Assembly (NCBI GenBank): GCA_051294905.1
Contig: CM119372.1
Location: 9,984,001 to 10,048,000 of the forward strand
DNA from: Botryllus schlosseri
Taxonomy: Eukaryota
Length of the DNA stretch: 64,000 nucleotides
Reading direction: 5' to 3'
Part shown: positions 1 through 64,000 of the stretch, one piece after another
How positions within the stretch are numbered: position 1 is the first letter of the stretch
How the letters are laid out: the number at the start of each line of letters is the position of its first letter
Position numbers and translations under genes: made by a program
The notes under the pieces: generated by a model
The model's database searches: none
Told to the model about the DNA's origin: nothing
What the model saw: the letters and a program-made list of their open reading frames with translations, nothing else

Positions 1-26
1 TACCTTAATATGCTTTCTTTGCAACC

Positions 27-3000
27 ATGAACAGAACCATGACTATATTTACTGATTCATCAGTATCATCAGCAATCGCCAATGCAACAGGAGATGCGAC
101 TACCATCACGTAAGAAATGTATATGATCTATATATTGTGTTTTGCAATGAATTATTGAATATCGAACAACTTCACTTAACGAGATAACCTGAATTTTACT
201 GTCTCAATCCTAATGATACAGCAGTCTCTTTCTTTTATAGAAGCTCCGCAAAATTTTATAGAACATAGGTGTAAGTGCATGTGAATCAGCGAACTGTTGC
301 GTATGGTACGCCTAATCGAGGGGTGTTCAACCTCCTTGATATTCACGGCCATGCTTCGATTCCAAATATAGCATACGGCCGCATCATTCCGGCGGAGACT
401 CGTCATGGCTAATCTCTACGTCATTTACTCATGATAAATCGGCTACTGGGAACTTCACACTGCGGAGGGACTTGTGGTGTACTGTGCCATCACTGATTTT
501 TTAAGATATACTTTACGTATAAAAGTTTTTATTTGTAGCAGAAGAACACCTCCGCAGGCTTACTAAAATCGCGAGCAAAAAGTTATGAAAGTTTTTTTGA
601 TTCCCTTTCGAGTCGCGCAAAGCGTGAAAATATTTTCCATCTGGAAAATGTATTTCGTCGATAAGGTTGGTGGTTCCATATATTACTGCCATCAGGGCAT
701 CCAGCACAGTGGCTTCCAAACGCGCGACCCCCCTCCCCCCCCCAGAGACACCCTGGCTCCGCCCCTGCCACGATGTAAACTGCTCTATTTGTGGGTTTCT
801 CGCAGAAAGTACCAATTCAATATTATTGAGCTATAGCGACGGTTTCCTCGAGAATCTTTATCGACAGATATCGCCAGCGGAACACATATGAACTCCATCC
901 TGTTCTACTCCAAAAGGAACCAATAATAATTACATTACCAACTTTTAAATGAGGATAAACATTTGCTTTTGATATCACAAGAGGAATGAAACTTACAAGC
1001 TTACCCGTACGATTGTACGATATTGCACACCCGGTCAACATGTTTTGAAGCATAAACTTGCCTGTTTATTGTGATGGCTGTGGTCATCGGTCTATATTAA
1101 TTCGGAACTGCTGGTACACCCTATCTGAGTAGTACACCCTTTTAAGATTTTGGTACACCCTAGGGCAGGGGTGGGCAAACTTTTCAGCTCGCGGGCCGCA
1201 TTCAACATCTGAATCCATTCGCGGGCCGCGCTATAAATAATTGGGATTATAAACCAAAACGCAATATTGGTTTCTGATTATATAGTGAAGACATGGAGAT
1301 AATATATATGCATATTAAAACCAAACCGAACATTGCTTTGATGATATCGTACACGCGTCAGAAACGGTAGCGAGATTTCATAGGCTGGTCGACCTCAATA
1401 AACAATTTGTCGAAACTATCAAGATGAAAGTCGGTTTTCCCGATTCTTAGAACAGGATTGAAATTGAAATATCTATGAAAAGCGATCTGTTCATGGATAT
1501 ACTCTTTCCACTATTGGTTCAGTTCTAGGCCACACAATGGTGACAGCATCATAGCCATGTTAGAGTCAAACACGCTTCTACTATGTGCAGATAAAATATA
1601 AATACCCTAATTCTACGCATACAGAGAACGAATCTACCTAAGACACGCGCGAATCGTTTTAATTAGCATATCACTGAAATAATTTAAACTGGAGTGGCCA
1701 ATTTGAAATCCCACTCGTGATCCGAATTATTCCAATCTCGTTTAGAATTTCTGTGATGTTTCGCTTTTCAAACTGCGTGGGCCTTAAGATGGCGCTGTCG
1801 TGCCAGAAATTAAACATGAAAAATATTATAGGAAGAATTTACCTTAGAACAGTGGTTCTCAGACTTTTTAAGACACGCCCTCGCTATGACAGTGAAAGAT
1901 TTCGCGCCCTCCCCTTTTATCGTCATATCACAAAACACAAACAGAATACTAGAAAACCTAACGGATAGTTTAATGGCATGGAAGGTTACGACTGTGGATG
2001 AGAGATTTTTAAATATGAAATTAAGACTAACTACAGAGCAACAATTATGAAATGGATGGAAATCACGCTGAGCGCAAAAAAAAATCAGTTGAATCGAGCT
2101 TCACGCCCCCCTTCAGATGCTTTTCACGTCCCAAAGGGGGCCCACCCCCCAGTTTGCGAACCCCTGCCTCAGAATTATCATGGTGAAATATAGGCCTACT
2201 TAGAAAAAGTTCCATCAAATCCCTGCATTAATTCATACTCTCTTCAAGCGCGAAGTATGTACCTGCAGCAAAAGTGCAGGGCCCCGCTACAGGATTTGTA
2301 CATCCAGCAGCAGCAACAGCAGCGTAATCTTCATCAAAGAAAACTGGTCAGCTCGGTGGCTTTGCTGCAGCAGCTCTGGGCGAACGACGCCAGCGCTACT
2401 AACCGATTTTTAGTGCGCATTTTCTCAATATTTTTTTTTAAGTTTCTTTGGACTCTCGCGGGCCGCACAGAACGGTGTTGCGGGTCGCATGCGGTGGTTC
2501 GCCCACCTCAGCCCTAGGGTTTACGATACACCCGGTTGAAGAGCACTGTACTAAATGAATAATGACCATGGCCACATAACGTGAAGTCAGCGTGGCATTC
2601 CTCTGGATCCCTGGTCACGTAGGCATTCACGGCAATGAAAAAGCGGACAGATTGGCCAAAACCGTTTCTGACTCCCCGCCGAATTACCGGGATTTGCCGA
2701 TGCTCTCGGAACAAGAAGCTCGCCGTATCGTACGTCGCCACTGCATGACGTTGTGTGATCAGGAATACCGTATATCCAAGAAAGGATGTCAATATAAATC
2801 CTTCAAATCCTCTGTTTGTGATTCTCCCTCTACTTGTGGGAACCGCCTTATAGATGACATCATGTTTCGTTTGAAATCTGGACATTGCCGATTGAACGCT
2901 CATTTGTTTAGAATTGGAATAGTTGAATCTCCATATTGTAGTTACTGCCGATACCCCGAAACCGTCGAACACTTTTTAATATGTTGTCCAAAATATGCTT

Positions 3001-6000
3001 TTCACCGTGAATTTCTTGTAGATAAATGTGCGCAATTGAAAGTGAATTTTTGTATTACCGATTTACTCCTTAATCCTCAAATAACGCCTTATGTTGTTGA
3101 ATTTGTGTTGTCGTGCAACCGCAATTTGTAACTGAGTTTATCATGCTATTCTGATAATTGATTTGTTTTCTTGTGCAACCGCCTTACCCTCGTGTTTTTG
3201 GTCCACCCTCGTGTCCTTGTGATACCGCCTGTTATGAACTGAGTTTCCGCCATTATTCATGTACAATGTTATTGGCCGTGGCGCAAAAGGCCGTCAGGCG
3301 ATAAGCGCCATTATTTATGTTTAATAAACAACAACAACAACCATGGCCACATAAACATGTACGATAGTATGTTACCTGTCTTCTATCGATAAGTTTTGTA
3401 TATGCTTAGCCTACATATAAATACCATCTATCTATGCGATCTGTTTTCAGGCCCTACGGAAAGCCGTTCGACGAGAGAGTAACATTCGTGATTGGGTTCA
3501 TTTTATTTACCTTCATGTTCTTCGGAATAGTCCTTAACGCAATAACTGTTGCTGTAATCATAAAGTACCAAAAATTGAGGTATACGATTCCTATCCTGCA
3601 CGTTGGTTTCTACAGTTGTCGGACCATATATTTTGCATTCCAGAAACATATTTTCCATTTTTATATTTTCCTTGTGTCTGTCGGACATGTTGTCAGCATT
3701 GATAAGTCCACTCTACTGGTATAAGAGAACTCTTGGATTCGACGAGTGGAAACTACCAGGTTTCTTATGCAAGGTAAATAATTCACACATGACGTCTTTT
3801 TACTGATACTTATTTCGTTCTATATGATACACATCATCACAGTTTTACTGGGCAGCAGACATTACGACGTCTTTTGCAACGGCAATGCATATCGTGGCAT
3901 TCGCAGTATTCCGTTTGATCTCTGTGTCGTGTCCACACGTTATTGCAAAGCTCCAAATCAAGGTTGCTGTTGTAAGTTACTGAATATTCATTCATTCAAT
4001 AATTCATAACTCATAATTGGGACGATTTTGGTGGCCTAAAAACGGAGGTTTTCGACCTAAAAAATGACTATTTTGACATTTTTTTACCTTCAAAAACTTA
4101 ATTTTGACAAAACTGTGCCCTGACGTAGGCTATGTAGATTAGGTGTTTTCGCAAATAATGTTATAATTGTAGCCTAACTCATCTTAATTTCTTGATGGAA
4201 CTGACTTAAAAACTGACAAATTTTTACGTGAAAAAACTTTATTTTAACTAAATCTGGACTTATGAAGAATTCTAGTAGTTACTTCACTCATTATGGTAGA
4301 AATAATGAAAAAAATTTGTAGCACAACGAAAGATACTTTCCTACGTTCTCGAGTAGAAATAAGTGCCTGTTCTTAGCTTGCCAGGAACTGGGAAAGAACG
4401 TTTAACACCAGCAGTTCTTGACTGGCAACACTGAAGTTATGCGTGCACTGCTGGTGACACAACGCGTTGCTCCATTGTGACAATGTTGTCTACTTCGCAA
4501 TTTTTCATCATGCGCTTCTTAATATAAGAACCAAGGCCCACGCAGTCTTGCTTCAGTTAGGATATTCCGGTACGTTGAGCATAACACCACATGTCATCCT
4601 ACTTGTTTTATTTGACCGTTTATTATTCACAGTGAGCAGACAATGGGCCGTCTACAACGGCAGGCCTTCAGGGTTGTCATCAACATGGACCCAGAAATAA
4701 GGATAGTCGAAAAAAGAGCGATTTTGTACGCACTTTGTATTTGTAGGAGCCGTGGCAAATCACATTCTATACTTTTTGCAAGAAACAATCTGCTGCAGCA
4801 ACTCCTTGTTAATAGAAAGTGCTTCGTGGATCTCACGACAGATCAGATCCAGGTTTACCTTTACTTGTAGCCAGGGCCGTAACAGCACTTCGTCAGGCCC
4901 CCCCCCAAAACGTTGGTATTAGGCCCCCCATAGTGTGATAAATGCCCCCCAGACCCCCCTCAGCCTATACCCTGTTTATCGCTACTTATCATCTACATTG
5001 GGGAGTTGTTTAGTGAGCAAGCTTTTGTCGCCTAAGCGCGCGAAGCGCGAAAAATTTCTAGAATTGAAGATTGAATCGGTCAGTATGATCGGGAATTGCA
5101 TATATATTGTTATCAACTTTTATCTTCTCTCTGCTCACGTAATCATATTTGCCGGTAGAGCTGAGTGACATGTGTTCGAAAAGGTAGGAGCACTCAATAA
5201 TAATTAAACATCTTCGGGCGTATACCCGTTAGCAGGAACGAAACAGCACCTCATCAGGGAACCCGAAAACTTGGGTCTTGGGCTCCCATAGGATGATAAA
5301 ACGACCCCCCCCCCCTCCCCCAATCACGCTGTTCACGTTTGTCACGCAATTAGCTGTACCGTATAGTGAGCCAGCGCGATGCGCGAAAATTTTCGGTAAT
5401 TTCTGATAAAATCGGTCAATCAGATTGACAATTGCATATATATTGCTATCACTTTCTTGTCCTCTCTACTCACGTAATTAGATTTACCGGTAGAGCTGAG
5501 TGAAGTGTCTTGAAGACGGGAGGGCCCGTAAATAATAATTAAACATCCTCGGGCGGGCGGACCCGTTGATATGACTTCGTTACATATATGATGTTATTTC
5601 GTGACTTCCAGTCTGCTAAATCAAAAAATATAGAATCGCATGAACGTACTAAACTGAAAGACGCACACGATCTCAAATTGGTATTTCTTCATTGGCGTAA
5701 ATTTTTTCTCAGCGGGATGGTATTTGTCTTGTGAGGTTCAGATTGCCAAGACGGAAACATTCGCTGCCAGTCATTCAGGCGCCTATGGACAATTAAACCT
5801 ATATGTATTTTGTATATATAACGAAGTCTTCGGTCAGCATAACGGCATAGTCCTTTTCGGCAAAGGTTTTCTCGCTGCCGATCGTTCTGGCACACTTCTT
5901 GGACTCTCATGTTATATGGCTTAAAACTTGATTGTATGTCTTGGTGGCTCGTGGCGCGGTAATGGCCCAATACCCAATAATAAAGATAAATGGCATCTAG

Positions 6001-9000
6001 AATTCACGCGCGGCGCGAAAAAATTTTGAAAAAATTGCATAAATTTTCAAAAAATACTCTATGATTTATGCTAATTCACGAAATAATTTTGGGCCCCCTT
6101 CGAGCTCAGCCCCCCCCCAATTGGGGGGTTTGGGGTGCGGCAGTTACGGTGCTGCTTGTAGCTGGGATTGCACTAAGTCTGTTCATTTTCTTGGTCGACT
6201 GCGCCGAAACAAAAATGAACACTCTTCGCACACACGCATTGCTGACAGGAGGAAGAAAATGATGCTAACTCGCTTGTTGAACAACGGAAAAGAGTCGTTC
6301 CCGGTAAAGATCTTTATCCGTTTGGTCTCCGGTTCATTCTTGCGGAACACATCAGCTGGAATCTACTGAGCAGAGTGTTAACAGCCGATACCTCATCGAA
6401 CAGCTCGTCTTTCATTGTCATAGAGTTTAAATTTGCTTCGCCAGCCCCTTCACTTCCTCGTACTCGATTGCTTGATCTTTCAGCAAGGTCCAGTTGATGC
6501 TTCTCAAATCGATACAACTTGTTGATGTATTTCAAGGTAATGGTGTAGAACTCCTGGAAGCTCGCTTTGAGCAATACGTTGATCTTGACGAATTCAATAA
6601 TCTCTGCCAGTTCTGGAAACAATGCATTTGACTTTTGCAGGAATAACAGTGGTTTATCAAAGAGCAAGAGAGCGATGTGGAGAAATCATACGATGATCAG
6701 TAACTCTTCTGATTTAAAGAAATACTCCAATATTCTTGGTGGATGTTTCAGCGAAGAATATGCGCTTTCAGTGGTCTCCAGAGATCGACCATTCGCCCGA
6801 GTACGGCATCAAGTGCGGCCCATCGAGTAGGCATGAGAGTTGGTAGAGTCGAATAGTTGCTATCAAGTTCCTCGCAAAAATGCTTGAGCCTCATTGCCAT
6901 ACCAGTTTCACTTTTGAAATTGCTACCAATCTTCAATTCGATTGTTTATATGTCAAGAGGCGATCTGATCCCTTCGCTGTTTCGTTATGCAAAATATGCG
7001 CAGGGCAGTCGACTAGGATCAGATGCAATGTTTGCTCATTGAGGCGAGAGAAGACGTTGTTTTTTCCACAATGCTGTGATCCTCCAAAATTCACTGGGGC
7101 ATTATCGGCAGTAAGGGAGGATAGCTGCTTCATGTCTTGGCCATTCTCTCAAACAGAGGAGAGAATAAAGTTCGTGATCTGTGCCTAGGTCTCGCCTTAC
7201 ATCGATCGCAGGTCAGGAAGACGCACCACCACTCCAACTGATGACTAGATGAAATTGCTTCACCTCGATGTTATTAGAGGCGTAAACCGAGATGGGAAAA
7301 GACTGTACAGTGTACACCTAGATCAGACAAAATCTTTTTTTGAGCGTAAGGAGCAAGAACTCCAGTAACCATGCTCGTAGCCCTCGCCGAAGCAAACTTC
7401 TTTGCGATGTTGGAATCGGGGAATATCGCTTTGAACAGTTGCGATGTGCAATCGTTCGTGAGGAATGATTGCTGGAATGCTGGTGTTTGGCAGTAGGGAA
7501 TGCCCAGGTACCCTCGGCAGCTGCCGCCTTGTAGTCTTTGGTCGTTGGTGCTGATCGACTTGTGAAAAAATTATTCATCGAATGGCTCGAATTAATCATT
7601 ATGACACATCTTCTTCTGTTTTGGGTATCGACGTGAGTTTAAATAGCGGTATTTTCTATGGCCTCTAGGTTAATGTCACAATTGCAAATATTGCAATGTG
7701 CGAAACACTCGCCCTTCAAGCTTCGTCGTTTGATACCTTTGAATTCTCTCTCATAATCGTCAAGAAAAACGTTTTACGCTTGCTCATTTTAACTAATCAG
7801 ATTCGCCTCATTAGTAGCTAAAACTATATTGGTCAACAAAATTTTAAAAAATAGCAGAACATCTAGGAGCCATTTCTGGGGTTTTCAATGTTGCTGATTA
7901 CTTATATCACATTAGTTTTGCCAGATTGGCTCTAGAAAAGAAGATATTTATACCCCTAAAAAAGCTTCAAATCACTGTATTTACCCTTGAATATTTCACT
8001 TGGTAGGAAGGAAATCTTGTATTTTTCTACTTTTATACAGCGCTTAAATAGATAATTGACAATGATGAACACTCATGTTGTTCTCAGTTATACTATCAAT
8101 ATTAACATGACCTGATGCGAGAAAAAAATCAGTTTGTCAAGCCTAAAAATTGTACTTTTGTACAATGGAAGTATATTTCCTCCTGCACGAATTGGTCATT
8201 CTACCAAGATGGAAGGGCAGTGTAAAGCCAGCAATTTTGTCCCCGGAAAGCCCAACTAAAATACTCATATGCGTCTCATCTCTTTTCACTTGTAAATGGA
8301 TGATATTCCGGAAAGCCAACAAAGTGGGCAATGGGCATATCCAATTCTTATCAATCTAGAAGCTTAAATATGCAATCTTTGATGGATCTCAGATTCGAAT
8401 ACGGACTAAGGATTACCATTTCATAACAAGAAAGGTGCTCATTGCATGGAATTCCTTCTAGGCTGTAGTAAATCATTTTTTTTTGGAAGATCACAAAGCA
8501 CCCAACTACAAACAGTTGGTGCGAGAATTGGTATCTGCACATGGAAACCTTGGAGCAAACATGAGCATTAAATCTTACTTCCTGTTCAGACATCTTAATG
8601 TATTTTCTGATAATATTGTTGATTAGAGGAAATAGAAAGGGGAAAGGCTCCACAAATACATCGAAACAACAAAAGAAAGATATCAGTGCAGATGCGACAA
8701 ACATATTATGGCAGACTATTGCTGGAACCTTTCGAAAAATTGCTCTAAATAGCTTATAACCAAAAATAGTACAAGAACCAATTTTGCTTTAAGATAAGTT
8801 ATTAACATTATATTCCAACAAATTATTTTGAATTTAAAATAGGTGGTTGACCTTAAAACTGATTCAATTATTGCAATGTTATTTCGGTATTTAGGTAAAT
8901 ACTTATATACATGATTGAAGTATATTTATGTACTGTATATGATATCATCAGTGAAAGTCTCCAATTATGATAAATATAAATTAACATAATTCTGTTGATG

Positions 9001-12000
9001 TATTTTGATTTAAAACAGTCTTCAGCGTGTCAAAATAAGAAGAATGTTCAATTTCTCAACTTTATAGTACGTCTGAGCCAATTTTTTGATCTACCGCAGA
9101 TATCGAAAATATGAGATTTTAGTCAAAATAGCCCCAATGGATTATCTCCAAAAATAGAGCCAATTTCAAAAAACCAAGGTCATATTCGGAATTAGTGCCC
9201 TTCAGATTCCCCAAAACCACTTTTACTTTGTCTGCATAAAAATATGTGTTGATCAGTGCTGTATGTGTAATATATTTAGATAAATTTATCAATGATTATA
9301 GCCTTACTACTTTTTAACCCACATGTTGACTGCACTGCGCCCTTTTTCACTATACGCGATAAATGCTGCCTCACGCACAGCTTATTCAGTTGTAGACCAA
9401 ACAGCGGAAACCTGGTACTGCTGTTTGTTAAAATGACGTCCGCTGCGAGAGCTTGGTACAGCCGCTCACTGCCTTAGCTATCTTACCACTTGGAAGTCGC
9501 TTAGCGCGATGTTTCTCGTACGCGCCTTGATTGTGAGAATAAAGTATCATAGATACACTAAAATATAGACCGAGGCCGTTGGGTTGCTGGAGTTTTCAAC
9601 GAAGTAATTAATAAGAATGAACCCGCCCGAAGTTAATAATCCGCGACAAGCTCATGAATATATATTCTTATGGCATGTACGATGTTAAAAAGAAGCCACT
9701 TGCTCTTACACGCAGCAATATCATTGATCAAATTCATTCATTTATTCAAAAAATCTTCGCACTCCGCGCGACTAGAAGCCAAATGAACACTGATTTTCTA
9801 TAACGTTCATATCTGATTTGGACTCGCCCGTGAATCGGTCGCCTGATACCAGATATAGTTCTCAACTGCAAGAATGTGTTCGTCTCTGAATTGTATGTAC
9901 AAAGGGTAGTGCAGGATAGGATGGACGGATCTGTGACGCGTTCCCGCGGGAGATTTCCCCTAAACTCATAAAACATTCAGGGATACTATCCGCCTTATCT
10001 TTATGTTTCCCTATCCGGCCCGCCGGATGGAGAAGTTGCCCGTCCCTGATCTATACAATACAAATGAAATGAAGGTTGCAAAAACATTTCAACTTTGTAA
10101 ACAATTTTGACAAAATTTTGACTTATATTAACATACCAAAAAAATCGCCCGACTGATAATACAACGTATTTTAAATATGTATATTAAATAAATATTTTGC
10201 TTTAAATGCCCCATAACTATAGTATTCGATAACATTTATAATGAAAATACCTGATAGTATATCGTTTATAATTATTGTCGAATCACCAAAATTATCTGCA
10301 GAATTTATCGTTATGTATAGCTACTTCATCAACATAAAATACTGAAATGTAGAATATGGAGTCTCTCGACCTACAATCCCTACGTTCATTTCATCCCATA
10401 AAGGGCTCTTCGCTGACATTGATTTAACTTAAAGTCATCACAGGTTGGTTCTGAACACCTACTCCGATCGCTTACCCAACTCGAAGGGCGCGTCAAATAT
10501 ATTTTAGTGACAACTGTATGCATAATCATTCCTAGGATACTGTGTCATTCTTCTCACGACCCTTATATAGATCAAGGATCTTCCACATTATTTAATTCCT
10601 AATTTCAGCTTATCGCTATAATGATATGGATCGTGAGTTTCGGATGTGCATTTGTGCCTATTTCGATTTGGTATGGACCTCGGATACTGGATCGCTACAG
10701 CGGCTTACCAGACGCACGGTGGACTGCATGCACCTTAAACATGGAATGGTAATTGCTATTACTTTTACACCTTGTTTTTTTTGTGTGTTATTCATTGTGT
10801 TTGTCGACTACAATGGTCATTTATACCAGGTCGATTGTCTTTTATTATTTTTTGATTCCGTATCTGAGCACGGCTAAAGTCTAGGCTTTTTTGAGACACC
10901 GCGTGCGTGGATCAGATGGCAAAGAGGAGCCTAGTAGATAACCCTCCAACACTTACGTAGAAATTCTGGAGTCGACCTCGGTCGGTCTCGAACCCGCAAC
11001 CCATCGGTGTTGCAGCTGCGGATAATATACCATACGCTGTCTCGCCAAGCTTAGAATATACATTGGAATCAATGATTGGACGCGGTTCGATAGTACTGAC
11101 ATCCCGGCCGATATTGAAGGCTGATACTGTTTCCCAATTTGGAGGTCTGGATCCAAAAATAATAAAATAATCAGTTACCTTGTCTATTATCGAAATACAT
11201 GATCACGCGGTGCGATTGATCAAGAAAAAGCAATGAGATGGCTTCAAAGTAAGCAGAGAACCATCGCTATTTCCAATTTAAAACTGAAATCTTCGTTCCG
11301 CATATAATCCTACACTGTAAATTCTGAAGTGTTGCTCAACCCGGAAAATTGAACACGAAACGTGATCCAAAAATTGAACGCCTAGAAGTGTTGCGAAGTG
11401 TTTAAATTAAAAGTGTTTACCTAAAAAGTGTTCAGCCTCAAAGTGGCTGGTTGACTAGTCACCGGAACGCAGGGCTCAAAATAAAATCAGATTTTATTGA
11501 TTCATGAATAGATGACGCTTATAATACCCAACCTGGGTGATTAAATACGTGCAAACATTGAAATTTCCAATAGCTGCTGTGACAGGGTTTCATAAATTCA
11601 GATCAGCAGTTGAAACCGTTTCCGGAATAGTCCATGAAATCACGAACATCAAAAATGATCGAGAGCAAACTCACTACAAATATCATGCAACTCGTTCAAT
11701 CATGAAAATGAATGCATAGCGAATTAGGGATAGTGATAACAAAATATCATTTAGTATCTTTAACTTTCGTGACAATGGCATGGAATTAAATTCATTGGTT
11801 ACGTCCGTTAACGGAAAACATGATCAACACAAATCAGTAAAACATATTCATAATTGATCAAATTATGGCTTGTAAATTTCTAATTTTATTGTAAAAAAAA
11901 AAAAAAACGAATATATCAGTTTCACTACCACTACCACGATAAACAAGTAATAAAGTATTTTTTTACTCTTAATGAAATTGGGCCTGCTAAGTGCTAACCA

Positions 12001-15000
12001 GGCATCAAAAATATTCTTGGGCTTGCATTACAAGGATTTATATCAGGTTAATGCCAATCACTTTTGTTTAAATAACAAAGAAATCGTTTCTTTGAGTCCA
12101 TACAAATTTTGCAGATTCACAGAAAAGATTTTGTTGTTATTTGCCAGTCTGCTGCAAAATATGAAATCTGGAAGTCATTAGGGCAATGATTCTTGAACAT
12201 ATTTGGACACGCCCCGTTATGATAGCAAAAAAATTTCACACACCCCTTATCGTCGTATCATGAAATTAAAAAAAGCAACCAGAACGCTAGAAATCCCAAC
12301 TGATAGTTGGATGGCAGTGACGGTAATAGTTGTTGATGAGAGAATATTCAAATATTAAATTCTGACCATACACAGAGAAATAAGTAGAAGCTGCCATGTG
12401 CGAAAAAGATTTGTTGACAGCGGGTTCACGCCCCTTCACATGCTTTCTCCTGTTTGAGAACCACTCCTTCAGGGTATGACAATCCAATGCATAGTAGCTC
12501 AAAACGTCAACAATGTTTCTGAATACTTCATTTTCACTGAAGCAGTTTTATATTCTTGGCATCAGCTGCAATCCAGGATCGGTCAATCTCTGATTCGTGG
12601 CGTGCCATGGTGTTTGCTTCTTTTCTACTGGTCGACTCCAAGTTGTGCTCCTTGAAAATGTGATTAAATTCCAAAGTTTTGAATATGTCAATGAAAATTC
12701 TAAATTTTATGCAGACATAAATATAAATATTTCACACATGCAGGTTACACAAGCGCAGGAAAGGCGCTCGGGTACATGTGAAATCCTATCACTGAGAAGG
12801 ACTAAAATTCGCATAACGACTAATAAAAATATCTTGAATTAGGTCTGCGCTTTTTTCAATTCGGCCATTTTGACATTTACATTGACATTCAGACGCACAG
12901 GCCACAGTGAGAATGCAGAACTGTAACTCAGAATGAAATTTATAGCAGAACGTCTATGTACGTCTACGAACGGTCTATGTAAATTTGTATGGTCCACAAA
13001 ACAGAAAGATTACGATACCTGTTTCAATAAGACATGCGCTTGGGTCTTGGATTGTATTAGCTTGTCTCTCAATTTGGCTTGGAGAAGAAGACAGTTGACT
13101 TCATCAACCTCGTTTTACTGAAAATGTAATTGATTGCAAACAAGATCCGAAAATAAATATAGTAGAATCGGTATTCCTATGGGTTTGGATTTCCATTACA
13201 ATAATTGACCAGACAAAGGACACATTGATTGTCTTTAGTACAAAAAACTTTGTGACATCTTATCGAAGGTGTTGAATACTTTTCCTTCATTGCAGTAATT
13301 GTAATTGTTCTCAATCTTTCAAAATACTTCCTTTCTGATGAAATTTAATTAGCGAAATTATTTGGAATTAGCACGGCATGGGAAATGATCTGAATTTGAT
13401 GTTCCAAGTATAGTTCAGTAAGCAGTAGTTTAAATACAAGTTATCCCAGCTCTTTACATTCAAGAACACCTCTGTTCAATGTACACAGATCAAGCCTCTC
13501 TTAAGCTCATATCGCATATATAGATAGTTATCAAGAAAATTAGGACTGCAAAAACCAGCACATTACATGATCAATGGTGATATATGAAATGAATAAATAG
13601 ACTTACATAATCACATGTTTCCATGAGGCAAAAGTATTATCGCAAAAGATGACTGCACCGGCGCAAAATCCGTTCAGATGACTCCTCACGTCACTATCAA
13701 CATTGTCTGTTAGCACAGGCACGGCAGAACCAGGGGGTCTCTTCGAAGAGTCGACACCAGTTGGATGAATTTGAAGATCAATCCAAGACTGTTGAAAAGA
13801 AAATACTTGTTTCAAAAATTTGCAATACAAGGGAACTATTCAATATTCGAACAGCTTCTTCGAGGTGCAATACTTCAATATAAAATTGAATAGTATATGC
13901 ATATTGAAATGAGCCCGAATATTTTCGGCTGAGACTCGTCAAGGGTAATCGTCAGCAACTAGTAGAGAACTCGAAAGAACGTAGTACATCAAAAATCGTA
14001 TCACAAAATATGACGTCACCGGCATTCAGTATTACGCAGATATCACACTGGATACATTTGTATGTGACAAAATGGTGTCTTTCATAGAACAAATAATTAT
14101 TGTAATGGAAAGTTGCATGTGACCGTACCACCAATTTTACTACAGCACGAGTAGCATACTTTCCTGGATTGTTAATCATTTTAGTGGAATTTTACCAGCA
14201 AACATTCATAAAAATAACCAAATGCAGCAGAATCAAATTCATTATCTAAGGATATGCCAGTTTACTTACGAAATACCGCGATGCTTACCAGTATTTTAAA
14301 CAACAAATGCATTTCAAGAAGTTGCCAATTGCAATACATACTACCTGCACATTAGGGCATTTTTCATATTCTTTCCATCAGCCGCAACCCAGGCTTGATG
14401 AGTCCCTGATTCGTGGCGTGCCACGGCGGATCTTTTTTTTACTGGTCTAATCCAAATGCTGCTCCTAGAAAATACGAAACATTACAAAGGAAAATTGTAA
14501 ATTTGATGCAGAAGTAAATATAAATATTTCACACAGATAGGTTACAGAAGCGCAGGAGAGGTTCTCTGCCCCCCAGGTTGAGAACCACTGACCTAGCCCA
14601 TTATAGTTCAGTAAGCAATAGTTAAAGTACAAGTTACACGAGCTCATTACGTTCAACTACATCTCTGTTCAGTGTTCAGTGTACACAGTTCAGGGTACAC
14701 TGTACGGTACAGTGTACACAGATGAAGCCTTTTTCAGCTCATATCGAATAGCCCGTAAGCTACTCTGCGAGATAGTTCGTGAGAAAAGTAGGACTGCAAA
14801 AACCAGCAAATTACATAATCAATGGTGATACACAAAATGAAAAAATAGGCTTACATAATCACATGTATCCATGGGCTCTTGAGACAAAGGTCTGTATCAC
14901 ATAAGATGACTGTGCCGGCACAAAACCCGTTACGAACGACTCCTCACGTCACTGTCAACATTGTCTGATAGCGCAGGCACGGTAGACCCAGGGGGCTCTT

Positions 15001-18000
15001 TTTAAAGAGTGGACATCAGTTGAACGAATTTGAGGAGCAATCCAAGACTATTGAAAAGAAATATTTGTTGCCAAAATTCGCAATACAAATGAACTGCTCA
15101 GTAATCACGCAGATATCATACTGGATACAGTTTTTTTTTCTGCAATAAGTTGTGCGTGACAGAAGGGTGTATTTCATAGAATAATTGAGTAATGGAATGG
15201 AAAGTTGCACATGACGTTACCACCAATTTTACTCTGGCACAGCTAGTATACTTCCTGGATCGTTAACAATTTTTGTGAAATTTTACCAGCAAACATTCAT
15301 AAAAATCTTTATCACAAAGATAACCGATTGCAATAGAATCAAATTCATTCTCTAAGGATATACCAGTTCACTTACAAAACATCGTGATGCTTACCAGTAT
15401 TCCATACAGCAAATGCATTTCAAAAAGGTGCCAAGTTCAATACATACTACCTGCAAAATAGAGTTTAGTTCAGTTACCGTATCACAATAAACTCAGAAAA
15501 GTCAAATTCGGGGATTGGGCAAAACAAATACTACCCCTTGTGATCCATGGTTTGTTGAAAAGATTGTTTGTTTGGCTGTGCTATTATTGGGGCGATTTTT
15601 TGGACCTAAAAAGGTAAGATTTTGACTAAAAAATTCAAATTCACACATATTTTGATGATGAAAAACTTAATTTTGACCCCATGTACTTAAATTAGGTGTT
15701 TCTCACATAGTGTTAGAATTGTATTACCGGAACTTAGCTTTATTTCTGGCTGGAGCTGTCTGTTCTTCCGAAGTAATTTGACCTGAAAAAATCTTTTAGC
15801 ATGAAAATTGACAAATTTTTACATGAAAAAGAACTTATTTTATCGAAATCTGGACCCATGAATAATTCTAGTATTAGTTACATCTCGTATTATGGTAGAA
15901 ATAATTAAAAATTTGTTGTAGTACAACAAAAGATACTTTCCGACATTTTCGGGTAGAAAGTGTCTGTCCTAACTAAGTAGCTTGGCAAGAATGAAGAAAG
16001 AACGTTCATCAGCTGCAGTTGTTGGCCGGCAACACTGAAGTTGTGCGTACACTGCACTCTCTCTCTCTCTCATTATGACAAAGTTGTCTACATCGCAATT
16101 ATTCATCATACGGTTTCTAATAGAAGAACCAATGCCCACGCAGTCTTGCTTCAGTTAGGATAGTGCAATAGGCTACGTTGAGTATTTGTTTCATTTGACA
16201 GTTTATGATTCACAATGAGCAGACGATGGTCCGTCTACAACGGTAGGACTATAAAGTAGGCTACAAGATGTAAATTGTAAAATGATAAGTTCACCGACAG
16301 TGCAGTCATCTATGATGCAAGTTGCCAACAAAATTTTGATTTTGTAAAGAATTTTGGCAATTTTTTACCTGACGGTACAATTTTGACAAAATTCTGACCT
16401 ATTTTGACATTTCAAAAAAAATCGCTTTAGTTAACACCTTACCACTTGGAATAAACAGTAGGCCTACAGTGTAAAATGTCTTGCAGTTGAAAAACAATCA
16501 AAACCGTTGCATGACTGTCATACCGGCATTCAATTGCTGACATTGCAGTACTTGTCCACAATGGACCACAATATCGCCTACATAGTGATATTTCAGTGTG
16601 GATAGAGAGAACATCCCTTTATCCATATGTCAAAAAAGTTACTTTTATAGCAGCTTCCCATCAGTACCGTAGTACTGGACCTGGTCGCAGCCTGGTATAT
16701 TATCAGATTCGAAGCTCGATCATCCAGCAATAAAATCAGACGAATCATATACTGCAAAACATCTGAAGAACATTTATATGAATAAGGGATATCAGTAGCC
16801 TGCTAAAACATCTAAAACAAACGACGTTACTGCAATGTCAAAACGAGTTAATTTTATGACTATTCTCACATTACATACATTCAATAACATTTACCGCATT
16901 TCCATACCTTACAGTACATGGATGTTATGATCCTTTACGCCATCAGGTAGCAGAAACTGCTTCAATATATCCATTTCGCCAAGTTTTTTCGTGTACCCTA
17001 CTCTCTGCCTGAAGCCTGACGAACCACCAATTCAAATCCAAACTGAAATCGAGCGCGCTCTACCGTAACGAAGGTTGTGACCCTTCCGCGTCACAGGGAA
17101 ATATGTATATTTCATTGAAATATTACCCTTAAACTTAGTGTTGGGTCAAGTGAGTAATATTATTTTACATATACCGTGATTTCATGTGATCTCCAAACGT
17201 AGCGATGGTTTATGAATGCAAAATTGATGATAAATAACCAGGTATAAATTTTCTTGAAAATAAGCCGCACTGGCGAAGTGTTACATGTAAACGGAGAAAT
17301 ACGCAGAAGCGTTGCGACGATAATGGCCCAATGCGTTTATATGCCCAAAAAGTGTGTCTGTACGCAGAAAAAAGTGTTATGAAGTGTTCAATACGACCTT
17401 GCGGATTTACAGTGTAGTTCTGGAAGGTTTACTGACTTCTCTCTTGCCTGGTTCTGGGTTCAAGCATTCTCTGAGCGAAGGCATACGCACTTGTGACGTT
17501 TAAATCATAACCCGTCCTGAACTTAATAAAGTATATAGGCATATATACGGATATACCTCATGAATTCTTCTGTCAAATAACAGGTACGGACAGTTTACGC
17601 TGTTCCAGAAGCTCGGGTATTCTCTGTTCCTCTATATACCTTTGATCCTCGTCCTATTTATATCTGTTCTCACTTGCCGTCGATTGTATGCTACTAACCA
17701 CTTCTCGATCACGCCAATAACAAAGAAAAAGCTGCAAAAAGAAAAACAAGCCGTTCTTCAATTGACACTCATCGTAGTATCGTTTATGGTGGGATATCTC
17801 CCGTTTACAGGTATATGTCGAATTTACTGACTTTTTACCAAAATACATGCTATGCGCTGAAAGTACAACCCTGCCGCAAGTTAACTACAATATCAGGTCA
17901 CTAGTCAAGAAGAAGGGAAAATCTGAGAAATCTGAGAAAAGAACTATCTAGCTTTTTTAGACATCTCCCTTCCAACAAAGGACAAATTTGAGAAATAAGG

Positions 18001-19923
18001 ACTGTATGGCAAACCTGTTTATATGCCGAGACCCAGCCATCTGGTTCATGAACCACGACTAAGCCCTATAATTTCTCACAGCTCTTTGTAACACTGCCGG
18101 CCTTGAACTGACCACCTAGATTACATATATAAATCACCAGACATCTGTGATAACGGCTGTCCTAAGATTATAATCCTGCAAGATTTACTGCGCTATATGA
18201 TAGGGTTACCATACGTCCTCTTTTAAAAGGATTTGTCCTCTATTTTGACTTTGTGAAAGAGTCCTCGGAAGACGCCCAAATGTCCTCTTTTTTGAGATTT
18301 GGTCCTCTTTTTTTAGATTTGGTCCGCTTTTTTTGGAATTTTGGTTAAATAGGGCAAAATCTGACTGACATAGAGTAAATCAGCACTGAAGTGACGCCGC
18401 GGCGACTATTTCGCGAGCTGAGCCTGAAAGTTGACCTTTTTAAGTTAACTGACCACTAAGTGGGAAAAATTTACCATTTCGTCAGGATTCTCATCCGGTA
18501 TCGCAAGTTTGAAAATTGGAAAAGTGTCCTCTTTTCAGATTTCCAAAATATGGTAACCCTACTATATAATATCTCAACTGGAGACTCTACTGCAGTGGTT
18601 CCCAAACTTTTTCGAATTGTGGCACGCTAGTAAAATTGAAAGCGGTCACGTCACACTAACAAGAGAATAATCGTTGCTTCAAAAACAAAAATATGTTTTC
18701 ACGTTTAATTACGGCTGGGCAAGATCGAGTGTACCTGAGTGATTAGATTATGAGGCTAGAATACTTAACTTCGATTCGAGTATAAGATGCGATGACGTCA
18801 TAATAGTAATCACCACTTGAAAAGTACCAATATGTAGCGGTTGTAGCCTATCCAGTTTTTAATGCTGAGCTACGGTCAACTAAGGCTTCACGGCTCCAAA
18901 GGCGGGGCTACATCATCGGAACTATATTTCTCTTCCATGTTACATTACTCTTGGTGTAAAGGTGTATATTTTCATTAGCGGAAGAAATTTCGCCTCACTA
19001 CTCGACTCGAATCATTACAATTGATACTCAGTTCAAGACAATCCCTCTCGTTTACAACTTTTGATAGTGTCAAAACCGGGGCTGTGTGTTTTAGTCCATG
19101 GAACCATACTTACCCTATATTTTCAATTGTCAATATCAATCCGCGGTGTCGTCGTAATTAAAGATACGTGACGTTATAGCTAAAAAAACAATAAAAAAAT
19201 GTTTTAGACATGCTTGTATAATTTGATTTTTGTTAACCCAAGGGGTTGGGGTTCGAAATCAAAATCCAGTCATGCTGAAAGGGCAATTCTATCTCCAATA
19301 TTTTAGCTCATTTGCAATTAAGACACAGCAACAACAACTGTTTCGTTTCGTTGGAGCAATACGAAAGCGCGTTCTAAGAAGAAGCCTCGCATTGCAAATT
19401 GGTCTCTGAAAGGGAATAGCAGAAGTCTCAATACATGTTTATTACTGTTCGCGAAATCATAGCGAATATGAAATCATATTTCAATGCGTTTGTTCCTTTA
19501 ACAAGCTGTTGACGCACAGCTCATTTCACGCACCTGCAATCTATAGCAATGTATTGGGTGTGTATACTTATATGCATAAATGTCGTCGAATTTATTATAA
19601 AACGTGAAGAGCCGCTTACCTATATATTCAGTAGGATTCGTGCACAAAGTAAATATTTACCTTTTCCAGCATATGAGTTCTGGTCGGTGCAATATCATGG
19701 AAGTTCTCAGTATTACCTAGCAGTTGAATACTACTTCGGAGCAACTGAGTATATTCTCCTACGTTTATCCGAGTGCATGAATCCTGTCTTCTACAATCTC
19801 GGCTCTACGAAGATGAGGAAGCACAGCGTTCTTTTCATTCGGGAACTATTCAAGCTGAAGCCAAAATCGAAGCGATCAGCTGTAGCCAGTCCTTATCATG
19901 GAACAGGCAATACCAATGTATAA
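27..19923 (+). CDS. Class A (rhodopsin-like) orphan GPCR, paralog 1; 7 coding exons, 363 aa
   Basis: Exons 27-109, 3451-3579, 3644-3773, 3843-3971, 10609-10748, 17584-17810, 19670-19923; all introns GT..AG, phases compatible, total 1092 nt without internal stop. N-terminus MNRT..ANAT has N-glycosylation sequons; TM1 GIVLN, TM2 LCLSD, ECL1 W..C, TM3 FRL in place of DRY, TM4 W, ECL2 Cys, TM5 YIP, TM6 GYLP, TM7 NPVFY. Confidence 0.93.
1166..2511. mobile_element. Non-autonomous hAT (Charlie-like) element
   Basis: Ends CAGGGGTGGGCAAAC / GTTCGCCCACCTCAG, perfect 8-bp TSD CCCTAGGG (1158-1165, 2512-2519), GCGGGCCGC subterminal motifs. Confidence 0.85.
1850..2166. mobile_element. hAT MITE nested in 1166-2511
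   Basis: Ends CAGTGGTTCTCAGAC / GTTTGCGAACCCCTG, TSD CCTTAGAA/CCTCAGAA; related copy near 12180-12470. Confidence 0.75.
2580..3340 (+). mobile_element. 5'-truncated non-LTR retrotransposon of the RNase H-bearing I group
   Basis: ORF 2592-3131 has the RNase H end WIPGHVGIHGNEKADRLAK and C-terminal zinc knuckle CSYC..ETVEHFLICCP; AATAAA+(CAA)n tail; 14-bp TSD CCATGGCCACATAA (2566-2579, 3341-3354). Confidence 0.92.
4872..6154. mobile_element. hAT (Tip100-like) non-autonomous element
   Basis: Ends CAGGGCCGTAAC / GTTACGGTGCTG, perfect 8-bp TSD CTTGTAGC (4864-4871, 6155-6162); internal direct repeat of about 200 bp (approx. 5035-5230, 5375-5570). Confidence 0.8.
7827..9258 (+). mobile_element. 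Chapaev-3-like (CMC) transposon relic
   Basis: Degenerate frames KLKYAIFDGSQIR, HKAPNYKQLV, GANMSIKSYFLFRHL, GERLHKYI..RYQ..MADYCW match recalled Chapaev-3 C-terminal motifs; ends TATTGGTCAAC / GTTGATCAGTG; empty site in the related element at approx. 30228. Confidence 0.72.
10885..11047 (-). mobile_element. tRNA-derived SINE
   Basis: Minus strand: A-box-like GGCGAGACAGCGTATGG, B-box GGTTCGAGACC, body GTGTTGGAGG..GGCTCCTC similar to the SINE at 53146. Confidence 0.6.
13410..15460 (+). repeat. Diverged direct tandem duplication (approx. 13410-14470 and 14600-15460)
   Basis: Shared strings such as TAGGACTGCAAAAACCAGCA, GACTCCTCACGTCACT, TTTTACCAGCAAACATTCATAAAAAT. Confidence 0.8.
15589..16428. 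mobile_element. GGGCGATTTT-terminal element, uninterrupted copy
   Basis: Homologous to 4019-4668 plus 10070-10150 and to approx. 61842-62445. Confidence 0.65.
18201..18561. mobile_element. hAT Blackjack-like MITE
   Basis: TIR TAGGGTTACCATA / TATGGTAACCCTA, TSD CTATATGA/CTATATAA, GTCCTC subterminal repeats. Confidence 0.85.
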
Positions 19924-20242
19924 TGTTTATACCGCATTTCATTATTTCCCACTATCGCACAGAATACGGAATATCCATATGCGGCCCACAGAAATGCGAT
20001 TCCAACTTCCAATTTCCATGATATCCGCTTGATATTTAGGTGTATAAAATATCTCAATGCAAGGTTGTGTATCCGGCAATATTCGTGACTTCATCACAAT
20101 TCAGATTTCTTTGAAATAGCTTATCTGAGCTCTGTTTATGTTCTTAACTTCTTCAATATATAGTGAAGCGATTGGTTTGTTAAAAATACAGTCTGATATA
20201 TATCATGCATCTTCCATTTTAATTATCGCTTCCTCCGGTTTT

Positions 20243-20664
20243 TCCAAGTCGGACGTAGCCTGGATAGATGTCGGCGAAGCGCTTTTTTGGGTCGTTCTCC
20301 TACAATCTGCAGGTTAGACCGCACGGGCGCGATAAAGCTCAGATGAGACCAGAAATCCCACGTTTGGGTTGTTCCACCTAAATCTGGGTTTTTCGAGCAT
20401 CCCCTGGGATACTGTTCCCTGAAATCTCTTTTTAACGTTTGTTGATGGCCATATAGTCTTACCTACAAGCACCAAGTTTAAGTGGTAAACTAAATGTCAC
20501 TACACTATAACACAATGCAGAAACAAATAAAAAATCAATAATTTTGCCTAGGTATTGTCCAAGTCAGACGTAGCCTGGATAGATGTGGGGGAAGCTTTTT
20601 TTTAGTCATTCTCCTACAATCTGCAGGATAGAGCGCAGGTGCGCGATAAAGCTCAGATGAGACC
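20243..20664 (+). repeat. Two copies of an approx. 107-bp unit (20243-20350, 20558-20664)
   Basis: TCCAAGTC(G/A)GACGTAGCCTGGATAGATGT...GCGCGATAAAGCTCAGATGAGACC present twice. Confidence 0.85.
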
Positions 20665-20708
20665 GCTAGCGGTAGCCCGCGAGAACCAAATGAGTCGCCC
20701 GCGTTCGC

Positions 20709-21074
20709 AGTAACAAATATTCAAATGAGATATTTGAAAGTCGATGCGGAAAAGGGTTTCAGATGAACAGCAGTTGGGCACTGGTCAGTCGACCCACAGG
20801 AACATACGAATGCAGTTTTCGATCGGGGCGTTGGTCATCTGCGCCCAAGCGGGCGCTTAACGGGTAGCAAGGTAATATTCCCGAGTCTCGACACGGAGAT
20901 TGGTGTTTCGGCGGGCAGTGCGGCAACACAACTTAGCCCGGAGACGTTGGTGTGAGTCCCGGTAAGTGAGAGGGATTTGTTCTTGGTATAGAGGGAAACC
21001 CTGCCCAGCGCTCTGAATTTCTAAGACCTAAGTCCATAAATCCAACTGAGCACGGATAAACGGCGGAAGTAACT
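20709..21074 (+). pseudogene. Degenerate 28S rRNA fragments (two non-adjacent pieces joined)
   Basis: AGTAACAAATATTCAAATGAGA..GAAAAGGGTTTC..TGAACAGCAGTTG..GGTCAGTCG and CTGCCCAGCGCTCTGAAT..TAAACGGCGGAAGTAACT resemble conserved eukaryotic LSU rRNA cores; many substitutions, no rDNA context. Confidence 0.8.
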
Positions 21075-21774
21075 GATAGCCCGTCGCATTAATCAGTATA
21101 CAAGAAGTAGCTCTTGGTTTCAAACAGGTTCGTGGCCCCTGTTCTATATGCCCCCAATTGAAGCCTGACAAACTACTACACTACGTAGTACACACGTCGT
21201 GTTAAGAACATGAGACCCGAAGGAAACATATATCAGAATATTGAGCGCGGAAAATCACCTAATCATGGCACCCATTGCTACGTTTGAGCGTGACTAACAG
21301 AATTAAAGATTGGGATTTCAATATCAAGGGTTAAAAGTTACTTCTACATCGATATATGACTGTAGTTAATAATTGGAGATTTCCAGTTTCACTGTTATCT
21401 CATCACTATTGATAATTATCATCCAAAATCCAAAACCGACGCGTGAACATGCTTATGTCTTCCAATCCGAGTTAAATTTTCCATTGATCATCTACGCGCC
21501 CGTTTTCAGTACCAGCTCGGAATATTATCGGGTATAATGATGTTAGGAAGATGCGGAAAATGTCTGAACGAATGCGGCATACCGGCACACTCGAATTACT
21601 TTAAAAGTCGATGATGCGAAGAAGAATTAATCAGCGATGGTGAAAACTTCAACTCATTCCATCCAACTATAAGGTATAGGCATTAAAGCAGCTTTATGGT
21701 AGACTTGATCCCACCAGAAAGTTAAAAAGATTACTGGCGAGATTGGCCGATATTGCGATGGTGACTGGCTAATG

Positions 21775-24574
21775 CAGTGGTCGGAAACCTACGGCTCGCG
21801 AGCCATATATGGCTCTTTTGGGTATAAGATATGGCTCCTTGCCAAATATTTATTTTTGTACTGAATTGATCAATATTGCAGCGACTTGTAGGTAAATTTT
21901 CCTCACGACCAAAATAATTATTCTCGTGGCAGTATAAACATGTATTTGAGAGATAAAGACACTGTCGTCTTCAGGTTAAGGAGCTCAGACCCCCTCTTTC
22001 TAAAATCATAGTATATAAGTTACTGACACGCCGACGGTCAATATCACTCGCAAATTCTTTATACCTGACTCGAAATCTTGAATTGTGCGATACGTTGATT
22101 AATCAAAGAGCATAACAGACATGGCTACACCCATTTCAAAATGCAGTTTTCAAATACGCATTGTCTTTCTGATTAAGGACGAAATGAACTGTTGTGGATG
22201 TGACAATTACAAACTAGTATTACAAACAACGTCATAGCTATCCACGTTCTTGATTGGTAATTATAGCTCTGTGTAGAGCCGGCGATGAAATGCAGTGTTG
22301 GCGTGTAGCACAACGTTATTTTACTGCCGAATGCTTTGAGAATTGAGAAGTCGATAAGTATTTAGATTTTCGGGATCAGTGTGGCAGTCACATTCGATTA
22401 ATATCAGTTATAATAAATTCTAAGGTACTTACGACTAATTGCGTTATCAATTGTGAGGCTTGGCCCGTTTGTGCCTTATTACGTCTCGTTTCGAGCTTTA
22501 TTTTCGAACAATAAATTCCAGTTTTTACAGAGAAAATATGGCACACGCGAGGAATCCCATGCTGTTGTGCAGGGGCGTCGAACACATGGCCCGAGGGCCG
22601 TATTCGGCCCGCGAAGCAATTCTGAGTAGATTTTTTTTATTTTTATATTTTCCAACACGTTTCCAGGAAATACTTCCATGTTAATAGGCCCCATTATAAC
22701 CACCCGACTACGGCGATGCGGCGGTTTCACTCTATAGTTACCACTAATAACAATTAAGTCTCTGAAATTGACATCCAATTTCAAGCAGGTTAAAAGTGCA
22801 CACTGCGTTCAGAGTTTTATACAAATATGGACCGAAAAGTAGTTATTCACAGAAGCGAAAATGCCAATGAAGAACCGTTGTATGCAGGTTATATGGAAAA
22901 TATATATTAGTTGCACAAATATATAATTGAAATATCTATGGTCATTATGATCGCAATGCTGCGTAACTTTCGACCCAATCTAGGGATGGTGTGAACCTCT
23001 GAAAGGTTCAGGTTCGTGTGAACGCGAACCTTTTTGAAAGGTTCTGTATGAATACGAACATGAACCTCGTGACGTCACATGACGTCATATTGCTAATTCC
23101 AACCCTATCTTCCAATGAAGTGATAGCCTATATTAATGTACACGATACCTAGCGAAGACTCGGTCCACATAATGCCACAATGCTGAAGTACATATTGGCG
23201 TTTTAAACGTCGCTAAATGTATCAACCGCGGTAATCAAAGGATACAATAATTGCATAAAATCAATACATTCCGTCGCTTTGCCAACAATTTCGACGAGGA
23301 CTTACCAGGGAATATAAGCTTGCGCCTTACCGGTCTTAGCCAGACCGGACAATGTGTTCGGAGGCTGAGTATTGCTACATTGATATTGAGCAGAGTGTAA
23401 AACGGGTTTCTATACTCGCTACCGATACCAAAAACAACAACAAGTTATGCAGTAGCAAGCACCTTAATCGCACGGATTTGGTTTTAATGATGCAGTAAAG
23501 ATGTGAAGTCAAGATTGACCCCGTACGCCCGTTCGATTTGTTACATCAGAAGACGATATCAATGTCATTGATTGGTTGAGTAAGCATCATTTGCTGACTA
23601 CATTTATATCGCTCCTGATGTTGTGTGATTGCGGGACAAGCTCACAGCTGAGAGTCACAAAATATTCACCAACGGAAAGCTGGTTTTTCCGAGAAAATTT
23701 TTGCAACAAAGCAAGTAAAACTTTTAAGGTTGTCGAGGTGCATGGTGCATTATCGTTTAGCGTTGATTTTTTTTATGCTGCCAGCACCATGCATGGAGTG
23801 GCACGCAGTTGAAATGCAATAAATTTGAGTCAAAAGATCTTATAATGTAGTGAAAATCACAATTTAATAAAAGGTTCACAGTGCAGAACCTATACCAAGG
23901 TTCTGTTGTGAACGCGAACCTCTAGATTTCCGAGGTTCACACACAGAACGCGAACGTGAACCTCGCGTTCACACCATCCCTACTATGCCCCCTAATATTA
24001 GAGAAACCGGACTCGCGGTGTATTAATGATAAACTAAATTGCAACGTCCGCGTTTCCAATTAAATATCTTGGATTTCTCACATCGTATATGCAGAGCCAA
24101 GGCGACATTGCGGCTAACTCAAAGGGAGTATAGAGTATACCAATTTATATCGTCGCTACCGCCACTGTTCTAGCGGTTCTGAACTGTATTCAACCGGACA
24201 ATCATCGTATTTTACCAATTCCATTGTCCGTGGATAAAAGTGTTGCGACTTGCTACTTTAAAAAACCTATAATCCGTGTAGTATCTACATAAGCTTTTGA
24301 GGTATTTCAAGTGAAAACCAAGACAACGAGGTAACATTTTGGAATCAGTTGACTGGTACGGCTCGCGAGCGATTAGAAGGCTTGAATCCGGCCCGCGACG
24401 CGATTTGAGTTTGACACCCCTGCTGTAATAGTGAGTTTGAATTAGTGCTACCATGACGTCACGAATTTTCAATTGTGACGTAACAGTTGGTTGGCATGTA
24501 TGGCTCTTTGAAAGTTGATATGGAAAAAATAGGGCAAATATGGCTCTTCGCACAAAAAAGGTTCCCGACCACTG
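21775..24574. mobile_element. hAT (Charlie-like) element with two nested insertions
   Basis: Ends CAGTGGTCGGAAACCT / AGGTTCCCGACCACTG, TSD GGCTAATG/GGCCAGTG; contains 22570-24422 (CAGGGGCGTCGAAC / GTTTGACACCCCTG). Confidence 0.8.
22981..23982. mobile_element. hAT Ac-like MITE
   Basis: Perfect 16-bp TIR TAGGGATGGTGTGAAC, GTGAAC/GCGAAC subterminal repeats; a right-end copy at approx. 36050-36340 ends about 150 bp upstream of the paralog 2 ATG. No TSD seen. Confidence 0.75.
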
Positions 24575-24871
24575 GGCCAGTGGCTACGCTGAACTGACTG
24601 AAGGATCAAGAATAGATGCGAACATCGATTCACTCAAACGTGTGAATCAATAATCGTATTCCGTCGCTTAATGCTATGTCTCAGTATAAATCACTTAGGT
24701 TCCGCGGCATTGAAAATCGCTCCTTTGAGCGAGCATAAACCGATAAAACGAAGCTTAAGTCTTTATTTGGGGTACCATCGTACAGTACGCGTCTAGGCTT
24801 ACAGACCTACAGATGTAATAAAACTATATCCCCAACAAAGAATACGTTGAAATGCAAATATACATACTGAC

Positions 24872-25573
24872 CATCGCATATTCGCCGTGCAAGCCGGCCA
24901 CCTGGCATCTTGAGAATCGCTGTGGTGAAAGAAAGAATGTGCATAGCCGTGGAAAAGGAAGTAGTGATGTCTAACGCCCAGTAGAACTGTATGAACGAAA
25001 GCATGTGATGAAAACGTATTTTTGAAAAACCAATGCGCCGTGTTTGGGCTTCTATTTACACCCATTCTTCAATGTATTTACAATGTGCACACACCTACAT
25101 ATATTGGCCAGATATTTTCGGTGGGGAAACGTGTCGTTTCAATTGATTTCTACTGGAGCGATCACGGCGGAAGTACGGCTCGCAGATAAAGGCAACAAAG
25201 TTACACATTACTATGTGACGTCAGTGCAACAATAATATAACACCTTACTCGACACAGTAAATCGGGCAGCTCCCAGTTATCAAAACCTAACGTCCGCCGA
25301 TAACAAAACAGTGGACTGATGAGAGCAGATATCATGTGCGATACGCAAAGAGAAAATATCAACCACACAAACGCGTTTCTGCAATAAATTACATTCGATT
25401 GGAGGCACTGTTGGAATGCTTTGGGTTAGTAACGCTTTGCTCACCTCAATTCTTTATATTTAGAAATCGCCAGGACCGTTACCAAATTTAGGCAGAAGCC
25501 TGCGAAGAGAAACGCCAGAATGACGATAGCCGATATCCATATCACTTCGTCGATTAACGGCTTTTCGTACGGC
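24872..25573 (-). pseudogene. Inverted, more divergent GPCR paralog with an internal deletion
   Basis: Minus-strand exons 25573-25445 (PYEKPLIDEV..GFCLN..KELR), 25378-25249 (NAF..LCVSH..LGFDNWELPDLLCR), and a 115-nt fused exon 24986-24872: the first 63 nt of exon 4 (FYWALDITTSFSTAMHILSFT) joined out of frame to the last 52 nt of exon 5 (SDSQDARWPACTANMRW). Exons 6-7 not found. Confidence 0.85.
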
Positions 25574-27470
25574 CTATAAAATGCAATCAAAATTTACGTC
25601 GGAATCCGTGTGTATGATTAGTGAACAAGAGACTAAAGCTTTAACATGCGATCAACGTGATCCACGGTGTGTGGGTGAAAGCAGGCGAACATAGCAGCCG
25701 AATCTCGCCTGCTGTAGAATCGAGTGACTGATTTTTCCAATTTAAAATAAGCACGACATATTGAAATGAAAGTAAAGTAATATAACATAATGGCTTCATT
25801 GGCACAAAGCCTCGGGCACACTTTGTTCACTGTATAGGACCCTGTCACATCTGGTAACCATTCGCCCCGCATGCATCTTATTGCCAAGAGAAAAAAAGAA
25901 GACACAGTGAAGGGCGTTCGTGGAGTGTGGAATGTTTCAACACATGATCTGGCTGGAAGATCCCGTAACGTCGACAGCAGTTTTCAAATGACTCCCTAGT
26001 AGCTAGATTCTAGACTTTAAAGAGCTCTAAAAACTTGGAAACAATAACTGAAATTGAAGCGTGGCTTTGTGTGACTGCAGCGGTCTCAGTCCTGTTGCGT
26101 GTGATAATATCATACTTTAACTTTTGCGGTAATCCTCGTTAATACGAAAACTTGTGTATGACTATATAGGTGACTTCGATTCAGAGTTGGAGAACTAGAA
26201 TTATAGCTACACAGATTTTTCATCCAAATTATAACAAAATTACCGAATTCACAAAAACGTGCTAAATGAATTAAATTCCGAAGTACAAAGAAAATCAACA
26301 AAAATCAAGTTCAGTTCATATAACATCGTAGTTCATTCCCATAAGAATGAGAATGGCAAATGTCTGTAGACAAAGCTTGAATCGCTACGCAAAATCAAGT
26401 TCTTCTGTATCATTTTCAGGATATCCAGAAATTAGAATTAGAATTGAAATTAGAGCAGAGAAAAATTCCACAAATTAGGTTAGAATTTGATTATAGCATT
26501 TCGCTCTAAATAGTCTAATTATGCATCTACAATTATTATCTAGTTGTCCAAGTCTTTTACGACTAGCAAAGAAACTTATATTACGATTGTACTCATCGCG
26601 TTGAATACGGAACTTAAGTTGACGTTTTGAAGGCTTGAAACTTATCACCTTCCTGGCCGCGGCTACACCACTTATCACAAATTACAATAATGGTATATTA
26701 ATAATAATAGCGATGTTGACGAGACAACACTTTAGGTCAAAATTCCATTGAAACTTGATCTTCGCTATTTCCGTTCTGCTTCATCCATGCTGATATGTAT
26801 ATCTAATTGTGTAATGACAAGAGATGTACATTTTGAAATTATCACTGTTTTGCAATGTCGCGTCTGTCTCTGTCACCGGGATATTCCGGAACAAACTAAC
26901 TAATTGTGTTAGGCAAACTACCCTGTTCCCAGTTTCCACTGGCCGGGTTACCGCTGCCAAGTTCTCATTGGATTCGACTTAGCGTGCACAAATACGACGA
27001 CATGCGCATTGCGCATACTGAGGCCAAAATAAGCTCGTATTGGAGTATTATAACATCGCTATTCTTGAACTATGCATGAGTTCTAAATTGACAGTAAATG
27101 CTGTAAATTCGTCTCGCAGTGATGTACGTAATGCACTGCCTAAACCCAGGACACTGATATCAATATCATAATTTATACAAGATTCCATTTTCTGATAGAG
27201 GCGTGACTCTCATAGACACTCATAGACAGTCAAAGTTCCTTGAGCTAATTTTAGGAATCATACGTTAGTACTTCTCGGAAGCACACTTATCATGGTCTAC
27301 GCGTACGTACGATTTCAATTGGAATATACTCTTGAGAAATTCAAGGCAGCACGCACAGAACACATAAATAGTAGACATACATCATATTGGCATGTAACGC
27401 TGCAAATAACACTACACTTCAGAATATATCATTGGTAGGACGTATTGTGTATGCTGATGAATGTTGAAGG

Positions 27471-27544
27471 ATGTCATCTTACAATTCATCGACTGCGATG
27501 GCTAAAAGTCACGGATTTCAATCGTTGAACGAATCCTCGACGCC
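27471..27544 (+). CDS. Extra first coding exon (paralog-3 type): alternative first exon of paralog 2, or orphan relic
   Basis: ATG..CC|GTGAGT, 74 nt, phase 2, MSSYNSSTAMAKSHGFQSLNESSTP; homologous to 55983-56056, with about 400 bp of upstream sequence also homologous (approx. 27050-27470 vs 55600-55980). Confidence 0.6.
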
Positions 27545-29385
27545 GTGAGTACAAAATCCTATATAGATGTGTATCGCAGCATGTCCACTAGCTACAGAAT
27601 AGGGCGCACCAGGCGTTACATTTTTTAAAAAATCGCCTGTGTTGGAATTTGTCGAAGCCGGTTGTTGATTCACGTAAAACCCATTACTGAATTGGATGGT
27701 CGTTCCGTCGATCTGCTATTTTGGAGTCCTGATTCATCGTCTGGATCTAATCAGCGATCAAATTAATCAGGTGCTTTGTTATTGACATGGTATTGTAAGG
27801 CTGACATATATCGTCGCCGTATAGCTTGATGACTGCCAAAGGGTTATTGCTGCTCTGAATACGCATTAAATGATCAATGCTGGTAATTAACCAGTTCAGA
27901 AATGGGAAGCTTGGCATTTTCAGATTTATAAAAACGACATCGCCATGACTATATTACTATATTATTATTATATAGCATTGTGTCTAATCGCATTGTACAT
28001 TGTGTGTAACTTGTTCATATGAAAATTATAACCCAATGTTGTTGTGCTATTACCGAACATCAAAATCAATAACTCAAATCGACCTTCATCATCAGTGGTC
28101 AATGATTGGATGCATTTCTCTCTGTCCGGCGAATTTTAGTTTAAAACCGTTACCATTGCAAATTTACAAACTCCATATACCATGTAACTATATGTAGGCT
28201 AGTCAATATTACACGTGCTGTCTGTTAGCGATTTATTAGGGTCACAGTTATCGGTTGAAAATTTACTATCAACAAATGATACACAGGATGCGAAGGATGG
28301 GTTAGAACAGGGGCTAGAACAGGTAATTTTTGGAGTAGAACAGGATGGAGTTGACATGTTTTCGTCTTGCGGTATCTGTCTATAAGGATTTTTGAGGAAA
28401 TCACCGCAAGAGCTCAGACTGAATTGGTATCTTCCTGCAAGATGCTTATAAATAGTGCATAGTGAACATAATTGCAGGGGCGTAGCCAGGGTGTCTCGGG
28501 GATCGAGTTTGAGAACCACTGTGCTAATGGTGGTCCGGTAACCTCGAGCCCTGATTAGTATTTAGCATTTCCAATACGTTGCAGCCTTGTTCAACCTCAT
28601 TTCAACAAGCCAGTGTTGGCTAACCTGCAGACGTACGGTCGCATGCAGCCGTTAAACAATAATTATGCGGCCCCAATACACATAATTAAATTAGCGTGTG
28701 CTGGCGACAGTCAATATGCAATTTGAATTAACGAATTGGTTCTCCAATCTTTGAGAGATTTTAATTAAACTTGAAAATTTTATTCACGCTTGGCGCGATT
28801 CAGGGTTACTTGGATTTTTCGTTTTTAGTATGATAGTGAAATCTGAGCCCCACAGCTTAAATGCGAACCGGAGAGGAAAATGATGTACCCCATGAACGTA
28901 TAGCAAGTATCGGAATCGTTTGCGTCTCACGAATGAAAGTTATTCTCGTACGTTTGGGCGATTCCGATACGTATTTCTAGATGCCTATGATCCCGATGGG
29001 CTGTGAAAAACAACAACATCCAACAACGAGGTTAATAAAAACCGAAAATGCACCATCATTGATTTTGTGCCCAACAATTTCAAAAACACCCCTCTGTCAT
29101 CTCTAGCGGTTAATTTGGTAGCTAGATAGTAATCCTGCGGGATGTGTTGCTGGTACAATTAGAAACTTTTATACGCAAGGTATATCTCAAGATATCAGTG
29201 ATGGCACAGAACACCAAAAGGGCTCTCCACGGTGCGGAGTTTCCAGTGGCCAATTTAACATGGGTATAAGACGACGTCCAGATTGGCAATGACGACTCTC
29301 CGCCAGAATGCGGCCTTATGCTATATATGGAATCGAAGTATGGCCGTGAATAGCAAAAAGATTGAAAACTCCAGGATTAGGCTTG

Positions 29386-31551
29386 CAGGGTTGCCATCGA
29401 CATGGATCAAAAAATAAGGACAGTCGAAAAATTAAATTAGCATGAAAAAGCGTTTTTGTACATATACTGTATTTATACGAGCCGTGGCATATCACATTCC
29501 ATACTTTTCACCAGAAACAATCTGCTCCAGCCACTCCCTGTTATTAGAAAGTGCTTCATGGATCTCGCGACAGCTCAGTTCTAGGTTTACCTTTATTTAG
29601 GGCCGAAACAGCACTTCGTCAGCCCCCCCCAAAAAAAATACCGTTGGTGTTGCCCCCTGGGGTGATAAACCAAATTTCGTCACCTCGTTAAGACGAGGCG
29701 TCAACCAAGATGGAAAAAGGCCGCACACCAAGTTTAGACAAATCATTTTTGAGCGTATGGAGCAACAACTCCTGTAACAATGCTTGTCGTCTTGGTCCTG
29801 GCCGAAGAAAACTTATTTGCAATGTTGGAATCGGAGAATATTGCTTTTAACAACTGCGATGTGTAATCGTTGGTGAGGAATGATTGCTGGTGTTTGACAG
29901 TATAGAATGCCTAGGTACCCTCTGCAGCTGCTGCCTTGTAGTCTGAGGTCGTTGGTGCTGATCGACTTGTGGAAAAATTATTCATTGACTGGCTCAAATT
30001 AATCATCATGACACACTTCTTGTGTTTTGGGGTATCAGTGTAAGTTGAAGTAGCGGTCTTTCCTATGGCCTCCAGGTTAATGTCACAATTGCAGATATTG
30101 CTATGTGCGAAACACTCGCCCTTCAATATTCGTTAGATACCGTTGAATACTCACTCATAATCGACACGAAAAACGATTTCACGCCCGTTTATTTCACTAA
30201 TCAGATTTAGTCTTCTTTGTAGCTAAAACTATATGCGCAAGTGCAATATAATTTGGAGAAATTTAGCAATGATTTATAGCTTTACTACTTTTTAACCAAT
30301 GTGTCGACTGCACTGCGCTTTTTTTCACTACGCAATAAATGCGGCTTTCCCCACAGCTTGAGCTTATTCTGCTGTGGACCAAACAGCAGTAACCTGGCAC
30401 TGCTGTTTACTGCTAAAATGACGTCCGCTGCGGTAGCTTGGTACAGCCGAAACTGCTGTACCCTCACTCACTGCCCTAGCTATCTCACTATTTAGAAGTC
30501 AAATCTTGTGGTGTGTACGTCACGAGAGTTCCTTTCATTTATGATGTCATAAAATCTCGACGAATAAGCTTAATTTTAGAATATTATGCAACATGCAACA
30601 TGGATACCAGAGGAAAACGATCGAAGTTTTGTAGCGGTTGAAAATAAGACAAAATAAGGACGCAAGTCGAAAATAAGGACATTTCTTAGAAATAAGGACA
30701 GTCAAGTTTTCTAAGACGTGGCGCTTCAAAATAAGGACAAATCTTAGAAATAAGGACGGTATGGCAACCCTGCATGCATAGGTTGCCATACCGTCCTTAT
30801 TTCTAAGATTTGTCCTTATTTTGAAGGGTCACGTCTTAAAAAACGCAACTGTCCTTATTTCTAAGGAATGTCCTTATTTTCGACTTGCGTCCTTATTTTT
30901 TCTTATTTTCAACCACTGCAGAACTTTGATCGTTTTTCTCTGGCATTTGTGTTGCATAATATTCATAAATTCTGCTTTTGCGTCGAGATTTTATGACATC
31001 ATAAAGGAAAGGAACTCGTGTGACGTTCACGCCATAAAATTTGACTTCTAAGTGGTGAGATAGCTCGGGCCGTGCCCTTGAGTGGTTTCGTCTGTACCAA
31101 GCTACCACGGCAGACGTCATTTTAGCAGTAAACAGTAGTACTCGGTTCCTGCTGTTAGGTCTACAGCAGAATAAGCTCAAGCTGTGGAAAAGGCAGCATT
31201 TATTGCGTAATGAGTAAAGGCGTAGTGCAATCGATACATTGGTTAAAAAGCAAGCAGTAAGCTGTTAATCATTGATAAATTTTTCTAAATTATATTGCAC
31301 TTACGCCAACGCTTATTTAGGAAGGGGGGGTGACGAAGTGTTGTTTCGGTCCTGAGTAAAGGTAAATCTAGACCTGAGCTCTCACGAGATGCATGAAGCA
31401 CTTTCTAATAACAAGGAGTTGCTGGAACAGATTGTTTCTAGCGAATATGCTACGGCTCATAAAAATACAAAAGATGTTCAAAAACGTTTTTTCATGCTAA
31501 TCTAATTTTTCGACTGTCCTTATTTTTGAGTCTATGTCGATGGCAACCCTG
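29386..31551. mobile_element. Two inverted, adjacent deletion derivatives of the Blackjack-like hAT element (palindrome)
   Basis: Outer ends CAGGGTTGCCATCGACAT / ATGTCGATGGCAACCCTG; centre GGACGGTATGGCAACCCTGCATGCATAGGTTGCCATACCGTCC at approx. 30755-30796; left copy keeps transposase N-terminal relic 29911-30126. Confidence 0.88.
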
Positions 31552-31987
31552 TTTATATGGAATCAGAGAGTTATGTGGTCAGGGCTCAGGGGTGTACAAG
31601 TTTTGAGTAAACGGTAAACGGGTGTACCACGACGAACTAGGTCGAAGAAAACTGAGCTAGAATATTAGTAAACGGTTATATGAAGCTGTAATTAGAGTAC
31701 GTTGCCTGATCAAACTACCGTACGTTATATTTTGATTGGAAATTCGGCTATATAAAGTTTGGCTAGTCGAGAAGCTTGCCAACTCGGTCGCAATTCTACC
31801 GTGCTTGTAATCACTTCCTACCTCTCAAGGCGTATCCTTGAGATCCTGTCAATATAAACCACTGGTTTATAGGTAAGAAAGTAATTTATTGGCTAGCTAA
31901 AGTTCACGCCAATTTAACGGTAGCAGTCGCAACATGTTAACAACAGTCAACTCTCTGGCCTAATCGTAGATCTAAATACAATAACAA

Positions 31988-32445
31988 TATATATATCGGC
32001 TTTTCAATTAGATAAAATAAAATGAAAAGGGCAAAAGAAAACAGGAAACAAAAAAACATCGAGATAATCAGTCTTAGGCTCGTATTAAGCGTCTCCAACG
32101 TAGGCGGTCGTAAGCGTCTTCAAGCGACAGCCCGCGTTGCGCTAGGTCAGTCTTCATTGTCGAGCGCCATGTTTTCCGATTCCAGCCACCTCTGCGCCAT
32201 GACTCCGTGGGAATGTGATTGATGATGGCGGCGGCTGGTTGCTCGTCTTGATGCCGCACTAGATGGCCGATTAGGCGGAAGCGTCGTTCAGCTGCCAGTA
32301 GACTGCATGTGACCGTTCCTGTGAGTTCTCGCAATGCATTCGTGGATATATGCTCCTGGTGGTGAATGCCGAGTGCATAGCGGAGGAGTGCGTCGTAGTT
32401 AGCGTTGAGCGTCTTAGCCAGCTTCTCTGTCAGCGTGAGTGCCTC
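31988..32445 (-). mobile_element. 5'-truncated RTE-clade LINE
   Basis: ORF 32074-32460 has the RTE C-terminal pattern RRFRLIGHLVR..RRGG..RKTW..DL..AYDRLRWR; flanking direct repeat ACAATAACAA (31978-31987, 32446-32455). Confidence 0.82.
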
Positions 32446-33554
32446 ACAATAACAACACACTCAACAAAACAATCTCACATTACAACCCATTCTCCGTAAT
32501 TCCTAGCTCAGATAAGATAGAAATACCTGAATGAATCACATAAATATGCAATCGACTGGAGGGAATATGACACTGAAACTACGAGGGCAATGGCGCCACA
32601 GCAGGCACCAGTGAGCGGGATGGCTCATGTACAAATCGAACAATTACTCGTGTTACAGAAGCCACTAACTCTTGTTTATAAGAATAAGCTTGTGTACCTT
32701 CCAAAACGAATGAAAACTCACCCTTTGTATCCATCAATTAGGCATAAAGACATGTGTTGGCATCCCTATTTCGCTTAACAGTCTGTTCTATGTACTGCCT
32801 TCCTTGGCAGACAACAACTATGACGACCTATCCACTTTTCCTATTTCCGCTCGGTCTCAGAGGACCACCTTGTGGCGGGCCGCAGGTCCCTTTGAGGAAG
32901 TACTTCGTAACCGGTGTGTCCACGACACACTATAGGGGTTCTCTCTCTGAACCACTCTCTGGGATTCCGTCTAGGTCGAGACATACACTCTACCCATACA
33001 TATGATTTTTGGTGATACGCCAGTCTTGGTCATCACTAGTGGTAAGCAAATAGGCCCGACCAGTAATCGAATTATGACTGTTTGTGGCTCTGTAGTCGTG
33101 TGCGGGTGCCGTTCGCATATATGGGAGGGTATAATATGGGGTTCGAAATCGGACCCTCTCATTCTGTAATGTCAATTCTATCTCTAATATATTTACAAGT
33201 TCATTTGAAATCAAGCAATTGGTATCACGCTGTTGCGCTTCGACCGAATGATGCCACGATGGCACTTTCCAAGGTGAAGTCTCGCATTTCTAAATTGCGG
33301 TATCTGAAAGGGAACAGCGTAATTCATAAATGATTTCCAATGATTTGCCATCTGCATTCATTATCATGTCTTCGCTTTGTGTGAAAAATTTATTTTATTT
33401 TATTTTTCTTCTTTTAACACTCTATTGAAGCCCAGTTCATTTTGTGCACTAGTATTCTGTAGTATAATGTATTAGATGCTTAGTTATATGGGTAGTATGG
33501 TAGATTGTGGGTTTTATGACTCAGCGAAAGTTTGGGGTTCTGCGATAAGGCTTA

Positions 33555-34180
33555 CAGGTTAGCGTAAGCGTTCCCCAGGCTATAATAAAGGTTGGGAACC
33601 ACTGTATTGAGCGCGATATCTCTAGCTAAATCTATGTACGTGCATGGCCTACTACTGTTTTTAGTAGGCCATGGTACGTGATACGAAGGAAGAATAATAT
33701 TTTCGTGGCGATAAATTTATCAAGAGATCGACGTAGTTCTCGCCATATCTTGGTCACTTACTTGGTAAGCCTACGATACTCTCTCACCATGGATTGTATG
33801 AACCCTAGAGTTTTAGCTTTTAGTCTCATTCGCGCAACCTAAACTTTATCGACGTATCTGAATAAACTTCATTGAGTGTATCTGTGGATTAAGAATTCAC
33901 TACCCATGCAGGACAACAGCAGACGGGAGGTCAAGTTACATTAGGTTAGCTACCACTGTATTCCTGGTGGAGCAAGTTCGTTCGTCAGTTACAGTGGGTA
34001 GACCATCATGATATCGGTTTTGATTAGTGGGGATTATTGGGAAGTTCCACCAGACCTATAAAGTATATAGATATAAATATGTCGGCCAGAGCGGAAGAAA
34101 AAAATATCCGTGTCAGCAATCGTCTGCGAAACAGACCTACGCGTGGATATTTTATAGCACGTTACGTGTCGGAATAACCA
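33555..34180 (+). repeat. Non-coding block shared upstream of paralogs 2 and 3 (partner approx. 52690-53460)
   Basis: Collinear similarity including identical GGGATTATTGGGAAGTTCCACCAGACCTATAAAGTAT; no transposon ends seen. Confidence 0.75.
33643..33673. mobile_element. 31-bp P-like micro-insert or excision footprint
   Basis: CATGGCCTACTA-CTGTTTT-TAGTAGGCCATG between 7-bp TSDs GTACGTG; the homologous site near 52750 has one GTATGTG and no insert. Confidence 0.75.
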
Positions 34181-35210
34181 AAATTTACACCATATATACA
34201 ATCGGAGGTGTAATCGCCAGTCAGCATAAACATTTAGGAAGAACTACTTAAAACTTTGGGCGCGGGCGAAACAGTACGCTAACGGATCTCTTGTGACGCA
34301 TTGAAAATAGATAACGTTACAATCCTTAAGTCTCATTCGACCCTGATTACGCCACAGCATGCTTATATGATAGGCATATGCTTGGACGATAACTCTCTCC
34401 TAACATGTTCATGTTCAGGTCATATTGGTCATTATTCCACAAGGATTAGGAATCGACTTCGATATTAACAAAATCAACAAAATGCTGAATGTGGTCTGAA
34501 GATTGTACAGAAGCAAGTTGAGAAGCGATTAAGCACCTCGGGAAGAACGACTGCTCTTTCACGATATCAACAAATGAGATCACAATTCACGGCATAAGTC
34601 TGACAATAATGTATTTGATATACCATTGCATATTTTTGAGCGTCACCTGTGGCATTTATTACTCTTCAACCAGGAAATAGGTTAGTGAGTTGCATTCACA
34701 GTTTTTGCAGTGCATACGTTTGTACGTCGGTATACAGTGTGGGGTTTGTACATTGCAGTTTAATGCTTTGTTGTTGTAACGACTAACGAGTATATATGGC
34801 ATATGATTGTCGCTGTGGATTATTTTATGACTAAATTGGAAATATTCCATTAACAAAATATTTATTTGACATTTGACGAATATTAGATTCACAGATTGCT
34901 AACTTACAAGATACATATATGTGCATATAGGCATCGACTTCAGTTTCTCTTAACACTTGTTATACAACAGTATGAGGGTTACAGACGACTGAAAGAGACG
35001 ATGAGTAGTAGGAATATAGCACTAACTCAGAAGACTATGAGCGGGTGAAATACTGATATTATAAATATATTCCAAAGGCGAAATACAGACTTCGTATCAT
35101 ATTTTTTCGAACGAAAAGTAACGACCCCAAAGACTGGAAAGCGGGCACAGTCAGTCAGACCCATAATTTCAAGGATAATTGGGCAAGTTCTATCACTCTA
35201 AATGTTGCAC

Positions 35211-35617
35211 CATAGTGTCCTATATGGTGTCGACACAGGCAAATCTCACGCCTCAGTGAAATTGTATCACGTCACAATTTCCATTTGGCTACAGGCAATT
35301 TGACGGTCATTTATGACCGGCATGCCGAGCATTAAATTTGGTAAAATGGGTATCAATCGAAAGCTGACTCTGTACTGATTACAAAAATATAAATTTTATT
35401 CCGCTCGTGGCCCTGGAACTCCCACAATCAGCCTCGAATTTCTCATTGTTATGGAGATTGGCATTGGGACGCAACAATGCTGTCTGGCGAAACGGGAGAG
35501 TAGCTCAAGAGAAAAAGAGCCAGACAGCATTGTTGCGTCCCAAATGAAAATTGTGACGTGATACAATTTCACTGAGGCGTGAGATTTGCTTGTGTCGACA
35601 ACATATAAGACACTATG
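35211..35617. mobile_element. Long-TIR MITE, P-superfamily-like
   Basis: About 75-bp TIRs starting CATAGTGTC and ending GACACTATG, perfect 7-bp TSD GTTGCAC (35204-35210, 35618-35624). Confidence 0.8.
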
Positions 35618-36490
35618 GTTGCACCATGTAATTTGAACACGAACAATTCAAATAAATAGATGAGCAACACGTGATTCACGGTTGAGTACCGCGATGCAGC
35701 TACCAATTTCTTGTATCTTCGTAAACAGATATTGTATGCCAACGGCCGGACAGTATTAAATCTGGGGTAGGCATCACTTCTTTGCTAAGTTCGGAGTATG
35801 TTGCTATTCGGACGTCTTCAGTGTGATCGGAGTCTTCGGACTGTGTACGCTCGCACTGTGTTCGACCACTTGGACATCATGTCTGGAGTATGTTAGCACT
35901 GTGTTCCGCCACTCAGACATCATGTATTTGGTATGTTCGAAATGTGTTGCTACTCGGACATCATCGCTTCAGTATGAACGGAGTCTTCGGACTGTGGACA
36001 CCCCGGGCATGATGTCTGGAGTATATTTGCACAGTGTTCCGCCACTGTGGACGGAAAGCTGGATAATTTAAGCAAATTTTGTAACAAAGCGAGTAAAATT
36101 TTGAGATTCTCAAGGTGTTCAGTGTTGAATTTTTTTGCTGCAAGCGCCATGCATAGAGTTGCCCGCAGTTGAAATGCTATAAATTCCAATCAAAGATGTT
36201 ATAATGAAGTGAAAATATTATTATGTGAAAAAGGTTCACAGTGCAGAACCTGCCAAGGTTCGTTTGTGAACGCGAACCTCTAGATTTCTGAGGTTCACAC
36301 ACAGAACGCGAACGTGAACATCACTTTCACGCCATCCCCAGTTACTATTTTCATAACTTTCTTTCGCCAACATGCCCCTAGTCGAGCCCATTAACAATTT
36401 TGCTATCCGGCATTTGTGATTTGTACTACTACTATAACCAATGTCTAAATATACCAGTTGAGCTATTTGCATATACTTTTCTTCGTAACC

Positions 36491-39400
36491 ATGAACCAAA
36501 GCATGACTCCATTCACTGATTCATCGGTATCGTCAACCATTGCCAATGCAACAGGAGATGTGACGACCATCACGTAAGAAATATATCTATATATCATTTT
36601 TTGAATGAACTATTCAATGTTGAAACTTCACAAAAGGAGATTTATAAGCCTAAACCCCTATGATACGAAAATTAGTTCCTTTGATAAACGTTCGCGTTAC
36701 GACCAATCTAGGCTTCAGTGCATATACTCATATGCAGACATAACACTATTATTACACTATTATCTGCTTTTAGACCGTACGAAAGACCGTTTGGCGAGAC
36801 GGTAACATTGGTGATGGGGTTTATTTTATTTACCTTCATGTTCCTCGGAATTGTTCTCAACGCAATAACTGTTGCTGTGATCGTAAAATACGACAAATTG
36901 AGGTATACGATTCCTATCATGCATATTGATTTCTACAATTGTATCATACCGATACTATTACATTACAGAAATATATTTTCCATTTTTATATTTTCCTTGT
37001 GTCTGTCGGACATGGTTTCAGCATTGATAAGTCCCCTCTACTGGTATCACAGAACTCTTGGATTCGACGAGTGGAATTTACCTCCTTTCTTATGCAAGGT
37101 AAATCAAAAATAATATATTTTACCGATTCTAATTTCATTCGCTATGATACATATCATAACAGGTCTACTGGTCAGCGGATATTATGACGTCTTTTGCAAC
37201 GGCAATGCATATCGTAGCATTCGGAGTATTCCGTTTGATTTCTGTCTCGTGTCCACATATTACGGCAAAGCTCCAAAACAAGGTTGCTGTTGTAAGTGAC
37301 TAAATATTCTTTCCTTTAATCATTCGTATTTGATAACACTTAACAATTGCGATAAGCATCGCCATTTAGTGTTGTGTTCAAAATGAAAATCCGTATTTGC
37401 TTACAATATATTTTATTATTGGGGTGTCAGGATCCTGTCGGCGAAGCAATGCGGGATAAATGTAAAAATGCTTGTAGTAGCCTATTTCTATCAACAGTAG
37501 AGATATGTAGCTACACTAATCCTTCCACGTAAGTAAATGATCCCTCACGATAGCAAATATCAAGCATGGACATGTGCCATATATCAACTGTCGATGGGCA
37601 ATGTTGCGTCCAAACGTACCATAGACAAATTTCTTTCGTGAGAAACACACGATTCCGATTTGAGATTGAGAAGGGCGCTCCTATATTAAAATCGAAAAAT
37701 GAAGCTATGTGGATTAGCGCGGAGTGCGAAGAAAATTTCAAGATTAAGTAAAATCTCTCAAAAATTTGTAAGCAAATTCGTAATTTCAATATGCATGTCG
37801 ACGGCCGCCCACACATACTAATTGAATTAGGTGTCAACGGCCGCACAAATTCCCTTCTACGGCCGCAGGTTGCCCAACCCTGTTCTAATAGTATACATAT
37901 GGTATGTTTTACGGCAAGTTTGAATCCGCATTCCAGTTTTTGAGTCTTTAACATTTCTGACAAATTTACCCAAACTTGTTTGAAAAAAGCTAAAAAACAT
38001 TGAACAGGACATCATTTTATTTCAAGGTAATGTTGCACTGAGACTAATCCTAATGCTGATGGTGACTGCAGAGAGCACGGGGTCGTTCTGCACTGCCGTG
38101 CTAAATTTGATAAGTTTTGTAATTGAATTGATTTAGGATAGCCTAATTGCGGGCGAAACCGGGCAACCGATATTGCACCTAAGTCTGTCTTATGCAGTGC
38201 AGTTCACTAGCTATTAACAACAGGTACCCAGCGCACCGAGCTTTAGGCTACTGCCAAAGCTTTGAAGTAATGAATAACTTACTGATGGGAATTACTCTAA
38301 ATCTTCAAAGAATATCAAAATTTTGCTCAAATGAAGTTTAAATCAGCCACCGTTGAGGGCTACAGCTTGAGTTTGAATTTGGCGAGCTTTCTTTAATATG
38401 AAATAAGTTTCATCTTCAACAATCGTCTTCTTAGAATGTTTGTGAAACACATGTTTAGTCAGAATTCATACAGACTTTGTCCATTTCTCGCCCACCCACC
38501 ACCACCACCACCCTTGAGAGCCTCCCGCGCCCGTCAGGTGGAGAAGCGCTGCTGTAAGTAAAGAATCTGTGACATCGACTACAAATTCCGAGAAGGTAAA
38601 AAAGTACTCATGCAGTTCAGAGGTTTCAGGAGTAATTGCCCGAACGGTAAGCGATAACAAGCGAAAACCCTAATGATGACCCTTTGTATGCAAGTTACAT
38701 GGTGCTCAATAAATACAATTATTATCTCTTTGGTCGCACAACTATATGACTTATGACTCAAAATTCTCCCTGGTATTACAATGACATTTGTTCTGTTCTA
38801 TCAATCGAATGAGTATTTTCATATTATCTGAGTTGCAGTAAAAAACCTTCACATTTCTTACTTTCTTTCGTGTCGTGAATAGATGCAGATCGACGATTGG
38901 ATAACTTTTTATACCGTGACTCAATATCGTATACGTGAAACACTAACATCGTAGTCATCGACAACCTATCTATCAACCATAACATCTAAAATTACAATTC
39001 TTCGTTCGTCTGTGCGCATATGAAATTGTGCATATGTGCGTCATGGCCGAATTTGCAAAACCAAGCATAATGTATATCCAACATAGGTACGTTTCGCTGG
39101 TTTCGTTGGTTTCAGTTATACTGGCCAAATTATCGAGTGTGACTGAAGACCCGCTCAATGTGTGAGAGATTCGGTAACATTAGCAGAGGCCTGTATTTAA
39201 CTAATTTTTTCATTTATTCATTGGTATAAAATTCCATTGATTTAATCTTCAATTTTAATACTACATTACAAAACATTGTTTAAAACACAATTCACTTCAA
39301 TTAAAACCTCAACTATAATACTCAGTAATGATAATACCTGATTATATAGTTTGGCTGTTTCTTAAGCAAGTAGAAAGATGCATCAATTAGATTTTACTCG

Positions 39401-42400
39401 GGCTATATTCTGTGAAACTTGGGTATTGCGGTCGGTGTGTGACAACTATGGCTATCAAGCATTTGTCATGTAGAGTCGTGATAAGTGAATAACCAGGAAC
39501 CGATAGTGGGACATATATTATTGTAGTCCAACTTCATTTAGTAACGTAGAATACATGTTGAGAATCCTTGCTTCCTGCGGCCATGAAAACCTGGAGCTTC
39601 AATCGCCTTCTCTTCGGTGCATTTTCTGTCTGAATTGCTTCTACTTGCATTTGTGACACGGATATGGGACTGCGGGGGACTCTACTCTGACATCGTTTCC
39701 GAATTGTTTTTATTCTTAATCGCAGCTTATCGCCCTACAGATATGGATTGTGAGCTTTGGATGTGGCTTTGTGCCTTATTGGATTTGGTTTGGAGCGCGG
39801 AAAAGAGATCGCTACAGCGACTCACAAGACGCACGATGGCCGGCATGCACCATAAACATGGAATGGTAATTCGCATTACTTCAAACGTATCATAGATAGA
39901 TACGGTTCGTTGCCTTTCGATAACACTGGCATTACGATCAAATCCTCATGTCGTTTCTTTTTTCAATCTAAAGGTCTGCATCTGAAAAAAGGGAAACCTA
40001 ATAAAAATAATCAATTGCCAATATGGAAATACATGAGACTATGTAACATGTTTTTTTCCTTGGGAATTAATTGTTAAAATACAAATTCTAAATCACAAAT
40101 TACACTCGCGCTGGCATTATACCTTCGAAATCAGCATTATTTCCTATAATATTAAAGTCAGCATACCTTATGGGACTCTTCTGTTGATTAACAGGTACGG
40201 ACAGTACACGATGTTCCAGAAGATCGGGTTTTCTCTGTTCCTCTATATACCGTTGATCCTTGTCCTATTTATATCTGTTCTTACTTGCCGTCGGGTGTAT
40301 GCTACTACCCACGCCTCCATCACACCAGTAACAAGTAAAAAGCTGCAAAAAGAAAAACAAGCCGTACTTCAACTGACTCTCATCGTAGTGTCGTTTATGA
40401 TGGGATATCTCCCGTTTACAGGTATATATGTCAAATTTATTGAGTTTTTATATGTATATAAGAACTGCCCTGAAAATATTAGAATCAATAAGAACAGACA
40501 AACGACAACAAAAGCTTACTGCAGCAGTCCTGGAATCAAGTCTTCAAATCCCATATAATTTCGAATCACTGCAAATTTTGACTCTAGTCAAGTCAAGTCA
40601 TTTCAAAAACTCTAAAGTCAAGTCACGAGTCAATTACCGCAGATTTTTTGAAAGCAACTCGACTCAAATTAAGTAATCTCGAAGGTTTCGGTTTCGAGTC
40701 AGTGTCAAATCATGAAATATGTTCAGTTTCTGTCGTTCGATTTAAATGTGTGGATGCCTGTGCAGTGTGCATAGTTGCATATACGATATGACATATCGAA
40801 CTAGTAAAACTTGGCCCATTGCCATTTCCAAACCACCAAAACGATATGAGGAGCCGCAGTTATTTATGTAAATTGAAGTCCATGCCAGTCGAATCACGAT
40901 TTTCTGATGACTCGACTTGACTTGACTTTGTATTGACTCGACTTGGACTCGAGTCATTGCGGATGACTCGAACCAAGTCATATGACTCGAGACTCAGACA
41001 GCCAAGAAAGACATTTCATTGTAATTTGGAAGAGTAGCATTTCGTCTATTGGTACTGGTAAATGAAAATGAGACCAGAAACTGCTAAAAGTGAGGAAAAT
41101 TAGTATATTATAAATGCGAACCATTTGATGTCACCAAACAGACTTGTAAAAAGTGGGTTTAATAACACTTTAACTGGAAACTGAGCAGTCAACATAATGA
41201 CTTGGACTCGGACTCGATTCATAATACCATGACTCGGACTCGGACTTGACTCGGAGGTGAATTGAAAATGACTCGACGTGATTCGAGCTCGGAGCCTTTT
41301 GACTTGGTTACAACCCTGGTCCATGCTACCCATAAGGCATGCTCCATTCAAAATATTATCGGAGTAAATGACGTTTATTGACTGAAATGCTGCACGAATG
41401 CTATAAAGCAGTGATTCCCGACCGTGACTCTCAGAGCTGCATGCGGCTCCAAGGTAGCCTTCTTCCGGCTCTGATTGACCTCTAAATATGCCACAGTATA
41501 TAATAGACGACAGTTGTTGTTTGTTCCTATAAATAGGTACAGTCAATATCCATATATGAATGCTAAAATGAGGGATATCAGCTATGTTTAAAGCCGTCCA
41601 GATTTCGCGTCATTTAGCGTTGCCTGTCCATTGACCTGGCTGTCAAAGCTATGAAGGAGAACGAATTGCCAGAAAGGAGGACATTTGGGCGTCCTGGGAG
41701 GCCATTTTCGATTTCCTGAAAAAGCAAAACAAATCCTCCTAAAGGAGGGCGTATGGTAACCCTAGGTAATAAGATTATAACGACCGACAATGCTATTATG
41801 ACGACGGTTAAGGGCGTGCCGAAGATTTTGTGCCTGTGATGTTGTTGCTGGTGGAGCTAACCAAATCACAAACGTAAACTGAAATACGATGCAGTTAATA
41901 AAGGACTAGGATTGATTGCGTGGCCTTACCAAGTAGAATATTCGGTGGATTGAAAATCGAGAAATCGTCACACCATATTTTTCATATGTCAAGTCCGAAT
42001 CAAGTCATGGCAGTGACTCGAGTCATCCCAACACTGTATTGCAGAAGTGTGAGTCTAGACGTCTCCTTTTTCACTTCTTCATTAATATCGACCAACAATC
42101 AATATAGTTCCGATCTGCATTTACGTTGTTTGTATGTCGGCCATCTGGTTCATGAACCAGGGCCACTCTTTAATTCATTTCATTAATTTATTTCTTTGTC
42201 AGACTGCTAGCCTTGTCCTGCCGACGCAGATTACATTGAAATCATCCAACTTCGATAACGACTGTACTGAAACTATATAATCAGGTCACATTTGCCATCT
42301 AATGTACATGCGATATCTGAACTAGATACGATAATGTTTTCGCAACATTTATGCTTGCGCGGCTGGTCATTGCAATTGGAGAGCAAGCATTGAGTATTAA

Positions 42401-43112
42401 TACAATGTAATTGCGAACGTAGCGTTACCCTGTAGCAGTGGTTCTCAACCGGGCTACTGCGACACTCTGGGATGCCGATTGCGGCATGGTATCTGCGACA
42501 AAATGAGTAAAAAATAGAAATTAGGAGCATCCAAATTTTGAGTAGCATTTGGGAAGCTGATGACTGAAAATGGTCACCGGCAATGAGTAATTGATATTAC
42601 CGAAAGTGATAATTTTTTTTCTTGTTGCCAACATCAGAATATGCGGCTTAACAGAGATATGACATAGGTTGATGACCTTGTTTTAATTCATCAGCATCCC
42701 AAACATGAACTTAAGCTAGCCTACTTGAAGCGCTAGGGTGCTGCAAGCTTTTTTCACCTTTCAGAAAGTGCCGCGAGGTCAAAAAGGTTGAGAGCCTCTG
42801 CGGTGTAGTCAACGATGATTAGTGTACATTGTACAGCGTATATAAATGTGTTTTTCAGCATATGAGTTCTGGTCGGTGCAAGATCATGGAAATTCACAAT
42901 ATTATCGCCTAACTGACTACTACTTCGGTGTAACTGAGTATATTCTTCTGCGTCTATCCGAATGCATGAATCCTATCTTCTACAATCTTGGTTCTTCAAA
43001 GATGAGGAGTCACACCGTTCATTTCATTCGGGAACTGTTCAAACTGAAGTCGAACGCGAACCGATCATCTCCATCCACCCCTAGTCACGAAACAGGCGAT
43101 AACAATTTATGA
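36491..43112 (+). CDS. Class A orphan GPCR, paralog 2; 7 coding exons, 363 aa
   Basis: Exons 36491-36573, 36774-36902, 36969-37098, 37163-37291, 39726-39865, 40195-40421, 42859-43112; exon lengths (83,129,130,129,140,227,254) identical to paralog 1, GT..AG introns, open frame ending NPIFY...GDNNL*. Confidence 0.93.
40525..41318. mobile_element. hAT-type MITE with GAGTC/GACTC subterminal repeats (paralog 2 intron 6)
   Basis: Dense AAGTC/GACTC/GACTT arrays, right end GGTTACAACCCTG; left boundary approximate. Confidence 0.55.
42436..42800. mobile_element. hAT Charlie-like MITE
   Basis: Ends CAGTGGTTCTCAACC / GGTTGAGAGCCTCTG, TSD CCCTGTAG/CGGTGTAG. Confidence 0.75.
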
Positions 43113-43232
43113 TGCGTATGTCATATTGCCGTCTTTAGTATTATCAGAGCGTTATTTATAGAACACACATGCGCGAACCACAAAAATGCCCTTCCAGCTG
43201 AGAAGCCGACTTACTAATTTATTGTAATGTAT

Positions 43233-44298
43233 TGGGATTACCATATTTTTGTGGCTCAAATTCTGGACTCTCTTTAGCGCCTACTAGCGGGTTTGAAAAT
43301 GAGGTGTGAATGCATTGTCCAGTAATATGACGTCACACTAGCAAAGCTTGGCCTGTCGACCAGAGGTGCTCACATTCCGGTTCAGGTGCCGGAGTTTGTG
43401 GTTGCATGTTGTAACCAGGATAAAAGCAATATTTTTCAGCCCCTCCGACGTAGATATACCGGTAAACACTGATCTTGGACCCTTCACAGTCCGAAAATCC
43501 ATGCCAATTCTTATAATATACATCTGGTTTCTATATGCACCTGGTAGTTAAGTTTTGTGAATTAGTTCTGTCTATAATATTGGTTCTTCATATGGTACTA
43601 TAAAATTTTGATCGGTAGAGCGATAGAGCCGGTCGAGGATTATGACTTCGAAAATGCAGGGAGCGTAATTGTACATCGTTAAGTCATGTTCATATCTTAC
43701 GGATAAACCAAGGCCGGTCCCCGCCAGCAGGTGGCACATCCGGCGGTTCCCGACCTTCTATTAAAATGTTCCGTGGCCGAGCTCAAAATTTGATAAGATG
43801 ATTACTAAAAAAAGGTCAGCACCTTTGTCCAGACTTACTCATGGCCTATTTTGGAGGGTGGCTACGTTCAACATCTTCGCGATCCCCAGTATAAAGACAA
43901 ACAACCCCAAGGATTATAACCACTATCTTTGACTAAAGCATCCAATAAAACGGTTTTAACCGACTCTAGGAATATAGTGTTCACTCATAATTTCGATTAC
44001 AATTAGACTTATTACAGTAAATGATGGTTATTCTTCTATTTTGCGTGGGTGGCTGTCCCCATATTAAAATCAATATACGTAATGCTAAATCGCGCGCAGC
44101 ACGAATAAAAAATTGAAGTGGCCTAAATCTGCCCAAAAAATAATAGTGTTTATGTTAATTTACGAAACATGATCGAGCCTACTTCAAGCCTTCAAAATTC
44201 AGGACATTTAGGCATATTTTGAAATTTCCTCTCGAATGCAGTTTAAATACTGAAATTCTGGATATGTCCGGAAAAATCCGGACGTTTTGGAAACCCTA
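43233..44298. mobile_element. Blackjack-like non-autonomous element; inverted relative at approx. 48095-49281
   Basis: Ends TGGGATTACCATA / TGGAAACCCTA; 43233-43310 is the reverse complement of 49203-49281, and 44040-44290 resembles 48100-48400 inverted. Confidence 0.6.
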
Positions 44299-44437
44299 TT
44301 GCATCCGTTCTGTCGTTGATCTGTCTATTGTCTGGAGAGGATGGCTATAATATATCCTCCATGAACCGCTACAGTTATCTTGCAACAAACGAAGAACACA
44401 ATATCAAAGAAATGCACTTCCAGCCAGCAGACTAGAC

Positions 44438-44928
44438 CAGTGGCTCCCAACCTTTTTCGACTCATCGATATCGCCCACGATGCAGAGATGAGCATGGATT
44501 AGGATTAGGTTTTGAAAAAACAGGAATTGTGAAATTTTGTCGGATTTGGATTGGATATGGATTAGACATTTTTTTCAGAACGGATTAGGATTTGGATTGG
44601 ATTTATGTAATTTCTGGGAAATTGAAATGTCGTGCAGCGAATGGCGACAAACTCTATTCAGATCAGTTATTAATGTACTTATGGTTACGAGGTTATCTTG
44701 AATCAAGTGAATCGTTGGTTGTGAAAGGAAATTTTCGAATCCCTCCATTGCATAAATTAGTTTTTTTTTCTGAATTTTCAGTTGGAATCGGATTAGGATT
44801 GGACATGGACTTGAATATGGGAAAGTTATGGATTAGGATTTGGATTTGGATTTGAAGGTTCGGATTTGGATTGGATTAGGACATATAAATTTCAAATCCG
44901 CTCATCTCTGCCACGATGGGAACCACTG
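44438..44928. mobile_element. Tiny hAT MITE (TSD GACTAGAC) carrying a nested MITE 44483-44910 (TSD CCACGATG)
   Basis: Both 8-bp TSDs perfect; inner TIR CAGAGATGAGC / GCTCATCTCTG with GGATTA/GGATTT repeats. Confidence 0.88.
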
Positions 44929-45198
44929 GACTAGACAAAAGACATATTCAAATGAATCGCATTCCACTGTACGCATGACTGACCTTGGCAATCGTTGATG
45001 TGGATTCATAATGACCCGACAGCAGGGCAGTTACACATCAGCCGCATATTTTCTCATGTGAAATATTTAAAGTGCTTCTTGGAGGTACAGAACTGCAATA
45101 TATTATTGAATAGTATATTCATATGCAATGTGAGATCGCTTATCCCGCGTCATTCGGGAGAAATGCAGCCGCAAATAATATTACCTTCGTCTCATATA

Positions 45199-45592
45199 TA
45201 GGGTTGCATTTAAAACAAAAAACAATTTAAAATAAACATGTTTGAAACAAAGCCCTGATGTAAAACATGCTTTTCATTGTTTTTTTGTGTGTGATTTCTT
45301 TTAAAGCATGACGTCAACAATATGGAATTGTGAGGTCATAGTGGATTGACATTGACAATTGAAAATATATGGTAAATATAGCTCCTGTGACGAAATATCT
45401 GCACTATTAATGTTGAGCCGACTATTGAGAGTTCCAATCATCCCACATCGATATACGTCGGCTATATCGGTTGGTAATTGTCCGTGAGCTCATACAACAT
45501 GCATTTTGAAAAGTAGTTTCATGATTATGACATAGCTTTATAACTACAATAAAACACTTTTTTTAAACACCGTTTTTTTAAATGCAACCCTA
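45199..45592. mobile_element. hAT MITE
   Basis: TIR TAGGGTTGCATTTAAAA / TTTTAAATGCAACCCTA, TSD CTCATATA/CTTATACA; partial relative from approx. 45844. Confidence 0.8.
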
Positions 45593-46345
45593 CTTATACA
45601 TATATACTAAAGTGAGTTTGTTAAAAGTGGTACAACATATCTCAAGGATCTAGCATTTTCCCTATCGCAATGCAGCAGGATATATCCCTGTCGCAAAGGT
45701 TCGGTATTTTCCAAGTTAAACCTTTCCTAATAGACAGATGTCGGCAACAATCTTTTTGTGATTCGTTCTAAAGTACAATCTGTAGTCTACATGTAGACCG
45801 CATGTACATGCACGATGCAGCTCAGACAGGTAACAGTCGCAACTAGGGTTGTATTTGAAACAAATGGTGTTTTAAAAGACTTTTCTTTAAACATGTTTCA
45901 ATCAGTGTTTTAAAAAATGCTTTTTCAAAATTTGTATAATTATGTCACAATGCTGTGAATATTTTCGAAAACAGCATGAAATAGGGACGATTAACACCCG
46001 ATATAGTCGACGTATACAATATGTAATGGTTAGCTTGGAACCCTCGGAATCGTCGTCGGTTCAACGATTATAGCACATAGGCCTATACATAGATAAGTGA
46101 TTCCCAAAGTGGGCGCCAGCGCCCCCTGGGAGCGTTCGCAAGCGTGGAGGGTGCGCTGGCCATCAAATGTGCGGTTGGGCACTTATTTAAAATTGGGTGG
46201 TAAGGGGGCACTGAGAGCAAATGGGGGCGATATAGGTTTAGTAGGCAACTGCTGTATATAGTATTGGAACGATTGATGAATAAAGCAACTAAATACGCAG
46301 TAAAAATGCAAAATCTATTAAGTTAAGGCAATATAGGGTCATCGG

Positions 46346-47696
46346 CAGGCCGTGTTATTTTTGGCATTTTAGAAGCCAGATGCCAAAACTGCCAAAAATA
46401 AAAATTTGAAAATGCCAAAAATAAGCAATTTTTGGCATATACCAAAAATAACACGGCCTGCCAAATAGTGTATTTCGTTCATGGTGTTGTGTTAACAGGA
46501 CCACGTTACAAGCGAGAAGAGCGTGTGTGAAAGGCAGGTTTCTTAATCTGGGTCCAGCCCACCCATTAGGGTTGAAAGCACGGTGTCCTAGATGGTGTGG
46601 GCACAGCTTGATTGAACGGCTGACTGCATTTGGTTTGCGTCATACTTTCCATTTGTCCAAAGTCAATTTTACGACCATTTTTGACCGGCTTGCCGAGCGC
46701 TAAATTTGATAAAACGGGTATTAATGAGATGCTGCCGCTGTACTGATTATCAAAATATAAATTATATTCTGCTCATGGAACTGGAACCCCCAAAATCAAC
46801 CACGATTTTTGCATTGTGATCGAGTTGAACATTGTGACACAACAAACTGTCTGACTCTTTCTGAGCTGCATATTCTCGTTTTGCTAGACAGTCTTGTTGC
46901 GTCAATGTTCTTAAACAAGCTAACCTTCCCAGGACTCTTCCATGCGAGTTGGTAATATTAAAGCCACCTGAAGTGACAAAAGTCCACAGAAAATATCTCG
47001 GTAGACTGAAGGTGATGGGATAGTCGGGCTACTAAATAGAATGTGTTGAAAGACAACACAGGAAACTCCTGGAAAAGTATCGGGAAGAAAATTCTTTCCG
47101 CGATGAGATCGATGGCACTGGCGAAGTGATCTCTTTTCATGATGCATGGAAGCCGGTTTGGCCCTCCAAATATTTTGAAGCTCTGAAAACCTTTTGTGGA
47201 TGACTGGCAACATTCTTTCCCTCAACGGCTACTGTTGAAGCCGATATTTCCCAGATTAGCTGGGCGAGAACTGAATTTAGGAGAAACTTAGCTGACCTGA
47301 GTTTGGAAGCACTGTTACAGTGCAAATGATTCAAGTCTATTCAACAGCTGTAACAATCAGGTGTTGAACGTGTTTGTTAGGCTTTTTTTTTTGCTTATTG
47401 GCACCGATTCCGATGGATACTGCACATTTTGTGGTTTCGTTTGATATTATTAACCTATGAAATCGTTAGGTTTTTTCTTCATTCTTATTGTTTGTTGGCA
47501 CTGATTATACGTGGATGCTACACATTTGTGGTTTCTATTGACAAACTGGCCCAAATAAAGCGTTTTTGTGACTAATTCGAGTCTGAAACTATCTCTTTAG
47601 AGGACGATGCCAAAACTGCCAAAATTAAAAATCGAAAAATGCCAAAAATAAGTTATTTTGGGCAGTTTTGGCATATGCCAAAAATAACACGGCCTG
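46346..47696 (+). mobile_element. 1.35-kb non-autonomous hAT element, copy 1, with transposase C-terminal relic
   Basis: TIR CAGGCCGTGTTATTTTTGGCAT, perfect TSD GTCATCGG; 46922-47353 reads, with stops, LPCELV..FCG*LATFFPSTATVEADISQISW..RRNLADLSLEALLQCK. Confidence 0.9.
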
Positions 47697-49296
47697 GTCA
47701 TCGGTCTATTTAATCAGCTGTACCGGAAAAGTCCATCGTTACTTAACAATGATGATCCTGCCCATCAATGGATTAATTTAGCAGTCGGGAGAATCACTAG
47801 AAAGATTAGTTCACTGTGTTCTGTGAGAACTACGAAGTATTTGAGCAGTTATTGCTCACTGCAAGGCGTGATGGCATTTTAAGAGAAACTGTCTTCCGAT
47901 ATTTAATCTTTGTTTCAAACGATCGCGGATTCTCCGCAGTGCTGCGACCGCAGCCTTCGGCACGGTGCTCTCGTGTTAAAACTGTCGATTCTAATATAGT
48001 CGTTTCCCCTGTAATCTGAGCTACATAGTACCGATGCGAACAGCAGAGGAAAATGATGCTCTCCATAAAGAAATACCAATTATTAATCGTGTTCACACTG
48101 ACGGAATTGCCCGGACATGCCTGGAATTTTACTATTTAAACTGCGTCCGGGAGGAAAAGCAGAAATCTACTAAACTGTCCGGAATTTTAAAGACTTGAAA
48201 GATACTGAAATTTTTTACGTAAATCAACATGATAATATATTATTCCGGGGCAGATTTATGCAACTTGAAATTGTTCTTTGCGCTACGCGTGATTTAGTGT
48301 CACGTATATCGATATTAATGTATGTACCCCTGTCTCGCAAAAACTACAAAGAAAATAAATTAAAATAACTATCACTTACTGTAATAATACTAATTGTAAT
48401 CGCAATTGTCGGAGAACCGTATATTCCTAGGTCGTATGCCCTTTTCTGGGGATCGCGAAGATGTTGAACTTAATCAGCTTCCAACATAAGCCGTGAGTAA
48501 GTTTGGGCAAAGGGGCTTACCATGTTTTTAAACTTGGCTCTCCCAATTTTGAGGTGGGCCACGGAACATTTTCAAATGAGAAATGGAGTCGCGACCATAA
48601 AAGGTTGGAAACCACGGGATATGCAACCTGCTGGTGCGTACTAGCATTTTGGCTCATAAATAGTCTTATCTGTGTGACATGAACAAGACAACGATGTAGA
48701 ATTTCGTTCCCAGCATTTTCAACGTCATCATCTCCACCAGCTCGAACGGTTACTTTGATCACGTGGGCTGAGATGATAAAATATTATTGTGATATATGAA
48801 AGAACCCATATTATTGACAGAACTCGTTCGCAAAATTTAACAACCAGATACGTATAGGAAGCCCACCAGAAGTTGCCTCGTTCACCCTATGGTGGTGCTT
48901 CAGACTAATACTTTTGGGGGCGGTAGTTGGCTTAAAAGTGTTGTTTCGGTCCTAGCAACAACACTCAACAACATATCTGCACCGACGAAACAGTATAGCA
49001 GAGCAGTCGAACACACCGCCGGCGGGCCAGACAATTTTATCCATCACGCGAAAAAGCATGTTTCAGACCGCATGACAGTACCGACCCTAGTAATCACCAG
49101 AACTCACATTAGAGATAGCTCAATAGCCTATTTAATTCACGGCCTATTTTAAAAAATCCAATCCCGAATACAATCGATAGATAAAGCATTAAAGTCATAT
49201 GTGTTCATACCTCATTTTAAAGCCCGCTAGAAGGCGCTAGGGAGTGTCCAGAATTTGGTCCACGGAAATATGGTAACCTTACGCTAGAGTGATAGC

Positions 49297-50654
49297 CAGG
49301 CCGTGTTATTTTTGGCATTTCAGGAGCCAGATGCCAAAACTGCCAAAAATAAAAATTTGAAAATGCCAAAAATAAGCAATTTTTGGCATATGCCAAAAAT
49401 AACACGGCCTGCCAAATAGTGTATTTCGTTCATGGTGTTGTGTTAACAGGACCGCGTTACAAGCGAGAATAGCGTTTGTGAAAGGCAGGTTTCTTAATCT
49501 GGGTCCAGCCCACCCATTAGGGATGAATGCATGGTGTCCTAAATGGTGTGGGCACAGCGAGATTGGATGGCTGACTGCATTTGGTTTACGTCATACTTTC
49601 CATTTGTCCAAAGGCAATTTTACGACCATTTTTGACCGGCTTGTCGAGCGCTAAATTTGATAAAACGGGTATCAATGAGAAGCTGCCGCAGTACTGATTA
49701 TTAAAATATAAATTATATTCTGCTCATGGAACTGGAACCTCCAAACTCAACCACGATTTTTGCATTGTGATCGAGTTGAACATTGTGACGCAACAAACTG
49801 TCTGGCTATTTATGAGCTGCATAGTCTCGTTTTGCCAGACACTCTTGTTGCGTCAATGTTCTTAAACAAGCTAACCTTCCCAGGACTCTTCCATGCGAGT
49901 CGGTAATATTAAAGCCACCTAAAGTGACAAAAGTCCTCTCAAAATATATCGGTAGACTGAAGGAGAAATGATAGTCGGGCTACTAAATAAAATGTGTTGA
50001 GAGACAACACAGGAAACTCCTGGAAAAGGATCGGGAAGAAAATTCTTTCCGCGATGAGATCGATGGCACTGGCGAAGTGATCTCTTTTCATGATGCATGG
50101 AAGCCGGTTCGGCCCTCCAAAGATTTTGAAGCTATGAAAACCTTTTGTGGATGACTGGCAACATTCTTTCCCTCAACGACTACTGTTGAAGCCGATATTT
50201 CCCAGATTCGCTGGGCGAGAAATGAATTTAGGAGAAACTTAGCTGACCTGAGTCTGGAAGCACTGTTACAGTGCAAACGATTTAAGTCTATTCAACAGCT
50301 GTAGCAATCAGCTGTTGAGCGTGTTTGTTTGGCTTTTCTTTCCTTTTTTTGCTTATTGGCACCGATTCCGATGGATACTGCACATTTTGTGGTTTCGTTT
50401 GATATTATTAACCTATGAAATCGTTAGGTTTTTTCTTCATTCTTATTGTTTGTTGGCACTGATTATACGTGGATGCTACACATTTGTGGTTTCTATTGAC
50501 AAACTGGCCCAAATAAAGCGTTTTTGTGACTAATTCGAGGCTGAAACTATCTATTTAGAGGACGATGCCAAAACTGCCAAAAATAAAAATCGAAAAATGC
50601 CAAAAATAAGTTATTTTGGGCAGTTTTGGCATATGCCAAAAATAACACGGCCTG
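49297..50654 (+). mobile_element. 1.36-kb non-autonomous hAT element, copy 2
   Basis: Highly similar to 46346-47696; different perfect TSD GTGATAGC (49289-49296, 50655-50662). Confidence 0.9.
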
Positions 50655-50684
50655 GTGATAGCCCTGTTCAAAGTGTGTTTTACT

Positions 50685-51959
50685 CAGAGGTGGTCAGTAA
50701 CGAAGTACTTCTACTTTTTGGAAGTACTCAAGTAGTTTTGCTCTACTTCTGGTACTTACTCAAGTAGATCTGATTTTCTCTACTTCTACTTCTACTTCGT
50801 AATATTTTGTGATCTACTTACTTACTTTTCGCTATTTTCAGTTTATCAAGTAGAAGTAGTTTAAGCCCTCAATACGAAAGGTAGCCTGAGGAATTTCGGG
50901 GCGGTTTTCACGGAGTACCAACATTTAATATTCATAAAAGTCAAATAAAGCCCAGAAATTTTGTTGCGCTTCGCGCACAGTACTTCTGGGGTGACAAGTA
51001 TGTTTTTACGAAATTATCAGTGAATATAATTTAGGTACCGGATTGCTTGGTTCCGCTCACATCGCATTGTCGCCCATATCGAATATTCCATCACAGTAAA
51101 TATGGCCGACCATAACGTTTGAAACTACCGTTTCGCAATCTAGCAATTACCTATCATATCGTAATCTAGCAGCCCATAACGTGTCCTGCTAATCTGGAAA
51201 ATCCGGCTTTTTTGTCGCTACACCTGTTTTAGCCGATCACCTTTGAAGCTTTATGGACAAAAGACATGAAATATATTTTCCACTTTTTAGAAGTGCTATT
51301 TGTATTTCACTTTCAATTCCGAATATCATACTGTGAGCTCTAATTACTTTCAGTTCTTTTCTCTGCAGAACATACATGTTGCAGCATAAAAGCAAGTGTA
51401 GTAATGCCTCTATTTTCCGAAAATAAAGCTACACTAAATATAAATTTTACGATCCACTATATTTGTTATTTACGCATACTAATCGCGCAAAGTGTTGAAA
51501 CCGTATCCGATACAACTTCTCCGTATTGCTCTTTGCCAAAGCTTGAGGCCTTAATAAGGGGTAGGGCGCCATGCCATGATGTTCTCTAAAACGAGGCCTT
51601 CTAGTAAGCAAAGGGTTAGTATTGCATTTTCATATCAATACTATAATTTGCATCCCATGATGCGAAAGAATGCTTATTCTGCCAAAAATTGATACCTCTA
51701 TAGGATGCATCAATACGAATCAAGCTCTCTGCACCTTCCGCATAGCTCAAATAGCAGCTTTTCCCAGTTCATGCCAACGAATTAAGACTGTTATCAAAAC
51801 TACTTACTTACTTGAGTAGATTTAAAGTCAGTCAATTCTACTTCTACTTTAAGTAGTTTTAGGTCGCTTATAGAAGAAGTACTTCTACTCGTACTTAAGT
51901 AGATATTTTCGTCGCTACTTCTACTTGAGTAGCTTTCTAGACTACTTTGACCACCTCTG
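50685..51959. mobile_element. hAT-type MITE with AGTAG/CTACTT subterminal repeats
   Basis: TIR CAGAGGTGGTCA / TGACCACCTCTG; inverted relative ending at approx. 63891; no TSD seen. Confidence 0.7.
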
Positions 51960-53145
51960 CTTCGAGCTCCCCCAATTGGGGTTTGGGTGCGGCAGTTATG
52001 GCCCTGGTAGATCGTATAACTCTTGTGTACATTATGGCCCTCCGCTGTTCCACTCACGTCGCGAAACCCAATGATCCAATCCCCGCTGTGTGAATGGGTT
52101 TTCGCTCCACTACCGTGGGGAATAATATAACCTTTCCGGACCAGCTTCAAACAATTCTTGGATGAGTGGGATACTACTGAGAAATGGAGAATGTATTTTT
52201 CATATGCAAGCTGTACAATGTACAGTACATAGTAGGCCTATGTCTTGTATCTACTGAAGTTGCGATGTCAAAACATTCAATCCAATTATACAAACTATTC
52301 ATGCGACTTATGGCCCACTATTTGACAACCCCTGGTCTTGGCAGTGGTGAGCCATTGCACGTCAAGGCAATACGAATGGTCATATCAACAAATTTATCCT
52401 CCGTGGAATGATGTTAACATCAATATCATGCTGCTGAGTTTAGACCGAACAACACCACGATGACACTCTCCGCGGTGAATAGGGTTACCATAAGTCCTCA
52501 TGTAGGAGGATTTGTCCTTGATTTTCAGGAAATCGAAATCATGAAATCTGCGGGTGGGTCTTTCGAGAGAAGGACAAAATGACCTTTATCTTTAGTAGTG
52601 ATGTATCAGATGTGTAGTTGGATGTGTATTTTGTTTGATTTTGGCTTATATGAATCAACGCAAAATCGGGATTCCAAGAAGGTTTGAAGTTTAGCGTAAG
52701 TGTTACGTTAAGAATCACCGCCTTCGAGCAATGTCTCTAGCTAATGCTATGTATGTGATGCGCAGGATTGCAGGAAGCATACAATTTTTTGTAGTACTAT
52801 TACCACGAGATTGGCAAAAATCGCACAGATCTCTCAATATGCTTACCATGTAAACTCGTTTCAGATGTTTTAGCTTTTAGACTCATTCAAGCAACCTACC
52901 ATCACGACCTATCTGATTAAACTGCGTTGAGTGTATCTGTGGGTGGGGAATTCACTAGCTGCCAATATTTTGGCAAAGCAGGTCCGTTCCTATGTAACAG
53001 GGGATATGCCATTATTAGATCGGTTTTGATTGGTTGGGATTATTGGGAAGTTCCACCAGACCTATAAAGTATGTATATATATCGAATAGAACGATTACAG
53101 AACGGAAGAAAAGTATATTGGTCCGGGAAACCAACAGATGTTTGG

Positions 53146-53413
53146 GGTTCGAGTCTCGGCTCTGCCATGTTTCTATGTGTCGGAGGCTTAACTGGGCTCC
53201 TCATCGCCGATCCCGCTGTAGTACAGCGCATTGAAAAGCCCAGACGAAGAGAGAGCCGAACTCATGAAAGAAGGCAGCAAATGAGCCGAAAAAAAAGACT
53301 GAAGTTCATGAAGACATGCCATTATGCGATTATGAAATTTACTGTGTGGGCGCAAATAACCACGAGTTGCAAGCGCCAATTATATGAGTTAATAAAAACA
53401 ACAACAACAACAA
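53146..53413 (+). mobile_element. 5'-truncated tRNA-derived SINE with (CAA)n tail
   Basis: Begins at B-box GGTTCGAGTC, ends AATAAAAA(CAA)n; perfect 14-bp TSD CAACAGATGTTTGG (53132-53145, 53414-53427); absent from the homologous site near 34135. Confidence 0.85.
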
Positions 53414-53856
53414 CAACAGATGTTTGGATATATTATAGAACGCTACGCGCGGAATAACAATATGTAGACTATAGTTTACAATCAGAGTTGGAATCAAATG
53501 CGTATCCATTAGCCAACATGAAATATTCAGGAAGAGCGACTGAAAACTTTGGGGCGAAATTTGATGAGGATAAGTTTTCGTTTCTCTTAAATCGCGAAAA
53601 AGTTGCACTCAATTTTAACAAAAGTTGCCGTAAAAAGTTCCATTCATAATTTGTTAGAATTATTAGGGTATGAGATACTCGAAAGGTTCCGCTGTCAGCT
53701 CTTGCAGAGCTGCCAAATTTGGTGCATTCCTTTTTCACGAACGGCCTGGCGAGACCACCTGAAATTACATCTTTGCCCGTACGCAGCAAGAAAATAACGC
53801 AATGCGATAATAGTTCTAAAGAGCTTCTTGGAGGTACAGAACTTCAATATACAAGA

Positions 53857-54026
53857 GAATAGTATATTCATATTGAAATGAACCCGAATATTTTCGGCTG
53901 ACACTCGTCAGCGGTAATCGTCAGCAACTAGTAGAGAATTGAAGATAACACACTGTATATCAACAACCGAAACGACGAGTGTCAGCCGAAAATATTCAGG
54001 TTCATTTCAATATGAATATACTATTC
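53857..54026. repeat. Inverted repeat, 53-bp arms with 1 mismatch, 64-nt spacer
   Basis: 53857-53909 vs 53974-54026; the left arm belongs to a dispersed repeat also at approx. 13850-13980 and 45070-45130. Confidence 0.8.
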
Positions 54027-54106
54027 AATTGAAAATAGTTCTCTGTAAAAAGCCAAACAGCAAGGAAATATGACCCGTAAGATAAGTCAAATACCACACC
54101 CCAAGC

Positions 54107-54265
54107 AGGCATGAGGTGATTACTTTATGAATGTAATCGATTGCGATTACGATTACTTCTGAATTTCGCGATTACGATTACGATTACGATTACAGCAAAA
54201 TCAGGAAGTAGTCGATTACGATTACGATTACATTGGAAAAGTAATCACGATTACTCAGGATTACA
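54107..54265. repeat. GATTAC hexamer array, probable MITE subterminus
   Basis: Tandem CGATTA/GATTAC units after CAGGCATG; analogous CAATTA array at approx. 62446-62612. Confidence 0.6.
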
Positions 54266-55982
54266 TTTATTTTGTTTCTTGAACTAATCTCAGAAGATAT
54301 ATTGGAAGACAATATAAGGATTGCGATGAAAACGCTTAATGCGATAAAAACTTTCTCTATAAATGCTGCGTCATTTGCTTGTTAAGTTATAAACCAACTT
54401 TACAGGGGACGATATATCGCACCCAATGATATGCATTCTTGCCAGGTGCGTAACCAACGCGCCCTAACCGGCGCGCCCCTAACTCCCTAATAGGGTGGGG
54501 ACTGTGGAGCGAGCTCAAAGAGGACTCAAAAGTATTTCGTAAACCAACAAATTAGAGAGTATTTTCGAGAGATTTAATTTACTTGAAAATGTTCTTCGAG
54601 CTTCGCGACTTAAATACCTATTGCAAGGGTTTCAAACTCAAATGTTCTCGCGGACCGATTTCCTACTTTATGATGGTGTCGCGGGCCGCAGAACCAATAA
54701 CAGGGGTATTCAATGTATTTCCAAGTAGGCCTTATTTGACGCGACCTTGCAGTGTGACATCTCACACACATCGTGAAAATGTGACTTACTATTATGATTT
54801 CACGCCTGGCACCAAAAAAATCATATTTTTAAATATTTGAATAAAATTGTTGCTGTATACTTGGCATAGTTTGTCAAAATACTTAGTTATAGACACCACG
54901 CGAGAGTTGAAATGCATCATGGCATCGCAAAAGCTGTCGCGTTATACTTCCTCAGCTGGCGGACATTTGGCGGGCCAGAATTATAGATAGAACGTTTTAG
55001 AATTTATCAAAGATTGATATGGTGTCAGAGTACAGCCTAATCCGGGTTTCTGGCATACTCCTGATAACTAGGCTATTGATCATGTCATTACCAGTCAAAT
55101 CAATTCAGCGTTATATTTACCTTCGTGTATTGGAACAGATCAATAACAACTTGACTATAATGATTAAAGTGCAATAGTAACAGAAATGTCCAATCAACGA
55201 ACAATCCATTGCTGCTACAGCTGTGGAGCGCACCATTACTTTACTCGCCACCTTCAATTGGCGATAATAACATGGATAAATAGACCCAAAATGACGGAGG
55301 ATGTACGTACATGACTACACATCAAGGGGCAGCACAGTGCAAATGGTTGCCATACCGACCTGATTAGATAGCTAAATACGTTACTCAGCGCAAGCTACGA
55401 CCTTTGATGTATTACTATTCCCCGTAACAATTTGATAGTTTATTGCGTCTGTGGCTGTACCAAGTCGCAGCGTTCCGAGTCACAAGTCCGTCTCTGTTTG
55501 TAACGTTTGACCCGACTCAACTCGAGCCATTTTTATGTTACGAATATCGTAGGCCCCGCCTGCATTTTGCCCTTTTAATCGTGTTCTGAGGAGCCAATAA
55601 CCATCAAATATCGTAATGCTGTGATGTGGGCGCTGCATGAGTTCAAAATTGACTGTTAACGCTACAAATCCGCTACGCGATTATTTACGTTGTTGTAATG
55701 CACTGACTAAACAAGTCAGTTAAACCAATCACATACCTCTTCACAGATTCCATATGCCGGTACAGATGCGGCGCTCGGAAACCACAGTTTGTCTAGTCAA
55801 GTTTAGGAATACGTCATTCCTTTTAGGAAACAAATTTATCGACGTCCACGCGGCCGTTTAACATCAGTTGTAATAGAGTTGTGAAGCACTCGGGGCCTGC
55901 TGTCGCATAACGCATGAATCCATTTTGTATGTACTACTGAGAAAAACGTATCAGTAAGGTGTATGGTGATTAATTTGGAAGA

Positions 55983-58900
55983 ATGTCATCTTATAACTCA
56001 TCCACCGCGATGCCGAAAAGTCGCGGATTTGAGACGTTGAACGAATCTTCAACACAGTAAGTATATACCCCATATACATTGATGGATTGTTGGGATCAAG
56101 TCAGTATCTCCGAACCGCATGTTACTTCGAGTGAATGCTAATTTTAACTCGGGCTAAGTCAATTCATCACAAAATCAATCAAGTCAAATCACGACATTTT
56201 CAAAATGATTCGAGTCAAGACAATTCATCAGTCGTCTGAGGTGATGCACCCATGCAGATTGCAAACAACAGGAGTTGAACCCGCCCGGATGCATATCGGC
56301 TATAGCAATGGACCGCGTCAAAATTGGTATCATGCGACGTAAAAACTACTAGGACAGTGGTTCTCAACCGGTTTTGCTTCGCCGTTTTTTATTTCATAAC
56401 TGATATAATCAGGGATCACATCAGCAGAATTGTCGTTCGTGATAATATATGTACTATATACAAATGCACTTCAATTGCTGCCTCTAAGCCAGGGTGCGAA
56501 ACTAAATTTGAGTCATGGGACAGAACAGTCATTTCATGTGAAAATGTTATCTCAAAATTCCGACCTTTGTGTTGCAGTGGAATGCTTCACTGTCAGTTAT
56601 TCTGAATCAGGGGGCCACGAAACTTGTTAACTTGTCACATGATTGACAGTATAATTTATGATTTTCTGAGCTACGCTAGATCATATGAAGCAGTTTTGTT
56701 TCATAACCGACAAAACCTCAGGCCTAACATCAGCAGAAAGGACGTTTAAGATGAAATATCGTATTGTGCAAACTCATGTCAATTTCCTGTAAGGAGTGTA
56801 AGCGATTTTGTCAACGATTCGGCCCACATTGTTGGTGCCGGCGGTTAAAAAGGTCGTTACTGTTTAAACTTACCGATATCGAGGTTTACGTAGCAGCTTA
56901 ACCAGCAGATGGTGACCGATCAGGGTAATTCCGGAATGTATAAATCATTTCAGGACTTGAAGCTGTTAGTCTCAGTTAGAGCCCGACCGATTATCGGCTC
57001 GCCGATAATATCGAGTCGATATCACGCTTGGAGAGAAATATCGGTATCGGCCATTGAAGGTAAAAAAAATATCGGCCTTTTTCGTGACGTCACAACATGG
57101 TGGCAGGGAGTCAGAGAAGTCGATAGAAGACGTGAGGGTGGTAAATTATAAAAATAAATGGCCCAAGCTGCATATAGTGCATGCTGCATAGAGGGCAGTA
57201 GGCGTTCCTATCTGAAAAATATTGTAGATAACTAATCACCGTTATGCCCCGCTGACTTCGCGGGAATCCCCCTGCAGTAATCAATCGATCACCAAAGACA
57301 GAGAGCAGCTGGGACCTGGATGGATAGTTGTCTGCAGAAGATTTCAATCAGTAAGAGAAATGAGAACTTCAATCATGCTGGACTGGCCCTCGTGATGATA
57401 GAGAAAAGCGTCGCGTCGAAACGTTTCTCTGAAGATAGTGCTATTGGTTCGGTACCAACAGAGCTAATTATACCAGTAATGTATGAAGTCGTATGACACT
57501 CTGACTGAGGGCTGAGACCTGCGGGGCCACCATGATAGGAAATATGCGAGCATAGAGGGAAAGAAAATCAAGCAAAGGTGGAGTAAAGCCAATAACAGAT
57601 CCGAACATTTTTGATTCCATGATGACATTGGCCAATTCTGACAAGAGAGCGTAAAATATTGATCAATTGATTGTTGAAATGCTGGTCATGGTCAAGGCCC
57701 AAGGGGGATGGGTGGAGCAGTTGCAGACATGGACAATTTGAGTTGTTTTCAACTTTCTCTTCAGCTATTTGTTGACGATGTGCTGAAGGCTCCAGGTGCT
57801 CTGCCAGAAGAATATCAATATTTGGTGAAACCATTGAAAGGAAAGATCCCCTGCAAGGGAGCGGTGGAACCGAAATGAAGAAAGATTTCCAATCCTTGCT
57901 GTGCCACTAGGTACCAAGTGAAAGACTGCTCACTGTGTTTAGTACTATATACATCATTTATGAAAGACCACAGAAGTTCACTCCTTGGAGAAAGCGCCGA
58001 GAAATTGTGCTTCGTGAACTGTAATCTGCAACTGCTGGATTGGTGCTTTTGATATATTTTTATAGCCCCTAGATCATTTATTTCATGTTCAAGCATATCA
58101 ATGGCTGTAAAGTTGTTGAAATAAATGCTCTGAGGTGTTAAATACGGGCCTTGAGCTAGATTCCATACATTTTGAATATCGGCTGAATATATCGAGGTTA
58201 TCGGTGGAGGTACTGGATATCGGTGTTATCGGTATCGGCTCAGAAATCCAATATCGGTCGGGCTCTAGTCTCAGTGCATAGAAAAGCAGGAAAGTAGTGT
58301 TCAACTGTAGCTTGAAAACGAAATCCTTAAGTATTTTCAAATTTGACCAAAGGGTTAGAAACCTTTTCATGGAACCCATTTTCTGCTGCGATTGATAATC
58401 GTTACGCGTTATTATTCCATTCGCCTTTACCTATATCTGTGGAAATTGGATTTTGTCTCGCCTGCAGGTCGAATCGAAAGTAGGGCTGAGCAAAATCGAG
58501 AACCTGAGTGATTCGATTCTGAACCACGGAATATGCTTCGAGTCGGGCCGAGTAATCGAGTATCAATCAGTATGACGCTATAACATAATGTAATATGTCA
58601 AAGTTCAAATTTGTACCTTTTCTGCGACCAAAAAGAATATAATGCCTGTTATCCATCACATTAAAGATACTTTCGGCCATGCACCGAGTTCATTGAACTT
58701 GGTGACAATGTTGTGGGATGATCATGGCTTCAGAAATGTGCTATTTCCAGTAGGGCTCGTAGCTTGTACTATATTGCCTCGTATGCTACGATACGGCCAA
58801 TCAAAGTTTGAAAGCTTCAACAGTGAAAATTAGTAACGAAGCTATAATAATGGTTGATAAATTAACTTTTAGTGGCGAGGAGCGTATAATTTCAGTTTTC

Positions 58901-60159
58901 GAAAAAAATCGTCTTTTACTACTCGACTCGAATCATTAAAATTAATACTCGGAGCAGATTCGAGTACTCGAATCTTTGTGACCAGCCCTAATCGACAGCT
59001 CGCTAGATGAGATGCCACTAGCGATTTCCAAAGCACGAACACATATTTCAAGACTTTCAACTGAAACGAAGCAGCCGAAATCCCAACGTTAATCCGCTTT
59101 GAAACAGAAAGGTATTCACAAATTTCACATAGGATGATGTTATTTTCAACTCAACAAAAGCACAACATATTATTCGATGACTTTCAAATTGACTACAATA
59201 TTTCACTCCGAGTCGCGAGTCATTTCATATTTCTCATATGTCGTGGCTGAGTCCATTAGTCATGTGATTACGCACTTGGTTGAATACACTGTCCTTCAAT
59301 GTTACGTCGATTTTCCCTGTCTCGAGGCAAGTCAAATCCTCAAAAAGAAGTGACCCGAGACACCAACACTGCTCTGATGTGAGCGTCTGTGGCAATACCC
59401 GACTATAGCTACAGAGATTAGGGTCAGTGCAAAACGAAGTAATATTCCTACCCGATTTTGCTGAAAGTCGTTGAAGTCAGGACTCTGATGAAGTACAGCA
59501 TATCGATGATTTTGGATGATCATTCTGCCTTATTTGTTGAGAAATATGATTCTTATTGAATCGATTCTGTCACGATTCGAACTGCCCATCTCTTGTCATT
59601 ACGTATTCAGATATTATAAGGTGGTGATTAACAATTCTCTCTGCTTTTAGACCTTACGAAAAACCGTTCGACGAAAGTGCAACATTGGTGACGGGGTATA
59701 TTTTATTAACCTTCATGTTACTTGGAATTGTTCTCAACGCAATAACTGTTGCTGTGATCATGAAATATGAAAAATTGAGGTACCAGTTACATTTATTTCT
59801 GTGGTTGTAGTGTGACTCTATATTATCGCATTTCAGAACGCTATTTTCCGTGTTTATAATCTCATTGTGCCTGTCGGATATGATATCAGCATTGATAAGT
59901 CCACTTTACTGGTATCACAGAACTCTTGGATTCGAGAAGTGGAATTTACCTGTAGTGTTGTGCAAGGTAGAACAAAATGACGTCTTTTTACCGACGCGAA
60001 TGTCATTTTATATTATATACATTATGACAGATCTACTGGGCATCTGACATAACGACTTCTTTTGCAACGGCTATGCACATAGTGGCATTCGGAGTCTTTC
60101 GTTTGATATCTATGTCGTGTCCACTTGCCACGGTAACACCGCAAACCGAGCTTGCTGTG
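55983..60159 (+). CDS. Class A orphan GPCR, paralog 3 (exons 1-4; remainder presumably beyond window end)
   Basis: Exons 55983-56056 (MSSYNSSTAMPKSRGFETLNESSTQ, phase 2, donor GTAAGT), 59651-59779 (PYEKPF..GIVLN), 59837-59966 (LCLSD..LCK), 60031-60159 (IYWASDITTSF..FRL). Exons 2-4 match the paralog lengths; exon 1 is inferred from phase, sequons and donor. No exon 5 seen before 64000. Confidence 0.85.
56977..58267 (+). mobile_element. Ac/ZBED-type hAT deletion derivative in paralog 3 intron 1
   Basis: TIR TAGAGCCCGACCGAT / ATCGGTCGGGCTCTA, perfect TSD GTCTCAGT, ATCGG repeats; dimerisation-domain relic NEERFPILA..PSERL..HRSSLLGESAEKLCFVNCNL at approx. 57845-58050. Confidence 0.88.
58481..58990. 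mobile_element. hAT MITE (TAGGGCTG family)
   Basis: TIR TAGGGCTG / CAGCCCTA, TSD ATCGAAAG/ATCGACAG; family copies at 60519-60996 and approx. 18712-19035. Confidence 0.82.
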
Positions 60160-60167
60160 GTAAGTTA

Positions 60168-60511
60168 TCATTCATTCATTCATTCATTCATTCATTCATT
60201 CATTCATTCATTCATTCATTCATTCATTCATTCATTCATTCATTCATTCATTCATTCATTCATTCATTCATTCATTCATTCATTCATTCATTCATTCATT
60301 CATTCATTCATCCATCCATTCATTCATCCATTCATTCATTCATTCATTCATTCATTCATTCATTCATTCATTCATTCATTCATTCATTCATTCATTCATT
60401 CATTCATTCATTTTTTCATTCATTCATTCATTCATTCATTCATTCATTCATCCATCCATTCATTCATCCATCCATTCATTCATTCATTCATTCATTCATT
60501 CATTCATTCAT
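60168..60511 (+). repeat. (TTCA)n / (CATT)n microsatellite, about 85 units, some CATC variants
   Basis: Directly visible; starts 8 nt after the exon 4 donor of paralog 3. Confidence 0.98.
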
Positions 60512-60518
60512 ACATACC

Positions 60519-60996
60519 TAGGGCTGGACAAAACTAGAGTACTTAAGTGATTCGATTCTAGTCACGTATTACGCTTCGAGTCGTGTCGAGTATTCAGGCA
60601 CCACTCATTATGACGTCACAACAGAATATGCACCTTTCATGCCCACCACAAAGAATATAATGCCTGTTATCCGTCACAGTAAAAATACTGCGGTATTGTT
60701 TTAGCCATACCGATTTCATCGCACTTCTTGACAATGTTGTTAGATGACCGTAACTGCGGATATGTGTTATTTCCAGTAATGTTCGTAGCTTTGTACGCTG
60801 TCTCGTATGCTGCGACGCGGCCGATCAAGGTTTCAAGGCTTCCTCAGAGGAGAATCGTATCAAAACTATAATTCTCGTTAGTAAATTAACTTTCAGTTGC
60901 GAGGAGCGTGTAATTTCAGTACTCGAAAAAAAATCGTCTTTTACTACTCGACTCGAATCATTAAAATTAATACTCGAATCATTGTGCCCAGCCCTA
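60519..60996. mobile_element. hAT MITE (TAGGGCTG family)
   Basis: Ends TAGGGCTGGACA / TGCCCAGCCCTA; homologous to 58481-58990. Confidence 0.8.
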
Positions 60997-63900
60997 TTCA
61001 TTTCATACCTGATAGTATAGTTTCGTTGTTTCTGATTTATCACAGAAGCGTATTTGCAATATAACATACCGTACTCAACTTTATAAAGTCTGCTGCACAC
61101 TGGCTTTTCTACAAGCCTAGAAAAAGTAATTCCCCGATCATGTTGATTTTCAACTTTGCCGGAGAGTTGCACAACCTGGTCGCCGACGCTCTGTTGCGAA
61201 GTCTGGCGACGCGGTGTGCATTATTCCGTAGCAGACAGGCGCGATTCTGTAGTTTTGTCGTGTCGCGAGAGCCAGTGTGCAGTGCAGCCGGCTTTAGCTG
61301 AAACTGATACAGGCGTACAATACCTGTGCTGAATGCAATTGAGACTTAATACATCGTCCTTTACTTGACTTCAAATAATTTAGTGTCATTTCAAGTTGAA
61401 TACTATAATCAGAGTCTGTAGCCTGTCGCCGTGGCTTCTGATGTACAGGCTTATTACATTTTACCTCGCCTGAATAATTACTATCGGAAGCGCGGTGCTA
61501 TTACAAGATGCCATGCACCTCCGCTTATTATATGGTAAGGTTGCCACAACTTTACATCCCGAGTACTAACATCGGCAGTAGGCCAACATCACTCTATTCA
61601 TCGCGTTTGACGATTAAATCAGTTATTCCCAAACTTCGTTTCACCATCTCCGGGCTAGAATGAGTCAAGCATTGATTAACTTTTCTATCATTAAAATTGA
61701 CTGAAACATTTTCGCCTCCTGTCTTTCAAAATCATCCACTTCTGGAACTACCGGTTGAAATCGAAATCACGGCACCGTATCAATAATCGAGTTCAAGAGC
61801 TGTTGCGCAATCGATCATTTATCAATTCGTGATGATAAGTAGGGCGATTTTACCCAAAGAACTGAAGATTTTGACCTAAAACATCAAAATTTTGGCATTT
61901 CTTGACTTTAAAAAACTTACTGTTGACCAAATTCTGACCTAACGTATGCGAATTACGTGTTACCCTCATAATGTTAGAATTATACTACTCATCTTCATTT
62001 CTGGTTGGAACTGTCTGTCTTTACAAAGTAGTTGGGCATGAAAAAAACTTTTTCGACTGACAAATCTTTACATGAAAAAACTTTAGTTCAACGAGATCTG
62101 GCCCTATGAAGAATTCCAGTAGTTACATCACGTATTACTGTAGAAATAGATAAAATTTGTTGCAGTACAACGAAGATACTTTCCTGCATTCTCGGGTAGA
62201 AAGTGGCTGTCCTTACTAAGTAGCTTGTTAAGAATTGAGAAAGAATGATCAACAGCAGCAGTTGTTGACTGACTGTCAATGGTGTCTGCATCACAATTTT
62301 TAATCATGCGCTTCTTGATATAAGAACCATGCAGTGCCCATGCATGCAGTCTTGTTTCTGTTAGGATATTGCGGTACGTTGAGCATAACTCCATGTCAAC
62401 CAATTTGTTTTATTTGAATGTTTATGATTCACATTGAGCAGACAACAGAGTTGGATCAATTACATTATTTCAGTTCAATTACAATTACAATTACAATTAC
62501 TTTCATGCATGTGTCAATTACATTACAATTACAATTACTCCATGCTAAAAATATCAAATTACAATTACAATTACTCCTTGCATGCTTCAATTACATTACA
62601 ATTACAATTACAATAGGCCTTTTGCAGTACTTCGATCACGTGACTAGATACGCATAGCAACAACAAATTGGTTAGCAAGCTACTTTCTCGCGCACCTGCT
62701 TCAGTGCTAAATATCGCATAGTGTACTGTTGATTTCTGGTTGTAAACGTTTCGGAAATTTGTTGTAGAAGTCATCAGAGATTCACCTATGCTAGATGTCA
62801 ATCCTGTACAAAGCATTTAGAATGATATCGTCAGAATTACGCAGAAATCCATCGGTAACGTAGTCGTATTACGGTACTCAACTCTGATCATATGTACTTA
62901 AATTTATGCATTTGAAGTAAAGCGATTGGCTTATATTCTGGTAAGAGTATTTGTTAGTTCAAGCAGTACTATTTGTCTGTTGTGGAGCCTGATTTTGGAT
63001 GGAAGATATGGCTGAAGCAGCCGGGACCCGCAAGGATCAGGATATAGGCTACTGTTTGCTGGTTTGGGTGCTGGCGTGCTGCTATAAAACAAATGTCGCT
63101 GTACACATCGGAAGTATCTTTTGGGAGAACCTGCCGTCAAGACTAAGCAAATCAGTGCACTTTATTGTTGCCTTATACAATGCCAATTTTATTACCACTA
63201 CTTCGCAGCTGCGATTGAAGTGGATTTGGCAAATCACACTCGATTTTGATGAATAGTTGATGTCACATGTGCGATATTTAGCGAACTAAGGAAGTAACTA
63301 TCATATAACTCTTAGAGCAGCTCAAACGCAGTGACAAGATCGGTCATCCTATACCCAGACGTGGTCAACGTGGTCATTGTTGGGAACCGAGTAGAAGTAA
63401 TGCCTTAATTTATACTCCAGTACAAGTAGCTCTAATTACTTCCAGGACATGTCCAAAGTACTTCAAGTGGAAGTAGAAATGAATTTATGAAAAGCGGTCA
63501 AGAAATTCGTTACATGAAGTAGATTTGGTTGAGGGTCACTTAGTTTTAGATATTGATGCCATGTGACAACTGTAAACATTGCATGTTGCATCTTTGCATG
63601 TTGCATCTTCTTGATCAACGCAAAAGGGTGATGACACCACAAATAAGTGCAATTTTCAAAAATTAATTTAGTTACCGTGGTACTGGGGCTATTTTGCCCA
63701 GTTGTTATGACAACCTCGCGCTTGAAGGGGATGCAATCGTGCGCCAAAGCTACTTTCTAGTTGACAAAATCCCAAACCTGACAAAAAAGTACTACCTTAA
63801 AAGTGTCAAGTAGAAGTGGAAGTAGCCTAAACTCATATTGACGCTAGTACTCAGGTAAAATAATACGGTACTTCGTTGCTGACCCCCTCTGTGTATTGGC

Positions 63901-64000
63901 TCAACCAACTCAGAAACATCCTCTAAAGACGACTAACATTGTTTCTTTCGCATTGACTCCGTAATATTCTGAACTTATGATATTCTTTGATTCATTGAAT

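What the first reader, a model, noticed from the sequence alone, without database searches (positions are those of the whole stretch)
27..60159. Tandem expansion of an orphan multi-exon class A GPCR family hidden in transposon-filled introns
Seen: two complete paralogs and a partial third in the same orientation with identical exon lengths and phases, plus an inverted pseudogene and a spare first exon. Inference: a lineage-specific birth-and-death receptor array of the kind formed by chemosensory or peptide receptor expansions. I cannot assign a named orthologue.
Basis: partly seen in the sequence, partly recalled or inferred. Interest (0 to 1): 0.75.

Follow-up and report, generated by a model that had tools for sequence, protein, structure and literature searches.

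The report
Sea-squirt ghrelin-receptor-like gene cluster
This is a real cluster of duplicated cell-surface receptor genes in a sea squirt, part of a tunicate-wide family distantly related to the ghrelin receptor whose natural signal is unknown; one copy keeps an ancient binding loop while its neighbour has changed it.

Summary
Observation confirmed. Genes A (27-19923) and B (36491-43112) each have seven exons of identical length and phase, GT-AG introns and an open 363-codon frame (80% identical, dN/dS 0.37). C (55983-60159) is open as far as the window reaches. D (minus strand, 25573-24872) is a deleted, frameshifted pseudogene. The spare first exon lies at 27471-27544.

The family is not confined to this lineage. 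Relatives occur in Styela (53% identical), Ciona, Clavelina and Oikopleura, where databases auto-label many 'GHSR-like'. A/B/C form their own clade (100/100) beside Styela paralogues, so local duplication is real. Profile and fold searches rank ghrelin, motilin and neurotensin receptors first. Their E3.33-R6.55 lock is absent; the family instead has near-invariant D3.32 and R7.43.

B's second extracellular loop is 25/27 identical to Styela and Ciona receptors, while A's is 18/27 identical to B. This favours a conserved endogenous ligand, probably a peptide, over odorant sensing. RNA coverage is low and exon-restricted; no splice junction was seen. Verdict: an ordinary kind of array in a real, apparently undescribed orphan receptor family.

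The parts
27..109 (+). Gene A exon 1 (ATG, N-terminus with two N-glycosylation sequons), 83 nt, phase 2
3451..3579 (+). Gene A exon 2 (TM1), 129 nt
3644..3773 (+). Gene A exon 3 (TM2, ECL1, C3.25), 130 nt
   Evidence: Pfam 7tm_1 E 0.0032
3843..3971 (+). Gene A exon 4 (TM3 with D3.32 and F-R-L in place of DRY; ICL2), 129 nt
10609..10748 (+). Gene A exon 5 (TM4, diverged ECL2), 140 nt
17584..17810 (+). Gene A exon 6 (TM5, ICL3, TM6), 227 nt
   Evidence: Pfam 7tm_1 E 8.8e-5
19670..19923 (+). Gene A exon 7 (ECL3, TM7 with R7.43 and NPxxY, C-tail, stop), 254 nt
24872..24986 (-). Pseudogene D: first 60 nt of exon 4 (24986-24927) fused out of frame to the last 55 nt of exon 5 (24926-24872); end of TM3 and all of TM4 deleted
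25249..25378 (-). Pseudogene D exon 3, 130 nt, open frame, D2.50 replaced by His
25445..25573 (-). Pseudogene D exon 2, 129 nt, open frame; no first exon found for D
27073..27544 (+). Spare C-type first exon (27471-27544, 74 nt, phase 2, GT donor) with about 400 bp of homologous upstream DNA; frame-compatible with B exon 2
36491..36573 (+). Gene B exon 1, 83 nt
36774..36902 (+). Gene B exon 2, 129 nt
36969..37098 (+). Gene B exon 3, 130 nt
37163..37291 (+). Gene B exon 4, 129 nt
39726..39865 (+). Gene B exon 5 (TM4, ancestral-type ECL2), 140 nt
   Evidence: stranded read depth in X1
40195..40421 (+). Gene B exon 6, 227 nt
42859..43112 (+). Gene B exon 7, 254 nt, stop
55983..56056 (+). Probable first exon of gene C, 74 nt, phase 2, two sequons; no detectable similarity to A/B exon 1
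   Evidence: its join to C exon 2 is inferred from frame and position only
59651..59779 (+). Gene C exon 2, 129 nt
59837..59966 (+). Gene C exon 3, 130 nt
60031..60159 (+). Gene C exon 4, 129 nt; followed by an 87-copy 4-nt microsatellite (60168-60515); exons 5-7 not in the window

Best explanation
A tandem array, in a styelid-like ascidian, of seven-exon class A GPCR genes. They belong to a tunicate-wide family that branches from, or near, the ghrelin/motilin/neurotensin receptor group. The receptors most likely bind an endogenous, tunicate-specific secreted peptide through a conserved ECL2 and a polar pocket (R2.64, D3.32, E6.55, R7.43). An inferred D3.32-R7.43 lock replaces the E3.33-R6.55 lock of the vertebrate group. 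B keeps the ancestral binding surface. A and C are younger local duplicates, and A is drifting in ECL2, probably towards altered ligand preference. D is an older paralogue killed by an internal deletion. SHOWN: gene structures, purifying selection, family membership, clade, residue conservation, low exon-restricted RNA coverage for B or a paralogue. INFERRED: splicing, peptide ligand, the salt bridge, G-protein signalling, changed specificity of A.
For: Exon models and open frames; dN/dS 0.37 for A/B and 0.24-0.29 against C. Spliced B aligns to Styela P0002 at 53% over 356 aa. Against 5 database relatives, only 1 of 30 junction positions coincided with an alignment gap. All 23 named proteins of 30 looked up from the exhaustive profile search were tunicate, as were all 24 named of 28. 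A family profile against PDB ranks ghrelin receptor 143 bits, motilin 124.5, neurotensin-1 122.5, then beta-1 adrenergic 100. The AlphaFold model of P0002 (pLDDT 89, seven long helices) ranks ghrelin receptor first by Foldseek. Across 53 aligned rows, R7.43 is 50/50, D3.32 45/52 (plus 3 E), E7.46 51/51, H3.42 52/52 and Y6.48 49/49. B's ECL2 is 0.93 identical to both Styela P0002 and Ciona P0093, against 0.39 and 0.32 for TM1; A/B ECL2 identity is 0.67, with 7 A-derived and 0 B-derived changes. A Botryllus preprint reports a gene labelled GHSR marking a neuroendocrine-like neural-complex cluster (PMC13622670, passages); whether that gene is in this family was not testable.
Against: No ligand or signalling data. 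The defining E3.33-R6.55 pair of the ghrelin/NMU/neurotensin group (PMC9019041) is absent: 3.33 is Ile and 6.55 is Glu. Identity to the ghrelin receptor is only 20-21% and Foldseek E-values barely separate it from opioid or somatostatin receptors. No tree with vertebrate receptors was built. D3.32 is also the amine counter-ion of aminergic receptors (established knowledge), so a small amine fits too. The faster rate of A was significant with 1 of 4 outgroups (24:6, p 0.0014; the others p 0.56, 0.32, 0.087). No exon-exon junction appeared among the 15 joints shown (15 hidden), one of four runs had no exon coverage, and reads at 80% likeness may come from paralogues.
Confidence: 0.6

Rival explanations
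1. The receptors bind a conserved endogenous small molecule (a biogenic amine or other cationic metabolite) rather than a peptide, with ECL2 acting as a lid.
For: D3.32 in 45 of 52 rows. Short N-terminus. Aminergic receptors and rhodopsin score next after the ghrelin group.
Against: The best profile and fold matches are peptide receptors. A long charged ECL2 kept at 25/27 between distant ascidians fits an extended ligand. R7.43 would partly neutralise D3.32 (inference).
Confidence: 0.17
2. The family supplies tunicate external chemoreceptors, replacing the missing odorant receptors, and the array diversifies to detect environmental cues.
For: Multi-copy family with at least 26, 11, 8 and 1 distinct sequences at 90% identity in Styela, Clavelina, Ciona and Oikopleura among those retrieved, independent local expansions and a pseudogene. 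Ciona lacks olfactory-subfamily receptors (PMC2396169). A's changes concentrate in ECL2.
Against: The pocket is nearly invariant within the subfamily across three genera, the opposite of odorant-receptor hypervariability (established knowledge). dN/dS is well below 1 overall. The family is small. The candidate tunicate chemoreceptor family described so far (KH.C3.516) has no BLAST hits outside tunicates (PMC7397655), unlike this one.
Confidence: 0.15
3. Only B is a working receptor; A and C are redundant recent copies on the way to decay, and the array is neutral turnover in a repeat-rich region.
For: D is already dead. A carries most derived changes against Styela P0002. Expression of A and C was not examined separately.
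Against: A has an open 363-codon frame, intact splice sites and all pocket residues. dS is 0.31-0.60 with dN/dS 0.24-0.37, which requires long selection on the copies.
Confidence: 0.08

Closest known systems
Uncharacterised ascidian RefSeq proteins auto-labelled 'growth hormone secretagogue receptor type 1-like' and similar (Styela clava XP_039267545 = P0002, Ciona P0093, Clavelina P0094)
   Same: 53%, 48% and 46% identical to B; same pocket residues; ECL2 0.93, 0.93 and 0.81 identical to B. The Styela sister genes share one contig, and one RefSeq model fuses two receptors (742 aa, two 7tm_1 stretches), which suggests tandem copies there too.
   Different: A/B/C sit on a long branch of their own (0.56-0.66 changes per column). 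The labels are automatic and inconsistent (opsin-, NMUR-, dopamine-, galanin-like).
Vertebrate ghrelin (GHSR), motilin, neurotensin and neuromedin U receptors
   Same: Best solved-structure matches by profile and by fold; class A core motifs kept.
   Different: About 20% identity. E3.33-R6.55 lock absent (Ile, Glu). D3.32, R7.43, E7.46 and H3.42 present instead. ERY becomes F/L-R-L/Y and CWxP becomes GYxP.
Deorphanised Ciona peptide receptors Ci-LF-Rs, Ci-YFV-Rs, Ci-NTLP-2-R, Ci-GALP-R (PMC6475428)
   Same: A precedent for tunicate-restricted, locally multiplied GPCR clades that bind tunicate-specific neuropeptides (section read).
   Different: By eye, none of the 9 sequences in Dataset S3 resembles this family; 8 of them were shown cut at about 400 residues. 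Four family motifs had 0 hits in the three supplements.
Tunicate-specific 7TM family of Ciona KH.C3.516 (PMC7397655)
   Same: Tandem, tunicate-expanded 7TM genes, proposed as chemoreceptors (passages).
   Different: [quoted passage not shown] The sequences were not compared directly.

Membership tests
Class A (rhodopsin-like) GPCR | Seven transmembrane helices, extracellular glycosylated N-terminus | tested here: met
   Hydropathy peaks cover TM1-6 in A and B, TM7 did not pass the threshold; sequons at residues 2 and 19. The model of the Styela relative P0002 has seven long helices plus helix 8, pLDDT 89. The window proteins themselves were not folded.
Class A (rhodopsin-like) GPCR | PF00001 7tm_1 above gathering score | tested here: met
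   Met through relatives: 5 of 5 full-length relatives score 83-180 bits, cut-off 30.5. Single window exons match in 5 of 15 cases, each below the cut-off.
Class A (rhodopsin-like) GPCR | N1.50, D2.50, C3.25 with ECL2 Cys, R3.50, W4.50, P5.50, P6.50, NPxxY | tested here: met
   All present in A and B (ECL2 Cys). Numbering taken from the alignment to the ghrelin receptor and from motifs; TM2 positions may be off by one.
Class A (rhodopsin-like) GPCR | Canonical (D/E)RY and CWxP motifs | tested here: not met
   3.49 is hydrophobic (F in A/B/C; L29 I8 F8 M3 of 51 rows); 6.47-6.48 are G-Y in 49 of 49 rows. These are variants of common motifs, not disqualifying.
Ghrelin/motilin/neurotensin/NMU receptor group | Best sequence and fold match among characterised receptors | tested here: met
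   the margin is modest in Foldseek.
Ghrelin/motilin/neurotensin/NMU receptor group | E3.33-R6.55 salt bridge (PMC9019041) | tested here: not met
   A and B have I3.33 and E6.55; across the family 6.55 is E22 R9 H5 of 51.
Ghrelin/motilin/neurotensin/NMU receptor group | One supported clade with the vertebrate receptors | not tested
   No vertebrate sequences of the group were held as proteins; the trees are within-family.
Ghrelin/motilin/neurotensin/NMU receptor group | Activation by ghrelin-, motilin- or neurotensin-type peptides | not testable with these tools
   Needs a cell assay.
Opsins (several database labels say opsin-like) | Retinal-binding lysine at 7.43 | tested here: not met
   Arg in 50 of 50 rows.
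Birth-and-death multigene array | Tandem paralogues forming a lineage-specific clade, with pseudogenes | tested here: met
   A/B/C clade 100/100; D broken. D groups weakly (80/77) with Styela genes; holding A-D together is not rejected (p-AU 0.46).
Birth-and-death multigene array | Genome-wide paralogue count | not testable with these tools
   No whole genome is held for this window.
Chemosensory receptor expansions | Hypervariable ligand pocket among paralogues and species | tested here: not met
   A and B differ at 3 of the 53 positions tabulated (4.57, 5.43, 7.36); the key pocket residues are shared with Styela, Ciona and Clavelina. ECL2 does differ between A and B.
Chemosensory receptor expansions | Expression in peripheral sensory cells | not testable with these tools
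   Read laying gives no cell identity.

The most novel reading that the evidence does not exclude
Tunicates turned a ghrelin/motilin/neurotensin-type receptor into their own multigene system by rewiring the pocket: the acid moved from 3.33 to 3.32, the base from 6.55 to 7.43, and 6.55 reversed charge. The B/P0002/P0093/P0094 group reads one ancient, still unknown tunicate hormone. Fresh duplicates such as A are being retuned in ECL2 to new ligands, possibly external ones, and are given new expression domains by alternative or swapped promoter-first-exon modules (the spare exon spliced onto B). The family would then be a peptide-receptor-derived sensory repertoire in animals that lack odorant receptors, and 'GHSR' labels in ascidian cell atlases would be misnomers.
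Probability: 0.15. Interest if true: 0.72.

Novelty: new member of a known kind. Interest (0 to 1): 0.4.

Why it matters
Tandem GPCR arrays are common, so the locus alone is ordinary. The value lies in the family. It is tunicate-wide, already sits in databases under misleading automatic names, and I found no paper describing it in nine searches. The library lacks most subscription papers, so this is not proof of absence. The near-identical ECL2 of B, Styela P0002 and Ciona P0093 points to a conserved undiscovered ligand and names the best receptor for deorphanisation in Ciona. The A/B pair is a ready-made natural experiment in ligand divergence. It also warns that 'GHSR' in ascidian expression atlases may not be a ghrelin receptor.

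Tried and rejected
A word-based homologue search with B exon 6 found nothing (0 of 79 candidates); the exhaustive profile search later found the family, so the blank reflected low sensitivity. A nucleotide search for a third copy of the A/B-type first exon found none; the spare exon is of a different, C type. The weak match near 45664 was inspected and rejected. No RNA holder was listed by the run finder. Laying reads at 80% likeness was meant to catch paralogues but let repeat-derived reads fill the tables, so junction rows may be hidden. Opsin identity was rejected (Arg at 7.43). Identity with the deorphanised Ciona receptors was rejected by eye and by motif search. Motif search in four supplements of PMC2396169 gave 0 hits; its sequence file may not be among those held, so membership in its 23 'Other Rhodopsins' is unknown. 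Alleles or haplotypes as the source of A/B were rejected (dS 0.31, different intron sizes and contents). The spare exon as D's own inverted first exon is unlikely: it is far closer to C's first exon than D is to C. ESM Atlas gave only generic 7tm_1 clusters. Rfam and ARAGORN found nothing. Rows dropped: the fish chemokine-receptor protein P0127 and the long-branch P0126 were removed before the residue counts and the tree. Earlier scan notes held no report on this family.
Full report
OBSERVATION. A self-comparison of the window showed blocks shared between three regions on the plus strand. Reading them in frame and joining them by coordinates gave two complete genes. A spans 27-19923 and B spans 36491-43112. 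Both have seven exons of 83, 129, 130, 129, 140, 227 and 254 nt, phases 2,2,0,0,2,1, GT-AG introns throughout, and 363 codons without a stop. They are 80% identical in protein, with dS 0.31 and dN/dS 0.37. C has exons 2-4 at 59651-60159, open, with dN/dS 0.24-0.29 against A and B. Its later exons are not in the window and probably lie beyond its end.

PSEUDOGENE AND SPARE EXON. D lies on the minus strand (25573-24872). Exons 2 and 3 keep their splice sites and frame, but part of exon 4 is fused out of frame to part of exon 5, removing TM4. D2.50 is His, and exons 6-7 were not found. A scan of both strands for ATG-to-donor exons with glycosylation sequons found four loci: the first exons of A and B, and a second type at 27471-27544 and 55983-56056. 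The latter two are homologous over about 500 bp including upstream DNA. Of their 11 differing codons 7 are synonymous only; counting bases, 9 of 13 changes are synonymous (p 0.0013 against a neutral 26%), so both were coding. The exon at 55983 is the natural first exon of C. The one at 27471 is either an alternative first exon of B, to whose exon 2 it joins in frame, or the remnant of a deleted C-like gene. I could not separate these.

REPEATS. 31% of non-exon bases are repeated within the window. Two 1.35-kb elements have terminal inverted repeats and 8-bp target duplications, the hAT pattern (pattern from established knowledge). One of 36 other ORFs matched RNase H weakly and one matched DUF5690 weakly.

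WHAT THE GENES ARE. Single exons matched Pfam 7tm_1 in 5 of 15 cases, each below cut-off. An exhaustive HMMER search with a profile of exons 2-3 returned 87 proteins. Of 30 looked up, 23 carried names and all 23 were tunicate: Styela, Clavelina, Ciona and Oikopleura; 57 were not looked up, and some low-ranking ones may be other GPCRs. The best full-length relative, Styela P0002, is 53% identical to B over 356 aa. Against five relatives, one of 30 junction positions coincided with a gap, which supports the splice model without RNA. Among short genomic ORFs in the hit list, 24 of 33 with the TM2-to-Cys motif continue with Val where exon 3 ends here, as expected if the donor GT lies at the same place. 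Val also follows in 10 of 48 full-length proteins. Searches with P0002 and a 41-sequence profile found 28 and 34 proteins; all named ones were tunicate except one fish protein, a chemokine-receptor type by my reading of its sequence, at a much lower score. These two searches filter by shared words and did not return vertebrate ghrelin receptors, so they do not prove that the family ends at tunicates. Distinct sequences at 90% identity among those retrieved: Styela 26 (two annotation versions may inflate this), Clavelina 11, Ciona 8, Oikopleura 1.

TREE. A, B and C form a clade (100/100) on a long branch, sister (99/96) to three Styela genes from one contig. Adding D places it weakly with those Styela genes (80/77), and a single A-D clade is not rejected. 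The host is therefore most likely a stolidobranch ascidian near Styela (inference); other notes on this genome also call it a sea squirt (unchecked). Each lineage appears to have multiplied its own copies.

NEAREST CHARACTERISED RECEPTORS. The family profile scores the ghrelin receptor 143 bits, motilin 124.5, neurotensin-1 122.5, beta-1 adrenergic 100, somatostatin-2 97 and NMU-1 89. The model of P0002 (pLDDT 89) ranks ghrelin receptor chains first, at 20-21% identity and with small margins. The E3.33-R6.55 bridge that this group shares (PMC9019041, passages) is missing: A and B have Ile and Glu. Near-invariant instead are D3.32 (45/52), H3.42 (52/52), R3.50 (51/51), G6.47-Y6.48 (49/49), R7.43 (50/50) and E7.46 (51/51). 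Positions 3.32 and 7.43 are neighbours in class A structures (established knowledge), so a D-R bridge is likely; I had no coordinates to measure it. Arg, not Lys, at 7.43 excludes an opsin. The proteins resemble the ghrelin group but should not be filed as ghrelin receptors.

MECHANISM. B's ECL2 is 25/27 identical to Styela P0002 and to Ciona P0093, while TM1 is 39% and 32% identical. A and B differ at only 3 of 53 tabulated helix positions, yet A's ECL2 is 18/27 identical to B, with seven A-derived changes and none in B when P0002 is the outgroup. The whole-protein rate difference was significant with one of four outgroups. A binding surface held constant between distant ascidians suggests a conserved endogenous ligand. 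Tunicate-restricted receptor clades for tunicate-specific peptides are known (PMC6475428, passages, section 8 and Dataset S3), but those receptors are not this family (the SI PDF was not readable). I give peptide ligand 0.6, small endogenous amine or metabolite 0.17, external chemoreception 0.15 and neutral turnover 0.08.

EXPRESSION. Four RNA runs were laid on B at 80% likeness, 3-13% of each run read. Single-cell run X1 gave depth on one strand orientation only over the bins holding exons 5, 6 and 7 (1.9, 3.98, 4.2 against 0), 0.12 over exons 2-3, and 0 over four neighbouring intron bins. X3 and X7 gave 0.3-1.5 over exons 6-7; X6 gave none. This fits low, 3'-biased expression of B or a paralogue. 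No exon-exon joint was among the 15 rows shown, and 15 were hidden. A and C were not examined.

LITERATURE. PMC2396169 (passages) lists 23 unplaced 'Other Rhodopsins' in Ciona and no olfactory subfamily. PMC7776563 (passages) says tunicates probably use alternatives to olfactory receptors. PMC7397655 (passages) describes a different-looking tandem 7TM family. PMC13622670 (passages; one supplement searched, 0 hits) uses 'GHSR' as a marker of a neuroendocrine-like cluster in Botryllus; its link to this family is untested. PMC7540406, PMC6504862 and PMC12176390 (passages) say nothing on it. Nine searches found no description of the family.

VERDICT. The array is a local expansion within a tunicate-wide, database-known but apparently undescribed orphan family near the ghrelin receptor group. 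New member of a known kind; interest 0.4, chiefly for the conserved ECL2 and the altered pocket that make a ligand hunt concrete.

Noticed in passing
window 46346-47696 and 49297-50654: Two copies, 95% identical, of a 1.35-kb element with terminal inverted repeats and perfect 8-bp target-site duplications; a non-autonomous hAT-type transposon.
   Followed up: partly
window 30235-31306: A nearly perfect 1.07-kb palindrome (nested arms 86-90% complementary, 11-nt centre), a foldback or MITE-like element.
   Followed up: no
window 2580-3131: 183-codon ORF in intron 1 of A with a weak RNase H match (E 1e-4, below cut-off), probably the 3' end of a non-LTR retrotransposon.
   Followed up: partly
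window 1153-2524: Element bounded by 28-nt inverted arms in intron 1 of A.
   Followed up: no
window 36903-36968: Intron 2 of gene B is 66 nt, in frame and free of stops, so retention would insert 22 residues into ICL1. Intron 2 of D is also 66 nt but has stops.
   Followed up: no
window 60168-60515: 87 copies of a 4-nt repeat start just after C's exon 4 donor; A has a few copies of the same unit at the matching place.
   Followed up: no
window 38278-38518: Strong RNA pile-up in B intron 4 (depth about 300 per strand in X7) from reads that run on into other sequence: a repeat expressed elsewhere.
   Followed up: no
window 43238-44280 and 48102-49276: An old inverted duplicate (67-85% identical) just downstream of B.
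   Followed up: no
P0088 (Styela RefSeq model, 742 aa): The database model joins two receptors of this family into one protein, probably an annotation fusion of tandem genes.
   Followed up: partly

What the first reader, a model, noticed from the sequence alone, without database searches (positions are those of the whole stretch)
27471..36902. Two interchangeable first-exon types: paralog 2 may have alternative N-termini
Seen: type A exon (MNQS..ANAT, at 36491 and 27) and an unrelated type B exon (MSSYNSS..LNESS, at 27471 and 55983) are both phase 2, so either splices in frame onto exon 2. The 27471 copy has no gene body of its own, yet keeps ATG, a GTGAGT donor and both NxS sequons; versus 55983 I count 7 purely synonymous and 4 amino-acid-changing full codons. 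Inference: alternative promoters give swappable glycosylated ectodomains (variable first exon, constant body), or it is a recently orphaned exon.
Basis: partly seen in the sequence, partly recalled or inferred. Interest (0 to 1): 0.7.

Follow-up and report, generated by a model that had tools for sequence, protein, structure and literature searches.

The report
Spare first exon before sea-squirt receptor
In a cluster of duplicated sea-squirt receptor genes, one intact start exon has no gene of its own and likely serves as a second start for the next gene, giving it a different short outer tail, though it may instead be a recent leftover and no RNA read shows either.

Summary
Exon B at 27471-27544 has an ATG, two sequons, a phase-2 donor and no gene body. 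Against its copy at 55983 it differs at 7 synonymous and 4 amino-acid-changing codons (dN/dS 0.08). Joined to exon 2 at 36774 it gives an open 361-aa class A GPCR of an ascidian orphan family. Matching phase proves nothing, since both exon types must fit the same exon 2. The tails are 25-28 residues, not ectodomains.

RNA could not test the junction: three informative runs had no reads on paralog 2 exons 3-5.

Long neutral decay of B is rejected, but recent orphaning is not. New here: a broken fourth paralog on the minus strand 1.9 kb upstream shows local deletions, and a conserved kB/TATA-like element precedes the other first exons but follows this one.

Odds: alternative first exon about 50%, silent young relic about 38%. 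Either mechanism is known (GPR35 and OPRM1; birth-and-death arrays). The scan has noted this family 128 kb upstream and a similar orphan exon in another genome.

The parts
27471..27544 (+). Exon B1: intact type B first coding exon (24 codons + 2 nt, two sequons, GTGAGT donor) with no body of its own
27060..27470 (+). Upstream block homologous to 55622-55982 (68% identity, z 15); putative promoter or 5' UTR, with no run conserved beyond uniform divergence (p 0.83)
27545..36773 (+). Putative 9,229-nt intron from B1 to exon 2: nested inverted-repeat elements, a LINE-like fragment, segment X2 and exon A2; no family body exon
36491..36573 (+). Exon A2: type A first coding exon of paralog 2, 200 nt before exon 2
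36774..43112 (+). Paralog 2 body, exons 2-7 (36774-36902, 36969-37098, 37163-37291, 39726-39865, 40195-40421, 42859-43112); open with A2 and with B1
   Evidence: Pfam 7tm_1 hits below the curated cut-off on 2 of 6 single exons
27..19923 (+). Paralog 1: exon A1 (27-109) and exons 2-7 (3451-19923), open frame; its upstream region is outside the window
55983..60159 (+). Paralog 3: exon B3 (55983-56056) and exons 2-4 (59651-60159); no type A remnant detected in its first intron; exons 5-7 not in the window
24868..25573 (-). Paralog 4 pseudogene: stop-free exons 2 and 3, exon 4 fused out of frame to the end of exon 5, no first exon, no exons 6-7; as distant from paralogs 1-3 as Styela genes are
33137..34260 (+). 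Segment X2, shared with 52424-53553; holds a 37-bp identical run (34030-34066) with ATTGG, a kB-like 10-mer and TATAAA; its front third also matches paralog 1 intron 6 (19245-19576)
52424..53553 (+). Segment X3, upstream of B3 (identical run at 53036-53072)

Best explanation
Exon B at 27471 is an intact first coding exon without its own gene body that likely serves as an upstream alternative start of receptor paralog 2, splicing over 9.2 kb onto exon 2 and skipping exon A. Shown: the exon, its frame, its donor, the open 361-aa product on paper, purifying selection between the two B copies, and the absence of any other body. Inferred: that the block upstream of B is a promoter and fires; that the splice is made; and that paralog 2 is caught in the two-start state that any switch between B and A first exons must pass through. 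The product would be the same seven-helix receptor with a different 25-residue glycosylated outer tail. The main effect would be a second expression pattern, with at most modest effects on surface delivery or signalling, as in GPR35.
For: B1 keeps ATG, frame, donor and both sequons; dN/dS against B3 is 0.077, p 9e-5, and B1 is no less constrained than the helices (pN 4/53 vs 37/300, p 0.48). Simulated neutral decay over half or more of the B1 branch is unlikely (p 0.147 or less in 12 of 12 settings; 0.004 or less for the whole branch). B1/B3 synonymous divergence (9/16) is compatible with the paralog 2/3 split (32/87, p 0.17) and exceeds the paralog 1/2 split (22/86, p 0.02), as expected if B1 is paralog 2's own older first exon. 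No exon of another body lies in the interval. The exon-2 acceptor is the top-scoring acceptor between 27600 and 36774, on a matrix that was trained on it among 15 acceptors. RefSeq models of relatives carry alternative 5' ends: Ciona isoforms differ in their first 1-4 residues, and a Clavelina locus has one first exon annotated on two different bodies.
Against: No read shows the junction. In X3, X7 and X16 depth was 0 over exons 3-5 and at most 0.09 in the bin holding B1, so the gene was not seen expressed and the test is empty. A pairwise dN/dS cannot say where the selection acted: orphaning within the last 10-20% of the branch passes (p 0.05-0.80). The B upstream block shows no excess conservation (p 0.83), whereas segment X does (p 0.002); X lies before A2 and before B3 but after B1, which fits B1 belonging to a separate upstream unit. 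Paralog 4, 1.9 kb away, has lost parts by deletion while its exons 2-3 are still stop-free. The intron would be the longest in the array (9,229 vs 6,835 nt). None of the isoform sets read (28 sequences fetched of the 38 listed from 10 clusters) puts two unrelated full-length tails on one body. The Clavelina case differs by one residue in the tail and may be read mis-mapping.
Confidence: 0.5

Rival explanations
1. B1 is a young, silent relic: the first exon of a B-type sibling whose body was recently deleted, or a recent partial copy of a working B-type gene elsewhere in the array. Its clean dN/dS was earned while it, or its donor, was attached to another body.
For: Recent orphaning is not rejected. 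Neighbouring paralog 4 shows deletions with intact exons left behind. The order X-first exon-body holds for paralogs 2 and 3 and leaves B1 outside the paralog 2 unit. The upstream block is not unusually conserved. An unchecked scan note reports at least four more copies 128 kb upstream, which could be donors.
Against: It needs a clean loss of 6 kb or more, or a partial copy, recent enough to leave no disabling change; no body remnant was found. X is a doubtful unit marker: its front third also sits in paralog 1 intron 6, so it may be an old mobile element. A young orphan with its promoter intact could still splice onto paralog 2.
Confidence: 0.38
2. B1 was the first exon of the minus-strand paralog 4 and was flipped away from it by an inversion, which killed that gene.
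For: The window holds 4 first exons and 4 bodies. B1 lacks a body, paralog 4 lacks a first exon, and they are head to head 1.9 kb apart; one inversion gives this geometry.
Against: The ages do not match: B1/B3 pN is 4/53 against 63/200 for paralog 4/3 (p 0.0002), and pS is 9/16 against 51/58 (p 0.009). Paralog 4 falls outside the clade of paralogs 1-3 (100/99 support). The only inverted match from the gap between paralog 4 and B1 is a 32-nt one (E 0.08).
Confidence: 0.05
3. The assembly dropped or misjoined sequence after B1, and a body exists in the animal.
For: The array is tandem and repeat-rich.
Against: The window has no N.
Confidence: 0.05

Closest known systems
Ascidian orphan class A GPCR family labelled 'growth hormone secretagogue receptor type 1-like' (e.g. 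Styela clava XP_039267545, XP_077967113; Clavelina and Ciona members)
   Same: Paralogs 1-3 match Styela members at 46-50 of 86 residues over exons 2-3; short S/T-rich tails, mostly with sequons; several paralogs per species, some merged into double-length models.
   Different: No model read has two unrelated full-length tails on one body. Neither A nor B aligns significantly to the tails of relatives (best p 0.015 among 44 tests).
Human GPR35 short and long isoforms (PMC9450150; abstract and opening paragraphs seen)
   Same: [quoted passage not shown]
   Different: GPR35 long is a 31-residue extension of short. Here the tails would be mutually exclusive and unrelated, and each is also the only first exon seen for another paralog. 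GPR35 is shown experimentally; this case is not.
OPRM1 exon 11 promoter (PMC8534031; passages seen)
   Same: An independent upstream promoter and coding exon, 21-30 kb away, splices to exon 2 and skips exon 1.
   Different: Skipping OPRM1 exon 1 removes helix 1 (6TM forms). Here exon 2 holds helix 1, so both forms would be 7TM.
Multiple-variable-first-exon clusters: UGT1, GCNT2, protocadherins (PMC1885805 abstract and outline; PMC3325998 search listing)
   Same: A first exon with its own promoter spliced to shared downstream exons.
   Different: Those clusters have tandem arrays of homologous large variable exons and one constant region. Here there are two unrelated 74-83 nt exons and separate bodies.
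Birth-and-death receptor arrays with orphan exons and pseudogenes (general knowledge, recalled)
   Same: Tandem paralogs, a broken copy (paralog 4), and a mosaic signal between copies (p 0.005).
   Different: B1 shows no decay yet.

Membership tests
Class A (rhodopsin-like) GPCR | Match to 7tm_1 and close kinship with 7tm_1 proteins | tested here: met
   2 of 6 single exons hit PF00001 below the cut-off (E 1.2e-4, 4e-3). All 28 full-length relatives found with the Styela relative P0002 carry PF00001.
Class A (rhodopsin-like) GPCR | Helix landmarks N1.50, D2.50, R3.50, W4.50, P5.50, P6.50, NPxxY and the helix 3/loop 2 cysteines | tested here: met
   Read by eye in the spliced models (numbering recalled). 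DRY is replaced by FRL, with the arginine kept.
Ghrelin receptor (GHSR) orthologues | Clearly closer to GHSR than to other class A receptors | tested here: inconclusive
   Relative P0002 vs PDB: GHSR E 2.5e-17, rhodopsin E 1.9e-15, neurotensin receptor E 1.2e-13. Source names of relatives range over opsin, NMUR, TAAR and adrenergic. No tree with vertebrate receptors was built.
Ghrelin receptor (GHSR) orthologues | Responds to ghrelin | not testable with these tools
   Needs a ligand assay.
Gene with alternative first coding exons (GPR35/OPRM1 type) | Two ATG-bearing exons with donors in frame with the same next exon | tested here: met
Gene with alternative first coding exons (GPR35/OPRM1 type) | Transcripts that use each exon with the shared body | tested here: inconclusive
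   No reads on paralog 2 exons 3-5 in 3 informative raw runs; 3 other raw runs gave 0-1 reads; contigs of 2 runs showed no splice joint.
Gene with alternative first coding exons (GPR35/OPRM1 type) | A separate active promoter before each exon | tested here: inconclusive
   B upstream block alignable but not over-conserved, with no TATA match; no CAGE or ATAC data available.
Multiple-variable-first-exon cluster (UGT1/Pcdh type) | Tandem array of homologous variable first exons | tested here: not met
   A and B do not align; one copy of each lies before paralog 2.
Multiple-variable-first-exon cluster (UGT1/Pcdh type) | One common set of constant exons | tested here: not met
   Each paralog has its own body.

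The most novel reading that the evidence does not exclude
Promoter-plus-tail cassettes of two unrelated types are reshuffled among the paralogs of an ascidian GPCR array. Paralog 2 runs both cassettes under selection, paralog 3 shows only B, and A is the only one visible for paralog 1 in this window. The array thus records a first-exon replacement in mid-course, with one receptor core made in two cell contexts with different glycosylated tails.
Probability: 0.35. Interest if true: 0.45.

Novelty: new member of a known kind. Interest (0 to 1): 0.27.

Why it matters
If B1 is used, paralog 2 is a clean, small example of how a duplicated receptor swaps its promoter and N-terminal tail through a two-start stage, testable with one RT-PCR; it would also correct the gene model. 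It would not be a new mechanism: N-terminal isoforms by promoter choice are common in GPCRs (PMC9450150). If B1 is a relic, it is ordinary turnover in a tandem array. The conserved kB/TATA-like element before two paralogs is a small lead towards immune regulation of an orphan ascidian receptor family.

Tried and rejected
No whole genome is held, so the region upstream of paralog 1 and other B-type copies could not be searched.

Run search: no RNA holder listed. Of the 24 runs listed, 8 were laid. X10 (1 read), X12 and X17 (0 reads) are no test. One search showed 15 of 59 joints, all in repeats; the 44 hidden rows could not be read. X23 gave 3 contigs and X24 gave 1; none showed a joint, and two ran into introns, so they look genomic.

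Homolog search with exon 7 found nothing. A B-exon pattern scan of metagenome contigs found 0 matches. Rfam gave 0 matches.

An apparent likeness of B and A to Styela tails was rejected (44 tests, best p 0.015). A type A remnant in the first intron of paralog 3 was not found (z 1.5 or less). Segment X as a decayed exon 3 or exon 7 was not supported (p 0.07-0.68). X as the real promoter with A and B as second exons is not favoured: the acceptors before A2 and B3 score 3.6 and 2.6 against 8.4-17.2 for real ones. B1 splicing into the 5' side of A2 was considered by eye; only weak acceptors are there.

The order of paralog splits is unresolved: the protein tree joins 2 and 3 at 90/80, and polarised sites are 10 vs 7 the other way.

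Eight paper searches listed no paper on first exons of this family. Kamesh 2008 (PMC2396169, passages) has no 'secretagogue' or 'motilin' text and lists 23 'Other Rhodopsins'; its supplements were not read and may list family members.
Full report
What the window holds. The window is a tandem array of seven-exon class A GPCR genes. Paralog 1 (27-19923) and paralog 2 (36491-43112) splice on paper into open frames of 1,092 nt with GT-AG introns. Paralog 3 shows its first exon (55983-56056) and exons 2-4 (59651-60159); exons 5-7 are not in the window. The nearest named relatives are Styela, Clavelina and Ciona proteins labelled mostly 'growth hormone secretagogue receptor-like', so the animal is probably a styelid ascidian (inference). 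The label is weak: a full-length Styela relative scores E 2.5e-17 to GHSR and 1.9e-15 to rhodopsin.

The observation. B1 (27471-27544) has an ATG, 24 codons plus 2 nt, two sequons and a GTGAGT donor. It differs from B3 at 14 of 74 nt, 7 synonymous and 4 amino-acid-changing codons; dN/dS is 0.077, p 9e-5. Joined to exon 2 at 36774 it gives an open 361-aa protein. It is not a chance pattern: a strict first-exon filter returns only the four known exons, and a stricter two-sequon version returned 0 hits in 600 kb of Markov-1 sequence. No family exon lies between B1 and A2 by protein HMM or exon DNA profiles. The matching phase carries no weight, because each type already serves the same exon-2 start in some paralog.

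A fourth paralog lies on the minus strand at 25573-24868, head to head with B1. Its exons 2 and 3 have no stops and keep their splice sites, exon 4 is fused out of frame to the end of exon 5, and no first exon or exons 6-7 were found. It is as far from paralogs 1-3 (43-45 of 86 residues) as Styela genes are (46-50 of 86). It is therefore unlikely to be B1's lost body (pN 4/53 vs 63/200, p 0.0002), but it shows that deletions have struck next to B1.

A second feature, segment X (33137-34260 and 52424-53553), holds a 37-bp identical run (p 0.002 against uniform divergence). The run contains ATTGG, a kB-like 10-mer and TATAAA (motif names recalled). The 10-mer alone is not rare: 7 matches against 4.4 expected. 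X lies 2.4 kb before A2 and 2.9 kb before B3, but 6.5 kb after B1. That order would put B1 in a separate upstream unit. Its weight is limited, because the front third of X also sits in paralog 1 intron 6 (E 1e-18), so X may be an old mobile element.

How long can B1 have been idle? Simulated neutral decay on the B1 branch passes the observed state (intact ATG, donor and frame, at most 4 amino-acid changes) with probability 0.004 or less for the whole branch, 0.147 or less for half, 0.05-0.60 for a fifth and 0.25-0.80 for a tenth, over 12 settings. So an old relic is rejected and a young one is not. Synonymous divergence B1/B3 (9/16) fits the paralog 2/3 split (32/87, p 0.17) and exceeds the paralog 1/2 split (22/86, p 0.02). 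If B1 is paralog 2's own older first exon, it has sat beside A2 since before paralogs 1 and 2 split and must have been in use. If it came from another B-type gene by recent deletion or partial copying, its record says nothing about use now. The 410 nt upstream of B1 align to those of B3 at 68% (z 15) while the flanks do not, but they show no over-conserved run (p 0.83). Paralog order is unresolved, and exon 2 differs from exons 3-4 in its affinities (p 0.005), a hint of exchange between copies.

RNA. Eight of 24 listed runs were laid. In X3, X7 and X16 (1.5-1.9 billion letters read each) repeats were covered, but depth was 0 in the bins for exons 3-4 and exon 5, and 0.09, 0 and 0 in the bin holding B1. 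The 15 joints shown, of 59, were all in repeats. X10, X12 and X17 gave 0-1 reads and are no test. The 4 contigs from X23 and X24 showed no joint, and two ran into introns. The junction is untested, not refuted.

Relatives. Of 38 members listed from 10 clusters I fetched 28 sequences, a few of them from outside those clusters. Ciona isoforms differ in their first 1-4 residues or start at a later ATG, and several proteins have more than one transcript accession. A Clavelina locus has one first exon annotated on two bodies, but the competing exon differs by one residue, so mis-mapping is possible. None has two unrelated full tails on one body. Tails do not align across species.

Mechanism and odds. 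I favour use as an upstream alternative first exon (0.5). A change of first-exon type between paralogs should pass through a two-start state (inference), paralog 2 has that layout, the ages fit, and a young orphan with its promoter could splice onto exon 2 as well. A silent young relic is close behind (0.38); inversion from paralog 4 and assembly error get 0.05 each. The product would differ only in a 25-residue S/T-rich tail, so a second expression pattern is the likelier effect (inference).

Comparison and novelty. It would work like GPR35 (PMC9450150, abstract and opening paragraphs) and OPRM1 exon 11 (PMC8534031, passages). It fails both defining features of UGT1/protocadherin clusters (PMC1885805, abstract and outline). 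Eight searches listed no paper on this family's first exons; the library lacks most subscription journals. Unchecked scan notes report the same family 128 kb upstream and a similar orphan first exon, judged a relic, in another genome. The second note prompted the partial-copy version of the rival, which I could not test. Verdict: a real feature, a new member of a known kind, interest 0.27.

Noticed in passing
window 24868-25573 (-): Ancient paralog of the family, now broken: exons 2-3 stop-free, exon 4 fused out of frame to exon 5, first exon and exons 6-7 absent; the usual helix-2 aspartate reads histidine.
   Followed up: yes
window 34030-34066 and 53036-53072: 37-bp identical run with ATTGG, a kB-like site and TATAAA, 2.4-2.9 kb upstream of two paralogs; candidate immune-responsive promoter or enhancer, or the core of an old mobile element. 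Run X7 had depth of about 0.9 per mate direction in the bin 33614-34264, X3 and X16 none.
   Followed up: partly
window 36774-36902 vs 3451-3579 and 59651-59779: Exon 2 of paralog 2 leans towards paralog 3 while exons 3-4 lean towards paralog 1 (p 0.005); possible gene conversion.
   Followed up: partly
window 29386-31551: Nest of inverted-repeat elements inserted one inside another (arms of 48-177 nt, 86-90% complementary).
   Followed up: no
window 46334-47701 and 49285-50659: 1.37-kb direct duplication at 95% identity between paralogs 2 and 3.
   Followed up: no
window 27975-28036: Short stretch matched by thousands of partial RNA reads that continue into other sequence and A-runs; probably the 3' end of an abundant transcript or repeat from elsewhere.
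   Followed up: no
window 32074-32460 (-): 128-codon open frame that looks, by eye and from memory, like the C-terminal end of a LINE reverse-transcriptase ORF.
   Followed up: no
window 36775-37107: The 66-nt intron 2 of paralog 2 is in frame and stop-free, so retaining it would insert 22 residues in the first inner loop.
   Followed up: no
proteins P0063, P0116 (Styela) and P0073/P0099/P0075 (Clavelina): Public models fuse tandem copies of this family, or share a first exon between two bodies.
   Followed up: partly
window 60170-60400: Long ATTC microsatellite just after exon 4 of paralog 3.
   Followed up: no
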